Assembly (NCBI RefSeq): GCF_964213995.1
Contig: NW_027590501.1
Location: 62,001-126,000 of the forward strand
Origin: Mustelus asterias
Lineage: Eukaryota
Length of the DNA stretch: 64,000 bases
Direction: 5' to 3'
Part shown: piece by piece, positions 1-64,000 of the stretch
Position numbering within the stretch: the first letter of the stretch is position 1
Layout: the number at the start of each line of letters is the position of its first letter
Notes under the pieces: model-generated
What the model saw: only the letters and a program-made list of their open reading frames with translations
Databases searched by the model: none
Told to the model about the DNA's origin: nothing
Made by a program: the position numbers and the translations under genes

Positions 1-2375
1 AGTGTATTCAGGAGGAATTTCTCATTCAGTATGTGGATGGCCCGACTAGAGAGGGGCAAAAGTTCACCTCCACTTGGGAAATAAGGAAGGGCAGGTGATA
101 GAAGTGTTAGTGAGGGATCACTTTGGGACCAGTGACCATAATTCCATTAGTTTTAAGATACCTATGGAAAATGATTGGTCAGGTCCAAAAGTTAAAATTC
201 TAAATTAGGGAAAGGCCAATGTTGATGGTATCAGGCAGGAACTTTCGACAGTTAACTGGGGGAGTCTGTGGGAAGGCAAAGGGACGTCTGGTAAGTGGGA
301 GGCTTTCAAAAGTGTTTTAACCAGGGTTCAGGGTAAGCACATTGCTCTTAGAGTGATGGGCAAGGCTGGTAGAAGTCGGGAACCCTGGATGACTCGAGAT
401 ATTGAAGCCCTCGTCAAGAAGAAGGAGGCACATGACATGCATCGGCAGCTGGGATCAAGTGGATCCCTTGAAGAGTTTCGAGGGTGTAGGAGTAGAATTA
501 AGAGAGAAGTCAGGAGGGCAAAAAGGGGACACGAGATTGTTTTGGCAGATAAGGCAAAGGAGAATCCAAAGAGGTTCTATAAATACATAAAGTGCCAAAG
601 AGTAACTAGGTAGAGAGTAGGGCCTCTTAAGGATCAACAAGGTCATCTATGTGCGGATCCACAAGAGATGGGTGAGATCATAAATGAATATTTTTCATCA
701 TTATTTATTGTTGAGAAAAGCATGGATGTTAGGGAACTTGGGGAAATAAAGTGATGTCTTGAGAAGTGTACTTATAACAGAGAAGGAGGTGCTGGAAGTC
801 ACAAAGCGCATCAAGGTAGATAAATCCCCGGGACCTGATGAAGTGTATCCCAGAACACTGTGGGAGGCTAGGGAGGAAATTGCGGGTCTCCTAGCAGAGA
901 TATTTGAATCATCGATAGTCACGGGTGAGGTGCCTAAAGATTGGAGGGTGGCAAATGTGGAGCCTTTGTTTAAAAAGGGCTGCAGGGAAAAGCCTGGGAA
1001 CTAAAGGGCGGTGTGATTCACATCTGTAAGTTGTCAGAAGGTATTTGAGAGACAGGATCTACAGGCATTTGGAGACACAAGGACTGATTAGGGACAGTCA
1101 GCATGGCTTTGTGAGTGGAAAATCATGTCTCACAAATTTGATTGAGTTTTTTGAAGGGGTAACCAAGAAGGTAGATCAGGGCAGTACAGGTGATGCTGTC
1201 TACGTGGACTTTAGCAAGGCCTTTGACAAGGTACCGCAAGGTAGGTTGTTGCTTAAGGTTAAATCTAATGAAATCCAGGGTGAGTTAGCCAAATGGATAC
1301 AAAATTGGCTTGATGACAGAAGACAGAGGGTGGTTGTAGAAGGTTGTTTTTCAAACTGGAGCCTGTGACCAGCGGTGTGCCTCAAGGATCGGTGCTGGGT
1401 CCACTGTTATTTGTCATTTATATTAATGATTTGGATGAGAATGTAGGAGGCATGGGTAGTAAGTTTTCAGATGACACCAAAGTTGGTGGCATTGTGGACA
1501 GTGGAGAAGGCTATCTAGGATTGTAGCGCGATCTTGATCAATTGGGCCAGTGGGCTGACGAATGGCAGATGGAGTTTAATTTAGATAAATGCAAGGTAAT
1601 CCATTTTGGGAGATCGAACCAGGACAGGACTTACTCAGTTAATGGTAGGGTGTTGGGGAGAGTTACAGAACAGAAATCTAGGGGTACAGGTACATAGCTC
1701 CTTGAAAATGGAGTTGCAGGTGGACAGAGTGGTGAAGAAGGCATTCTGCATGTTGGTCAGAACATTGAATACAGGAGTTGGAATGTCTTGTTGAAGTTTT
1801 ACAAGACATTGGTAAGGCCACACTTGGAATACTGTGTACAGTTCTGGTCACCCTATGATAGAAAGGATATTATTAAACTAGAAAGACTGCAGAAAAGATT
1901 TACTGGGATGCTACCGGGACTTGATGATTTGAGTTATAAAGAGAGGCTGGATAGACTGGGACTTTTTTCCCTGGAATGTAGGAGGCTTAGGGGTGAACTT
2001 ATAGAGGTCTATAAAATAATGAGGGGCATAGATCAGCTAGATAGTCAATATCTTTTCCCAAAGGTAGGGGAGTCTAAAACTAGAGGGCATAGGTTTAAGG
2101 TGAGAGGGGAGAGATACAGAAGGGTCCAGAGGGGCACTTGTTTCACACAGAGGGTGGTGAGTGTCTGGAAAAAGGTGCCAGAGGTAGTAGTAGAGGCAGG
2201 TACAATTTTGTCTTTTAAAAAGCGTTTAGACAGTTACATGGGTAAGATGGGTGTCGAGGGATATGGGCCAAACGTGGACAATTGGGATGAGCACAGGGGT
2301 TAAAAAAGGGGCGGCATGGACAAGTTGGGCTGAAGGGCCCGTTTCCAAGCTGGAAACCTCTATGACTCCATGACT
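1..2375 (+). mobile_element. CR1-clade LINE (shark HER1-like), ORF2 disrupted, 5' end outside window
   Basis: ORF fragments carry CR1 RT motifs: KSPGPD, QHGF...[50 protein letters not shown]. Ends in the short tail ctctatgactccatgact. Confidence 0.93.
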
Positions 2376-2765
2376 AAATCAACTGTCTGCTGAAAGGGTT
2401 AACTTTTCTACAGAACCGAAAGGGGTGGGGAGTGAGAAGAAACTTGGCACACAGTTACATCACTTTACATAATTTTTAAAAACTTCTCTAACAACAAAAC
2501 AAAGTTGATTTTAAACTTTATCTATGAATTCTTTTGTTCTCTTCCTCAACCTAATTATTTTAATTTGTTCAGTTTTTGTTAGGGATGGGTAACTTCTGTT
2601 CTTTATAAACTGGTTCACTCATTTTGTTAATTCTACATGGGCTCGGAGAATCAGAACCCAGACTTTATCATCCTGATCCTTTTTCTCCTTCTGCCACCAC
2701 TCCCTCTGTTTTGAAGGAGGGTCATGGGGATTCCAATCAGAACTAATCATTTCATCAGAAGAGTA

Positions 2766-2932
2766 AAATACTGCAGATACCGGAATCTGAAACAAAAACA
2801 CAAAATGCTGGAAAATCTCAGTAGGTCTGACAGCACCTGTGAAGAATGGAGCCAAGGTTTCGATAATGGATGACCCTTCATAACAGCTCTCATGAAGTAT
2901 CATTCAGACTCAAAATGTTGGCTCTGTTCTCT
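2766..2932. mobile_element. Short Penelope-like terminal-repeat-derived palindromic element
   Basis: aaaatgctggaaaatctcag...gacagca motif with an inverted gacccttc/gactc...ttggctctgtt half. The motif recurs at about 5052, 11178, 13130, 24945, 44270, 47550 and 48768. Confidence 0.55.
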
Positions 2933-2967
2933 AATCATTTTATCGATACATTTCTTGTTCTTAGTTT

Positions 2968-3243
2968 GAGGTTTAAAGTGAGAGGGGAGAGATACAAAAG
3001 GGTCCAGAGGGGCAGTTTTTCACTCAGGTCGTGGTGAGTGTCTGGAACGAGTTGCCAGAGGCAGTGGTAGAGGTGGGTACAATACTGTCTTTTCAAAAGC
3101 ATTTAGACAGTTACACGGGTAAGATGGGTATAGAGGGATATGGGCAAAATACGGGCAATTGGGACTAGCTTAGTGGTAAAAACTGAGCGGAATGGACAAG
3201 TTGGGCTGAAGGGCCTGTTTCCATGTTGTAAACCTCTATAACT
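2968..3243 (+). mobile_element. CR1 3'-end fragment
   Basis: Near copy of 2091-2365 (aggtttaa.gtgagaggggagagatac...aacctctat). Confidence 0.9.
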
Positions 3244-3468
3244 TCCTAACACCCTGTCACTCTGTGATCCGTGTGAAATCTAAAAACCAGGTATTCGCAA
3301 CAAGACTCAAAGAGCATCAGCCCACTGGAGGCAAAGTCATGAGACCGGCCAGTCCAGCAGAAAGAAACCCTCCGACCCTCCCCATTGACCAACTGTGAGA
3401 ATGAACAAAATGCAGTCCTGGATGTAATTGAGAGCAGAAACAATAACAGCAGAATCCAACCTCTGGAA

Positions 3469-4563
3469 TCACTCGTGAACTCGCTGGTGTCTCAGCAGGT
3501 GGGATGAAACTCTGAATCCCTTCCCACACTGAGAGCAGGTGAATGGCCTCTCCCCAGTGTGAACTCGCTGGTGTCTCTGCAGGTGGGATGACTGAGTGAA
3601 TCCCTTCCCACACTGAGAGCAGGTGAACGGCCTCTCCCCTGTGTGAACTCGCTGGTGTGTCCGCAGATCAGATGAGTTAGTGAATCCCTTCCCACACTGA
3701 GAGCAGATGAATGGTTTCTCCCCAGTGTGAACTCGCTGGTGTATTCGCAGGCTGGATAACAGAATGAATCCCTTCCCACACTGAGAGCAGGTGAACGGCC
3801 TCTCCCTTGTGTGACGTAGCTGGTGTCTCTGCAGGTCGGCTGACTGAGTGAATCTCTTCCCACACTGAGAGCAGGTGAACGGTCTCTCCCCAGTGTGAAC
3901 TCGTTCGTGTGTCCGCAGGATGGATGAGTTCGTGAATCCCTTCCCACACTGAGAACAGTTGAATGGCCTCTCCCCAGTGTGAACTCGTTGGTGTCTCTGC
4001 AGGAGGGATAACAGAATGAATCCCTTCCCACACTGAGAGCAGGTGAACGGCCTCTCTCCTGTGTGAACTTGCTGGTGTTTCTGCAAGCTGGATAACTGAA
4101 TGAATCCCTTCCCACACTGAGAGCAGGTGAATGGTTTCTCCCCAGTGTGAACTCGCTGGTGTATCCGCAGGCTGGATAACAGAATGAATCCTTTCCCACA
4201 CTGAGAGCAGGTGAATGGCCTCTCCCCAGTGTGAACTCGTTCATGTGTCCGCAGGGTGGATAATTGAGTGAATCCCTTCCCACACTGAGAGCAGGTGAAC
4301 GGCCTCTCCCCAGTGTGAACTCGCTGGTGTCTCTGCAGGTCGGATAACTGACTGAATCCCTTCTCACATTGAGAGCAGGAAAATGGCCTCTCTCCAGTGT
4401 GAACTCGCTGGTGTCTCTGCAGGAGGGATAATCGAGTGAATCCCTTCCCACATTGAGAGCAGGTGAATGGTCTCTCCCCAGTGTGGCTGCGTCGATGAGC
4501 TTCCAGCTTAGATGGGGCTCTGTATCCCTTCCCACAGTCCCCACATTTCCATGGTTTCTCCAT
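3469..4563 (-). CDS. Z1: tandem C2H2 zinc-finger protein, 13 fingers, no effector domain
   Basis: 13 CxxC-x12-HxxxH units with TGE[RK]PF linkers. Likely ATG (MEKPWKC, accATGG) at 4563; the ORF track starts at a non-ATG codon at 4599. Confidence 0.9.
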
Positions 4564-5160
4564 GGTGCAGGTGTCCTTACCTCTCTCTTGACTGGACAAT
4601 TAGTTGAAACTTCGCCCACACTCAGAACAAGATTACAGTCTCTCCCCGCTGTGAATGGTGTGATATTTATTCAGACTGTGTAACTGGTTAAAGCTCTTTA
4701 GTCAGTGCATTGGAACACTCTCACTCAAGTGTGGCAGTGTGTTGATGCTTTTTCACTCACACTGACATTTCAAATCTTTTCAAATCGACAGACTGGACAA
4801 TCATTTCTCCTTCTGGATTCAAAGTCCGATGATATTGAGGTCCCAAGGAATATGACTCTGTCACGTCTAGACATGACGTTTGAGATTTCGGCCTGTGATT
4901 CCTCTTTCAATATCCTGTAAAACGAGTTTACAAAAGTCATCAGTGTCAGTACAGCAGAGAAATTCAGAACAGACAATTTCTATGGAACATTCTTGCCTCT
5001 CTCATTCCCCAAAAGCTGTAAATCTCCATCCCACACACTGTCTCCCCATTCTCAGCAGGTCTGGCAGCATCTGTATGGAGAGAAAAGAACTGATGTTTCA
5101 GAGCTTTGACAAAGGGTCATCGAGACAAGAAACATCAGCTCTTGATGTAGGAAGAGAGAT

Positions 5161-5471
5161 TCCTATTCGCTGATTCAGGCAGGCTCCATTGTGACGTCAC
5201 AATGCGGAAGTTGTCCAATGAGCTTCAGATTGAAACTTCCTCTTCTGGACAACATCTGGGAGGAAATCAATGTTTCCCCCTTTCCATTTCTTTTCTCATT
5301 CTGGGGAAATTGGGGACTTGCAGCAACTGAAGGGAGTGAAGTGAATTCGGTCTGTATATTCCACACATTTTTACTCCAGTAATGTAGACATTTATTTGTC
5401 TGGCAGCCTGCATGGAAATTTTCAGCTCTCTGCATCCAGGGCAAGAAGCAGTGAGCATGGATCTGTCAATC
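5161..5471 (+). promoter_or_regulatory. ZNF-type promoter/exon1/exon2 remnant in opposite orientation to Z1
   Basis: 5161-5240 matches the reverse complement of 51570-51650. 5220-5340 matches 34434-34560. 5350-5471 matches 35670-35788. Contains the palindrome cattgtgacgtcacaatg. Confidence 0.7.
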
Positions 5472-5842
5472 ACACATGAGGACGGCCTCAACCGGGATCT
5501 TGGGTTCATGTCACACTATCTGTAACTCACACTGTCTGTAACCCCCACAAATTGCCTGGGCTTGCAAAATCTCACTAACTGTCCTGGCTGGAGACAATAC
5601 ACATCTCTTTAACCTGTGCTTCATCCTCTCTCCACTCACATTGTCTGTACCTTTAAGACTTGATTACCTGTAAAGACTCACATTCCAACCATTATTTTGT
5701 AAATTGAGTTTGTGTCTCTGTGCCCTGTTTGTGAACAGAACTCCCACTCACCTGATGAAGAGCAGCGCTCCAAAATCCTGTGGCTTATGCCAGCAAATTA
5801 ACCTGTTGGATTTTAACCTGGTGTTGTGAGATTACTTACTGT
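5471..5842 (+). mobile_element. Penelope-like element 3' fragment (end of GIY-YIG ORF plus terminal repeat)
   Basis: Homologous to 44838-45197 (THEDGLNRDxGFMSHYL*; aataaacctgttggactttaacctggtgttgt-type terminus). Degenerate hammerhead core at about 5752. Confidence 0.8.
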
Positions 5843-5979
5843 CTGAGGCTGAAACAGGCTGTTCACAACCAGGGTGAAATAGTTCATCCCAATATGAGCT
5901 TCCAACCACGTCCACATCATCATCAAGACCACCTTCATTCAAAGTAATTAATTAATTAACAGTAATGAATCATAAAATA

Positions 5980-6273
5980 CATTGTAGGAGGAGGCCATTC
6001 AGCCCATCGAGCCTGCACCGACAACAATCCCATCCAGGCCCTATCCACATATTTACCTGTTAATCCCCCTGATGCCAAGGGTTAATTTATCATGGCCAAT
6101 CTGTCTAACCTGCACATCTTTGGACTGTGGAAGGAAACCGGAACACCCGGAGGAAACCCACCCAGACACGGGGAGAATGTAGAAACTCTGCACAGACAGC
6201 GACCCGAGGCTGGAATTGAACCCGGGTCCCTGGCGCTGTTAGGCAGCTGCACTAACCACTGCGCCACCGGGCC
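5980..6273 (-). mobile_element. HE1/V-SINE-like tRNA-derived SINE
   Basis: Reverse complement reads ggtggcgcagtggttag (A box) ...ggttcaattcc (B box), the core gggtttcctccgggtg and a CR1-like tail. Confidence 0.85.
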
Positions 6274-6325
6274 ACATGTCAGTGCCATCGCCCGACTCCA
6301 GCCCAGTGTCAGCTCATCTGGAACC

Positions 6326-6489
6326 CTCACCCATTCCATTGTGACATCACACTCTCACCCATTCCATTGTGACGTCACACTCTCACCCATTCCATTGTGA
6401 CATCACACTCTCACCCATTCCATTGTGACCTCACACTCCCACCCATTCCATTGTGACCTCACACTCTCACCCATTCCATTGTGACGTCA
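6326..6489. repeat. 28-bp minisatellite, about 6 copies, each with a CRE-like gtgacNtcac
   Basis: Unit ctcacccattccattgtgac[a/g/c]tcacact at 28-bp spacing. Confidence 0.95.
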
Positions 6490-7090
6490 GGGCTTCACTC
6501 TCCGATCACAATCCCTGCCGGCCTCCCACATGCAGCCTCAATGGCGGCAGTCAGCCCGGGTCTAACACTACAAGCTGCCGCTCCATTTGGTACAAAGGGG
6601 GGGAACCGGGAAGTTCATTTCCGGGGTTTGGGGTTGAACAACATGTTTACAAAGTCTCTCCACCCACCCGCCACATTTATCATTCCTCGCACGCCGCCCT
6701 CTACCTCGTATTGATCTCGCTACCGAGTTAAAACCGTCCATCCGTCGTCATTACCCGCACTGCGCATGCTACAGGCCCCGCCTCTCATTCACTCCGATTG
6801 GTTGGAGGACCAGCCGCTCCCGCTCGGTCCTCCAGTCCGGCCCCCTCTTCCTATTGGTCCGGAGCTGCCGTCAATCAGTGCCCGGGCATTGTGATGTGGA
6901 GCATGCGCAGTGTCATTGCTGTCCTTGCGCTTGTTTGTCCCGGAGAAGCGGAGTCAGCGTTAGGCGGTGGCTGGGAGGATTTGGAAACACTTTGTGGATC
7001 CGCAAACCCTTCAGAATCATTGTCAGCTCCCTGGTTTGCAGCTGCGGGGCTTTTCCCTCCCTCCCTCCCGGGAACAGGCCCAGGTTAACG
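6490..7090 (+). promoter_or_regulatory. CpG-island promoter and putative non-coding exon 1 of Z2
   Basis: CpG-rich. Contains tgcgcatg (NRF1-like), inverted CCAAT boxes, a GC box and YY1-like atggcggc. Candidate donor cag|gttaac at 7083/7084 and acceptor tttacag|g at 7541/7542. Confidence 0.65.
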
Positions 7091-7899
7091 GCCCCATCCT
7101 GGCTCAGCCACTGGAGGATGGTTCACATCAGAGGATGGGGGAGGGGGACAATAAATAAGAGGTTACACTTTGGCCTCAAATCAATGAGGACTCTGATCTC
7201 TGGGAAGGAAGGAAACCCTGGGAGGTGGGCGGGGAGGATTAACAAACACCCGCTGGAGGCCCCAACACCCCCAATAAGACCCATTGGTTTTATTGTCAGT
7301 CTGCAGACAGGAGCTGGAGAACTGAACCCAGACAGAGGAGAGGGAGGGAGAAAACTGGGAGTGGAGGAAAGAAATGGTGAGATGGGTTTGGATTTCAGCG
7401 CAGGGAGGAGGGAGAGTGTGTGGGACGGAGATTTACAGATTTGGGGGAACAAGAAAGGAAAAAATGTTCCAGAAAGACTAGAATTGTTCAGAGTTTCTAT
7501 CCTGTTCTGACAGTGATGACTTTTCTAAACTGTTTTTACAGGATATTCAAAGTGAAGGAATGGCAGACAGAAAACTCAAACCGAACATCACATCTGACAA
7601 AGTCATTCAGTTCCTTCGGAGCTGAATATGATCGGTCTTTGAATATGGAAGGAGCAATATTTGTCTGTTCTGCCTGTGGGCAAAGAAATTAAACATCAGT
7701 GTGACCAGAAAAGCAGCAGGACAAACACACACCCGAGTGAGAGTGTTCCAGTGAACCAACTGTGGAAAGAGCTTTAACCAGTTACACAGCCTGAAAAAAA
7801 ATCACAGTTCACAGCAGGGTGAAACTACGTGTATGTTGTGTGTGTGGATGAGGCTTGAACTGATCATCCAACCTGGAGAAACACAAGGGCACCAGCACC

Positions 7900-9048
7900 A
7901 TGGAGAAACAGTGGAAATGTGTGGATTGTGGGAAAGGAATCAGTTTCCCATCACAACTGGAAGTTCATCAGCGCAGTCACACTGGGGAGAGACCGTTCAC
8001 CTGCTCTGTTTGTGGGAAGGGATTCACCCATTCATACAACCTTCTGACTCACCAACGGGTTCACACTGGGGAGAGGCCGTTCACCTGCCCTGTGTGTGGG
8101 AAGGGATTCACTCGCTCATCCCACATTGTGACACACCAACTTGTTCACACTGATGAGAGACTGTCTCCATGTTCTGACTGTGGGAAGAGTTTTAAATGCA
8201 AAAAAGATCTGCTGACGCACCAACGTATTCACACTGGGGAGAGACCGTTCACCTGCTGTGTGTGTGGGAAAGGATTCATTCAGTCATCCCACTTGCAGAC
8301 ACATCAACTTGTTCACTCTGATAACAAACTTTTTAATTGTTCCCACTGTGAGAAGAGCTTTAAAAATAAAAAAGATCTGCTGACGCACCAATATACTCAC
8401 ACTGGGGAGAGGCCATTCACCTGCTGTGTGTGTGGGAAGGGATTCAGCCATCCATCTGCCCTATTGAACCACCAGAGAATTCACACTAGGGAGAGGCCCT
8501 TCACCTGCTCAGACTGTGGGAAGGGATTCATTAATTCATCCAACCTTCTGATACACCAGCAACTCCACACAGGGGATCGACCGTTCACCTGCTCTGAATG
8601 TGGGAAGGGATTCACCCGTTCATACAACCTTCTGACACAGCAGCAGGTTCACAGTGAGGAGAGGCCATTCACTTGCTCCGTATGTGGGAAGGGATTCACT
8701 CGTTCATCCAACCTATTGAATCACCAGCGAGTTCACACTGGGGAGAGGCCGTTCACCTGCTCCATGTGTGGGAAGGGATTCAGTCAGTCATCCAACCTGC
8801 TGACACATCAGAGAGTTCACAGTGGGGAGAGGCCATTTACCTGCTCTGTCTGTGGGAAGGGATTTTCTCATTTCTCTTATCTTCTGAAACACCAGCGAGT
8901 TCACACTGGGGAGAGGCCGTTCACCTGTAATGTCTGTGGAAAGGGATTTGTTCAGTCATCCCACCTGCTAACACACCGGCGAGTTCACAAACGACTGCAA
9001 GGTTTGGATTCTACACTTATCGATGCTGTTAATCATATCCAGGTCTGA
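7900..9048 (+). CDS. Z2: tandem C2H2 zinc-finger protein, 13 fingers (9th has His>Gln)
   Basis: 382-aa ORF starting accATGG (MEKQWKC) with canonical linkers and a short C-terminal extension. Confidence 0.92.
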
Positions 9049-9954
9049 ATCATCTTCACTCTGACTTTTTTCTTCTGTTGAGGTTTGATATTCTGAATAA
9101 ATGTGAAATAGACATTTGATTGAATCATTGTTGTAGATTTTTGTCTTTTTCATTTGAGTGTTTAACGTCACCAGGCTGGAGCTCAGAAAGGGCAATCTGA
9201 GGGAGGATCACACAGTAGGAACAGAACTTCATTCTTGACCCAGTCCTTCAGGGTCACGCTGAGAGGGACAAACAGCACTTTGGTCTTTTTCGTCACTTTT
9301 CACTGACAGCAAAGTCCCCGTGTGGGTGAATCCTGAGGTGTGTAAGAAATATGTCCCAGTCGTTCTTTTCCATGGTTCCGAGCTCCGAGACACGGAACAG
9401 AAGCTCTTTTACAACTGTGTTTAGAGTTAGGACGAACAATGGTGAATGCTGGAAACGTGCTGTCAAAGATTGGTGTAAAACTGGGATCTATTCCTGACTG
9501 AGAGTGAAACGGCAGGTTTAGGTTTCCAGACTAAAAATCCAAAAAGTCTAAAACATTTTAATGTGTGTGTGTGTCAGTCCTGGTTTATTGAACAGAAACT
9601 GGCTTAAAATAAATTGGTTGAAGTCTGCATCAAAGTAGCAGCTGGAGACGTTCAAAGGAGCCTGTTAACTGCTGGGACAATTAGACAACAATTTGATTCC
9701 CAGATAGAGAAGGAGCTGCAGTGTGGATCCAAAAATTCTCAGTTTTGTTGTGTGCTTCCCATACACTATCCTTTTAAATAAACCTCACTCCTATCAGCCT
9801 TTAACCATTAGAAACAGAACAGAGAGAAGCTGAGCAGCAACAGAGCCCTGACTGACCATTTAAGAATGAGTGATGTGTTCAGCTGAAGTTTCCTGTTGGT
9901 AGTTTTTTGGGTGATCTTATTTTGATCATTCTCAGTGACCCCTGGGTGTGAACC

Positions 9955-10400
9955 TGCTCTCCTCTCTTTCAGACATTCACTCACTTAGCATCTCCTCTCC
10001 CTCAGAAACTCAATCACTTAACATCTCTCATCTCTCTCACACTCACTGAACATCTCTCTTTCTCTCCAGGCATTCACTCACACTTACCTTACCTTCCACC
10101 TCTCTTACACTCTAACCTCGCTCCTCTCTCACATTCACTTCACCTCTCTCCTCTCAGAAACTGTCTTCATCACTTAATGTCTCTCTATCTTTCTTTCAAA
10201 CACTCACTCATTTAACCTTCCTATTTCAGATCTGCTTAAACTTATTCATTGTTTTCTCTCTCTCATTACCTCTCTCTCAAAAAGCACAAACACACTTCAT
10301 CTCTCTTCGCTGTCTGAGAAAACATCTAATTGATGGAGATTCAATCCTCTCTGTTTCTCTCTCCCACTTCCTCTGACAGGCCCTGACTCACTTTAAATCT
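9955..10400. repeat. CT/CA-rich low-complexity region
   Basis: Degenerate ctctct/cactcact runs. Confidence 0.6.
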
Positions 10401-11319
10401 CCTCTTTTCTAATAACCCTCTTTGGGAAAACTCATTTGTTCTCTAATTCCTCCTCATTTCTCCCAGTGATGACCCTCAGTCCATCTCCCAATTCAGTGAA
10501 TGTGTTAAAAGTCCAAATAATCTCCTTTATTGTTTAAAATGGGAATGGAGGTGAACGTAATGCTGAGACCGGCAGCAATCTGTGTGGTTGTTCTTGATGC
10601 TGTCAGAGTGAGTTCACCCTCACAGACAGGAAGACTGTTCATGGTGATAACATCAAACTGACGCCGGCTGTTTCATTCTCAGGTATCACAACTTCCTGTT
10701 TCTCTGCTGCCGGTTCCAAACCTCACATCTCACTTCTGAGCAGAAAATAAATCCAGGGACCACAATCTGGTGAGAACATCTGTCAATGCGGCCTTTATCT
10801 GTCCACAGAGTCAGGGCAGAGTCACACAGGTCACATTGTGGTGACATTTACAAATGAGCCAGTTATTTCTATTCAGAGTTTCCATTCTCAGATATAACCA
10901 GCTGTGTCTGTGGATCAGTTACTGAGTTCCCTCTGCTTCCCATAGCTGGGAACTGATAGCCTGCTCCCTTATATACAGAGCATTCTCTCTGTATTGCTTG
11001 TTTCCTCTGATTCTCAGCTTTTATCTTTGACCTTCCTCATCTTTCTGCTTTTTAAATCTTTCTCAATTTTTCTCTGTCTTTCTGTCTCTCCCTTCCTCTG
11101 TATCTCTCTCAGGCTTTGTGTGTTCCTATTTAATCGAGCTGTTCAAAATCATGAAGAGTTTCTGATTGATTTTCGAAGGAAAAACAGGGAGAGAAGCAGA
11201 AAAACCCGGCAGATCCGGCGGCATCTGTTCAGAGAGAAACAGTTAACATTTTGAGTCCATATAATTCTTCAGGGCAGGAAAAACATGGGTTATCCACCTT
11301 AGATCAGGGAATGTAATGG

Positions 11320-11650
11320 GGAGAGGTGTTTAAAATGACAAATGATTTATGATAGTGTCAATGGAGAGAAATTATCTCCCAGGAGCACAAGGGTTTGTCG
11401 ATGGAGAGAATCTATTTCCCCGGTGCAGGAGGGTCTGTAAGCAGAGGACACAGAGATTTAACTTAATTGACAACAGAACTGGAGGGGGTGATAAGGAGAA
11501 TGTTTTACACAATAACTTGATATGATCTGGAATGCACAAACTGACAGGTGCTCGAAGCAGGTTTAGTAGTACCTTTCAAAGGGAATTGGATAAATACTTG
11601 CAGAAGGTAAATTGGCAGAGTTATGGTGAATGGGATTAATTGGACAGTTC
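11320..11650 (+). mobile_element. Old degraded CR1 3' fragment
   Basis: gaggtgtttaaaat...tctggaatgcac...tttcaaagggaattggataaatacttg resembles the CR1 3' ends elsewhere in the window. Confidence 0.55.
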
Positions 11651-12569
11651 ACTCATCTTTGTGACATTCTGAATGTTTCTCTCCGAAGGTTTTAATATTT
11701 GATCTTTTCGGTCATAATGTGTCTCAAACAGAAGATTTAAACATTGGGTTTGATGAGCTGTCAGATCTCTTTCCTGTGTGTCTCTGTAACTTGCGAACTG
11801 GAGATAACCATGAGAAGGAACTGATTATTTTCAGTTCCTCTAACAGATTCCCCTCAGATATCAGGAATCCCTGGAGTTCCCCATATCCTCATTATTCTCG
11901 CCTCGAGTATAACAGCTCTCAGTCAGGCCGAGTCAGTCACATGTGTCTCTGTCATGATGTTTCCACTTGTATTTTATCACTCACCTCCCAGTGACACTCA
12001 CCATAACACAGACACCGTAAAATATCATTGTTCCCTTACACTTTGTCCTCCTATTATAATCAAATGTTTGTTGGGCCTCTTGTCTCCCTTAATGTCAGAT
12101 TACCTGCAGTTAAAATGACCTCAGAGACACTGAAACCGACCTTTCTGATTATTATACCAGACTCCAATCAGCCCCAGGAGCTGCAGTTGTAAAATACAGC
12201 AGAATTGGAATAACAGACAGGTTATTGTCTGATACTGACAGTGGCAGAGTAACACACACCGGAATCTAAATACATTATATCAATGGACCATGACTCACTC
12301 ACACTATCAAATGAAACTTAAACTTTGGTTATGGTGCACGAGATACTGACTGTATTACCATTACATTGGATCAAATGCTGTGTTCACTAACATACTGCAA
12401 CGTGACTCTTATTATTTGAACAAGCATTGTATTTGTTACACTCAGAGTAAGTCAGTGCTTTGCTGTGTTGTCTCTGTGCTCCATCCCCACTCTGATTGTA
12501 TTGGAGCCTGTGTGGGTCATTGTTACACTGAGACTCTGTCACTGTGATTATTGGACAAGCAGCAAGTCA

Positions 12570-12980
12570 CCGTCACAATGCCCGGCTGATTGACGGCAGC
12601 GTGGACCAATGGGAAGAGGGGGCAGAGCTGGAGGCCCGATCAGGAGCGGTTGGTCCTCCAACCATTAGGAGCAAACGAGGGGCGGGGCCAACTTTGACTC
12701 GAGCATGCGCAGTGTGAGTAAAGGCGATGGAAAACGGTTATTTTGGGCTCGGAAATCTGTTCGAGGTGATTGGCGGTACGGAGAGAGCAATGGATCGTCC
12801 AGGTGGGTGGAAGCGCTGCGTAACCATGTTGTGAGAGTCGCAAAATGCGGAAGAGAGCTTCCCGGACCCAGTTTGCACCGAGCGGGGCTGCAGCTCCTCA
12901 TGTTCGTTTCGGGTTAACGTTCGCCATCTTTATTGGGGGCAATATGCAGCAGTGCGCACGTGTGGCCGCCATGTTTGTAG
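12570..12980. promoter_or_regulatory. CpG-island promoter upstream of Z3
   Basis: Reverse-oriented copy of the 6783-6900 cassette (gattgacggcagc...ccaat...ggtcctccaacc), plus gcatgcgca, YY1-like cgccatctt and gccgccatgtt, and donor-like gg|gttaac. Confidence 0.65.
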
Positions 12981-13329
12981 AGGGCAATGTTGTCAATCAG
13001 TGGGAGGAGCTTGTTCCCCAGTGTTCAGAATGGAGACAACTTGTCCATCAAACTGCATCAACCCTCTGAGTCCCAATGTCTTATTGATGAGGCAGAGCGG
13101 TGACAGAGAAGGAAAAAGAAAGGGAAAGTAAAACAGTAAATGCTGGAAAATCTCAGCAGATCTGACAGCATCTGTGGAGAGAGAATAGAACCAACGTTTC
13201 GAGACTGGATGACCCATAGTCAGAGCTTGTACACGTGTAAACAGAGCATGTAAACTTTGACACCTCCATGTACCCTTGTACACCTCTATCAATCTACTTT
13301 GCTCCAAGGAGAACAAGTTATCCAGCCTA

Positions 13330-13692
13330 ACATTGAGGTGTATAAAATTCTGAGGGGCACAGATAGGGGGGACAGGAAGGAACTTTTCTCTTTAGTAGAG
13401 AGGTCAATAACCAGGGGCCTGGATTTAAGTTCAGGGGCAGTAGGTTTATAGGAGATGTGAGGGAAAGCTTTTTCACTCAGACGGTGGTGGGAATCTGGAA
13501 CTCACTGCCTGAAAGGGTGGTAGAGGTGGGAATCATCATCACATTTAAGAAGAATTTAGATAAGCTCTTGCAATGCCATAGTATGGAAGGTTACACATCA
13601 AGTGTGGAAAATGGGATTAGAATAGAACGGTGCTTGATGGCCGGCACAAACACGATGGGCCGAAGGGCCTCTTTCCATGCTGTAAAACTCTA
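13330..13692 (+). mobile_element. CR1 3' fragment
   Basis: Translates IEVYKILRG...FFTQTVVGIWNSLP. Tail gatgggccgaagggcc...gctgtaaaactctat. Confidence 0.8.
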
Positions 13693-14442
13693 TTGATCAC
13701 CCACGTTGGCAGCAAGTTCAATATCATCATCAGTCACAACCCCCCTGTATCTTCACTAACTGAAACAATCCATTTAAAACATTTTTATCGAGAATGTAGC
13801 CATATTTCTTTTGGACTGGCAGCCTGCATGGAGACTTTCAGCTCTCTGTGTCCAGGACAGGAAACCGTGAGCATGGATCTGTCAATCAGCCTCAATCAGC
13901 ATCTTCAGGAGAATTGGGAGGGTGAATATTAGATACAGCAGAGTGAGAATGGAGGGAGAGTGTGTGGGATGGAGATTCACAGCTTTTGGGGAATGAGAGA
14001 GGAAAGAATGTTCCATGGAAACTAGAATTGTCTGTTCTGAATTTCTATCCTGTACTGACTGTGATGAATTTTGTAAATTGTTTTTACAGGATATTAGAAG
14101 AGGAATCACACTGATAAATCTCAACTATCACATCTCGATCTGACAGAGTCACTCGATTCCTTGGATACTAAATATCCTCAGCCTCTGAATGGGAAGGAGA
14201 AATGTTTGACCGGTCTGTCCACTGCAAGATTTTAAGCAACAGTGTGACTGGAAAAACACCGGGACACAAACACACACCTGAGTGAGAGTGTTCCAGTGCA
14301 CTGACAGTGGAAAGAGCTTTAACCAGTTACACAGCCTGAAAATACATTGCAGCATTCACAGCAAGGAGAGACTGTACACGTGTTCTCTGTGTGGACAAGG
14401 CTTCAAATGATTGACCTGCAATGATACAAGGAGACCGACAAT

Positions 14443-15369
14443 ATGGAAAAACCGTGGAAATGTGAGGACTGTGGGAAGAGATACAAAGCGCCCTCTCTAC
14501 TGGAAGCTCATCGGCGCAGCCACACTGGGGAGAGGCCGTTCACCTGCTGGGTGTGTGGGAAGGGATTCACTGATTCATCCACTCTGCAGAGACACCAGCA
14601 AGTTCACACTGGTGAGAGTGCATTCACCTGCTGTCAGTGTGGGAAGGGATTTACTCAGATATCAAGCCTGCGGACACACCAGCGAGTTCACACTGGGGAG
14701 AGGCCATTCACCTGCTCTCAGTGTGGGAAGGGATTCACTGAGTCATCCAACCTACAGAGACACCAGCGTGTTCACACAGGAGAGAGGCCATTCAGCTGCT
14801 CTGCATGTGGGAAAAGATTCACTCAGTTATCTCAACTGCGGGCACACCAGCGAGTTCACACTGGGGAGAGACCGTTCACCTGCTCTCAGTGTGGGAAGGG
14901 ATTCACCCAGTTATCCAACCTGCAGACACACCAGCGAGATCACACTGGGGAGAGGCCATACAGCTGCTTTCAGTGTGGGAAGGGATTCATTCATTTATCA
15001 AACCTGCAGACACACCAGCAAGTTCACACCGGGGAGAGGCCATTTACCTGCGCCGTGTGTGGGAAGGGATTCACTCGGTTATCCACCCTGCAGTCACACC
15101 AGCGAGTTCACACTGGGGAGAGGCCATTCACCTGCTCTCAGTGTGGAAAGGGATTCACTCAGTTATCTAATCTGCGGAGACACCAGTGAGTTCACTCTCA
15201 AGAGAGGTCGTTCACCTGCCCCGTGTGTGGGAAGGGATTCACTCGGTTATCCACCCTGCAATCACACCAGCGAGTTCACACCGAGGAGAGACCATTCACC
15301 TGCTCTCAGTGTGGGAAGGAGTTCTGTGATTCATCCACCCTGCTGACACACCAACAAGTTCACAAGTGA
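14443..15369 (+). CDS. Z3: C2H2 zinc-finger gene, 8 intact fingers then premature TGA (15187-15189); ancestral array of 11 fingers ends 15369
   Basis: ORF MEKPWKC...RRHQ*. The frame continues past the stop through two more fingers to cac aag tga. Confidence 0.85.
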
Positions 15370-16060
15370 ATATGGGGATTAGATTCTGCTGTTATTGTTT
15401 CTGCTCTCAATTACATCCAGGACTGCATTTTGTTCATTCTTGGCCAATGGGGAGGGTCGGAGGGTTTCTTTCTGCTGGACTGGCCGGTCTCATGACTTTG
15501 CCTCCAGTGGGCTGATGCTCTTCGAGTCTTGTTGCGAATCCCTGGTTTCAGATTTCACAAGGATCACAGAGTAAGACGGTGTTAGGAAATTCAGAGATAT
15601 TTCGTCAGCATTTATTTTTGAAATCCCCCAAATGCCCCATCCAATTTCCTTTGTAATTGTTTATTGTCTCCACTTCCCTCACCCTCGTAGGCAGCGAGTT
15701 CCAGGTCATTACCATTCGCTGCATCAAAATATTCTCCCTCACATCTCTCCCTGCATATCTGACCCAAAATCTTCAATCAATGTCCCCCTCGTCCTTGTCC
15801 CATCAGCGAATGGGAACAGCTTTTCTTTGTCCACCTTATCTAAACCTGTAAGAATCTTGTCTACCTCTATCAAATCTCCCCTCAACCTCCTTTGCTCCAA
15901 GGGGAACAACCCCAGCCTGACATCGACAATAAAGAACAAACTAACAGAATACGTTAATACCTGAAATTAACTGTGGAGGTCGAATTTCTGTTTTAAAAAT
16001 ATTGCAAACATATTGTCCTGGACAATAAAGGAATTTGAATAACTCACCTTGAATGTGGGT
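15370..16060 (+). other. Shared ZNF 3'-UTR/flank module with embedded antisense CR1 fragment (about 15620-15920)
   Basis: Homologous to 37345-38100, 49600-50340 (rc), 3243-3468 (rc), 62590-62829 plus 57570-58013 (rc), and partly 44005-44165. AATAAA near 15928 and 16024. Confidence 0.8.
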
Positions 16061-16769
16061 GAAATGTGTTATGATCCAGGTCAGAAATCCAAGGTGTTTT
16101 AGAAAATCAGCCTCGCCAGAAGATTTGCACTCGAGTGAGTGTAAGGTGTTTCACTCCAGGTACGATTCAAGTGACCCACTAGGAAGCTTTTATCAAACAA
16201 AGTTAATTTAAGAACACAGTTAAAATATAATTAGAAAAAATAGCATAACTTTTACCAATTGCAATAAAAAGCAACCATGATCTTGCTTATATCAACCAGT
16301 GCAGCTTAGTGTTCCAAATCAAATAATCCCTACAAATATACACCCCATTCTAGGTTTTGCACAGAAAGCAGGTATGCTCACGTGATGCTGGATTTGGCAG
16401 CTTTTTAACACCTGCTGTGAATTAGCGCTTAAAATGTTGAATTCAAACTCTGCCTTCCCTGTCCTGGAACTTCCAAAACCGAGAGAGAGAGAGACTGCTT
16501 GCTTCTATGTTCCAGCTGGCAACTCTCAGGCAGCGGAATCTTCATTCTAGAGAGAGAGACGACAAACACTGCTTTCAGTTTGCAGTCCAGACAGCTTGTG
16601 ACAAAATGAAACTAAAACTTTCTCCTGTTAAAAAAAACTGTCCAAAGACAGCACTGACCTTTCAATCAGGCTCCACCCAACAATTCCAAAAGGATCATAA
16701 AACTCCAGGTCACTGTATTAGCCCAGGCTCAAAATAAACAAGATGCCCATTATATTGCTTCATTATATT

Positions 16770-17087
16770 CATAGAATAGAATCCCAACAGTACAGAAAGA
16801 GGCCATTCAGCCTATCGAGCCTGCACTGACAATAATCCCAGCCTTTCTCCGTAACCCCACCTGTTCATCCTGCTAATCCCCCAGAAACTAGGGTCAATTT
16901 CGCATGGCCAATCAACCCAACCCACACATCTTTGGATTGCGGGAGGAAACCGGAGCACCCGGAGGAAACCAACGCAGACACGGGGAGAATGTGCAAACTC
17001 CACACAGACAGTGACCCAAGCCAGGAATCAAACCTGGATCCCTGGTGCTGTGAGGCAGCAGTGCTAACCACTGTGCTACCGTGCCAC
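16770..17087 (-). mobile_element. HE1/V-SINE-like SINE
   Basis: Reverse complement ggcacggtagcacagtggttagcactgctgcc...gtggagtttgcacattctcc. Confidence 0.9.
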
Positions 17088-17089
17088 CA

Positions 17090-18195
17090 TATTGTTCTAT
17101 GTATTAGCGGAGTTGTAAATCAGTGAAGGCCAGCATAATACTTGGTCTGTGAAACACTCCGACATCCATGAACTTTGTTTTAAAGAAATCCACATTTGAA
17201 AGCCCGGTCACTGCATGAAATATCAGACCATAACAGGGGGAGATAAGAAAGACAGACACTCACTTTGATCTTTTCGTCAGCACATCTGAGAGTTAAGAAT
17301 GTGTGACATGATTTTGGGATACCGGAGTGAGTGTACAGATGTGATTTGTTACATGTGAAAAATAACAAGCCTAAATTCATGGTGAGTTGGAGTGAAGAGC
17401 GGGTCCCAAACACACACAGCTACTTGAGACACAGCAGGAGATGAAATGGTTAATGTGGCCAGGGGATTGAGACAACATTGTGACATCATCAAGGCACTGA
17501 CACACACTCCAGAGAGAAACTGAGTTCACTGGCGGCACGGTAACACAGTGGTTAGCACTGCTGCTTCACAGCTCCAGGGACCTGGGTCGATTCCCGGCTC
17601 GGGTCACTGTCTGTGTGGAGTTTGCACATTCTCCTCGTGTCTGCGTGGGTTTCCTCCGGGTGCTCCGGTTTCCTCCCACAGTCCAAAGATGTGCGGGTTA
17701 GGTTGATTGGCCATGATAAAATTGCCCCTTAGTGTCCTGGGATGCGTAGATTAGAGGGATTAGTGGGTAAAATATGTAGGGATATGGGGGTAGGGCCTGG
17801 GTGGGATTGTGGTCGGTGCGGACTCGATGGGCCGAATGGCCTCTTTCTGTACTGTAGGGTTTCTATGATTTCTAAAACAATCAGGATCCAATTAAACACA
17901 CTGCACATCCTCACAAAGTGAGGAAAATTACAGTAAAAGGAATAATATTATAGATTGGGACAATTAAGGGCTTGGGGGAAATAATACTGAGTAAGAACTG
18001 TCCACAACTTGGATAGGGGTAAAGAGAGAGCTGGAGAATCTTTTACATCCATGCTTGACCTGTTGCTTGAAGCATCTGTCCTTATGTACGAGTAACCTAG
18101 AACTCACAGCGCTCCTTCAGAAGAAAAAAAGATTGAGTAGATGTTACCCCAGGCGGGACCAGAACAGAACTGGAAAATAACGGAGTGAAGTTGAG
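17090..18195 (+). repeat. Local segmental duplication, copy 1 (copy 2 at about 39930-41005)
   Basis: Long near-identical stretches, e.g. ccagcataatacttggtct and gatgtgatttgttacatgtgaaaaataacaagcc. Confidence 0.9.
17531..17873 (+). mobile_element. HE1/V-SINE-like SINE, full length, young
   Basis: ggcggcacggtaacacagtggttagc...gtagggtttctatgatttct. Absent from the paralogous site at about 40715. Confidence 0.92.
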
Positions 18196-19299
18196 TGAGG
18201 GATCAGAGAGAGAGCATCTTTAACAGCTCTCTTGAAAGCCCAGCATGTTAAAGAGCCTGCCAACCCCTCTCACCCACTTTCCCGAAAGTGCATCAATCTC
18301 AGCAGGAAATGTCCAGAAAAATCAAATATTTTTACTGATAAAAGTTTATTAATGAAACAGAACATGGTTAAAACAAACAGAAAATGACTTGAGGATCAAA
18401 GACAACCAGAGTAAAAGGATGTTCACAATGTTCTGGACACAAATGGTTTCTCTTCAGCTGCTCTGTCCCCTGTTCCTCTGACTCCCCGCTTTGGACACAG
18501 GGACACTGAACCCCGGGGGTCACGTCACCATCAGCCCCAGTCACCCTCTCCCGTGTCCTGATTGGTTGGAGGCCCATTTCCCACTCCAGTACCTTCCTGT
18601 CTCTGTATTATTGCGACGCCCAGGGCAGTTTTCCAACTGGGGCGCAGGCACCATTATTCTCAGCTAAATTCAGCCTTCAGCTCCGTCGCCTGGCTGTCAT
18701 TGACACGAGCAACAGAGACAGAAAGGTGTCCCAGGCTCAAATGGGAAGTTGAAACTTGTGGGTCGAAAGCAACACTTCACCATTTGCCAGTCAAATCCAT
18801 GTTATTTACACTGGGGGTTTTTATGATGAGATTAATTGAATTGTTCGGCGAGTCAGCAAGCTCGAGAAGCACTGATTCCAGATTGTTCAATACTTCTGTC
18901 TTGAATCACAAAAGCTTCTCACTTTATCCCCTTCCTGAACTGAATTCCATCATCCTGAGCAGCTGTGGGTGTCACCTCTCTGTGTAAACTCCTGCCCCTT
19001 TTTATAAGGCTCTCTCATTCCTTATTGTGGGTCAATTCTTTAATGGTTGAGGATCGCTCTGTGATGTAGTGAGTGTTTATCCGGTCAATCAATGTTTCTG
19101 ATGTCAGTCGGAACGTCCATCGTTACTTTTCACCTGTTTCTTACTCTGTGTTATAAAAAAATAAAGTTTTTTAATTTTTAACAGAATGGTCAGCTTTAAG
19201 GTTTCTTGAGTCTGTGGCGACGTCATCCAAAGGTCAAAGCCTTTCTCTTTTCTCCTTCCCGTTTAACTAAGGGTTGTGTGGAATATTCCACTCAGGGGG

Positions 19300-19680
19300 A
19301 GGTGGTGGGAATGTCGCTGGCCGAGTAATGCAGAGACCCAGCAAAGGATCTGGGGACAGGCAGCTGGTGGGATTGGATTCAGTGAATCAATCTGGAATTA
19401 TATAAAGTTAGTGTCAGAAACGGTGACCATGAAACTATCGACTGTTGTAAAAACCCGTCCAGTTCACCCTCTTCATGCTCCCTATTAGGGAGGGAAATCT
19501 GCCATTCTTACCCGGTCTGGCCTACAAGTGAATCCAGACCCACACAGCGATGTGGGTGAATCTTAACTGCCCCTCTGAAATGGCCGAGCAAGTCACTCCG
19601 TTCAGGGGCAATTAGGAGATGAGCAACGTGTGCTGGGGCTTTGCCAGCAGTGTCCACATCCCAGGAAAGAATAAAGAATA
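19300..19680 (+). mobile_element. Second tRNA-derived SINE family with LINE-like tail
   Basis: Homologous to 26150-26505 and 28652-29007. Tail resembles the LINE 3' end at about 59600-59660. Confidence 0.7.
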
Positions 19681-20314
19681 TTCCACGGAAAGTGATGGGT
19701 GATTTGAAATGAATTGAAAGTAGGTCAGGAGGTGCTCGTATCATCCAGAGCTGCTTTTCAATGGATCCTCCTGTTTAAAATAAAAACACATCAGTGTGTC
19801 CCTTTCCCAGACACAGTTGACCATGGAATATCACAATGCTGTTTTTAAACATTCCTTTGTTAAAGAATCAGTCATTTAGAATTGTGAAACAGACAGAAAT
19901 TAAATGTTCCGTTTTTCCTGGGATCCTCCTGTGCCTGGCACCGGTGTCCTGAACAAGGTTATTAACATTCTCTGGGTTAAAGGTTCCTCCTGGTTCTTGC
20001 TGTCTGTTGTGTCCTTTGTCACAGTCTGTACCAGGACATTTCTATTGAAAGGTTGTTAAGAAATTCCAGTGAATTCCAGCCCCTTGTGTAACGTTCCATT
20101 TGGTGTGCGTCAGATTCAGAGATGTCCACGTGTGTGTGAAAAGGGTTCTGGGTAAGGGTTTTAACCCTTCTTTCCCCGTTAGTAACAATGAGCCCTGTAT
20201 TCAATTCTAAAGTATAAAGTTCTCATTAGATATCAATTCTACCTGTTATCTACATTTCACCAACCAGTCTATATTTTCATCACAGGACTGCAGTGGGAGC
20301 ACCGTCAACATCTT

Positions 20315-21497
20315 ACTGACTTGACCGATTTTATCGAGGAGATGACAAAGGTGATCGATGAGGGTAGAGCAGTGGATGTTGTGAACATGGATTTTAGTCA
20401 GGCTTTCGACAAGATCCCTCATGGTCGGCTCATCCAGAAGATTAAGATGCATGGGATTCACGGTGACTTGGCCACTTGGATTCAGAATTGACTTGCCCAT
20501 AGAAGTCAGGGAGTAGTGGTGGAGGGTGTTTTTCTGACTGGAGGTCCGTGACGAGTGGTGTTCTGCAGGGATCTGTACTGGGACCTGCGCTATTTGTGAT
20601 ATATATCAATGACTTGGATGAAAACGTGGATGGGTGGGTTAGTAAGCTTGCAGACGACACAAAACTAGATGGAGCTGTAGATAATGTAGAAGGTTGTCAA
20701 AGGATACAGTGGGATGTAGATCAGCTGCAGATATGAGTGGAGAAATGGCAGATGGATTTTAATCCGGGCAAGTGTGAGGTGCTGCACTTTGGGAGATCAA
20801 ATGTTCAGGATAAGTATACAGTTAATGTACAGGGGGATCTTGGGGTTCAAGTCCATAGCTTCCTGAAATTAGCCACACAAATATTTAGTCGGTAAAGAAG
20901 GCATATGGCATGCTTGCCTTTATTGAGTACAAGAGTCAGCATGCCATGTTGCAGCTTTATAAAACTTTGTTTGGGCTGCACTTAGAATATTGTGTTCAGT
21001 TCTGGTCGCCACATTACAGAAAGGATGCAGAGGCTTTGATGAGGGTGCAGAAGAGGTTTCCCAGGATGCTGCCTGGATTGGAGGGTGTGAGCGACTGACA
21101 AACGAGGGTTGTTTTCTCGATAGCGGTGGAGGGTGAGGGGAGACCTGATAGCAGTCTATAAAATAAGAGACATAGAATCTTTTCCCCCAGACTTGATATG
21201 TCTAATACCAGGGAGCATGCACTGAAGGTGAGATGGGCAAAGTTCAAAGGAGATGTGAGAGGTAAGGTTTTTTACACAGAGAGTGGTAGGTGTCTGGAAT
21301 GCGCTGCTAGGAGTGGTGGTGGAGGCAGATACGATAGGGGTGTTTAAGGGGGTTTTAAATAAGCACATGAATATGTGAGGAATAGAGGAATATGGACCAA
21401 GGGCAGGCAGAAAGGAATAGTTTAATTTGGCATCATGTTCGACACAACATGGTGGGCTGAAGGGTCTGTTCCTGTGCTGTACTGTTCTACGTTCTAT
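20315..21497 (+). mobile_element. 5'-truncated CR1 LINE
   Basis: Motifs [38 protein letters not shown]. Tail gtactgttctacgttcta. Confidence 0.9.
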
Positions 21498-21580
21498 TTG
21501 TGATCTCCATTTAGAAAAAGGAAATAGAGGCACTGGAGAAGGGGCAAGAAAGATTCACAAGAATAATCCCAGAACTGTCA

Positions 21581-23166
21581 TCACTTGTGAACTCACTGGT
21601 GTTTCACCAAGTTTGCTGACTGAGTGAATCCCTTCCCAGTCAGAGCAGGTGACCAGCCTCTGCCTGGTGTGAACTCACTGGTGGGACATTAGTTCCCGAG
21701 AGCTTTTGAAGCTACGCCCACATTTAAAGGGTCTCTCCTGGGTGTGATGATGTTGTGTCTGGGCAGGCTGGATAAGTGAGTAAATCCTTTCGCACACACC
21801 GAGCAGGTGAATGGTTTCTCCCCGGTGTGAACTCACTGGTGTTTCAGCAGTGTTGATGATATTCTAAACCTCCTTGAACAGTGAGAGCAGCTGAACGGCC
21901 TCTCCCCGGTGTGAATGTGCTCGGGGATCATCAGTTCCTGAGAGCTTTTGAAGCCGGCTTCTCGGGCAGAGCATTTAAAGGGTCTCTCCTTGGAGTGAGT
22001 GGCTTTGTGTTTCTGCAGGCTGGATGACTGAGTGAATCCCTTCCCACACACAGAGCAGGTGAACGGTCTTTCCCCAGTGTGAACTCGCTGATGTTCCCAC
22101 AGGCTGGATGACATTTTAAATCTCTTTGTGCAGTGAGAGCAGCTGAACGGTCTCTCCTCAGTGTGAATGCGCTGGTGGGACACCAGGTCCTGAGAGCTTT
22201 TGAATCCGCTCCCACAGTCAGAGCATTTAAACCGTCTCTCATTAGTGTGAGTGACTTTGTGTCTGCGCAGGTGGGATGAAGTAGTGAATCCCTTCCCACA
22301 CACCGAGCAGGTGAACGGTCTCTCCCCAGTGTGAACTCGCCGGTGCACTCGCAGGTTGGATGATGTTCTAAACCTCTTTGTGCAGTGAGAGCAGCTGAAC
22401 GGTCTATCCTCAGTGTGAGTGCGCTGGTGGGACATCAGATCCTGAGAGTCTTTGAAGCCACTCCCACAGTCAGAGCATTTAAATGGTCTCTCATTGGTGT
22501 GAGTTGTTTTGTGTTTCTGCAAGCTGGATGAAGTTGTGAATCCCTTCCCACACACACAGCAGGTGACGGCCTTTCCCCGGTGTGAACTCGCTGGTGTGTC
22601 TGCAGGTTGGATGATGTTCTAAACCTCTTTGTGCAGTGAGAGCAGCTGAACGGTCTCTCCTCAGTGTGAATGCGCTGGTGGTCCCTAAGTACCTGAGAGC
22701 TTTTGAATCTGCTCCCACAGTCAGAGCATTTAAATGGTCTCTCATTGGTGTGAGTGGCTTTGTGTTTCTGCAGGCTGGATGACTGAATGAATCCCTTCCC
22801 ACACACAGAGCAGGTGAATGGTCTCTCCCCAGTGTGAACTCGCTGGTGTATCTGCAGGTTGGATGAAGTTCTAAATGTCTTTGAGCAGTGAGAGCAGCTG
22901 AACGGTCTCTCCTCAGTGTGAATGCGCTGGTGGGACATCAGATACTGAGAGCTTTTAAAACCACTCCCACAGTCACAGCATTTAAATGGTCTCTCATTGG
23001 TGTGAGTGAGATTGTGTTTCTGCAGGCTGGAAAACTGAGTGAATCCCTTCCCACACACAGAGCAGGTGAATGGCCTCTCCCCAGTGTGACTGCGTTTATG
23101 AATTTCCAGCTCAGATGGGAACCCGAATCTCTTCCCACAGTCCCCACATTTGCACGGTTTCTCCAT
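21581..23166 (-). pseudogene. Z4: long C2H2 array; 7 intact fingers, 1-bp frameshift at about 22566, further fingers, then degenerate tail with TGA stops
   Basis: ORFs 22435-23202 and 21833-22555 join at aggccgtcacc versus consensus aggccgttcacc. ATG (MEKPCKC) at 23166; ancestral stop at 21581-21583. May still encode a 7-finger protein. Confidence 0.8.
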
Positions 23167-23619
23167 GGTGCGGGTGTCCTTGTGACTCTCCAGGTTAAAC
23201 AATCAGTTAAATCTCACACAGAACACGGGTACAGTCTCTCCCCGCTGTGAATGCTGCGATGCATTTTCAGGCTGTGTAACTGGCTCTTTCCACACTCAGT
23301 GCACTGGAACACTCTCAGTCGGGTGTGTGTGTCTCAATGCATTTCTAGTCACAGCGATGTTTACAATCTTTTGAACCCAATAGGCCAAACAAACATTTCT
23401 CCTGCTAGATTCAAAGGTCGATGATATTTAGGTCCCAAGAAATCGAGTCACTCTGTCAGATCTCGATGTGATGTTGGAGATTTCTGTATGATTTCTCCTT
23501 GTCTAATATCCTGTAAGTCAATTTAGAAAAAAACATCGCAATTCAGAATACGATCGAAATTCAAATCTACATTTCTAGTTTATGGAGCATTCATTAAAAA
23601 CACAGTCATGGAGCATTAA

Positions 23620-24330
23620 ACTTGCCGAGGCCTGTTCCCGGGAGGGAGGGAGAAGCCCCGCAGCTGCAAACCAGGGAGCTGTCAATGATTCTGAAGGGTT
23701 TGCGGATCCACAAAGTGTTTCCAAATCCTCCCAGCCACCGCCTAACGCTGACTCCGCTTCTCCGGGACAAACAAGCGCCAAGGACAGCAATGACACTGCG
23801 CATGCTCCACATCACAATGCCCGGGGTGTGATTGACGGCAGCTCCGGACCAATAGGAAGGGGCGGGGCTGGAGGACCGAGCAGGAGCGGCTGGTCCTCTA
23901 ACCAATCGGAGTGAATGAGGGGCGGGGCTGAGGCGTCCCCATACAACGCACGGGAAGGAGTTCGCATGCGCAGTAATGTTACAGTCTGGAGCATGCGCAG
24001 TAAGCAACGGCGTTTGCAGTACGCACAGTGTGGGTGATAGCAATCGGAGCGAAGTTCCTCTGTCTCATCAGCAGCCGGTAAGGATGCGGAAACATAGAGG
24101 GAGTAATGGAACCGGCGGATGGACGTAGAGGGTTTCCAAATACCTGGTCAAGGCCTCAAATCTCGAAAATGAGCCCGTCAGTCTGTGTTTGCAGCTTCCG
24201 GTCTTTTTCCCGAGACGAGGCTCAGGTTAACGGCCGCCATCTTGATTCAGCAGGGAGGAGAGCGCATGCGCGGTGTCTTGATGATGCACCAGCGAGTGGG
24301 CGGGGCTTCATGTTTCTGCTTCCCCTCCAG
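23620..24330. promoter_or_regulatory. Bidirectional CpG-island promoter between Z4 (-) and Z5 (+)
   Basis: 23630-23930 is a near-identical reverse complement of 6770-7080. Several gcgcatgc/gcatgcgca sites. Donor-like ctcag|gttaac and YY1-like gccgccatctt at about 24225-24243. Confidence 0.75.
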
Positions 24331-24543
24331 GTCCTAGCTCCGGGTCCATTAGCACAAAGTGCAATAGGTTTCTCAACAGCTTCACCCACCCTCAGGCTGC
24401 AGCTGCTGTTTGCAGCCTAGATGAGTCCATGGGCCATGTCCATATTCAGTGTGAGAGTTGAAAACCCTGTATAGTTACCTAAAGCGGTTACACAGCTTTT
24501 GGTTACACTTCAGCCCCAGGCTCCTCATGTTTATATAGAAACA

Positions 24544-24664
24544 TGATGTGGAGATGCCGGCGTTGGACTGGGGTGAACACAGTAAGAAGTCTCACAACAC
24601 CAGGTTAAAGTCCAACAGGTTTATTTTGTATTTGCTACCAAGTAAACCTGGTGAGACTTCTTAC
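24544..24664. mobile_element. Internally deleted palindromic Penelope-terminus element
   Basis: Same start (tgatgtggagatgccgg) and end (gagacttcttac) as 52839-53040. atagaaa flanks both sides. Confidence 0.7.
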
Positions 24665-24944
24665 ATAGAAAATAGAAGCTGGGAGTCGGCCGTTCGGCCC
24701 TTCGAGTGTGCGCCGCCATTCATTATTGTCATGGCTGATTATCAAATTCAATACCCTGATCCCTGTCGCCCCAAGAGATTTATCTCATTGAAATCAGACT
24801 CTACTTCCACTTTTGAAGAACGTGAATCCAAAGATTCATGACCCTCTGAGAGAAAAACATCTCATCTCTGTTTTCAATGGGCAATGCTGTTTTTTAAAAC
24901 AGCGACTCCCTAGATTCTCCCCTGAGAGTAAACATCCTCTCCAG

Positions 24945-25355
24945 ATCCAAAACAGAAAATGCTGGAAAATCTCAGCAGGTCAGGCAGCACCTTTTCTCCC
25001 CCTTTGCTTCGCCTTTCCCCTTTTTTCTCCCTCCAATCCACCCTCCCCTCCCCCACATCTTCATCCATCACAACTTCTTCAGCTTCTCTGCTGTTTGGCC
25101 ATTCACACTTTCTATTCTCTCTATAGACTGCCATTAGCATCCTTTCCCCTGGTTCCTGTGGCTTGGACCCATCTTTCATCCCCTCACAGTGTAAACATCT
25201 CCCACTTTCTATACCTTTTTTATGCTTTGACAAAAGGTCATCTGGACTCGAAGCTTCAGCTCTTTTCTCTCCTCACAGATGCTGCCAGATCTGCTGAGAT
25301 TTTCCAGCATTTTCTCTTTTGGTTTCAGATTCCAGCATCCGCAGTAATTTGCTTT
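24945..25355. mobile_element. Penelope-like terminal fragment with inverted ends
   Basis: aaaatgctggaaaatctcagcaggtc at the left; its reverse complement (gatctgctgagattttccagcatttt) at the right. Confidence 0.6.
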
Positions 25356-26149
25356 AACCCTTCTCTCCATATCCACCCTGTCAAGAGTTTTCAGAATCTT
25401 GAAGGTTTAAATTAAGTTGCCTCTTACTCTTTTGAAGTCGAGCAGAAGCTAAACTCAAGCAGAGACTGTCTCACTGCTCCTCATCAGACAATCCACCCAT
25501 TTCCAGGTATTAGTCTACTAAACCTTCTATGAACTGCTTCTCGTAAAGCAGTTAAGGAATAATATGCACTCATATTTTTCCTGAAATAAGGAAACCAATA
25601 ATGTACACACTGCTCCAGATATGTCTAACCAATGCCCTGTGCAACTGAAACATAACTTCCCTGCTTTTACTCAATTCCCCTCATAATAAATAATAGCTTT
25701 CTGAATTACTTGTACCTGAGATAATATTGCGATTTTCTATCGTGATGGATTTTGGATACTTTTTCTTAAACAGGGGGTTAGAAAGGGAAGATTTACACAC
25801 AAGCTCAAACCAAGAGTTGTCTCTTCTGATATGGGCTTTCTGAATGGGATAAGTAGGTAGATGTGAATGGAATGTTTCCACTTGTTGGTGTTTCTAATAC
25901 TGGGAACCATGAACAGACAACAGAGACGAATAAATCAAACAGGAGGAGTTATTTATTTCTTGTTAGAATATGGAACTCACCGCGACTGGAAGTGGTTGAG
26001 ACAAATACTTTAGATGCTTTAAAAAGGAAACCAGATGAGAACATGAGAGAAAAGGGATTAAAAAGTTGAGCTGAAAAGCTGAGTTGAGGTGAGCAGAATG
26101 AGAGGAGATTTGTGTGGATTAGAAATTCCAGTACAGATCAGGGGTGGGG

Positions 26150-26505
26150 TGGCGGCGGAGGCAGTGGTACAGTGGAACTATCACTGGACTAGCAACCCAG
26201 AGACCCAGGATAATGTTCTGGGGACCTAGGTTCGAATCCCAGCACAGCAGATGGTGAAATTTAAATTCAATTAAAAGTCTGATGATGACCATGAAACCAT
26301 TGTTGATTTTCGTAAAAACCCATCTGGTTCACTGATGTCCTTTAAGGATGGAAATCTGCCGTCCTTAACTGGTCTGGCCTACATGTAACCCACAGCAATG
26401 TGGTTGACTTTCAAATGCCCTGTGAAATGGAGGGCAGTTGGGGATGGGCAATAAATGCTGTCCCAGTCAGTGACGCCCACACCCCGTTAAAAATGAATTT
26501 AAAAA
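26150..26505 (+). mobile_element. tRNA-derived SINE (family 2)
   Basis: A-box-like ggtacagtgg, B-box ggttcgaatccc, tail gggcaataaatgctg. Confidence 0.8.
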
Positions 26506-26544
26506 TTAGACTGGCCTGTTTGTGTTTTGTGTATCTCATGTATT

Positions 26545-26833
26545 CATAGAATCTCTACAGTGCAGAACGAGGCCTTTCAGACCATCCCACCCAGGCTATT
26601 CCCGTAACCCCACATATTTACCCCGCTAATCTCCCTAACCTACATATCTGGGACAGAAAGGGGCAACCACCTAACCTGAACATCTTTGGAGAGTGGGAGG
26701 GAACCGGAGCACCCGGAGGAAACCCACACAGACACGAGGAGAATGTGCAAACTCCATACAGACAGGTAACCAAGGCCACAATCGAACCCAGGTCCCTGGT
26801 GCTGTGAGGCAGGAGTACGAACCACTGTGCCAT
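26545..26833 (-). mobile_element. HE1/V-SINE-like SINE
   Basis: accggagcacccggaggaaaccca core. Confidence 0.85.
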
Positions 26834-27047
26834 CCATGTAATTCTTTGTAAACTGATTTTGCAGGAAATTGAAGGGAAGGATTTGCAGTCTGGATGATCG
26901 AATCTCACGTCTGACAGAGTCAATCGGTTCATCGGGATCTGAAAATTTGTGCATCTGAAGGGATTTAATTGACCATCTCAGCAGGAAGCTGGTGAGAATC
27001 CGTTCATCTGCTCCTCCTGTGGGGAGGGATTGATACAGCTGGAAAAC

Positions 27048-28589
27048 ATGCTGACACGACAGCGAGCTCACAACAGTGAGAGTTCATTCACCTGCTCCGT
27101 GTGTGGGAAGAAATTCATGTGTTCGTCCAACCTGCTGGCTCACCAACTCGATCACATTGATGAGAAGCCTCTTCAAAGCTCTGATTCTGGGGACAGTGTC
27201 GAGACCTCTGAGGAACAGGCCCAACACCAGCGAGTTCACACTGACAAGAGACCGTTCAGCTGCTCCCACTGCGGGAAGAGGTTCAGCCAGTCCTCCCGCC
27301 TTGCAGAGCACCAGCTCCTTCACACACACGAGAGACCGTTCAGCTGCTCTCACTGTGGGGAGTCGTTCAGCGACTCAGTGCATCTCACTGAGCATCAACA
27401 AGTTCACACCAAGGACAGGCCATTCAGCTGCTCCCAGTGTGGGAAGAGATTCACTCAGTCCTCCCACTGCACCGTTCACCAACTGGTTCATTCTCAGAAG
27501 AGACATTTTAAATGCTTTAAATGTGAGAAGACCTTCAAAAGAAGGATTAGTCTGCTGAGACACCAGGGCACTCACACCGGGGAGAGGCCGTACCCCTGTT
27601 CTGTTTGTGGGAAGAGATTCGCTCATTCATCTCATCTTCTGACACACAAGCGAGTTCACACTGGGGAGAGGCCTTTCCTCTGCTCCCTGTGTGGGAAGAG
27701 ATTCACTCGATTTTCACGCCTTTTGACACACAAGAGTATTCACACTGGAGGGAAACCATTCACCTCCTCAATGTGTAGAAAGGAAGAAGTTCAATCAACT
27801 GACCAGCTGACACACCAGCAAGTTCACACTGGGGAGAAGCTGTTCACCTGCTCGGTGTGTGGGAAGGAATTCACTCGGTCTCACTATCTTCTGAGGCACC
27901 GGCGAGTTCACACTGGGGAGAGGCCATTCCTCTGCTCCGTGTGTGGGAAGATGTTTCCTTGTTCATCCCAGCTTGTGATGCACGAGCGTGTTCACACAGG
28001 GGAGAGGCCTTACGCTTGCCCTGTGTGCGGGAAAGCATTTGCTTCTTCACAACACCTGCTGAAACATCGGCCTGTTCACACCGGGGAGAGGGCGTTCATC
28101 TGCTCCGAGTGTGGGAAGGCTTTCACCGAGTCATCCAGCCTCCGGACACACCGCCGCACTCACACCGGGGAGAAGCCATTCTCTTGCTCCATTTGTGGCA
28201 AGAGATTCACTCAGTCGTCTGGCCTGCTGAGACACCAATACATTCACACAGGGGACAGGCCGTTCACCTGCTCTGTGTGTGGGAAGGGATTCACTGATCC
28301 ATCCCGCCTGCAGACACACCAGCGAGTTCACACCGGGGAGAAGCCGTTCACCTGCTCTGTGTGTGGGAAGGGATACACTCAGGTATCCAGCCTGCAGAGA
28401 CACCAGCGAGTTCACACTGCGACAGAACCGTTCACCTGCTCCCTGTGTGGGAAGGGATTCACTGATCCATCCCGCCTGCAGAGACACCAGCGAGTTCACA
28501 CTGGGGCAAAACCTTTCAACTGCTCCATGTGTGGGAAGGGATTTAATCAGTATTACAGCCTGCTGAAACATAGACGACTTCATGTGTGA
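27048..28589 (+). CDS. Z5: divergent C2H2 zinc-finger protein, 16 intact plus 2 degenerate fingers
   Basis: 519-aa ORF; first ATG at 27048; candidate acceptor ttttgcag|g at about 26864. Start uncertain. Confidence 0.88.
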   Translation: MLTRQRAHNSESSFTCSVCGKKFMCSSNLLAHQLDHIDEKPLQSSDSGDSVETSEEQAQHQRVHTDKRPFSCSHCGKRFSQSSRLAEHQLLHTHERPFSCSHCGESFSDSVHLTEHQQVHTKDRPFSCSQCGKRFTQSSHCTVHQLVHSQKRHFKCFKCEKTFKRRISLLRHQGTHTGERPYPCSVCGKRFAHSSHLLTHKRVHTGERPFLCSLCGKRFTRFSRLLTHKSIHTGGKPFTSSMCRKEEVQSTDQLTHQQVHTGEKLFTCSVCGKEFTRSHYLLRHRRVHTGERPFLCSVCGKMFPCSSQLVMHERVHTGERPYACPVCGKAFASSQHLLKHRPVHTGERAFICSECGKAFTESSSLRTHRRTHTGEKPFSCSICGKRFTQSSGLLRHQYIHTGDRPFTCSVCGKGFTDPSRLQTHQRVHTGEKPFTCSVCGKGYTQVSSLQRHQRVHTATEPFTCSLCGKGFTDPSRLQRHQRVHTGAKPFNCSMCGKGFNQYYSLLKHRRLHV

Positions 28590-28651
28590 CCGGCAAAGTT
28601 GGATTCTGTTGTTTCTGCGCCCTGAGATAAACAATAACAATTGGATGAATA

Positions 28652-29007
28652 GGGGAGGCAGTGGCACAGTGGAATTATCACTGGGCTCAGGGTAAGGCTC
28701 TGGGGACCCAGGTTCGAATCCCACCACAGGCAATGGTGAAATTTGAATTCAATTAAAATCTCGAATTAAAAGTCTAATGACAAACCTTAACCATTGTTGA
28801 TCGTCATCAAAACCACTCTGGTTCAGTCATGTCCTTTAGGAAAGGAAACCTGCCATCCTTACCTGGTCTGGCCTACATGTGACTCCAGACCCACAGCAAT
28901 GTGGTTGACTCTCAAATGCCTTCTGAAATGGAGGGCAGTTAGAGATGGGCAAGAAATGCTGGCCCAGCCAGTGACGCCTATATCCAGTAAAAATGAATTT
29001 AAAAAAG
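28652..29007 (+). mobile_element. tRNA-derived SINE (family 2)
   Basis: Homologous to 26150-26505. Confidence 0.8.
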
Positions 29008-30013
29008 TTCCTCAGTATCTCGGTAACCTCCTCCAGCCCCACAACACTCTGTGTAAATACAAGTTGTTGATGATTATGCCCTGAGATAGAAAATGTGAAC
29101 CCGATTCCCCTCGTCCGCCAACACAGCAACTTCTTCACAAAAATTGAAGCACATGGGATTGGGGCGAATGTATTGAGATTGAAAACTTGTTGGCAGACAG
29201 TAAATAGAGTAAGACTAAACAGGTCTTTTTCCAACTGGCAGGCAGTGATTATTGGGGTAATGCAGGATCAGTGCTGAGACCCCAGCTAGTCACCTGCCTG
29301 GGTCTTCTGTTTTTTTCCCCCTGTTTATTATGCATAATTTTTAAATTGTTGCTTCTTAATATTCTGATTTAAAACCATGGATAAACTCAAACCACTTTTG
29401 GATAACCTGTGACTCCCTGATCAAGAATCTTACCGACCACTGCATGCCATTCTGGTCACCGTATTATAAAAAAGATATCTCGGCACTGGAGAAGGGTACA
29501 GAGATGATTTTTAATGATGATATCAGAAATGTAGAAAACAGCTCACCATCACCTTCTCAAGGTCAATCAGAGGTGAGCAATAAATGCTGGCCAAGCTCGC
29601 GATGTCCACATCCCATAAATGATTTTTAAACTGTGTGTTTGGTTATCCATCAGGAAAGGATTGACACGCTCACGCTTTCTTGAAAAATTAAGGCTGAGGA
29701 GTAACCTAATAGAGGGCTTCAAAATTATAAAAGGTTTTGAAATAATGTTTCTTCTTTTGGAGAAAGGCAAAACTGGAGACCATCAATACAAGACAGTCGC
29801 CAAGAAACCCAATAGGAAATCCAAGATAAATTTCTCCACCCAAAGAGTGGTGAGAATATGGAAATCATGACCACAGGGAGTGAAATGAACAGTATCGATG
29901 TCTTTCAGGGGAAGCTCAACAAGTATTTGTGTGTGATTTTATAACTCATTCAGGATTTATTTCAAAAAATCTAAGAACAATAAAGTAACAGGAGATATTT
30001 TGAGGCATCTGAG

Positions 30014-30080
30014 AGTGTGTGTGTGTGTGTGAGGGTGTCTGTGAGTGTGTGTGTGTAAGGGTGTCTCTGAGTGTGTGTGT
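30014..30080. repeat. (GT)n imperfect microsatellite
   Basis: gtgtgt runs. Confidence 0.85.
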
Positions 30081-30554
30081 TACTTCTCATTGGTTTCACA
30101 CCAACCTTCCTCTTTCTGAGCAGACATTCTGGCCCCTGATAAACCCATTGAGTAATTTGAATGGTACAATTCAGAGATTCTTCATCCAGGGTGAAACCAC
30201 AGGCTGTCTGTGTGCTGTGTAAAACCAGACATCTACACAACCTAATCCCACTTCTGGAACAACGTGAAGTGACTACAATTTTCCAGATTGATTTCTTTGC
30301 TCTCAATATTCTTTCAGATAGTTCATAAATTCCATGAGTACGTTATCCTTTAACACACCTGTGTGACCAGTTTAAATACTACCCTCACTCTGACCAACAT
30401 ATAGCAATGGGATTGTTGCTATTACAGGAATCCATTCTGTAAATCTGATTCCAAGGCTCTCTGGAGTAATGCATTGATCCAGACCTTCCCACTCAACACC
30501 AATTCATATCCCCATCTGAGTTCCAGATTTTAACATGATTTTTCAAAACACAGG

Positions 30555-31092
30555 CAGCAGGGTGGCACAGTGATCAGCAGCGCCAGGGATCTGAGTTCAA
30601 TTCTGGGCTCAGGTATTACAAGTAAGCTTACATTAACACTGCAATGAAGTTACTATGAAAATCCCCTAGTCGCCACACTCGGCGCCTGTTTGGGTACACT
30701 GAAGGAGAATTTAGCACAGCCAATGCACCTAACCAGCATGTCTTTCAGACTGTGGGAGGAAACCTGAGCACCCGGAGGAAACCCATGCAGATACGGAGAG
30801 AACATGCGAACTTCACACAGACAGTCACCCAAGACCGGAATTGAACCGGATCCCTGGCACTCTGAGGTAGCAGTGCTAACCACTGTGCCACAGCTCTCTG
30901 TGTGGAGTTTGCACGTTCTCCCTGTGTCTGCATAGGTTTGCTCAGAGTGCTCCAGTTTCCTCCCACACTCCCAAGATGTGCAGGTTAGGTGGATTGGCCA
31001 TGGCAAATTGCCTCTTAGTGTATGGGTTAGGGGTAAGCCGAGGAAGAGTCGGTGAGACTCGATGGGCTGACTGGCCTCTTTCTCCACTGTAG
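30555..31092. mobile_element. Nested SINEs: + V-SINE-like copy split by a - copy (30615-30892) of a family with a different tail
   Basis: 5' tRNA-like head at 30555-30612 and the remainder at 30893-31092. The insert matches 31832-32087 in reverse. Confidence 0.75.
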
Positions 31093-31211
31093 TGATTCAA
31101 GAAGAAACATTATTTAAGATCTTCGAACCTGATTCAGCATACCTCTCCCTCACAGCACATGAATTTTTCTCTCAGATCAGTTGTTCCTTTATAGTCTGTG
31201 TTGTTCTGAAT

Positions 31212-31550
31212 GGGTGGCACGGTAGCACAGTGGTTAGCACTGCTGCTTCACAGCTCCAGGGTCCCGGGTTCGATTCTCGGCTCGGGTCACTGTCTGTGTG
31301 GAGTTTGCACATTCTCCTCGTGTCTGCGTGGGTTTACTCCGGGTGCTCCGGTTTCCTCCCACAGTCCAAAGATGTGCGGGTTAGGTTGATTGGCCAGGTT
31401 AAAAATTGCCCCTTAGAGTCCTGGGATGCGTAGGTTAGAGGGATTAGCGGGTAAATATGTGGGGGTAGGGCCTGGGTGGGATTGTGGTCGGTGCAGACTC
31501 GATGGGCCGAATGGCCTCCTTCTGCACTGTAGGGTTTCTATGATTCTATG
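31212..31550 (+). mobile_element. HE1/V-SINE-like SINE, full length
   Basis: Near-identical to 17531-17873. Confidence 0.92.
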
Positions 31551-31831
31551 AATGATGACAGTATTAACCTTATCCAAACCTGCCCTAACCCTCTTGTCAG
31601 TTCATTTACTGAAACAAGGGTCTGTTGTTTTAATGGTGACAATCCCCGTCTGCTCAGTTATTCCTTTAACTCAGCCCTACAATTGTTGTGAATTGCTCTC
31701 TCATGCTCCCACATTTCAGTGACAAATGTTGATCTGTTTGCTCCGAACCCACTGGGCTCCATCTGTTTAAAGCCACAAACAGAAAGGTCCAGTTTTCTCC
31801 TGGAGTTTGACACAGAGCAACTTTTAAAATG

Positions 31832-32087
31832 AAGGCAGCACTGCTGCCTCACAGCGCCAAAGACCCGGGTTCGATTCCCGGCTTGGGTCACTGTCTGTGT
31901 GGAGTTTGCACATTCTCCCTGTGTCTGCGTGAGTTTCCTCCGGTTTCCTCCCACAGTCTGAAAGACGTGCTGGTTAGGTGCATTGACCCGAACAGGCGCC
32001 GGAGTGTGGCGACTAGGGAAATTTTACAGTAACTTCATTGCGGTGTTAATGTAAGCCTACTTGTGACTGATAAATAAACTTTACTTT
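31832..32087 (+). mobile_element. V-SINE-like SINE with alternative tail (gtggcgactaggg...aataaactt)
   Basis: Same core as the HE1-like copies with a different 3' half; matches 30615-30892 rc. Confidence 0.75.
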
Positions 32088-32099
32088 GATGCAGAGTTT

Positions 32100-32400
32100 C
32101 AGCCAATGAGGGAGCTCCAGGCTCTCCCCGCCATTCACTCCCATTGGTTGGAGGAACAGCCACTCCCGCTCGGTCCTCCAGCCCCGCTCCTCATTCACTC
32201 CGAGTGGTTGGAGGACCAGCCACTCCCGCTCGGTCCTCCAGCCCCGCCCCATCTTCCTATTGGTCCGGAGCTGCCGTCAATCAATCCCCGGGCATTGTGA
32301 ACGGGAGCATGCGCAGTGCCGATACTGGAGCGATGTTGTTGGAGGGAAATTGACAGCGATTCAGATTCAGAAACTGGAGGTGAGCGGGAGGAATGGGGCC
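32100..32400 (+). promoter_or_regulatory. ZNF promoter cassette with tandem duplication of the palindrome unit
   Basis: Two copies of cattcactcc...ttggagga.cagccactcccgctcggtcctccagccccgc, then ctattggtccggagctgccgtcaatc and gcatgcgca. Donor-like gag|gtgagc at about 32380. Confidence 0.65.
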
Positions 32401-32494
32401 GGTATTTGGGTTTGAGAGTCTAAATAAACACCCTGTGTAGGCTGGGAATCCAGAACTGGCAGCTACAGATCCCCTGTTCGCATTGTTCAACCGC

Positions 32495-32860
32495 AGTTGC
32501 ATTTCTACAGCAACTTTCAGGACCACAGGATCTCCGAAAGCATTTTACAGCCAATGAAGTAGATTTGAAGTGTAATCTAATGGATCATTATATTGTAATG
32601 GTTGGATCAGATAACATCTTACATTTACAGACTTGCATTTACATAGCATCTTACACATCCACAGTAAGTCCCAGAACATTTTACAGCCATTCTGAAGTGT
32701 AGTCACTGTTGTAATTTAGGAAATGTGGCAGCCAATTTACACACAGCAAGAGCCCACAAACAATGTCCGTTGATGTGTTTTTAGTGATGTTGATTGATAG
32801 ATATCGGCCTGGACTCGGGATAATTCCCCTGCTCTTCCTCAAAATAGTGGGCATGGGATA
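32495..32860 (-). mobile_element. Deu-domain SINE (SacSINE1/AmnSINE-like) fragments
   Basis: ttacagcca.tgaagt...gtagtcactgttgtaat.taggaaatgtggcagccaattt.cacagcaag, recalled as the Deu core. Confidence 0.55.
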
Positions 32861-32861
32861 C

Positions 32862-33870
32862 TCAGTAATTTGATAAAGTGGATTCAACATTGGCTCAGTT
32901 GTAGGAGACAGAGGGTGATGACAGAAGGCTGCTTTAGTAACTGGAGGCCAGGGTCCAGTGGCGAGCCACTATTATCATTTATATAAATGACATAGATGAC
33001 TATGTGGGGGATAGGATTGGTAGGTTTGAGGATGATACAAAGATTGGCCAGGTGAGCTGCCCAAGACCGCAAGGAACTACAAAAGGTTGTGAATGGAGCC
33101 CAATACATCACGCAAACCAGCCTCCCATCCATTGACTCTGCTACACTTTCCGCTGCCTCAGCAAAGCAGCCAGCATAATTAAGGACCCCACGCACCCTGG
33201 ACATTCTCTCTTCCACCTTCTTCGTTTGGGAAAAAGATACAAAAGACTGAGGTCACGTACCAACTGACTCAAGAACAGCTTCTTCCCTGCTACTGTCTGA
33301 CTTTTGAATGGACTTACCTTGCATTAAGTTGATCTTTCTCTACACCCCAGCTATGACTGTAACACTACATTCTGCACTCTCTCATTTCCTTCTCTATGAA
33401 TGGTATGTTTTGTCTTATAGCGTGCAAGAAACATGTGACAATAACATCAAATCAAATCAAAATCAGTGAGGGTGAGTGTCTTGGGCTACAGGAAGATATA
33501 GACAGAATGGTCAAATGGGCAGATAAGTGGTAGGCTGAGTGTGAGGCGACACACTTTTTGGAAGGAGTAATTTGACAAGGAAAAATTCAGTGAACGGCAT
33601 GACACTAGTAAGCTCTGTGGAACAAAGAGACCTGGGTGTGATTGTCTATAGATCTCTGAGGACAGAAGTGTATGTTAGTAGGCTGGTGAAAAAGGCATGT
33701 AGGACACTCGCCTTTATCAATTGAGGTATAGATTACAAAAGCAAGGAAGTCATGTTGGAGTTGCATAGAACTGTGGTGAGGTCACTGCTAGAATACTGTG
33801 TCCAGTTCTGGTCGCCACATTATAAGAAGGATGTGATTGCATTGGAGGGGGTGCAGAGGAGATTCACCAG
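32862..33870 (+). mobile_element. Degraded CR1 fragment interrupted by a Rex/Babar-like insertion
   Basis: Motifs WIQHWL...RRQRV, FEDDTKIG, LEYCVQFWSPHYKKD. Confidence 0.8.
33055..33463 (+). mobile_element. Rex1/Babar-like LINE 3' end
   Basis: Translates LQKVV...IIKDPTHPGHSLF...KNSFFP. Ends in an (atcaa)n tail, after which the CR1 resumes. Confidence 0.7.
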
Positions 33871-34239
33871 TGAAGGTGAGTTACAGATGAGAGGGACAGT
33901 ATCAAAAGAGAGAACCATTGACAATATTAGATAATGTGGGGAAGTTGGGTTATCAGTGGTTTAGAGGGTAAAGGGAGATGAAGGGGGGTCTCATGGACAA
34001 GATGAGCAGTGAGAGGGTTTGATGGGAGATAGCAGAAGAATTGGAGAAAGATGTGAGTTCAGTACTTGGAAAAAGGGAAATTTCAGAGAGAGTTTTGTCT
34101 GGTGGTCCAGTGGAAGGGAGGGAAGCAGCTGATCAAATTGTCTCAATCTTAGAGAGAAAGAAGCTCCACGAGCCCCTCACACTTGTTGTTGAAGATGAGG
34201 ATGGAGGAGACAGGAGAGAGGCCCTTCAAAAGGAGAACT

Positions 34240-34485
34240 GGTCGGTCAAAGCCCCGCCCACCCCCACGTGGGCTTGGGTTCCGCCCCCTCGTTGTCTTCA
34301 TGCGGCAGATTGACCAATGGCAACGCGTGGAGGACCAGATGGGCGCTGGTCCTCCAGCCAATCAGAGTCCGGGCCCTGTGTCAATGGCTGCATGGAGCTT
34401 CCGTTGTTGCGGCTGCTCCTCTGAGTGAAGATTGAGCTTCAGACAGACTCAAACTTCCTCCTGTCTCCTACATCTGTGAGTAAAA
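34240..34485 (+). promoter_or_regulatory. Promoter and exon 1 of Z6
   Basis: GC box, E-box cacgtg, CCAAT boxes, palindrome tggaggaccag-atgggcg-ctggtcctcca, donor ct|gtgagt at about 34476. Confidence 0.65.
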
Positions 34486-34766
34486 CACTTTCTTTTCTGC
34501 CCCTTTCTATTCCTTTCCTCATTCTGGGGGATATTGGGGACTAGCAGCAACTGAAGAGTGGGTAGTGAATCCAGGGAGAGTGCAGACTCTGGAAAGGGTG
34601 GCCCAGGTCTCTCTCTCTCTCCCTCTTAAAGACATTGACATCTTTGCTCCCTCAGCTTGACTGATTTATTTGTCTGGCTAAAAAGATGGTCTCTTTCCTG
34701 ATGTTCACAATTGAAGGGCTAGTTTCCCCAGGAGATGTCTGACATATAATATTGTGCACATTAATC

Positions 34767-35077
34767 ATAGAATACTTACAGTGCAGAATGAGGCCTTTTG
34801 GCCCATTGCATCTGCACCGAACACAATCACACCCAGGTCCTATTCCCGTAACCCCTCATATTTACCCTGATAATCCCTCTGACATTGGAGTCAATTTGGC
34901 ATGGCCAATCAACCTAACAAGCACATCTTTGGACTGTCAGAGGAAACCGGCGCACCCGGAGGAAGCCCATGCAGACATGGGGAGAATGTGCAAACTCCAC
35001 ATAGACAGTGACCCAAGGCCGGAATTGAACCCGTTCCTGGTGCTGTGAGGCAGCAGTGCTAACCACTGTGCTGCCTT
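34767..35077 (-). mobile_element. HE1/V-SINE-like SINE
   Basis: gaatgtgcaaactccac...gcagtgctaaccactgtg. Confidence 0.85.
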
Positions 35078-35234
35078 AATAGAAACATAGAAAAACTACA
35101 GCACAATACAGGCCCTTCAGCCCACAAGGTTGTGCCGAACATGTCCCTACCTTAGCGATTACTAGGTTTACCTATAACCCTCGATCTTACTAAGTTCCAT
35201 GTTCTGATCTATGATCCAGATGTGTCAGACTTAT

Positions 35235-35640
35235 GATCAATAATTTCACAGATGTCACCAAAATTGATGGTGTGATAAATAGTGAGGAGCAAAGCCTCAG
35301 ATTACTGCAGGATGAGGATTGGCTGGTTAGATGGAGAGAGAAAAGGCAAATGGAATTTAACCCTGGAAAGTCTGAGGTAATTCATTTTGGAAGAACAGGA
35401 CAAGGGAACATATAATGAATGGTTGGACCCTAGGAAGTACAGAGGACCAGAAGACTCGAGTGGTGCATGTCCATTTTACCCTGAAGACAGCAGGACAGTG
35501 TGATGAAATGGTTAAGAAGGGATTTGGGATCCTTCCCTTTATTAGCCGAGGCATAGAATATAAGAACAAGGAGGTTACGATGGAGTTATGCAAAATGCAC
35601 ACAGCTAGAGTATTGTGTGCAAATCTGGTCACCACATGAG
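35235..35640 (+). mobile_element. CR1 internal fragment
   Basis: Translates FTDVTKIDGVINSEE...QMEFNPGKSEVIHFG. Confidence 0.75.
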
Positions 35641-36333
35641 AGCACTGAAGGGAAAAGAAATGAATCCAATCTCTATATTCCACACATTTTTAGTCCAGTC
35701 ATATAGACAAAAATCTGTCTGGCCGCCTGCATGGAAATTTTCAGCTCTGTGTCCAGGACAGGAAGCAGTGAGCATGGATCTGTCAATCAGCCTCAAGCAG
35801 CACCTTCAGGAGAATTGGGAGGGTGAATATTAGATACAGCAGAGTGAGAATGGAGGAAGCGTGTGTGGGAGGGAGATTTGCAGTTGTTGGGGAATGAGAG
35901 AGGAAAGAATGTTCCAGAGAAACTAAAATTGTCTGTTCTGAATTTCGATCCTGTACTGACACTGATGACTTTCGTAAACTCCTTTTATAGGATATCAGAA
36001 GGTGACAATGTACAGACAGAAATCTGGAACCAAACGTAACATCAACATCTGACAGAGTCACTCAATTCATCGGGACCTGAATATATTCGACCTTTCAATC
36101 CAGAAGGAGAAATGTTTCTCTGTTCTGTCTGCTTCAGAAGACTTTAAACAAAGACTTTAAAAGCACCAAGACACTCACAAACCTGAATGAGAGTGTTCCA
36201 GTGCACTGTGTGTGGAAAGAGCTTTAACACTGCCTGAAAATACATCGCAACATTCACAGCGGGGAGAGACTGTACCCATGTTCTGTCTGAGATTTAGCTG
36301 TTTAACCTGGAGAGTCACAAGGACAACCGCACC

Positions 36334-37344
36334 ATGGGGAAACCGTGGAAATGTGGGGATTGTGGGAAGGGATTCAGGGTCCCATCTCTACTGGAAACTC
36401 ATCGACGCAGTCACACTGGGGAGAAACCGTTCACCTGCCCTCAGTGTGAGAAGGGATTCACTGACTCATCCGCCCTACGGACGCACCAGCGAATTCACAC
36501 TGGGGAGAAGCCGTTCACCTGCTCTGACTGTGGGAAGGGATTCACTCGGTTATCCAGCCTGCGTGCACACAATCTCACTCACACCAATGAGAAACCGTTT
36601 AAATGCTCTGACTGTGGGAGCAGATTCAAAAGTTCTGGAGAACTGGTGTCCCACCAGCGCATTCACACTGAGGAGAGACCATTCAGCTGCTCTCACTGCT
36701 CAAAGAGGTTTAAATGGTCATTCAGCCTGCAGATCCACCAGCGCATTCACACTGGGGAGAGACCACTCACCTGCTCTGTGTGTGAAAAGGGATTCACTCA
36801 GACATCCGCCTTGCTGCGACACCAGCGAGTTCACACTGGGGAGAGGCCATTCACCTGCACTGTGTGTGGGAAGGGATTCACTGGGTTAACATACCTGCGG
36901 ACACACCAGCAAGCTCACACTGGAGAGAGGCCGTTCACCTGCTCTCAGTGTGGGAAGGGATTCAGTGCATTATCCAGCCTGCAAAGACACAAGCGAGTTC
37001 ACACTGGGGACAAACCGTTCATCTGTTCTCAGTGTGGGAAGGGATTCACTCAGTTATCCCACTTGCGGACACATCAGCGAGTTCACACTGGGGCGAAACC
37101 GTTCACCTGCTCTCAGTGTGGGAAGGGATTCACTCAGTTATCCAGCCTGGAAACACACCAGCGAATTCACACTGGGGAGAGGCCATTCACGTGCTCTCAA
37201 TGTCAGAAGGGATTCACTGAATCATCCGACCTGCTGAGACACCAGCGAATTCACACTGGGGAGAGGCCGTTCACCTGCTCTGTGTGTGGGAAGGGATTCA
37301 GAGTTTCATCCGCCTTGCTGAGACACCAACAAGTTCATGAATGA
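36334..37344 (+). CDS. Z6: tandem C2H2 zinc-finger protein, 12 fingers
   Basis: 336-aa intact ORF starting accATGG (MGKPWKC). Confidence 0.92.
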
Positions 37345-38154
37345 TTAGAGAGGTTGGATTCTGCTGTTATTGTTTCTGCTCTCAATTACACCCAGGACTG
37401 CATTCTGTTCATTCTCACAGTTGGTCAATGGGGAGGGTCGGAGGGTTTCTTTCTGCTGGACTGGCCGGTCTCATGACTTTGCCTCCAGTGGGCTGATGCT
37501 CTGAGTCTTGTTGCGAATACCTGGTTTCAAATTTCACACGGATCACAGAGTGACAGGGTGTTAGGAAGTTCAGAGATATTTAGTCAGCATTTCTGTCTAA
37601 AACCCCCCAAATGCCCATCCAATTTCCTTTGTAATTGTTTATTGTCTCCACTTCCTCCACCCTCATAGGCAGTGAGTTCCAGCTCATTACCATTCGCTGC
37701 ATCAAAATATTCTTCCTCACATCCCCCCCCTCCCCGTGCATTTCTGACCCCAAACCTATAACCTGTGTCCTCCTCATCCTTGTCCCATCAGCTAATGGGA
37801 ACATCTTTTCTTTCTCCGTTTTATGTAAACCTGTCAGAATCCTGTCCAGCTCTATCAAATCTCCCCTCAACCTCCTTTATTCCAAGGAGAACAACCTGAG
37901 CCTGTAATCGACAATAAAGAACAAACTAATAGAATATGTTAAGACCTGAAATTAAATGGGAATGTTTAATTTCTGTTTTGAAGATATTGTGAATATATTG
38001 TCCTGGAAAATAAAGAAATTGGAATAACTCAGCTTGGGTGTGGTTGAATGGAATATATCAATGTGGAATCTGGGTTCATTCCAGTGAAAGTCTGGAATGC
38101 GTCATTGGGATGAATAAGTTTATCACTTTCTCTGGGAGTCCATTGTTAGAGGGG

Positions 38155-39255
38155 GTTAGAGTCATAGAGGTTTACAGCATGGAAACAGGCCCCTCGGCCC
38201 AACCTGTCCATGCCACCCTTTTTTATAGCCCTAAGCTTGTTGCAATTGGCCCATATCCCTCTGTACCCATCGTACCCATGTAACTGTCTAAATGCTTTTG
38301 AAAGACAAAATTGTATCCACCTCTACTACTACCTCTGGCAGCTCGTTCCAGACACTCACCACCCTCTGTGTGAAAAAATTGCCCTTCTGGACCCTTTTGT
38401 ATTTCTCCCCTCTCACCTTAAACCTATGCCCTCTAGTTTTAGACTGCCCTACCTTTGGGAAAAGATATTGACTATCTAGCTGATCTATGCCCCTCATTAT
38501 TTTATAGACCTCTATAAGATCACTCCTCAGTCTTCTACGCTCCAGAGAAAAAAGTCCCAGTTTATCCTGCCTCTCCTCATAACTCAAACCATCAAGTCCC
38601 GGTAACATCCGAGTAAATCTTTTCTGCACTCTTTCTAGTTTAATAATATCCTTTCTATAATAGGGTGACCAGAACTGTACACAGTATTCCAAGTGTGGCT
38701 TTACCAATTTCTTGTACAACTTCAACAAGACGTCCCAACTCCTGTATTCAATGTTTTGACCAATGAAACCAAGCATGCTGAATGCCTTCTTCACCACTCT
38801 GTCCACCTGTGACTCCACTTTCAAGGAGCTATGAACCTGTACTTCTAGATCTCTTTGTTCTGTAACTTTCCCCAACACCCTACCATTAACTGAGTAAGTC
38901 CTGCCCTGGTTCAATCTACCAAAATGCATCACCTTGCATTTATCTAAATTAAACTCCATCTGCCATTCATCAGCCCACTGGCCCAATTGATCAATATTCT
39001 GTTACAATCCGAGATAACCTTCTTCACTGTCCATGATGCCACCAATCTTGATGTCATCTGCAAACTTACTAACCATGCCTCCTAAATTCTCATCCACATC
39101 ATTAATATAAATGATAAATAACAGTGGACGCAACACCAATCCTTGAGGCACACCGCTGGTCACAGGCCTCCAGTTTGAAAAACAACTCTCTAAAACCACT
39201 CTCTGGCTTCTGTCATCAAGCCAATTTTGTATCCGTTTAGCTACCTCACCCTGGG
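38155..39255 (-). mobile_element. 5'-truncated CR1, same family as 1-2375
   Basis: ORFs 38288-38986 and 39002-39199 closely match 1270-2375. Confidence 0.93.
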
Positions 39256-39929
39256 TTCAGGACAACCTGGGACTAAAAAGACTAATCGATCAGAATAGAT
39301 AAATTTAAAGTGAATATATAATAGGAGAATCACAAAGAACGTGGAGTTACAAATGTACTGTTTGCAGAGAAATACATATAACCACTGTTAGAGAATGTAA
39401 ACATATTTTTAAAAACATTATATTCTGTATTAAAATCATACACTTTGACTATGACACTCTGAGGCATGATGGTATATAACTATGTAAGAAGAACCACATT
39501 CTTTGAAAACAATAGCTACTGAGCGAAGCAAAAATAAACTCGCATCAGTGTGGGCTCCAGTCAATACAAGCTTCCCAGACAATTGAATGAATGAGAGCAT
39601 ACAGTTTCCTGTTAAAGAGTTTCCAGGACAGTTTTCTGATAAGGAGTTGCTCAGAGAGAGTGGAAATAACCTTTGAACTCTATGGACCGATGTATTCTCA
39701 AGCTGCTGGAGAGTGAAATGTCGTTGGCCAAGGTAAATGATCTACACTAATAATGATTGGCTCACATCCGGCTGGGTAAGCAGAGTGGGTACGCAAATGA
39801 TTTTTGAAAGTTGCATACTTTTGGCAGCAATGTAATTTAGAATAGTTTGGGCTGCCCCAAGTTATTCTCCTAAGCCCCTGGACCAGGCATAGGCACTAAA
39901 GTAGGTTTCCAACCAGAATTACTGTCCCC

Positions 39930-41005
39930 ATGAGTTCTTTGTATTAGCTGAGTTGTAAATCAGTGAAAGCCAGCATAATACTTGGTCTCTGAAACGCTCG
40001 AACATCCATGAACTTTGTTTCAAAGAAATCATAGAAAACCCTACAGTACAGAAAGAGGCCATTCGGCCCATCGGGTCTGCACCGACCACAATCCCACCCA
40101 GGTCCTATCCCCATATCCCTACATATTTACCCACTAATCCCTCTAATTTACGCATCCCAGGACACTAAGGGCAATTTTTTTGGCATGGCCAATCAACCTA
40201 ACCCACACATCTTTGGACTGTGGGAGGAAACCAGAGCACCCGGAGGAAACCCACGCAGACACGAGGAGAATGTGCAAACTCCACACAGACAGTGACCCAA
40301 GCCGGGAATCGAACCCAGGCCCCTGGAGCTGTGAAGCAGCAGTGCTAACCACTGTGCTACCGTGCCGCTCTTAAATCTACATTTGAAAGCCCGGCCACTA
40401 CATGAAATACCAGCAGCAAAACAGGCGGAGATAAGAAAGACAGACACTCATTTTGATCTTTTCATCAACATATCTGAGAGTTAAGAATGTGTGACATGAT
40501 TTTGGGATACCAGAGTGAGTGTGCAGATGTGATTTGTTACATGTGAAAAATAACAAGCCTAAATTCATGGTGAGATGGAGTGAAGAGCGGGTCCCAAACA
40601 CACACAGCTACTTGAGACACAGCAGGAGATGAAATGGTTAATGTGGCCAGGGGATTGAGACAACATTGTGACATCATCAAGGCATTGACACACACTCCAG
40701 AGAGAAACTGAGTTCAAAACAATCAGGGTCCAATTAAACACACTGCACATGCTCACAAAGTGAGGGAAATTAAAATAAAATGGATAATATAATGGATTGG
40801 GACAATTAAGGGCTTGGGAGAAATAATACTGAGTAAGAACTGTCCACAAGTTGGATAGGGGTAAAGAGAGCTGGAGAATCTTTTACATTTTTTATGGACT
40901 CGCAACCCAGAACTGACAGCGCTCCTTCAGGAGTAGGAAAGGTCGAGTAGATGTGACCCCAGGCGGGACAGGAACAGAACTGGAAAATAACGAAGTGGAA
41001 TTGAA
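39930..41005 (+). repeat. Local segmental duplication, copy 2
   Basis: Homologous to 17090-18195. Confidence 0.9.
40025..40368 (-). mobile_element. HE1/V-SINE-like SINE
   Basis: Full-length reverse-complement copy; absent at the paralogous site at about 17190. Confidence 0.92.
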
Positions 41006-41054
41006 ATTGTCTAAATGACTGGACTGACAATGTGTGGAATGTACAGACTGGGGG

Positions 41055-41432
41055 AACAATGGGTGGGGGCGGGGCTCCCGGGTCCGCGCGCCTGAACCCG
41101 GAGACGTCACCGCGGAGCAGAGTGATTGCTATTGGCTGATTCAGGCAGGGCTCCATTGTGCCATCACAATGACTCAGAGGGGCGTTCCCAGCACACACTG
41201 TCCCATTGGCAGCAATATCACTGGTTACAGAAGCAGCACACTGTGGATTGGACACCAGCTCAGCGCGGCTGGCGGTCAAAGCCCCGCCCACCCCCACGTG
41301 GGCTCGGGTTCCGCCCCCTCATTGTCTACATGCGGCAGATTGACAAATGGCAACGCGTGGAGGACCGGATGGGCGCTGGTCCTCCAGCCAATCAGAGTCC
41401 GGCCCCTGTGTCAATGACCGCGCGGAGCTTCC
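41055..41432 (+). promoter_or_regulatory. Composite CpG promoter of Z7
   Basis: 41055-41175 matches rc of 51600-51730; 41270-41432 matches 34243-34402. Confidence 0.7.
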
Positions 41433-42357
41433 TGTGGACATGAATGTGGGGGTTCGATCAGTAAGTTTGCTGATGATACAAAAATTGGTGATGTGGTAAA
41501 TAGCGAGGAGGAAAGCCTTAGATTACAGGATGATGTGGACGAGCTGGTTAGATGGGCAGAATAGTGGCAAATGTAATTTAACCCTGAAATGTCTGAGGTG
41601 ATGCATTTTGGAAGGACTAACAAGGCAAGGGAACAGATAATGAACAATAGGACGCCAGGAAGTACAGAGGACCAGAGGGACCTTGGGGTGCATGTCCATA
41701 GGACCCTGAAGACAGCAGGACAGATTGATAAACTGGTTAAGAAGGGATATGGGATACTTGTCTTTTTTAGCCAAGGCATCAAATATTACAGCAGGCAGGT
41801 TATGATTGAGTGTATAAAATGCTGGAGTACTGTCTGCAGTTCGGGTCGCCACACTTTAGGAAGGATGTGATTGCACTGGAGAAGGTGCAGAGGAGATTCA
41901 CCAGGATGCTGCCTGGGCTGGAACGTGTCAGTCATGAAGAGAGGCTAGTTAGGCTCGAATTGGTCTCCCTAAAGCAGAGAAGGCTGAGGGGGGGCCTGAT
42001 TGAGATGTACAAAAATATGAACGCTCAGTTCACTGACCTTTAGTAGCTGGGTCAATATCCAGAGACATGGATTTAAGTGAGGGGCAGGAGAGTTAGAGGG
42101 GATTTATGGGAAACAATTTTCACCCAGAGGGTGGTGGGAATCGGGAACTCACTGCCTGATGGGGGGGGGGGGGGGGGGGCAGGGGGAGGTGGGAACGCTC
42201 AACATTAAGAAGCATTTAGATAAGTATTTGAAATGTCATAACATATAAGGCTGCTCCTGACCAAGTGGTGAAAGGTGGGATTAGAACAGATTGGTGCTTG
42301 AGAGCTGGCACAAATACGATGGGTCAAAGGGCCTCTTGCTGTGTTTTAAAACTCTGA
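41433..42357 (+). mobile_element. 5'-truncated CR1
   Basis: Motifs SKFADDTKIG, LEYCLQFGSP; CR1 tail gatgggtcaaagggcc. Contains a poly-G run at 42161-42179. Confidence 0.88.
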
Positions 42358-43161
42358 GGACAGAATTATGACAGTGTGGTTATGTGTTAAATATTGGATG
42401 GTTCTATAATAAAGTACATTTATTATTATTTCTTGTCTTGTAATATAGTACTGTAGCTATGTTATATATTTCCAGTCAGAGCCATTATAGCACAGGGGGA
42501 GTCCATTGGACAATTCAAGGCCCTGCTGACTCTCTGTCGAGCAATTCTGTCAGTCTGGAGAGGGTCCCATTCTGTACTCCTGCAGCACCCATCCAATCTC
42601 ATTGAGAAATTACTGACCATCTCTGCTTGACTACCCTCACAGGCAGCAAGTTCAGGAGCATGACTAATCACAACCCCCATATCTTAACCAACTTACAGAT
42701 TTAGGGGAATGAGTGGGGAAAGAATGTTCTATAGAAACTAGAATTATCTGTTCTGAATTTTGATCCTGTAGTGACTGTGATGTCTGCTGCAAACTCCTTT
42801 TATAGGATATCAGAAGGTTAGGATCCATTGACAGAATCCCAAATCATGCGCCACGTCAAGATTTGACAGTCGCTCAATTCATCTGGACCTGAATACCATC
42901 GGCCTTTGCATCTAGAAGGAGAAATGTTTCTCTATTCTGTCTGCTTCAGAAGGCGTTAAATGTCAGTGTGACTGGAAAAGCACCAACGCACACACACACC
43001 TGAGTGAGAGTGTTCCAGTGCACTGACTGTGGAAAGAGCTTTAACCAGTTATATAGCCTGAAAATACATCACAGCTTTCACAGTGGGCAGAGACTGTACC
43101 CGTGTTCTGTGTGAGATTTAACTGATTGTTTAACCTGGAGAGTCACAAGGACACCCGAACC

Positions 43162-44004
43162 ATGGAGAAACCATGGAAATGTGGGGACTGTGGGAAGGGA
43201 TTCAGATTCCCATCTCGGCTGGAAATTCATCGACGTATTCACACTGAGGAGTGGCCATTCACCTGCTCTGTGTGTGGCATGGGATTCACTTATTTCTCCA
43301 AGCTGTTGAACCACAAAGTCACTCACACTAATGAGAGACCCTTTAAATGCTCCGACTGTGGGAGCAGCTTCAAAAGGGCGCAGGAACTGCTGAGACACGA
43401 GCGAATTCACACTGAGGAGAAACCATTCAGCTGCTCTCAATGCTCAAAGAGATTTAGATCAACATCCAACCTGCAGGAACACCAGCGAGTTCACACCAGT
43501 GAGAGACCCTTTAAATGCTCCGACTGTGGGAGTGAATTCAAAAGGTCTCAGGATCTGAGGGACCACCAGCACATTCACACCGAGGAGAGACCATTCAGCT
43601 GCTCTCACTGCACAAAGAGGTTTAGAACGTCATCCCACCTGCAGAGACACCAGCGAATTCACACTGGGGAGAAACCATTCACCTGCTCTGTGTGTGGGAA
43701 GGGATTCACTGATTCATTCAACCTGCGGGAACACCAGCGAACTCACATTGGGGAGAGGCCATTTATCTGCTGTGTGTGTGGAAAGGGATTCACCCGGGCA
43801 TCCAGCCTGCTGACACACCAGCGGGTTTACACCGGGGAGGGGCTGTTTACCTGCTCTCACTGTGGGAAGGGATTCACTCAGTTATCCAGACTGCAGGTAC
43901 ACGTTCGAGTTCACACTGGGGAGAGACCATTCACCTGCTCTGTATGTGGAAAGGGATTCACTCAGTCAACATTCCTGCAGAGACACCAGCGAGTTCACAA
44001 GTGA
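43162..44004 (+). CDS. Z7: tandem C2H2 zinc-finger protein, 10 fingers (8th His>Tyr)
   Basis: accATGG MEKPWKC at 43162; intact to cac aag tga. Confidence 0.9.
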
Positions 44005-44617
44005 TGACAGGGGTTGGATTCTGCTGTTATTGCTGCTGTTAATCACATCCAGGACTGAACCATGTTCATTCTGACAGTTGGTGAAGTGGGAGGGTCGGAG
44101 GGTTTCTTTCTGCTGGACTGGCCGGTCTCACAACTTTGCTTCCAGTGGGCTGATGCTCTTTGAGCCTGGGAGAGCACATTTCCACTGAAATGATCCACAA
44201 AAACTGATAAAGGACATTTATTTAATCCTGGATAGTAAATAGTGTTTTTCCTACCACTGCAGGTAGATCTAAAATAAATACAGAAAGAACTGGAAAAACG
44301 CAGCAGCTCTGGCAGCATCTGTGGAGAGAGAAACAGAGTTAATGTTTCACATCCAATGTAACTCTACTTCAGAACTAAAGAGAGGGAGAAATGTGATGGG
44401 TTTGATGCTGCTGAGAAGGGGGGGAGGGGCAGGTAGAACAAAAGGGAAAGTCAGGGATTGGTTAGAGGGTGGGTGAGATTAAATGACAAAAATATCCCGG
44501 AACAAAAGGCAAAGGGAGAGGTAATGGTTGTGGTAAAGAAACAAAGCATTGGTCCAGAGTAAGTGTTAATGGCAGAATAAAGGACAGCTCTGTCTGGAAG
44601 CAAAAATGGTACTGTCT

Positions 44618-45197
44618 GGAAGCATGGTACATTGGGGAAACTATGCAGACGCTGCGACAACGGATGAATGAACACCGCTCGACAATCACCAGGCAAGACT
44701 GTTCTCTTCCTGTTGGAGAGCACTTCAGCGGTCACGGGCATTCGGCCTCTGATATTCGGGTAAGCGTTCTCCAAAGCGGCCTTCGCGACACACAACAGCG
44801 CAGAGTCGCTGAGGAGAAACTGATAGCCAAGTTCCGCACACACGAGGACGGCCTCAACCGGGATATTGGGTTCATGTCACACTATTTGTAACTCCCACAG
44901 TTTCGTGGACCTGCAGAGTTTCACTGGCTGTCTTGTCTGGAGACAATACACATCTTTTTAGCCTGTCTTGATGCTCTCTCCACTCCCATTGTTTTGTTTC
45001 TTAAAGACTTGATTAGTTGTAAGTATTCGCATTCCAACCATTATTCATGTAAATTGAGTCTGTCTTTATAAGCTCTGTTTGTGAACAGAATTCCCACTCA
45101 CCTGAAGAAGGGGCTTAGAGCTTCGAAAGCTTGTGTGGCTTTTGCTACCAAATAAACCTGTTGGACTTTAACCTGGTGTTGTTAAACTTCTTACTGT
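44618..45197 (+). mobile_element. Penelope-like element 3' fragment with GIY-YIG endonuclease end
   Basis: Translates WYIGETMQTLRQRMNEHRS...PVGEHF...GLNRD. ggaagcaaaaa flanks both sides. Confidence 0.88.
45094..45138 (+). ncRNA. Minimal type I hammerhead ribozyme motif in PLE terminus
   Basis: cac-CTGAAGA-aggggc-ttaga-gcttc-GAAA-gc-tt-gtg: conserved core, stem II and palindromic AGCT stem III. Confidence 0.6.
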
Positions 45198-48100
45198 GGA
45201 AGCAAAAAAACATGAAAACAAGATGCAGACTGGCACTCGGCAAAAAAAACAACCCAAAATGTAGGAGAGAGTTCAGGATGTGAAGTTGTTGAACTCAATG
45301 TTGAGTCCAGAAGGCTGTAATGTGCCTCATCGGAAGATGAGGGGCTGTTTGTCCAGCTTGTGTTGGGCTTCTCCGGAACATTGCAGCAGGCCGAGGACAG
45401 AAATGTGAGCGTGAGAGCAAGGTGGGGAATTCTAATGGCAAGCAAGCGGAAGGTCAGGGTCATGCTTGTGGACTGAGCGGAGGTGTTCCACAAAGAGGGC
45501 AGGGAACAGGGGACAGATGAATTAAAGAGAAACCATTTGTGTCCAGAACATTGTGAACATCCTTTTACTCTGGTTGTCTTTGATCCTCAAGTCATTTTCT
45601 GTTTGTTTTAACCATGTTCTGTTTCATTAATAGACTTTTATCAGTAAAAATATTTGATTTTTCTGGACTTTTCCTGATGAGATTGATGCACTTTAGGGAA
45701 AGTGGGTGAGAGGGGTTGGCAGGCTCTTTAACAGAAAGTGAGTCCCTCTGAGGTAATTGGCAAAGGAGCCAGAGGGGGAGATGAGATTTTATTTTTTGAC
45801 ACAGTGAGTTGTTCTGATCTGCCTGAAAGCAGATTCAATAGTTTGCCTCCAAAGGGTTAAGACTTGAGTGGGAAGAATTTGGGGAAAGAACCGTGCAGTT
45901 GGATGAATCAAAGAGTCCTTTCAAAGAGATAGCAGGAGGACGATGGGCTGAATGGACTCCTCCTGCAGCCTGTCAATCTCATCCTCCAGCTTTTGTGCAT
46001 GTTAAAAGGGGCAGATTTCATTGCAGCCTCTTCCCTGTATATGTATTTAAAGAGACGGGTTTCTCTTTAGCCCTGAGTGACCGATATAACAATTGATTGG
46101 AGGCCCATTTCTCACTCAGTCGTCCAGCACCTTCCTGTCTCTCGATTACTGCAACATACATTGCAGTTTTCCAACTGGGGCGCAGGCCTCATTATTCACA
46201 GCTAAATTCAGCCCTCAGCTCCGTCGCCTGGCTGTCATTGACAAGAGCAATAGAGAGACAGAAAGGTGCCACAGGCTCAAATGGGAAATCAAAACACAGG
46301 GCTTTGAATGAATTATTAGGATCTCTGTAATGATCAATAATTTAAAGAAATGAATTCTAAACTCAATGAGTAAATTGAAGAATCACAGGACAAAACTTCC
46401 AACTTTTATGACTTCTACTCCAACAAACTGGAAGCAACAATGACAAAACACTTCTTTGTCGGGAACATAACCCTTAAACTGTAAAATTGAACTTTGCCCT
46501 TTTCCTCTTAACACCATCAAATGTCCCACTCAATGGTTATATTTTATTCCACCTTGGAATGTTCACACTCAATTCTCCAAGAATGAGTCCAAGGTGATTT
46601 TTCACTCCCCAAGGGTTTATTTCCATTGTTTTCCTTTTCCAGTCTGGCAACCTTTAATCCCAGAACTGTCCTTCACAGTGATGGTTCTCCTGGACATTTT
46701 CCCACGAACACAAGCAAGGCGAATCTTCCAGCCTTGTTTCACAATCCTCAGGAATTTGTGACCAACATTCGACATAGGAGCAGAAGTTGGCCATTTGGCC
46801 CTTTGAGTCTGCTCCAACATTTATTTACATCATGGCTGATCTGTTTGTGTTGCGTTGTGGGAAATTTACCACTTCGGAGTCAGACTTGGAGGTTCAACAA
46901 AACAGTTTTATTTCGGACAAAGCTTTGGGAGAAAGCACTGGTACTCCGCAGTACTTGGCAGCAACCTTCTCAACTACACAATGGTAGTTGAGCATCTTTA
47001 TACCTTTTAGACAATAGATAGTACGGACATTAGCCGTTAACACATCGTTACAAGTTGAGTAGGCAGATACGGACATCGACAATTAACACATCGTTCCAAG
47101 CAGACAGGTACGGACATGGACAGTTAACACATCATTATACATAGAATGGATACATTTATGCAGTTATGTCTTCTATCAATGACTGGTTTCGATATATACA
47201 TTTATGTATTTATGTCTCCATCAGTGGATGATCTCGTTACATTTATGTCCCCATCAGTGGTGGATCTTATTATCAAACTCATTGTTCTGGGTCTGCTCTT
47301 ATCTCAAGTCTTAAAGTGCCCCAGGTCTGACCAGCTTCCTGCAGCAATTCAGATACTGCAGGTTTTAACTCTTTGTGTAACTGTCTGTGCCCAAAGCCAG
47401 TGCCTTTTAATGTCCCTTCCCAGAGTCCATTTTGTGTGCCAGGTAACCATTTTGTGTCCATCATTTTAATTTCACCATTACAGTTGCGTTCCACATTCTC
47501 GTTCCACACCCAATATTTTAGATTCCCTTATCCAACAACAGTTGGTATAAAGGCAAAATTCTGCTGTTGTTGGAATCTGAAACAAAAACAGAAAATGCTG
47601 GACAATCTCAGCAAGTCTGACAGCATCTGTAAAGAGAGAATAGAGACAGCATTTTGAGTCAGGACGATTCTTTGTCAGGTGAAGACAAGGAAAATCGGAC
47701 AAAATTTATCCTGTGAGGGTCAAGAATTGGGAAGCAATCTATTAAACCTCCTCTGAACCACCCTCAATGCATTTGTATCATTTCTTAAATAGGAGACAAA
47801 ACTGCAGCCCCTATTCAAGATGCAGTTTCAGCAACGCCCTGTATAACTGAAGCATAATATGTTTACTTCTATGTTCAATTTCTCTCGTAATAAAGGATTG
47901 CATTCCATTTGTAAGAACTTTGATTTATTTGAACTAAGATTTATGGGTGTTCTCTTGTTTACAATAATCTCCCTAATCATAAATCACACCAGGTTCCAGT
48001 GACTTAACCATATGGTAAGAAAGAACAATTTAAATGGTGAATTCAGAAAGTTAATTAACCATTAAAAATGTAACAAGTCAGAACGGTAAAAGGCAAAGTG

Positions 48101-50439
48101 TCGATTAACAGTTAATAGAGAAGGGTTCACTTTAACAATTGAACAGACTTCTCTCCATCCCTCTCAGACCAGGACATGAAGTGATGGCTCTGAAAACATG
48201 GATAACTTGTAAAACCAACAGCTCTCCACACCTCTCTGTAAACATCTCTCCCTCCACCTCTCTCTACCAAATTGCCTTCTCAAGACCACTTTTTTATACT
48301 TTAAAAATGTCGAAAGCCTATCTTAGCCAATTCCCATAAATCTTCAATTATAAACTAAGATAGACACGAGTTTTCAGATGATTTGAAAAGAAATGAACTG
48401 TCTGCTGAAAGGGTTAACTTTTCTACAGAACCTAAAGGGATGGGGAGTGAGCAGAAAAAAATTGGCCCACAATAATCCCACTTTACACAAGTATAAAAAT
48501 CAAAACAAACTCGATTGTAAACTTCAGCTCTTAATTTTTTTGTTATATTCCACAACCTAATTATTTCTATTTGATCAGTTTTGTTAGGGATGGGTAACTT
48601 CTGTTCTTTATAAACTGCTTCACTCATTTTGTTGATTCCCCATGAACTCGGAGAATCAGAACCCAGATTTTATCATCCTTATCCTTTTTCTCCCTTTGCC
48701 ACCACTCCCTCTGTTTTGCGGGAGGGTCGTGGGGATTCCAATCAGAACGAATCATTTTATCATAAAAGTAAAATACTGCGGATGCTGGAATCTGAAACAA
48801 CAACAGAAAATGCTGGAAAATCTCAGCAGGTCTGACAGTATCTGTGGAGACAGAATAGAGCCAATGTTTAAAGTATGGATGACCCTTTACAAGAGCTGTT
48901 ATGAAGTGTCTTCCAGACTCGAAACGTTGGCTGTATTCTCTAATAATTTTATCGATAAGTTTCTTGTTCTTAGTTTCCAAATAGCAGGTAAGAGACCTAT
49001 CCGGTCCTCACTCGAGCTCTGAGTGTTTCACTGGCCATGCTTGGGTCAGTTTATAACCATTAGAATCTACTCTGAGGTCTGCTTTTCAGTCCAGTGCTAT
49101 TTGGAGTATACCGTTACTTCACCGACTAACGGGTCACATGTCCCTCACAGTTCTTATCACAAATTTGGGATAAAATAATTTAAACAATGCCTGAGAACGC
49201 TTTTTAACTTCTTAACCAACTATCTGCCACTGTTTGTTGATTGATCAGACCCCCTTTTTACAGATTCAGGAATCTCAGCCGCTGAACACCAGCCGGTCCT
49301 GGAATAAGTTTAATTCTAACTCATTCCGAGTAAATATTCTCACCAGGTCCTGTGTCGGGGCCCTGCTAAGCAGCTTTAATGGTCCGTGATTGCAGAAACT
49401 GAGCAGTCACAGGAATGTGGTCAAGATAGTCCAGTCCCATAATGCCTCACATTCAATCTGCAGTCCTTCAATTATAACAGAATATGTGGCTGTATGTAGC
49501 TGCCTCGGCCATGGTCAACCCCAACACTGCCTTCTTGAACTGCTGCAATGCCTGAGGTGTAAGTACACCCACAGTGCTGTTAGGGAGGGATTTCCAGCTA
49601 CACATTCCAGACTTTCACTGGACTGTAGATGGATACCAGATTGATATATTCCATTCAACCACTCCCAAGGTGAGTTATTCCAATTCCTTTATTGTCCAGG
49701 ACAATATATTCACAATATCTTTAAAACAGAAATTAAACATTCCCATTTGATTTGAGACAGTAACATATTCTGTTCGTTTGTTCTTTATTGTCAATGTCAG
49801 GCTGGGGTTGTTCCCCTTGGAGCAAAGGAGGTTGAGGGGAGATTTGATAGAGGTGGACAAGATTCTGACAGGTTTAAATAAGGTGGACGAAGAAAAGCTG
49901 TTCCCATTAGCTGATGGGACATGGACGAGGGGGGACACAGATTTAAAGTTTCAGGTCAGAGATGTAGGGAGGGATGTGAGGGAGAATATTTTGATGCAGC
50001 GAATGGTAATGACCTGGAACTCACTGCCTACGAGGATGGAGGAAATGGAGACAATAAACAATTACAAAGGAAATGAGATGGGCATCTGGGGGAGTTTCAA
50101 ACAGAAATGCTGACTAAATATCTCTCAATTTCCTCACACCCGGTCACTCTGAAATTTAAAACAAGGTATTCGCAACAAGACTCAAAGAACATCAGCTCAC
50201 TGGAGGCAAAGTTGTGAGACCGGCCAGTCCAGCAGAAAGAAACCCTCCGACCCTCCCCATTGACCAACTGTGAGAATGAACAAAATGCAGTCCTGGATGT
50301 AATTGAGAGCAGAAACAATAACAGCAGAATCCAACCCCTGTGAACTTGTTGGTGCCTCAGCAGCTGTGATGAAATTCTGAACACTTTTTATACACTGAGC
50401 AGGTGGACAGTTTCTCCCCAGTGTAACTTCACTGATGTC

Positions 50440-51342
50440 TCAACAGGTGGGATAACTGAGTGAATTCCTTCCCACACTCAGAGCAGGTGAATGGTCTCTC
50501 CCCATGTGAATTCGCTGGTGTCTCTGCAGGTTGGATAACTGACTGAAACCCTTCCCACACTGAGAGCAGGTAAATGGCCTCTCCCCAGTGTGAACTCGCT
50601 GGTGTCTCCGCAGGTGGGATGACTGAGTGAATCTCTTCCCACACTGTGAGCAGGTGAACGGCCTCTCTCCAGTGTGAATGTGCTGGTGTTTCTGCTGGGT
50701 GGATAAGTGACTGAAACCCTTCCCACACTGAGAGCAGGTAAATGGCCTCTCCCCAGTGTGAACTCGCTGGTGTGTCCGCAGCTCGGATGACCGAGTGAAT
50801 CTCTTCCCACACTGAGAGCAGGTGAATGGCCTCTCCCCAGTGTGAACTCGCTGGTGTGTCCGCAGGTCGGATGAACGAGTAAATCCCTTCCCACACTGAG
50901 AGCAGGTGAATGGCCTCTCCCCGGTGTGAATGTGCTGATGTGTCCGCAGGTCGGATGACCGAGTGAATCTCTTCCCACAACGAGAGCAGATGAATGGCCT
51001 CTCCCCAGTGTGAACTCGCTGGTGTATCTGCAGGTTGGAAAACTGACTGAACCCCTTCCCACACCGAGAGCAGATAAACAGCCTCTCCCCAGTGTGAATT
51101 CGCTGGTGTCTCTGCAAAGTGGATAACACAGTGAATCCCTTTCCACACTGAGAGCAGGTGAACGGTCTCTCTCCGGTGTGAACTCGCTTGTGTGACTGCA
51201 GGCTGGGCAACAGAGCGAATCCCTCCCCACACTGAAAGCAGATGAATGGCCGCTCCCCAGTGTGGCTGCGCCGATGAGCATCCAGCAGAGAGGGGGCTCT
51301 GTATCTCTTTCCACAGTCCGCACATTTCCATGGTTTCTCCAT
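50440..51342 (-). CDS. Z8: C2H2 zinc-finger protein, 10 intact fingers then frameshift; two dead fingers to about 50339
   Basis: accATGG MEKPWKC at 51342. Frame shifts after HQRIH at about 50503. Confidence 0.85.
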
Positions 51343-51559
51343 GGTGCAGGTGTCCTTGCCTCTCCCTTGGGTGGCCAATCAGTTGAAGCCTTGTCCACAC
51401 ACGGAACACGGGTGCAGTCTCTCCCTGCTGTGAATGGTGTGATATTTATTCAGGCTGTGTAACTGGTTAAAGCTCTTTAGTCCGTGCTCTGGAACAATCT
51501 CACTCGGGTGTGGCAGTGTGTTGCTGCTTTTCCACTCACTGATGGCCGAAGTCTTTTCA

Positions 51560-51890
51560 AATCCAAGTGGAAGCTTTAATCTGAAGCTCAGTGGCCAACT
51601 TCCGCATTGAGACGTCACAATGGAGCGCTGCCGGAATCAGCCAATAGGAATTACTCGGCTCCGCAGTGACGTTGCGGGGTTCCATGGCGCAGGCCCGGCT
51701 CGCGGACCCGGGAGCCCCACCCATTGTTCCTCCTCCCCCTGCACCTCCTCCAGCCAAGGTTTCCAGGCAACCGGCTGGCGGCTCCGGCCAGAGCGAGAAG
51801 CCGCTCGGTGATCTCCCCCTCCCCCCTCTCTCTCCGGCGGCTGCTGCTCCAAAAAGAGATCGAGAGCGGACCGCTGGCGGCAGCCGCACT
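51560..51890. promoter_or_regulatory. Bidirectional CpG island between Z8 (-) and Z9 (+)
   Basis: Very CpG-rich, with CCAAT, CRE-like gacgtca and ETS-like cttccg. Confidence 0.7.
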
Positions 51891-52088
51891 GCGCCTGCTC
51901 CGGACAGCTGGGCTCAGCAGCGCTCTCTGCGCCTGCTCCGGACAGCTCGGCTCAGCAGCGCTCTCTGCGCCTGCTCCGGACAGCTGGGCTCAGCAGCGCT
52001 CTCTGCGCCTGCTCCGGACAGCTCGGCTCAGCCGCGCTCTCTGCGCCTGCTCCGGACAGCTCGGCTCAGCAGCACTCTCTGCGCCTGC
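51889..52088. repeat. 38-bp GC-rich minisatellite, about 5.3 copies
   Basis: Unit ctgcgcctgctccggacagct[g/c]ggctcagcagcgctct starting at 51889, 51927, 51965, 52003, 52041 and 52079. Confidence 0.95.
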
Positions 52089-52198
52089 GTGCTGGGCTGC
52101 CAGCTGAGGGAGTGGGGGAGGGGACTTTGCAAAATCTTCCCATCATTTTCTTCCAAGTCCCGCAGTTTGATTTGAAACAGAACAGCTTCTGTTTGTAG

Positions 52199-52480
52199 CT
52201 TCACCACAGACTCCAACTTCACACACAGACTCAAACTTCACCACAGACTCAAACTTCACACACAGACTCAAACTTCACCACAGACTCAAACTTCACACAC
52301 AGACTCCAACTTCACACACAGACTCCAACTTCACCACAGACTCAAACTTCACCACAGACTCAAACTTCAGACACAGACTCAAACTTCAGACACAGACTCA
52401 AACTTCACCACAGACTCAAACTTCAGACACAGACTCAAACTTCAGACACAGACTCAAACTTCACCACAGACTCAAACTTC
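52199..52480. repeat. 18/19-bp minisatellite, about 15 copies
   Basis: Unit cttca[c/ca/ga]cacagactc[a/c]aa. Confidence 0.95.
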
Positions 52481-52838
52481 ATCCTCTGGACAACAGCTGT
52501 GAGTAAAACACTTTCTCCCCCTGGGAAATGCAGAGACAGAGAAATTCTCTGGAACTGGAATTAGAGCTAAATATACTGAGGGGGAAAATGTGATTTTGTG
52601 GAACCTGTTTTTATTGTCTGAGCTTTTTAAAGTGTAATTTATCTTGTCTATTCAAATACTGTTTCTTAATGCATGATTCAGTGATGTTAATTTTAGATTA
52701 ATTTTTAAAGTAAAATTTTTTAAAAATGAAACATTGTCTTTGTTTATTCGATTGGGATTTGTGGGAATTTGTTTATTATAAGGTGACCATGAGGATCGTA
52801 ACAACATTGATATGTCTGGTGTTGTTATATGGTGCATA

Positions 52839-53040
52839 TGATGTGGAGATGCCGGTGTTGGACTGGGGTGGGCACAGTAAGAAGTCTCACAACACCTGGT
52901 TAAAATCCAACGGGTTTATTTGGAATTACGAGCTTTCAGAGCGCTGCTCCTTCTCACCTGATGAAGGGGCAGTGCTCTGAAAGCTTGTGATTCCAAATAA
53001 ACCTGTTGGACTTTAACCTGGTGTTGTGAGACTTCTTACT
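52839..53040. mobile_element. Palindromic non-autonomous Penelope-terminus element with 12-13 bp TSD and hammerhead motif
   Basis: atatggtgcata at 52827-52838 and 53041-53052. Arms agtaagaagtctcacaacacc and ggtgttgtgagacttcttact. CTGATGA...GAAA core at 52958-52982. Confidence 0.8.
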
Positions 53041-54079
53041 ATATGGTGCATAATGGGTATGTTATTTATGGATTTGTATTACAGTTGATTTTGTTTAATT
53101 CCAGAATAGTATTGTAACTACACTGTATATTTTCCAGTCAAAGAGTCATCAGAGCACAAGATAAATCAATTCAGCAGCTTGAGTCCGTGCCCAGTCTCTG
53201 TCGGGGAATCCACTCAGTGCCATTTTTCCTCGATATCCCTGTTCCCCAGCACGTTTAATTCCTTCAAGTGCCCGACCAATTTTATTTTGAAATCACTGGT
53301 CGTCTCCACTTCCACCACTCTCATCATCAGTGAGTTCCAGAACATGATTGCTTGCTCCCTAAGTCAAGTTCTTCCGCACCCATCTGTATCTCTAATCATG
53401 TAATAGAGTTCTGAATATTGCATACATTTTTAGTCCACTAAATATGCTAATTTTTTATCTGCTTAGACACAAGCCTGTGTGAAGATTTCAGGAATATGTG
53501 TCCTGTACATGAAACAGTCAGCACGGATCTGTCGATTAGGATGAATCAGCACCCTCAGGACAATGTCTATTTCAGGTCCAGCAAAGTGAGAATGGAGGGA
53601 GAGTGTTTGGGATGGAGATTTACAAATTTTCAAGAATGAGAGGAAAGAATGTTCCACAGAAACTAGAATTGTCTGTTCTCAGTTTTTATCCTGTACTGAC
53701 AGCAATGATTTTTGTGAATTTCTTTCACAGGCTATTAGAAGGGGAGAATTTTCAGACACAAATCTCAACAAACATGACGTTAGGATCTGACAGAGTCACC
53801 CAATTATTCAGGATCTGAATACCATCGGCATTTGAAACGAGAATGGAAAATGTTTGTCTGTCCCTTCAAACTGTTTAAACATCAGTGTGACTGGAAAATC
53901 ACTGAGACACATCCACTCGAGTGAGAGTATTCCAGTGAACTGACTGTGGAAAGAGCTTTAACCAGTTACACAGCCTGGAAAAGATTGAAGGATTCACAGT
54001 GAGGAGAAAGACCATGTATGTGTTATCTGTGGGGTCAAATCTTCATCTGAACCTGGAGATGTACAAAGACACTCAGACC

Positions 54080-55125
54080 ATGGAAATGTAGGGACTGTGG
54101 GAAGGGATTCAATTGTCCCTCGAAGCTGGAAACCCTTCGATGCAGCCACACTGTGGAGACACCGTTCACCTGCTCTGAGTTTGGAAGGGGATTTCGTGAT
54201 TCATCCACCCTGAGGAATCACCAGCGACTTCACATCAGGGAGAGGCCATTCACCTGCTCTGAGTGTGGGAAGAAATTCAGCGATTCGTCTGCCCTGCTGA
54301 CACACCAGCGGGTTCACAACGGGGAGAGACCATTCACCTGTTGTGTGTGTGGAAAGGGATTCACTCAGTCATCTACCCTGCAGAATCACCAGCGATTTCA
54401 CACGGGTGAGGGACTGTCCCCCTGCTCAGAGCGTGGGAAGGGATTCACTCACTCATCCCTCCCGCTGACACACCAACCCATTCACACTGGGCCGAGGCCA
54501 TTCATCTGCTCCGAGTGTGGGAAGGGATTCACTCACTCATCCCTCCCGCTGACACACCAACGCATTCACACTGGGCCGAGGCCATTCATCTGCTCCGAGT
54601 GTGGGAAGGGATTCACTCAATTATCTAGTCTGCTGAGACACAAACGATTACATACTGGGGAAAGGCCATTCATCTGATGTGTGTGTGGGAAGTGACTCAG
54701 TCAATCATCCAGTCTGCTGGAATACTGAGGCTCCTCCCCCAATAAGAAACCTGTTCAATGCTCTGACTGTGGGAGCTGCTTTAAAACCTGAGCCTACCTG
54801 AGGGTCGACCAGCGCATTCACACTGAGGAGACCCCGTTCAGGCGCTCTCACTGTGCAAAGAGGTTTAGAACATCATCTGACCTACTGAAACATCAGGGAA
54901 TTCACACTGGGGAGAGACCCTGATAATTCCCACTCACTTTCAGCGATTTCTCATAAAACCTACCAGATTGGAAGCTTCTGCCTGAAATTTTATTTTCCCT
55001 TAGTTTCCAAACTGAGACCATTCACCTGCTCAGTGTGTGGGAAAGGATTCACTTGTTCACCCAAGCTGCTGAGGCACCATGGCAGTCACACCCATTAGTG
55101 ACCTTTTGGATGCTCTGACTGTGGC
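54080..55125 (+). pseudogene. Z9: C2H2 zinc-finger pseudogene
   Basis: Start collapsed (accatggaaatgtag). ORF 54153-54677 has damaged fingers, followed by several stops and frameshifts. Confidence 0.85.
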
Positions 55126-55620
55126 TGTTAATTATATCAATAGAGGTGAAGTTTATTCAGATGGAGGGCACTGATTAGATAGTTATAATGAGCAGGTACA
55201 AAGTGGGACTCACTAATATAACTTGGAGCCAGAGTTGAACCTGTAATGTTTGATTCTGTGAACAAATCTGTACCAAATAAAGATTGACTCCACCCCAAGG
55301 CTGTCAGGATTACAACATGGTAACAGAAAATGCTTGTCTAATGGTGAAGGTTGGAAACTAAAAGAAAGTATATTTCAGACTGAAGTTTACAATCCCAGCA
55401 GCTTTTGTGAGAAATGACTGAAAGGCAGTGGGAATTGTCAGGGTCTGATTACCTGCTGATACTCTCGGAGTCTGAACCTTACAATCAGTGGAAGAATGAA
55501 GATGTGGACACGGGTTACATCCCGTTCAAGGAGGAAACAAGATCTGGCCTTGGCATTGTCACTTCCTAACACAAGGAAAATCAGCAACAAAGCATTTTCT
55601 GATCAGCCAAACTGCAAGTT
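55126..55620 (+). mobile_element. Probable LTR retrotransposon 5' remnant (LTR, PBS, gag start; Copia/GalEa-like)
   Basis: TGTT...AACA segment 55126-55317 with aataaa, followed directly by tggtaacaga (PBS-like), then SEPYNQWKNE / MWTRVTS...RKQDLALALSLP. Confidence 0.55.
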
Positions 55621-58119
55621 GATACCTGCACTGGCACGGATGATTCATGTAAATAATTCACTTCAGGTGGTTGGAGGGTAGAATCCCTGTCAATTGGTCT
55701 ATGGGAGAAATCCCAAATTCCCCTCTGTGCCGGGCGATCGCCCTCCTGCTTTAAAGGGATACAATTAGTTCCATTTTCAGTCATCAATTATCTGATTGTT
55801 CCATGAAAAGAATTGCTCGAAGCAACAAATTATTGGAGAGACCAGAAGAGGGTTTCTTCATGTGTAACGTTTGGACAGAAGGAGAAGAAACATCTTTTTC
55901 TTCGATTTGTTTTGAAACACTGTTTGTGTGAATTTTTGCGATCCCGGTCAGGACTGTTAACGTTTGCAGAGAAATTCGAACACCCAGTGATTAACTGAAT
56001 TACATCACAAGATTCCACATTTTTAAACAAAAACAAACTTTACTGTATGTTTAAATAAATTTAAAAAGACAACACTACAAATTGAATACTACACTCAATA
56101 AAGATTTATGATATAAACCTAGTTCTATTTTTTTACCTCACCCCAAGAGTTTCTTTATACTTAATGATATCTTGAAGGTTCATTCACTTCTGTTCCTAGG
56201 ACCATCCCAAAGCTCTCCACAATTCACTTTAATTCTCCCCAGTACTCCAGATATTCTCCAAGCTCCAAGAGTTTATGGGAGTCCATCTTTTCATTAAACA
56301 AGCCTCCAATTTTCCTTTAAGCTCTCAAACTGTGGACTCCTCAGTCCAAACATGAGCTTCACTGCATTCTTGCTGAGGGATTTAAATGTTGGAAACACCC
56401 CTGGTTTCTAATGGTCCTCGAGGCTTCTAGTCCCACAGCTCCTGGTCCCACAACTGGTGGCTTCCAAGTGAACTGCAGACTGTCCGCTGTCTATCTGTGG
56501 AACCAGGTCATTAATTGGAAAGGACTCAAAAGGTTACGGGGAAAAGGCAGGAGAATGGGATTGAGATTCATCAGCCATGATCAAATGGCACAGCAGATTC
56601 GATGGGCCGAATAGCCTAATTCTGCTCCTATATCTTATGGTCTAATTCTAACCAAGGCTCCACCCTGAATCACAGATCCCCATGGTAACAGAGACCAGGT
56701 GGAATGTCCGACAGATATTTCGCTTCAAAACTAAACCCTTTTTCCCTGAGGTCTGCATGAAAAATTCACCGAACAAAAACAGTACAATAATTGTCAGTCC
56801 CAATGTCTCCAGCTAAAAGATCCAGCTGACCTTTTACAGTTCTTACCTCTCGAGTTTTGACTTCTTAAACCAACATGGGCCATGCTTTGTGACTGCGAAT
56901 CCCCTGAGGGTGTTTTCATCAGATTCTCAATCCAGGTTTTCCATTTTTTAAAAGCAATTCTTGCAACTAATTCATATTTCTAAAACATAGGAATTATGAA
57001 ATTAGATTTCTGTACCAAAAACAGGAAAAAATGGAAATGTATCACCTTCATAATATCCCATTTAGAATATTACAATATACAACATGCTGTATATCTTAAC
57101 AACAGCCATGATCTTATTGAATGGTGGAGCCGGCTCGAAGGGCCAAATGGCCTACTCCTGTTCCTAAATCCACTGTTTTCCTATGTTGATCTATCTTATA
57201 ACCTGCAACAGACATAATAATCCCTCCATTGTCCACTTCACATTCACAAGTCCAGCTTGGAAACAGCACACTGCTGGGTTCCATGTCCAGGAATTCAGTC
57301 CACTGAAGATGGAAATTACTGCTTGCAGTCTTTTCTGACGGTTTTCTTTTTACAATAATTATAGTCCAAAGTTCCTCCTGCAAAAGGAGAGTCTTCATTG
57401 CTGTTCATTTGTGAATTTTCAAGTTCTATTTTGAAAACAGTCTGTACAGAGTTCACATTTTGAAATTTATTTTCTTCCATGTTTGTAGTTCCTCCATTGT
57501 TTAAATCCAGAGACAATATTCCAGTCAATTCCACATTGAAACTGTCTTCTTCTTGCTCAGTTATAGCTGATTCCTTTATTGTCCAGGACAATATATTCAC
57601 AATATCTTTAAAACAGAAATTAAACATTCCCATTTGATTCCAGACAGTAACATATTCTGTTAGTTTGTTCTTTATTGTCAATGTCAGGCTGGTGTTGTTC
57701 TCCTTGGAGCAAAGGAGATTGAGGGGAGATTTGATAGAGGTGGACAAGATTCTGACAGGTTTAGATAAGGTGGACAAAGAAAAGCTGTTCCCATTAGCTG
57801 AAGGGACAAGGACGAGGGGGGACACAGATTTCTTGTTTTGGGTCAGAGATGCAAGGGGGGTGGTGGTGGTGGGGGGGGGTGGAGATGTGAGGAAGAATAT
57901 TCTGATGCAGCGAATGGTAATGACCTGGAACTCGCTGCCTACGAGGGTGGAGGAAGTGGAGACAACAATTAAAAAGGAAATTGGATGGGCATTTGGGATG
58001 TTCCAAACAGAACGAAGAGCAAAGAAAATTTTGTTTTCTTTAAAGAAAACAAAAAAAAACAAAAAAAAAACAAAGAAAATCCATCAAGACACCATTTGAC
58101 TGAGTTTGGCAGAAAGGGA

Positions 58120-59660
58120 CCGACACAGGGTTGGAGTCGGTGGGATTTGGCGGGGGGGGGGGGATCTCTCCACCGGTTGGGGATATACCAGGGACAGATG
58201 AGGATGGCTGTGGTTGTTGGAGGTCAGTCATCACTGCAAGGGTCACTGCAGGGTTCATCGAAAACTCTGCTGGCTATGTTTAAACTCACATTAAGTGTTA
58301 TTCCACCATCACCCTTGTGCACGATGATCCACCCAGTAAAGCAACAACTTAATATTAAAATTCTCATCCTTGGTTTCAAGTCACTCCATGACCTTGCCTG
58401 TCCCAATATCTATAATCTCCTATCAGCCCCACAACCCTCAATATATTACACTGCTCTAATTCTGGTCTTTAGTTTGTCCCTGACCTTGCTTCACCATTGC
58501 AAGCTCTACCTTCAGTTGCTGAGGCTCCAACCTCTGGAATACCATCCCTACACGTCTCCAACTCTCCACCTCGCTTTACTCCTTTGACACACCCCTTAAA
58601 ATCTACCACTTTGACCAAACTTTTGGTCATCTCACCTAATATCTTCTTTGTGGCTCAATATCATACTTTATTTTACAATGCTTCCTGGATGTTTTATTAT
58701 TTTAAGGCGCTATATCAATATATTTTGTTGTTCCTCATGTCTCCTGGGCCTAATCATTTTCAGCGGCTTCATTAATTACCGTCTCCCCACCGTAGGGTCG
58801 GAAACGGGGATGTTCACTGATGATTGCAGTGTATATGACCATTCACAACTCTGAATACTGAAGCTGCCCGCATGCAGCGCAGGACTAGGACAACATTCAG
58901 GTTGGAGCTGATTGTCAATTCATACTGACACCACATAATTATCAGGAAATATCTATTTCCAGCAAGAAAATCTAACCATCTTCCCTTGATATTCAATGGC
59001 ATTACCATCAGTGAATGCCCCACCAGCAATAACTTTGGGGTTACCATTGACCAGTCATTTAAATACTGTGGTTACAAGAGCAGATCAGAGGTTGGGGGTT
59101 TTGTGGCAGGTTACTCACTTAATGACTCCCCAAAGGCTTGCCATGATTCACAAGGTATAAATCAGGAGTAAGGGGGAATATTCTTTACCTGGATGAGTGT
59201 ATCTGCAACAATTTTGTCGATCCTATCCAGGACAAAGTAGCTCGCCTGATCAGCATCTCAAATACCACCTTAAACATTCACTCTCCACCATTAGCCCACA
59301 ATGGTGGCAGTGTATCCCACAGATTAGATGCACTGCAAGAAATCACCAAGGCTGTTTTCACAGCATGTTCCAACCTCTAACTTCTACCACTTGAAAAACA
59401 AGTGCAGCCAGCGTTTGGGAATGCCACCATCTGCAAATTGTACTCCACATCACACACCATTCTGACTTGAAACTCAATCACCATTCCTTCTCTGTCACTG
59501 CATCAAATTCCTGGAACTCCCTAACAGCGTTGTGGGTATACCTACACCAGATGGATTGCAGCGATTCAAGAAAGTGGCTCACTTTCTTCACAAGGGCAAT
59601 CAGTGATGCACAATGAATGTTGGCCTTGCCAGCCACATTCACATCCCCTGAAAGAATTTT
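58120..59660 (+). mobile_element. Degraded CR1/L2-clade LINE with nested L2-like 3' fragment (about 58260-58735)
   Basis: Motifs RMAVVVGGQSS and LGLIIFSGFIN...MFTDDCSV; tail ggccttgccagc.acat. The insert translates IKILILGFKSLHDLA. Confidence 0.6.
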
Positions 59661-59689
59661 TAAAATATCCTCATCCCTGGTATCATTCT

Positions 59690-60275
59690 CAGCCATGAGT
59701 ACTGCAATTATCAATGAACAGCTCCGCTTTTGACTTTATGATGGGGGGAGGGTCATTGGTGGAGCAACTGAGGATGGATGGGCCGAGGACTCTACCCTGG
59801 GGCTGAGATGATTGGCCTCCAACAACCGCGATCATCCTCCTCTGTGCGGGATGTGGCTCTCGCCGGTGGAGAGTTTCCCCGATTCCCATTGACTTCAATG
59901 TTAATCGGGTTGCTTGATGCCACGCACAGTCAAACGCTGCCTTGATGTCAATGGCAATCACTCCAACATCACCCAGTTCAACTCTTTTGTCCATGTTTGG
60001 ACAAAGGCTGTAAATGAGGCAGGAGGTGAGTGGTCCTCGGTGGAACCCAAAATGAGCATCAGTGAGCAGGTTGTTGCTGTATAAATGCTGCTTGATCGCA
60101 CCGTTGGCAACAACATCTTCCATCATTTTGCTGATGATCGAGACGAGAGACATTGGAGGGCAGTTGGCCAGTTTGGATTTTTCCTTATCCATCGCCTTCA
60201 GCTGTTTATTGATATCCCTTGAAGTGAATCGAATTGGCTGAAGATGGGCATCTGCGATACTAGGGACCTCAGGAT
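59690..60275 (-). mobile_element. LINE RT fragment, same clade as 58120-59660
   Basis: Motifs SLVSIISKMME, HFGF, IDIKAAFD, GGQSS...VLGP...FIDNC. Confidence 0.75.
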
Positions 60276-61419
60276 GGATAATCCATATGGAGGGATTAGA
60301 GAAGCTGGAATTGCACTCTATAGAGCAGGAAAGGTTAAGGAAAGATTTAATAGTGACATTCAAACTTTTGCGAGGTTTTGATAAAATGCATGTCTGTTTC
60401 CATTGGTTTAGAACCAAAAGACATCGGGTGGAATTTCATGAAAAAAATTCGAAGTGCTGAATGAGTGAGAAAAGTTTCAAACTCGTTTCTTGGACAAATT
60501 TAAAAAAGCAATCTTGTGGCACTTAGTCAAAAACAGTCACAATATAATCCTCACTGCAGGAGGAAGGGGAGGAACCTAAACTTGCTGGGGAAGCCAGCTG
60601 CTGATCTGGAGGGGTGTCATTGTGCATGCGCTCCATCCTCCCAGTTTCCATCTTCAGTGGACATCCCCCCCTCCCCACAGAAATCGCCCCACCAATCTCC
60701 TCATCTGTTGCGTTTCCCCCAAATCACCAACCCCTCCCCCCAGTCAGCATCCCTGCAGAGTTCCCCCTCCCCGATCGCCACCCCTGCAGAGTTTCCCCGA
60801 TCACCAGCTCCCTCCCCCATCAGGACTCCTGCAGAGCTCCCCCCCCACTAATCCCCTCCTCAATCACCACCCCTGCAGAATTTCCCAATCACCACTCCCT
60901 CCCCCGAGTCAGCTTCACCGTCCCATGGAGTGACCCGGGGTCCATTGGCGCCTCGAGGGAGGAGGGGGGCCTGGGGACGGTGCTGGGGCCTTCCACCCGG
61001 GGGATTCCGGCCGATGGGATGCAGGACTTTCCGACTCCCCCATTCCTGACACCGGTGCATCTCAAGAGCAGCAGGGTGAACAGCAAGGCAAGGATACATC
61101 CATATCACCAGGAAGACGGCTGGACCCCTCTAGGTCCCAGCTCTCCAGCAGACGCCTGCCAGGGGCATCACAGGCAAATGGGTGCGGAGTGCAGCTGGCT
61201 GCCTCCAGTTCTGATGTGCATCCTGGGGGGACGCGTTGATGTGGCGCTGGACCATGGGAGATGGAGATGTTGTGGGATCGCCAGGAGGACACGGGTGAAA
61301 GTCTATATGAGAAAGGTTTAGGGAATTGGGCTCTGTTGATGATCACATCCACCTGTTTTATAGCACTGTTAACTATCGGCCCTTCGTGTTATTGCATTGT
61401 TAGTTTCACCAATAAATGT

Positions 61420-61592
61420 TCAAAGATGTGCAGGTTAGGTTGATTGGCCATACTAAATTGATCCGAGTGTCAGGGGGATTAGCAGGGTAAATGTGAGTTT
61501 ACGGGAGGAGGGCCTGGGTGGGATTGTGGTCGGAACAGGCTCGATGGGCTGAATGGCCTCCTTCTATACTGGAGGGATTCTATTCTATTCTC
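61420..61592 (+). mobile_element. HE1-like SINE 3' half
   Basis: aaagatgtgcaggttaggttgattggcca...gatgggctgaatggcctccttct. Confidence 0.8.
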
Positions 61593-61597
61593 TATAA

Positions 61598-62585
61598 AAT
61601 TACAGCACAGAAACAAGCTCTTTGGCCCTCCAAGCCTGTAGCAACCATGCTGCCCGTCTGAACTAAAACCCCCTACCTTTCCGGGGACCATATCCCTCTA
61701 TTCCTATGCTATTCATATATTTGTCAAGACACATCTTAAAGTCACTATCGTATCTGCTTCCACTACCTTCCCCGGCAACGAGTTCCAGGCACCCACCACC
61801 CTCTGTGTAAAGAACCTGCCTTGTACATCTCCTTTAAAAAGCTTCTGATTATCCACTCTGTCCATGCCCCTCATAATCTTGTGGACTTCTATCAGGTTGC
61901 CCTCCTCAACCTCCGTTGTTCCAGTGAGAACAAACCAAGTTTCTCCAACTTCTCCTCATAGCTAATGCCCTCCACACCAGGCAACATCCTGATAAATATT
62001 TTCCGTACCCTCTCCAAAGCCTCCACATCCTTCTGGTAGTGTGGTGACCAGAATTGAACACTAGATTCCAAGTGCGGTTTAACTAAGGTTCTATAAAGCT
62101 GCAACATGACTTGCCAATTTTTAAACTCAATGCCCCGGCCGATGAATGCAAGCATGCCGTATGCCTTCTTGACTATCTTCCCCACCTGCATTGCCACTTT
62201 CAATGACCTGTGTACCTGTACACCTGGATCCCTCTGCCTATCAATACTCTTAAGGGTTCTGCTATTTACTGTACATATCCCATCTGTATTAGACCTTCCA
62301 AAATGCATTACCTCACATTTGTCCAGATTAAACTTAATCTGCCATCTCTTCGCCCAAGTCTCCAACTGATCTATGTCCTGCTGTATCCTCTGCCGGTCCC
62401 CATCACTATCTGCAATTCCACTAATCTTTGTGTCGTCCACAAACTTACCAATAAAACCAGTTACATTTTCCTCCAAATCATTTACATATATTACAAACAG
62501 CAAAAGACCCAGCACTGAACCCTGAGGAATGTCACTTGTCACAGCCCTCCATTCAGAAATGTACCTTTGCACTGCCAACCTCTGT
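61598..62585 (-). mobile_element. 5'-truncated CR1
   Basis: ORF 61892-62578 has IPQGSVLG, FVDDTK and HLESSVQFWSP. Confidence 0.9.
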
Positions 62586-62829
62586 TTTCTTCTGACTAAA
62601 TATCTCGAAACTTCCTAACACCCTGTCACTCTGTGATCCTTGTGACATTTGAAACCAGGTATTCACAAAAAGACTCAAAGAGCATCAGCCCACTGGAGGC
62701 TGAGACCAGCCAGTCCAGCACAAAGAAACCCTCCGACCCTTCCCATTGACCAACTGTGAGAATGAACAAAATGCAGTGCTGGAGGCAACTGAGAGCAGAA
62801 ACAATAACAGCAGAATCCAACCCCTGTCA

Positions 62830-63588
62830 TCACTCGTGAACTTGCTGGTGTCTCAGCAGCTCGGATGAAACTCTGAAACGCTTTCCACACTGAGAGCAGG
62901 TGAATGGCCTCTCCCCTGTGTGAACTCGCTGGTGTGTCTGCAGGTCAGATGAGTTCGTAAATCCCTTCCCACACTGAGAGCAGATGAATGGTCTCTCCCC
63001 AGTATGAACTCGCTGGTGTATCTGCAGGTGGGATGACCGAATGAATCCCTTCCCACACTGAGAGCAGGTGAACGGCCTCTCTCCTGTGTGACGTAGCTGG
63101 TGTCTCTGCAGGTCGGCTGACTGAGTGAATTCTTGCCCACACTGAGAGCAGATGAACGGTCTTTCCCCAATGTGAACCCGTTCGTGCGTCCGCAGGTTGG
63201 ATGAGTTCATGAATCCCTTCCCACACTGAGAACAGGTGAATGGTCTCTCCCCAGTGTGAACTCGTTGGTGTCTCTGCAGGCTGAATGACCGAGTGAATCC
63301 CTCTCCACACTGAGAGCAGGTGAACGGCCTCTCCCCAGTGTGAACTCGCTGGTGTGACTGCAGGTTGGATAACCGAGTGAATCCCTCCCCACACTGCGAG
63401 CAGGTGAATGGCCTCTCCCCTGTGTGACGTAGCTGGTGTGATTGCAGGTTGGATACCCGAGTGAATCCCTTCCCACACTGAGAGCAGATGAACGGCCTCT
63501 CCCCAGTGTGGCTGCGCCGATGATCTTCCAGCAGGGATGGGTATCTGTATCCCTTCCCACAGTCCACACATTTCCATGGTTTCTCCAT
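62830..63588 (-). CDS. Z10: tandem C2H2 zinc-finger protein, 9 fingers; close paralog of Z1
   Basis: accATGG MEKPWKC at 63588; intact ORF. Upstream 63645-64000 is nearly identical to 4620-4975. Confidence 0.9.
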
Positions 63589-64000
63589 GGTGCAGGTGTC
63601 CTTACCTCTCTCTTGAGTGAACAATTCATTGAAACTTCGTCCACACACAGAACAAGATTACAGTCTCTACCCGCTGTGAATGGTGTGATATTTATTCAGA
63701 CTGTGTAACTGGTTAAAGCTCTTTAGTCAGTGCATTGGAACACACTCACTCAAGTGTGGCAGTGTGTTGATGCTTTTTCACTCACACTGACATTTCAAAT
63801 CTTTTCAAATCGACAGACTGGACAATCATTTCTCCTTCTGGATTCAAAGTTCGATGGTATTGAGGTCCCAAGGAATATGACTCTGTCAGATCTAGACGTG
63901 AAGTTTGAGATTTCAGCCTGTGATTCCTCTTTCAATATCCTGTAAAATGAGTTTACAAAAGTCATCAGTGTCAGTACAGGATAGAAATTCAGAACAGACA

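What the first reader, a model, noticed from the sequence alone, without database searches (positions are those of the whole stretch)
3469..63588. Fast-turnover cluster of effector-less 'finger-only' ZNF genes in TE-dense DNA
Seen: ten loci in 64 kb on both strands, with about 9-19 finger units each, at all stages of decay. The proteins are essentially pure arrays with variable recognition helices on a near-invariant scaffold. Established: tetrapod KRAB-ZNF and cyprinid FiNZ-ZNF clusters evolve this way and repress TEs through an N-terminal domain. Inference: this may be an independent chondrichthyan TE-recognition system that works without a fused effector, by steric blocking or by recruitment through the distinctive first finger (WKCxDCGK..xPSxLExHRRSH), which stays similar across paralogs.
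Basis: partly seen in the sequence, partly recalled or inferred. Interest (0 to 1): 0.72.

Follow-up and report, generated by a model that had tools for sequence, protein, structure and literature searches.

The report
Shark finger-only zinc-finger gene cluster
Ten neighbouring genes in a shark-type genome encode proteins made only of zinc fingers whose DNA-touching residues change unusually fast; they look like shortened descendants of longer genes, and whether they silence mobile DNA is untested.

Summary
Confirmed: ten C2H2 arrays, 122 finger units (110 intact); six uninterrupted, three truncated, one pseudogene. They belong to an elasmobranch-wide family marked by an atypical 'WKC..PS.LE' finger. 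The lack of an effector is well supported: 9 of 10 loci share a splice acceptor followed by a leader of dead spacer and fingers with 3-10 in-frame stops, translation starts at an ATG inside an old linker, and no KRAB/SCAN/BTB was found. One RNA-like contig splices a short promoter exon onto this acceptor. Helix positions -1, +3, +6 show omega about 2.5; +2 does not. The finger-only state looks secondary: four ray genera have relatives with an open leader and an N-terminal PxVxL-type motif (HP1-binding consensus); the first exon serving two loci here may be its dead copy (post hoc, suggestive only). TE targeting and a finger-1 cofactor remain untested, and repeat density is not above a catshark's genome average. 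Effector-less, high-turnover clusters are published for hemipterans (ZF271-like), shark ZNF counts are tabulated in Wells 2023, and this scan noted similar clusters on other DNA. New variant of a known kind.

The parts
3469..4563 (-). Z1 ORF, 364 aa, 13 fingers, uninterrupted; starts MEKPWKC
4564..4914 (-). Z1 leader: shared acceptor at 4914, then 351 nt of decayed spacer and fingers, 9 stops in frame with the ATG
4915..6704 (-). Z1 intron, 1790 nt, GT..AG; same length as a contig joint in run X1
6651..7100 (.). CpG island P1 between head-to-head Z1 and Z2 (NRF1-like, CCAAT motifs; motif names recalled); Z1 first exon ends at 6705 on -
6900..7376 (+). Putative first exon of Z2; candidate donors after 7083 and 7376; contigs of 4 of 4 runs cover parts of it; 5' part may be a dead copy of the ray motif exon
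7542..7899 (+). Z2 acceptor and leader, 358 nt, 6 in-frame stops
7900..9048 (+). Z2 ORF, 382 aa, 13 units (12 intact)
12573..12770 (+). Promoter-type copy P2 (inverted relative to P1), candidate first exon of Z3
14090..14442 (+). Z3 acceptor and leader, 353 nt, 6 in-frame stops; a contig of run X3 begins matching at 14087 after 103 unmatched letters
14443..15369 (+). Z3 array, 11 units; premature stop at 15189 leaves 248 aa with 8 fingers
21640..23166 (-). Z4 array, 17 units with an internal three-finger (252 bp) repeat; frameshift after finger 7 leaves 243 aa
23167..23510 (-). Z4 acceptor (23510) and leader, 344 nt, 4 in-frame stops
23601..24100 (.). CpG island P3 between head-to-head Z4 and Z5; 23629-23928 is 94% identical to 6775-7080; candidate GC donor after 23626 on -
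26866..27047 (+). Z5 homologous acceptor and 182 nt leader, 3 in-frame stops
27048..28589 (+). Z5 ORF, 513 aa, 16 intact fingers; other subtype, lacks the WKC finger
32101..32450 (.). CpG island P4, promoter-type copy upstream of Z6
35991..36333 (+). Z6 acceptor and leader, 343 nt, 5 in-frame stops
36334..37344 (+). Z6 ORF, 336 aa, 12 fingers; mosaic (leader closest to Z4/Z7, 3' flank 97% to Z1)
41051..41450 (.). CpG island upstream of Z7 (second promoter type)
42806..43161 (+). Z7 acceptor and leader, 356 nt, 6 in-frame stops; one dead finger still matches Pfam zf-C2H2
43162..44004 (+). Z7 ORF, 280 aa, 10 units (9 intact)
50337..51342 (-). Z8 array, 11 units; frameshift after finger 10 leaves 300 aa; acceptor missing, leader abuts the CpG island
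51501..52200 (.). CpG island between head-to-head Z8 and Z9
53731..55110 (+). Z9 pseudogene: acceptor at 53731, ATG lost, 5 of 10 units intact, stops and an interruption
62830..63588 (-). Z10 ORF, 252 aa, 9 fingers; recent duplicate of Z1
63589..63939 (-). Z10 acceptor (63939) and leader, 351 nt, 10 in-frame stops; first exon lies beyond the window

Best explanation
This is one cluster of a large elasmobranch family of tandem C2H2 genes that evolves by birth and death. Each gene is transcribed from a CpG-island promoter (three head-to-head pairs), splices a short first exon onto a shared acceptor, and is translated from an ATG that sits in a former inter-finger linker, giving a finger-only protein (gene anatomy shown; splicing shown for one Z1-like transcript; translation inferred). 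The state is secondary: the 5' leader is a dead spacer plus about three dead fingers, which are open in some shark and ray relatives (shown). Unequal crossing-over and conversion shuffle fingers and gene ends (mosaicism shown; mechanism inferred), and selection diversifies helix positions -1, +3, +6 (shown by codon model), so the proteins are sequence-specific DNA binders chasing changing targets. The targets are most likely repeats or TEs, by analogy with other metazoan ZNF expansions (inferred, about 55%). With no effector domain, output is by occupancy of the site (about 35%) or by a cofactor bound to the conserved atypical first finger (about 35%); neither is shown.
For: Acceptor in 9 of 10 loci with 3-10 in-frame stops before the ATG and only 6-25 open codons upstream of it. 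No KRAB, SCAN, BTB, ZAD or SET hit among 313 upstream stop-to-stop frames of 36 aa or more; a KRAB profile scored at most 3.7 bits in all six frames of the window and under 0 in 28 of 28 elasmobranch proteins, while 162 held-out proteins scored over 20. Contig joint of 1790 nt equal to the GT..AG intron 6704-4915. Codon model on 96 fingers: omega 2.5 at -1/+3/+6 (p 2e-15 with shared synonymous rate; 1.8, p 0.004 with own rate); this triple ranks 1 of 560 in a hold-out control; Z1 versus Z10, 16 of 63 contact-codon bases differ against 28 of 420 elsewhere, leader 4.3%. 3' flanks 90-97% identical among Z1/Z3/Z6/Z8/Z10 while most leaders are 76-86%. First finger: Pro+1 with Glu/Asp+5 in 8 of 8 window copies and 24 of 26 other elasmobranch copies, against 0 of 96 and 1 of 272 other fingers. 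Precedents: TE-ZNF correlation independent of accessory domain (PMC10547256); a single C2H2 finger recruiting an HP1 protein (PMC9531945); TE-bound SCAN-ZNFs acting without H3K9me3 (10.1101/2025.03.03.638093).
Against: No target, binding or repression data. Repeat density is not above a catshark's average. The splice evidence is one contig with 26 letters on the short side, in 1 of 4 runs whose RNA status is a guess, at 90% likeness (it may be a paralogue); the tool placed the cut 3 bases off and showed 15 of 254 joints. Weak YAG sites lie within the open codons upstream of the ATG in Z1, Z2 and Z5, so a rare in-frame splice is not excluded. The codon model assumes one tree for 69-nt units that recombine, and the zero omega at zinc ligands is circular because only intact fingers were used. 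Other surface positions have omega near 1, so constraint is weak. Finger 1 is 75-90% identical at DNA level among paralogues against 75-86% for most leaders, so part of its similarity is shared descent, and its -1 residue has drifted here (A, F, V, Y) from the Tyr of 23 of 26 relatives. 4 of 10 loci are damaged and the eight leaders counted carry 3-6 upstream ATGs. In hemipterans the comparable family did not track repeat content.
Confidence: 0.58

Rival explanations
1. Mostly neutral amplification: the 84-bp units behave like a coding minisatellite, copied and homogenised by recombination, most genes are barely translated, and helix variability is relaxed constraint plus conversion.
For: 4 of 10 loci damaged; 3-6 upstream ATGs per leader; mosaic ends; several non-contact positions at omega near 1; an earlier AI note read a similar shared stop as plain inheritance (unchecked).
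Against: Exactly -1, +3 and +6 exceed omega 1; Gly, Lys, Phe and Leu scaffold positions are at 0.07-0.34; six ORFs of 252-513 codons stay open; promoters, acceptor and Kozak context are kept.
Confidence: 0.14
2. The proteins are real, diversifying DNA binders, but the targets are not TEs (satellites, host promoters, other ZNF genes, recombination or insulator sites).
For: KZNFs often bind satellites, promoters and other KZNFs (PMC10547256 discussion); hemipteran ZF271-like expansion does not correlate with repeat content; no local TE enrichment shown.
Against: Across sharks and rays ZNF ORF counts tend to rise with retroelement ORF counts in the 8 rows seen (475/20,008 in Callorhinchus to 3586/242,270 in Scyliorhinus canicula), though not tested statistically here.
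Confidence: 0.22
3. An unrecognised effector exon is spliced in frame through another acceptor close to the ATG, so the real proteins are not finger-only.
For: FiNZ and KRAB genes have this two-exon plan; FiNZ was not seen among Pfam results and I had no FiNZ sequence to test; ray relatives have a coding N-terminus; NCBI shark models sometimes splice just upstream of the ATG.
Against: No YAG site in the open stretch is shared: none in Z3, Z4, Z7, Z8, Z10; the upstream peptides in those NCBI models are unrelated to each other and often join neighbouring genes; no conserved coding block upstream apart from promoters and repeats; the observed joint uses the far acceptor.
Confidence: 0.06

Closest known systems
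Hemipteran ZF271-like / APEZ expansions (Panfilio et al. 2019, PMC6444547; passages read)
   Same: Finger-only proteins, tandem clusters, pseudogenes, high turnover, no KAP1 partner, TE role unproven.
   Different: Insect and independent; here a vertebrate lineage, with a traceable loss of the N-terminus, a conserved atypical first finger and measured omega>1 at contact sites.
Tetrapod KRAB-ZNF clusters
   Same: Clustered birth-and-death genes, whole array in one terminal exon, HTGE(K/R)P linkers, diversifying -1/+3/+6.
   Different: No KRAB here; KRAB families reported absent from cartilaginous fishes (PMC8455134, passage); tetrapod hits to Z2 are 38-53% identical against 56-64% for three of four elasmobranch hits.
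Cyprinid FiNZ-ZNF (Wells et al. 2023, PMC10547256; passages, sections 4 and 10, supplementary data 1 rows read)
   Same: Lineage-specific expansion, two-exon plan, positive selection on the fingers.
   Different: FiNZ exon is coding and in frame; here stops block any fusion at the shared acceptor. The paper's main text has 0 hits for 'shark' or 'cartilaginous' but tabulates shark ZNF ORF counts.
Elasmobranch NCBI 'zinc finger protein 271/850/239-like' gene models (Heterodontus, Carcharodon, Cetorhinus, Mustelus, Pristiophorus; rays Rhinoraja, Amblyraja, Hemitrygon, Mobula, Pristis)
   Same: Same WKC finger and same leader sequence; this is the family.
   Different: Automatic names only. Some keep an open leader, and one model in each of four ray genera has an N-terminal PRVVLRRL motif that is absent from the window's frames.
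Kipferl ZnF4-Rhino (PMC9531945, passages) and PxVxL HP1 ligands (PMC13021124, passages)
   Same: Show that one C2H2 finger, or a short PxVxL motif, can recruit an HP1 protein without KRAB/TRIM28.
   Different: No homology tested or claimed; precedent for mechanism only.

Membership tests
KRAB-ZNF | N-terminal KRAB-A domain exon in frame with the array | tested here: not met
   0 of 313 upstream frames hit Pfam KRAB; own profile best 3.7 bits in window with 162 positive controls over 20 bits; leader stops
KRAB-ZNF | Single terminal exon with tandem C2H2 array, clustered, birth and death | tested here: met
KRAB-ZNF | Diversifying selection at helix contact positions | tested here: met
   -1, +3, +6 yes; +2 no
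KRAB-ZNF | TRIM28 recruitment and TE repression | not testable with these tools
   needs ChIP, pull-down or knockdown
FiNZ-ZNF | 28-aa acidic FiNZ exon fused in frame | tested here: inconclusive
   No FiNZ sequence or profile was available to me; in-frame fusion at the shared acceptor is excluded by stops; frames under 36 aa were not scanned
FiNZ-ZNF | Cyprinid lineage | tested here: not met
   closest relatives are sharks and rays
SCAN-, BTB-, ZAD- or PR/SET-ZNF | The respective N-terminal domain | tested here: not met
   no such Pfam hit in 313 upstream frames; no SCAN or BTB in the precomputed Pfam lists of 15 of 15 named elasmobranch hits
ZF271-like / APEZ type (works-like class) | No domain besides the array; tandem clusters; pseudogenes | tested here: met
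   description
ZF271-like / APEZ type (works-like class) | Descent from the hemipteran subfamily | not tested
   no tree with insect members; independent origin assumed from lineage
Elasmobranch WKC-finger family (defined here) | WKC finger with Pro+1 and acidic +5, and the shared leader | tested here: met
   8 of 10 loci have the intact finger, 9 of 10 the acceptor and leader; leader aligns to Heterodontus and Pristiophorus models
Ray PRVVLRRL subtype | Intact N-terminal motif exon | tested here: not met
   no intact copy in six frames; a dead copy is possible

The most novel reading that the evidence does not exclude
Elasmobranchs run a KRAB/TRIM28-independent, ZNF-based TE-silencing system of over a thousand genes. 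Its older form recruits HP1 directly through a short N-terminal PxVxL exon, still seen in rays; a shark subfamily gained a start codon inside a linker, let that exon and the first fingers die, and now works through its conserved atypical first finger as a built-in cofactor-binding module.
Probability: 0.17. Interest if true: 0.82.

Novelty: new variant of a known kind. Interest (0 to 1): 0.5.

Why it matters
Sharks have TE-rich genomes, 700-3600 multi-finger ORFs in the six shark genomes seen, and no KRAB genes, and I found no paper that characterises these genes in 10 searches of an open-access library. This window shows that at least one branch makes finger-only proteins under diversifying selection, and it points to two small, directly testable modules: the conserved first finger and the PxVxL motif of ray relatives. 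Either would bear on how vertebrates silenced TEs outside the KRAB/TRIM28 lineage and on whether a tandem ZNF array needs an effector at all. If neither binds anything, the cluster is one more lineage-specific ZNF expansion.

Tried and rejected
No whole genome is held for this window, so copy number and clustering elsewhere were not measured. Rfam: 0 matches. The exact sequences of Z1, Z2, Z6, Z7 and Z10 are not in the protein collection (5 of 5). Search with the dead-leader pieces gave 1 hit among 139 candidates, a spurious frame from an unnamed contig. Run search: no RNA holder listed on record; the four runs laid are RNA by guess; depth was not used. The metagenome scan with an acceptor-region motif gave 4 loci, none similar to the window and none with a C2H2 finger: chance matches. 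Atlas searches gave only generic C2H2 clusters; PDB search gave generic fingers and nothing specific to finger 1. The first pairing test of selection was biased because pairs were chosen without the contact codons; it was replaced. The idea that the Z2/Z4 first exon is a dead ray motif exon failed two tests (profile 0.4 bits against 2.9-9.9 for 40 shuffled windows; frameshift-aware 10 of 150 and 30 of 150 shuffles reach the score) and passed only a post hoc donor-anchored test. A similar stretch in Heterodontus P0174 and a teleost motif in P0026 scored below 0 bits. Pairwise values of 60% or 100% involving the Z8 intron and Z2-Z6 3' flank are alignment artefacts and were ignored. A search for ZNF512-SUV39H1 found 0 papers, so that recalled precedent is not used. 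No structure or complex prediction was run: no partner sequence was available. Binding-motif prediction was not attempted: no TE library or recognition model here, and such predictions are unreliable (PMC4592553, passage).


Full report
Observation. A six-frame scan finds ten C2H2 arrays between 3469 and 63588, four on the minus and six on the plus strand; I call them Z1-Z10. A relaxed scan gives 122 finger units, 110 intact, 9-17 per locus. Six arrays are uninterrupted (Z1 364 aa, Z2 382, Z5 513, Z6 336, Z7 280, Z10 252), Z3 has a premature stop, Z4 and Z8 a frameshift, and Z9 is a pseudogene. Outside the gene units, 45% of 47,480 bases repeat within the window by blastn and 69% adding tblastx; two frames hit reverse transcriptase. 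The catshark genome is 68% TE (PMC11979771, passage), so this is not shown to be an enrichment.

Gene anatomy. Nine of ten loci share a splice acceptor 343-358 nt upstream of the array start (182 nt in Z5); Z8 has lost it and its leader abuts a CpG island. The leader is a decayed spacer and about three decayed fingers, with 3-10 stops in frame with the ATG and only 6-25 open codons before it. Nothing spliced to this acceptor can be fused to the array. The ATG is in ACCATGG context in 7 of 9 loci that have one and occupies a linker position: relatives read T-G-E-K-P, T-T-E-K-P or T-M-E-K-P there. Five CpG islands were found, three between head-to-head pairs (Z1/Z2, Z4/Z5, Z8/Z9); a promoter-type segment recurs four times.

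Effector search. None of 313 stop-to-stop frames of 36 aa or more on the sense strand upstream of Z1-Z9 hits KRAB, SCAN, BTB, ZAD or SET in Pfam; Z10's upstream DNA is outside the window. A KRAB profile built from 36 fetched proteins scores at most 3.7 bits on the window and under 0 on 28 of 28 elasmobranch proteins, while 162 held-out proteins exceed 20. FiNZ could not be tested by profile. Weak alternative YAG sites exist in the open stretch of Z1, Z2 and Z5 and just at its edge in Z6, but none is shared.

Transcription. Eighteen of 20 listed runs hold part of 3300-9200; none is on record as RNA. I laid 4 of the 20 on 3200-16100 at 90% likeness. Run X1 has a joint skipping 1790 bases, reported at 4917-6708; three bases lower this is exactly a GT..AG intron from 6704 to the acceptor at 4914. 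It is one contig, 26 letters on the short side, possibly from a paralogue, and 15 of 254 joints were shown. A contig of X3 starts matching at 14087, at the Z3 acceptor, after 103 unmatched letters. Contigs of all four runs cover parts of 6800-7470. The Z1 first exon is short and yields only small upstream frames. This is modest evidence for spliced, effector-less transcripts and none for protein.

Selection. On 96 intact fingers (26 of 122 units dropped: damaged, from Z9, or behind a stop or frameshift) a codon model gives omega 2.5 for -1/+3/+6 (LRT p 2e-15 with a shared synonymous rate; 1.8, p 0.004 with a free rate), singly 2.6, 2.2 and 2.9; +2 is 0.67; scaffold Gly, Lys, Phe, Leu are 0.07-0.34. 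The zero at zinc ligands is circular. A hold-out control ranks this triple 1 of 560. Between the recent duplicates Z1 and Z10 (leader 4.3% diverged), 16 of 63 contact-codon bases differ against 28 of 420 elsewhere in seven hand-paired fingers (Fisher p 3e-5). Recombination among 69-nt units can inflate such tests.

Turnover. The 200 nt after the stop are 90-97% identical among Z1, Z3, Z6, Z8 and Z10, whereas their leaders are 76-86% identical except Z1/Z10 at 96%. Z6 joins a Z4/Z7-like front to a Z1-like end, and Z4 has an internal three-finger repeat. This mosaicism is what unequal crossing-over and conversion produce (inference).

Family and first finger. The best-identity relatives are elasmobranch gene models, and every fetched protein that matched the first-finger pattern was named as shark or ray (15 of 15 among 356). 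Pro at +1 with an acidic +5 occurs in 8 of 8 window first fingers and 24 of 26 from other taxa, against 0 of 96 and 1 of 272 other fingers and 11 of 5269 in the remaining fetched proteins. Many of the 26 came from a search with the window's own finger, but the five from rays found by a leader-only query mostly agree. Position -1 is Tyr in 23 of 26 relatives and always hydrophobic here, unlike the Arg/Gln/Asn/Asp/His of most other fingers. So this finger is under a different constraint, which fits a protein-binding or capping role but does not show one. In several relatives it is the second finger.

Secondary loss. Pristiophorus and Heterodontus models have the leader open. One model each from Rhinoraja, Hemitrygon, Mobula and Pristis carries, before an open leader and the same finger, a conserved PRVVLRRL motif with no Pfam match. 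It fits PxVxL, the HP1 chromoshadow-binding consensus (PMC13021124, passage); such a short motif can arise by chance, binding is untested, and these four may be orthologues of one gene. The window has no intact copy. The promoter-arm exon serving Z2 and Z4 resembles a dead copy by eye; two unanchored tests were not significant, and a test anchored at a candidate phase-2 donor gave 1 of 600 shuffles for the Z4 arm and 19 of 600 for the Z2 arm, with six other candidates at 7-96 of 150. Donor and junction were chosen after seeing the likeness, and the two arms are 94% identical, so this is a lead of about even odds.

How it most likely works. Finger-only, sequence-specific DNA binders, reshuffled by recombination and diversified at base contacts, probably tracking repeats or TEs, acting by occupancy or through a partner of finger 1. 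Shown: anatomy, absence of known effectors, selection pattern, family range. Inferred: translation, targets, repression. Rivals are non-TE targets, near-neutral amplification and a hidden in-frame exon.

Comparison with the known. Wells et al. (PMC10547256; passages, sections 4 and 10, supplementary data 1 rows) report a TE-ZNF correlation independent of accessory domains and list 475-3586 ZNF ORFs for eight chondrichthyan genomes seen, without discussing them; two of its supplements were too large to read and four others were not opened, and they may bear on sharks. The whale shark paper notes absence of KRAB families (PMC8455134, passages). The catshark paper mentions zinc-finger clusters of recent duplicates on two chromosomes. 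Teleost KRAB-like and FiNZ proteins may use TRIM33 (PMC11603059, passages). Effector-less clusters with pseudogenes are described in hemipterans (PMC6444547, passages). Loss of effector domains in mammalian ZNFs is the subject of PMC2443715 (search listing only). Ten searches found no description of this family, but the library lacks most subscription papers.

Verdict. Real, correctly observed, and a new variant of a known kind. The finger-only state and the selection signal are well supported; the TE-defence function is an analogy. Interest 0.5.

Noticed in passing
window 6775-7080 and 23629-23928: Two promoter segments are 94% identical over 307 bp although the leaders of the genes they serve (Z2, Z4) are 79% identical; the match ends at the candidate donors. 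Recent conversion or strong constraint.
   Followed up: partly
leaders of Z1-Z4, Z6, Z7, Z9, Z10, about +103 to +121: An upstream ATG at the same place in 8 of 8 leaders counted opens a short frame, in most copies ended by shared stops; it may be an older start codon and may damp translation of the array.
   Followed up: partly
window 6326-6489: 28-bp tandem repeat (5.9 copies, 95% matches) beside the Z1/Z2 promoter; two units contain TGACGTCA, also found at 5192.
   Followed up: no
window 51889-52088 and 52199-52481: 38-bp and 37/56-bp tandem repeats in and beside the CpG island between Z8 and Z9.
   Followed up: no
window 26160-26250: ARAGORN calls a tRNA-Ala; it lies in a repeat shared with 28654-29005 and is probably a tRNA-derived SINE head. 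Rfam gave no match.
   Followed up: no
window 5965-6275, 16767-17089, 17530-17870, 26536-26830, 30618-31022, 31213-31553, 31837-32064, 34760-35075, 40019-40368, 61418-61588: About a dozen copies of one roughly 330-bp SINE-like repeat at 72-95% identity, very deep in all four runs laid.
   Followed up: no
window 1138-2368, 20321-21489, 38159-39257, 59689-60435, 61593-62614, 44487-44891: Fragments of LINE-type reverse transcriptase (Pfam RVT_1 in two frames); 44487-44891 looks like a Penelope-type endonuclease fragment from recall, with no Pfam hit.
   Followed up: no
window 52876-53040: 165-bp self-complementary stretch (89%), with partial copies at 5741-5842, 24543-24632 and 45097-45198; a possible short inverted-repeat element.
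   Followed up: no
proteins P0122, P0156, P0166, P0174, P0183, P0191, P0208 (Heterodontus): Public gene models join neighbouring family members and repeat fragments through false introns, so database N-termini of this family are unreliable.
   Followed up: partly
protein P0026 (teleost Aldrovandia): A ZNF with a P-R-V-L-I-H-R-L stretch reminiscent of the ray motif; scored -1.4 bits against the ray profile, so not supported.
   Followed up: partly

What the first reader, a model, noticed from the sequence alone, without database searches (positions are those of the whole stretch)
7542..7905. Start codon made from a zinc-finger linker, behind a shared leader of fossil fingers
Seen: eight loci (Z1-Z4, Z6-Z8, Z10) begin M[EG]K[PQ]xKC, usually after (H)K[DG]T[RCS]T and mostly as accATGG. 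This sits exactly where an HTGEKP linker would, so the linker Gly codon appears to have become a strong Kozak ATG. Upstream, about 350 nt after a shared tttt[a/t]ag|gatat acceptor reads as broken coding sequence: an acidic stretch, FVCSxC...TSV*LEKH, RVFQCTDCGKSFNQLHSLK, then CSVCG.GFN*. Two stops recur across paralogs (gtgTGA, and aacTGA in frame 13 codons before the ATG, e.g. 7861), plus private frameshifts. The block gagtgagagtgttccagtg...agagctttaaccagttacacagcctg is still recognisable in nine loci (e.g. 7736, 14280, 43002, 53920; rc 4670, 23265, 51450, 63697). Inference: the ancestor lost its N-terminus, including any effector exon, before the expansion, re-initiated inside the array, and turned three fingers into a 5'-UTR that may now act as a cis element.
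Basis: partly seen in the sequence, partly recalled or inferred. Interest (0 to 1): 0.8.

Follow-up and report, generated by a model that had tools for sequence, protein, structure and literature searches.

The report
Shark zinc-finger genes restarted mid-array
Hundreds of shark-type zinc-finger genes have an ATG where intact relatives have the glycine of a finger-to-finger linker, so they likely make bare DNA-binding arrays, and part of the three dead fingers left in front changes at about half the pace of its flanks, as if it may have taken on a regulatory job.

Summary
Real. Eight window loci have an ATG at linker position 2, behind an acidic spacer and three dead fingers; 498 exact matches around that ATG occur genome-wide. 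Two intact paralogs elsewhere in the genome read through the whole leader, with Trp at the first stop and Gly at the Met. A sister subfamily reads HKCSHTGEKPWKC in horn shark. The leader is not protein-constrained (dN/dS 0.65-0.97, random frame, decayed zinc ligands; first coding finger 0.26), so recoding is rejected. Protein models of three other sharks end exactly at one or other stop, so the stops are old. Correction: no effector exon is seen even in the intact paralog, whose likely first exon is about 13 codons. The cis-element idea gains support: fossil finger 2 changes at about half the rate of the adjacent intron and finger 1, without codon periodicity or conserved RNA structure. A roughly 100-nt block further upstream is nearly invariant (1,133 exact matches). 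Gene conversion is not excluded, and initiation is untested. This scan noted the family before, in this genome and in others.

The parts
7534..7541 (+). Splice-acceptor-like site (TTTTACAG) of the last exon, phase 2 relative to the ancestral frame
   Evidence: Sequence; same position and phase in both intact paralogs; use in RNA not shown
7542..7659 (+). Fossil acidic spacer, about 40 codons; drifts at about the rate of the adjacent intron
   Evidence: Homologous to the open spacer of intact paralog L102; dN/dS 0.77, rate 1.24 against intron 1.27
7660..7734 (+). Fossil finger F1 with the shared TGA at 7702-7704 (TGG, Trp, in both intact paralogs)
   Evidence: TGA in 46 of 53 lineages; records P0132, P0138 and P0145 end at this stop
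7735..7827 (+). F1-F2 linker and fossil finger F2; slow-evolving core at about 7735-7793, a candidate cis element
   Evidence: Non-CpG p-distance 0.14 against 0.24-0.26 for F1, spacer and intron; rate 0.59; distance to ancestral state 0.10 against 0.19 for F1
7828..7899 (+). Fossil finger F3: stop at 7861-7863, last zinc ligand lost, ACC context before the ATG
   Evidence: Stop in 49 of 53 lineages and in 48 of 53 genome pattern matches; Carcharodon model P0133 ends at this stop
7900..7902 (+). ATG at linker position 2 (Gly in the intact paralogs); likely start codon
   Evidence: ATG in 48 of 53 lineages and in 96 of the first 100 listed of 498 genome matches
7900..9048 (+). Main ORF, 382 aa, zinc fingers only (12 by pattern, 13 Pfam PF00096 stretches)
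7307..7376 (+). Candidate small upstream exon, clade B type, inside a block nearly invariant within that clade
   Evidence: exon status inferred from AG and GT ends only
6775..7080 (+). CpG-rich promoter-like region with CCAAT boxes, shared with the 23166 locus at 94% identity
   Evidence: promoter function inferred
13856..13921 (+). Candidate 66-nt exon, clade A type, ahead of the 14443 locus; part of a near-invariant block of about 100 nt that holds an out-of-frame ATG
35757..35822 (+). Same clade A block ahead of the 36334 locus
3469..4914 (-). Paralog: leader plus ORF, ATG at 4563
14090..15189 (+). Paralog: leader plus ORF, ATG at 14443
22435..23510 (-). Paralog: leader plus ORF, ATG at 23166
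35991..37344 (+). Paralog: leader plus ORF, ATG at 36334
42806..44004 (+). Paralog: leader plus ORF, ATG at 43162
50440..51563 (-). Paralog with a promoter-like sequence fused at F1 (no acceptor, no spacer), ATG at 51342
53728..54677 (+). Paralog that lost the ATG by deletion; likely pseudogene
62830..63939 (-). Paralog: leader plus ORF, ATG at 63588; F3 stop absent

Best explanation
This is one large shark C2H2 zinc-finger subfamily whose founder took stop codons in its first and third fingers and gained an ATG at the linker glycine before finger four, so its members likely translate effector-less finger arrays from that ATG, behind a fossil leader that is no longer read as protein. Shown: homology of the leader to two intact paralogs, Gly and Trp as the ancestral states, loss of protein-level selection in the leader, purifying selection on the zinc ligands of the first coding finger with variable DNA-contact positions, and the same stops in three other sharks. 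Inferred: the ancestor was a short-first-exon gene with no effector domain; ribosomes reach the ATG by leaky scanning or re-initiation past about three short upstream ORFs; fossil F2 (more weakly F3) and an upstream 100-nt block are held by selection as DNA- or RNA-level control elements; the proteins bind varied DNA targets, probably repeats, by analogy with other tandem ZNF expansions.
For: Intact paralogs G000:C1:169139898-169141049(-) and G000:C857:4340-4714(+) read through the leader without stops: TSVW/TLVW at stop 1, HAGEPLYQC/DTGEQPYKC at the ATG. Horn shark models read HKCSHTGEKPWKC and HKCSHTGEKLWKC (P0144, P0134). Tree: the ATG group (98/91), the sister group (98/93) and the intact pair (98/85) are each one side of a branch. 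In 53 lineages, dN/dS is 0.77, 0.97, 0.78 and 0.65 for spacer, F1, F2 and F3 (all intervals include 1) against 0.26 [0.15-0.43] for F4. Structural versus contact pN is 0.25/0.25 in F1 and 0.05/0.44 in F4. Leader length modulo 3 splits 22/15/16, and all 53 have at least 2 stops in the main frame. The ATG codon shows 3 changes on the tree, against medians of 8-14 for leader codons. 26 of 40 ATG loci in the window and tiled genome stretches keep 5 or more fingers. Models from Pristiophorus and Heterodontus end at FQTSV-stop, and one from Carcharodon at GFN-stop. F2 and F3 rates are 0.59 and 0.68 against 1.27 (intron), 1.24 (spacer) and 1.03 (F1); in the 31 lineages from window and tiles they are 0.62 and 0.76 against 1.00, 1.29 and 1.14.
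Against: No direct evidence of initiation at the ATG or of transcript structure. 50 of 53 leaders hold upstream ATGs (mean 2.9), and 16 have an out-of-frame uORF overlapping the main ATG. 14 of 40 ATG loci have fewer than 5 fingers, and 4 of 8 non-ATG loci still have long arrays. The sister subfamily has GGG at the site in only 2 of 65 matches, so the immediate precursor codon is unknown. Among 13 recent-duplicate pairs, F2 (0.0115) and F3 (0.0105) are below the distal intron (0.021) but no lower than the proximal intron (0.006-0.014), and older pairs are mosaics. The 13-codon first exon of the intact paralog is inferred from sequence alone, and the second intact paralog's upstream region is simple repeat up to the contig end.
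Confidence: 0.8

Rival explanations
1. The leader is an inert fossil. The slow stretches (F2, F3, upstream block) come from gene conversion or unequal crossover among paralogs, or from a local mutation cold spot, not from selection.
For: Paralog pairs are mosaic: in 11 older pairs the distal intron (0.066) is closer than the leader (0.14). The upstream block differs between the two clades yet is nearly invariant within each, and its divergence does not track leader divergence (rho -0.04, 25 rows). No conserved RNA structure (consensus energy 0; mean z +0.95 for F2+F3 in 30 of 53 rows) and no Rfam match near a gathering score.
Against: F2 is also closer to the ancestral state fixed by both intact paralogs (0.10 against 0.19 for F1), which ongoing conversion alone should not produce (that expectation is my inference). 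The slowdown holds for all four bases outside CpG and recurs in both clades. Adjacent third positions of F4 are fast (1.5-1.6).
Confidence: 0.45
2. The conserved TGA codons are recoded (readthrough, selenocysteine or editing), so the leader fingers are translated as part of a longer protein.
For: Both stops are highly retained: 6 and 5 changes on the tree, against finger medians of 13.5 and 8. Many in-frame copies carry only TGA stops.
Against: Frame is random (22/15/16), extra TAA stops occur, the F3 stop is TAA in 15 of 53 genome matches, zinc ligands decay as fast as other sites, and dN/dS is near 1. Stop 1 is TGG in the intact paralogs.
Confidence: 0.02
3. Met was an internal residue of an atypical linker in the intact ancestor and was merely adopted as the start after upstream stops arose; no new ATG was made from Gly.
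For: The neighbouring linkers are atypical (TQVKV, IGEKL). The end of F3 changed at 8 sites on the family's stem, so the order of events is unresolved.
Against: Both intact paralogs and the horn shark sister genes have Gly; no open-leader gene with Met at this site was found among the 150 and 142 matches listed in two genome searches. The order (ATG before or after the stops) stays open.
Confidence: 0.1
4. The true protein has an unrecognised N-terminal effector exon spliced past the fossil fingers, as in KRAB- or FiNZ-type genes.
For: A near-invariant 66-nt exon candidate is open in the ancestral frame and has matching phase. A short novel domain would escape Pfam.
Against: The block's conservation runs on into the intron (+1..+30 is the most invariant part, 0.014), it is absent or different in clade B, three copies have 10-nt deletions, and no strong acceptor lies between the F3 stop and the ATG (acceptor strength judged by eye). 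No Pfam hit at cut-off in 112 upstream frames.
Confidence: 0.07

Closest known systems
Lineage-specific tandem C2H2 ZNF expansions, e.g. cyprinid FiNZ-ZNFs (PMC10547256; passages read)
   Same: Hundreds of clustered paralogs, tandem PF00096 arrays, variable DNA-contact residues with conserved zinc ligands.
   Different: FiNZ-ZNFs keep a conserved 28-aa N-terminal domain; here the predicted protein starts inside a linker with no accessory domain. The words 'chondrichthy', 'cartilaginous', 'Scyliorhinus' and 'skate' do not occur in that paper's main text; its supplements were not read and may count shark ZNF ORFs. TE repression is untested here.
KRAB zinc-finger genes of tetrapods (PF01352)
   Same: Cluster organisation and a last exon made of spacer plus finger array (recalled).
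   Different: No KRAB match in the ORF, the intact paralogs' fronts or upstream frames. PMC8455134 (passages) reports KRAB enriched among families lost in cartilaginous fishes.
Sister shark subfamily starting M-E-G-K-S (my label, recalled from shark annotations; records P0142, P0134, P0144)
   Same: Same ancestral exon, same F4; in this genome it mostly has a stop or frameshift in the spacer ahead of an internal Met.
   Different: It deleted F1-F2, keeps F3 coding and likely starts at a Met inside the spacer; 65 strict matches here.
N-terminally truncated proteoforms controlled by short ORFs, e.g. nTRIP6 (PMC11933307) and C/EBP-alpha p30 (PMC7115832); search listing and abstract start only
   Same: A downstream ATG is used behind short ORFs or an early stop.
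   Different: Those are isoforms or mutations of single genes; here the truncation is fixed in the founder of a family of hundreds.

Membership tests
Tandem C2H2 (Kruppel-type) ZNF genes | Five or more tandem PF00096 fingers in one ORF | tested here: met
   13 Pfam stretches in 7900-9045; all 8 ATG loci of the window have 7-13 fingers
Tandem C2H2 (Kruppel-type) ZNF genes | Zinc ligands conserved, contact positions variable | tested here: met
   F4 pN 0.053 structural against 0.439 contact, pS 0.405; no formal positive-selection model was run
Tandem C2H2 (Kruppel-type) ZNF genes | Expressed protein that binds DNA sequence-specifically | not testable with these tools
   No Ribo-seq, proteomics or binding data
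KRAB-ZNF | KRAB domain (PF01352) on upstream exons | tested here: not met
   No hit in 42 frames upstream of the intact paralog or 70 frames upstream of four window genes; frames of 30 aa or more within 1.2-4.4 kb
SCAN-, BTB-, ZAD- or SET-ZNF | N-terminal SCAN, BTB, ZAD or SET domain | tested here: not met
   Same scans; exons further upstream were not scanned
FiNZ-ZNF | 28-aa FiNZ domain, cyprinid-specific | not tested
   No FiNZ profile was run; the paper calls FZNFs unique to cyprinids
Stop-codon recoding (readthrough or selenoprotein) | Frame and residues conserved on both sides of the stop | tested here: not met
   Random frame, dN/dS near 1, TGA to TAA changes
Structured 5'-UTR RNA element | Conserved fold or Rfam match | tested here: not met
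   Consensus fold energy 0 in four leader segments; best Rfam E 0.82, far below gathering
Conserved non-coding cis element | Slower than neutral, with no codon periodicity | tested here: inconclusive
   Met among 53 lineages but not resolved in recent duplicates; no cross-species orthologue test was possible

The most novel reading that the evidence does not exclude
A dead zinc finger was exapted. After the founder re-started inside a linker, fossil finger 2 and a near-invariant 100-nt upstream block became shared control elements for a family of more than a thousand effector-less ZNF loci. Sharks reached the same solution more than once: a sister subfamily starts in the spacer, and one of its branches gained an ATG at the very same linker site.
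Probability: 0.4. Interest if true: 0.7.

Novelty: new variant of a known kind. Interest (0 to 1): 0.48.

Why it matters
Large ZNF expansions are usually explained by a repressor domain riding on variable finger arrays. Here one of the largest expansions in a shark genome appears to carry no such domain, and its intact relative seems never to have had one. That raises a testable question: how do bare arrays act, by recruiting partners through fingers or by simply occupying DNA? The family also documents, with living intact outgroups in the same genome, a start codon arising inside a domain linker, and it offers about a thousand copies in which to test whether former coding sequence is kept as regulatory sequence. 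In practice it explains odd shark gene models that end at FQTSV or GFN.

Tried and rejected
Protein word searches for an open leader found no true orthologue: one search had no candidate, and searches returned only generic ZNFs at 52% identity or less. This is weak evidence, since finger arrays crowd the candidates. None of 7 exact sequences is in the collection. The ESM Atlas gave only generic C2H2 clusters. The pattern was mis-specified, so its zero count means nothing; one search replaced it. Two 'no stop' hits (C87, C172) were compensated frameshifts, not intact genes. No RNA holder is listed on record. Contigs of four runs guessed to be RNA gave only weak hints: one record stops aligning at 7538 with 115 nt left over, two records run across an acceptor unspliced, and no splice joint was among the rows shown. 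No second laying of reads was obtained, so exon structure and initiation stay open. Two metagenome scans found nothing. No homology was found between the intact paralog's promoter and family promoters. The clade A block has no nhmmer hit near either intact gene and only a weak alignment to the C1 intron (1 of 500 shuffles as high). Coding synonymous sites were rejected as a neutral yardstick: they run faster than the intron, probably from CpG and finger shuffling. Six literature searches listed no paper describing this family or its leader; the library lacks most subscription journals.

Full report
Observation. The window holds ten C2H2 loci. Eight have an ATG followed by E/G-K-P/Q-x-K-C, seven of them in an ACC-ATG-G context. 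Nine share a leader block (9 matches against 0.05 expected). Read in register, the leader is a phase-2 acceptor, an acidic spacer of about 41 codons and three fingers (F1-F3), and the Met falls at position 2 of the seven-residue linker before F4.

Family size. A DNA search of the own genome had 2,678 first-look candidates, of which 40 were scored. A 33-base pattern around the ATG matches 498 places; of the first 100 listed, 96 are ATG, 2 ATA, 1 ACG, 1 ACA and none Gly. At the F3 stop, 53 matches split into 33 TGA, 15 TAA, 2 TGG, 2 TCA and 1 CGA. These are matches, not gene counts: many are near-identical copies that may be segmental duplicates or uncollapsed haplotypes.

Ancestral state. Protein searches of the genome found two paralogs with an open leader: G000:C1:169139898-169141049(-) and G000:C857:4340-4714(+). 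Both have TGG at the F1 stop and a Gly codon (GGG, GGC) at the ATG. A search with the first 49 residues of the C1 exon returned 15 proteins, ten of which I looked up. Heterodontus models P0144 and P0134 read HKCSHTGEKPWKC and HKCSHTGEKLWKC. P0132 (Pristiophorus), P0138 (Heterodontus) and an unnamed record P0145 end at FQTSV, and P0133 (Carcharodon) ends at GFN, exactly at the two stops. These are predicted models, but they show both stops in other sharks; that Pristiophorus and the other two genera lie in different shark superorders is recalled, not from a call. One unnamed record (P0140) keeps TSVW, and a second unit in P0144 has Arg at the F3 stop, fitting CGA to TGA. A tree of 30 rows (18 of 53 family lineages, 10 sister genes, 2 intact genes) puts each group on one side of a supported branch; the root was set at the midpoint for drawing only. 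The sister subfamily lacks F1-F2 and has a Met in the spacer. At the linker site it has GGG in only 2 of 65 matches, mostly GAG or AGG, and ATG in 10. So Gly is ancestral, but the step just before ATG is not known.

No effector exon seen. About 1.8 kb upstream of the C1 acceptor lies a CpG-rich stretch with an ATG in good context and a phase-2 donor after 12 codons (MAESSELPRPLQ), matching the acceptor's phase. No Pfam family reached its cut-off in 42 stop-free frames over 4.4 kb there, or in 70 frames upstream of four window genes. This first exon is inferred. C857's upstream DNA is simple repeat to the contig end. Family promoters are of several types and show no homology to the C1 promoter.

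The leader is dead as protein. From 149 full-length hits I kept 55 representatives at under 93% identity: 53 family lineages and the 2 intact genes. Truncated leaders and two hits at sequence edges, one of them the 63588 locus, were left out. Pairwise dN/dS is 0.77, 0.97, 0.78 and 0.65 for spacer, F1, F2 and F3, all intervals including 1, against 0.26 for F4; between the two intact genes F1 and F2 have pN 0.14-0.15 and pS 0.68-0.82. Zinc-ligand positions are no better kept than contact positions in F1-F3, unlike F4 (0.05 against 0.44). Leader length modulo 3 is 22/15/16, and every lineage has two or more stops in the main frame. Recoding is therefore rejected. The ATG is kept in 48 of 53 with 3 changes on the tree. 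50 of 53 leaders have upstream ATGs (mean 2.9), and 16 have an out-of-frame uORF overlapping the main ATG, so translation would need leaky scanning or re-initiation (inference).

Is any of it a cis element? Spacer and F1 change about as fast as the last 120 nt of the intron; F2 and F3 change at about half that rate (partition rates 1.24, 1.03, 1.27 against 0.59, 0.68). The gap holds for all four bases outside CpG and in the 31 lineages taken from the window and contiguous genome stretches. F2 is also closer to the state shared by both intact genes (0.10 against 0.19 for F1), which argues against conversion alone. F3 is not closer on that measure (0.30, or 0.14 without its stem changes). Against: in 13 recent-duplicate pairs F2 and F3 (0.011) are below the distal intron (0.021) but not below the proximal intron, and 11 older pairs are mosaics. 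No conserved RNA fold or Rfam family was found. Several members have a promoter or repeat joined at F1 or at the F1-F2 linker and keep F2-F3, but L044 and L061 break inside F2.

An upstream block. Following a lead from an earlier scan note, I found a block from about -240 to -140 relative to the acceptor in 28 of 52 upstream regions. In clade A it diverges 0.023 from consensus, against 0.123 for spacer plus F1 (25 rows). It contains a 66-nt exon candidate with AG and GT ends, open in the ancestral frame, plus an out-of-frame ATG; the 30 nt after the donor are the most invariant part. A 34-base pattern in it matches 1,133 places, the first 100 listed all on contigs C12, C23 and C71, 97 of them with the ATG. 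Clade B has a different block that is also nearly invariant (5 rows). Selection and conversion both fit; this is unexplained.

Comparison. The family works like other lineage-specific tandem ZNF expansions (PMC10547256, passages) but fails the KRAB, SCAN, BTB, ZAD and SET domain tests within the range scanned. PMC8455134 (passages) notes KRAB among families lost in cartilaginous fishes. Six searches listed no paper on this leader; supplements were not read. The scan itself noted the family three times before; these notes are not independent evidence.

Verdict. The feature is real, and its origin is now well supported by intact outgroups. The effector-loss clause is not supported, and the cis-element clause is about even odds. 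New variant of a known kind; interest 0.48.

Noticed in passing
L195 and L201 (G000:C87:1462341, C89:845003); 10 of 65 matches: Sister-type genes that lost their spacer Met, gained a stop in F3 and have an ATG at the same linker position (CSHSMEKPWKC): a second origin of the linker ATG, or a crossover with the main family.
   Followed up: partly
window 13856-13950, 35757-35850, 5440-5500 (partial), about 53495-53590; clade B type at 7307-7400: Near-invariant upstream block with a candidate small exon and an out-of-frame ATG; 1,133 exact matches genome-wide; clade-specific sequence.
   Followed up: partly
window 51342-51900; L063, L064, L067, L070, L071; T71a and T23 tiles: Members in which a CCAAT-rich promoter-like sequence joins directly at F1 or at the F1-F2 linker, removing acceptor and spacer; possibly intronless genes.
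   Followed up: partly
window 26840-28589: A 16-finger gene with only weak homology to the family acceptor region and no fossil fingers or linker ATG.
   Followed up: no
window 5160-7080: Promoter-like region between the divergent 4563 and 7900 loci, with CCAAT and CRE-like motifs (labels recalled) and a 28-nt tandem repeat at about 6323-6489; similar modules recur at 12573, 23629 and 32114.
   Followed up: no
window 6638-7510 (+): A 290-codon stop-free frame across the promoter and intron; no Pfam hit, probably chance in GC-rich DNA.
   Followed up: partly
window 7070-7260: Contigs from two different organisms match this stretch at about 99% (X1, X7), far above the leader; role unknown.
   Followed up: no
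L052, L044 and T87 at 14852/14948: Tandem duplication of F4 in some members; in T87 the second copy starts with its own ATG (KMEKPWKC).
   Followed up: no
about 3 kb upstream of G000:C71:10385320 (tile T71b): An antisense stretch beside the promoter that looks like a processed ribosomal-protein S3 fragment (identity recalled from its reading, not tested).
   Followed up: no
L141 (G000:C1:169146586-169149477, -): A 964-codon open frame with endonuclease and reverse-transcriptase-like motifs (CR1-type LINE, label recalled) upstream of the intact paralog.
   Followed up: no
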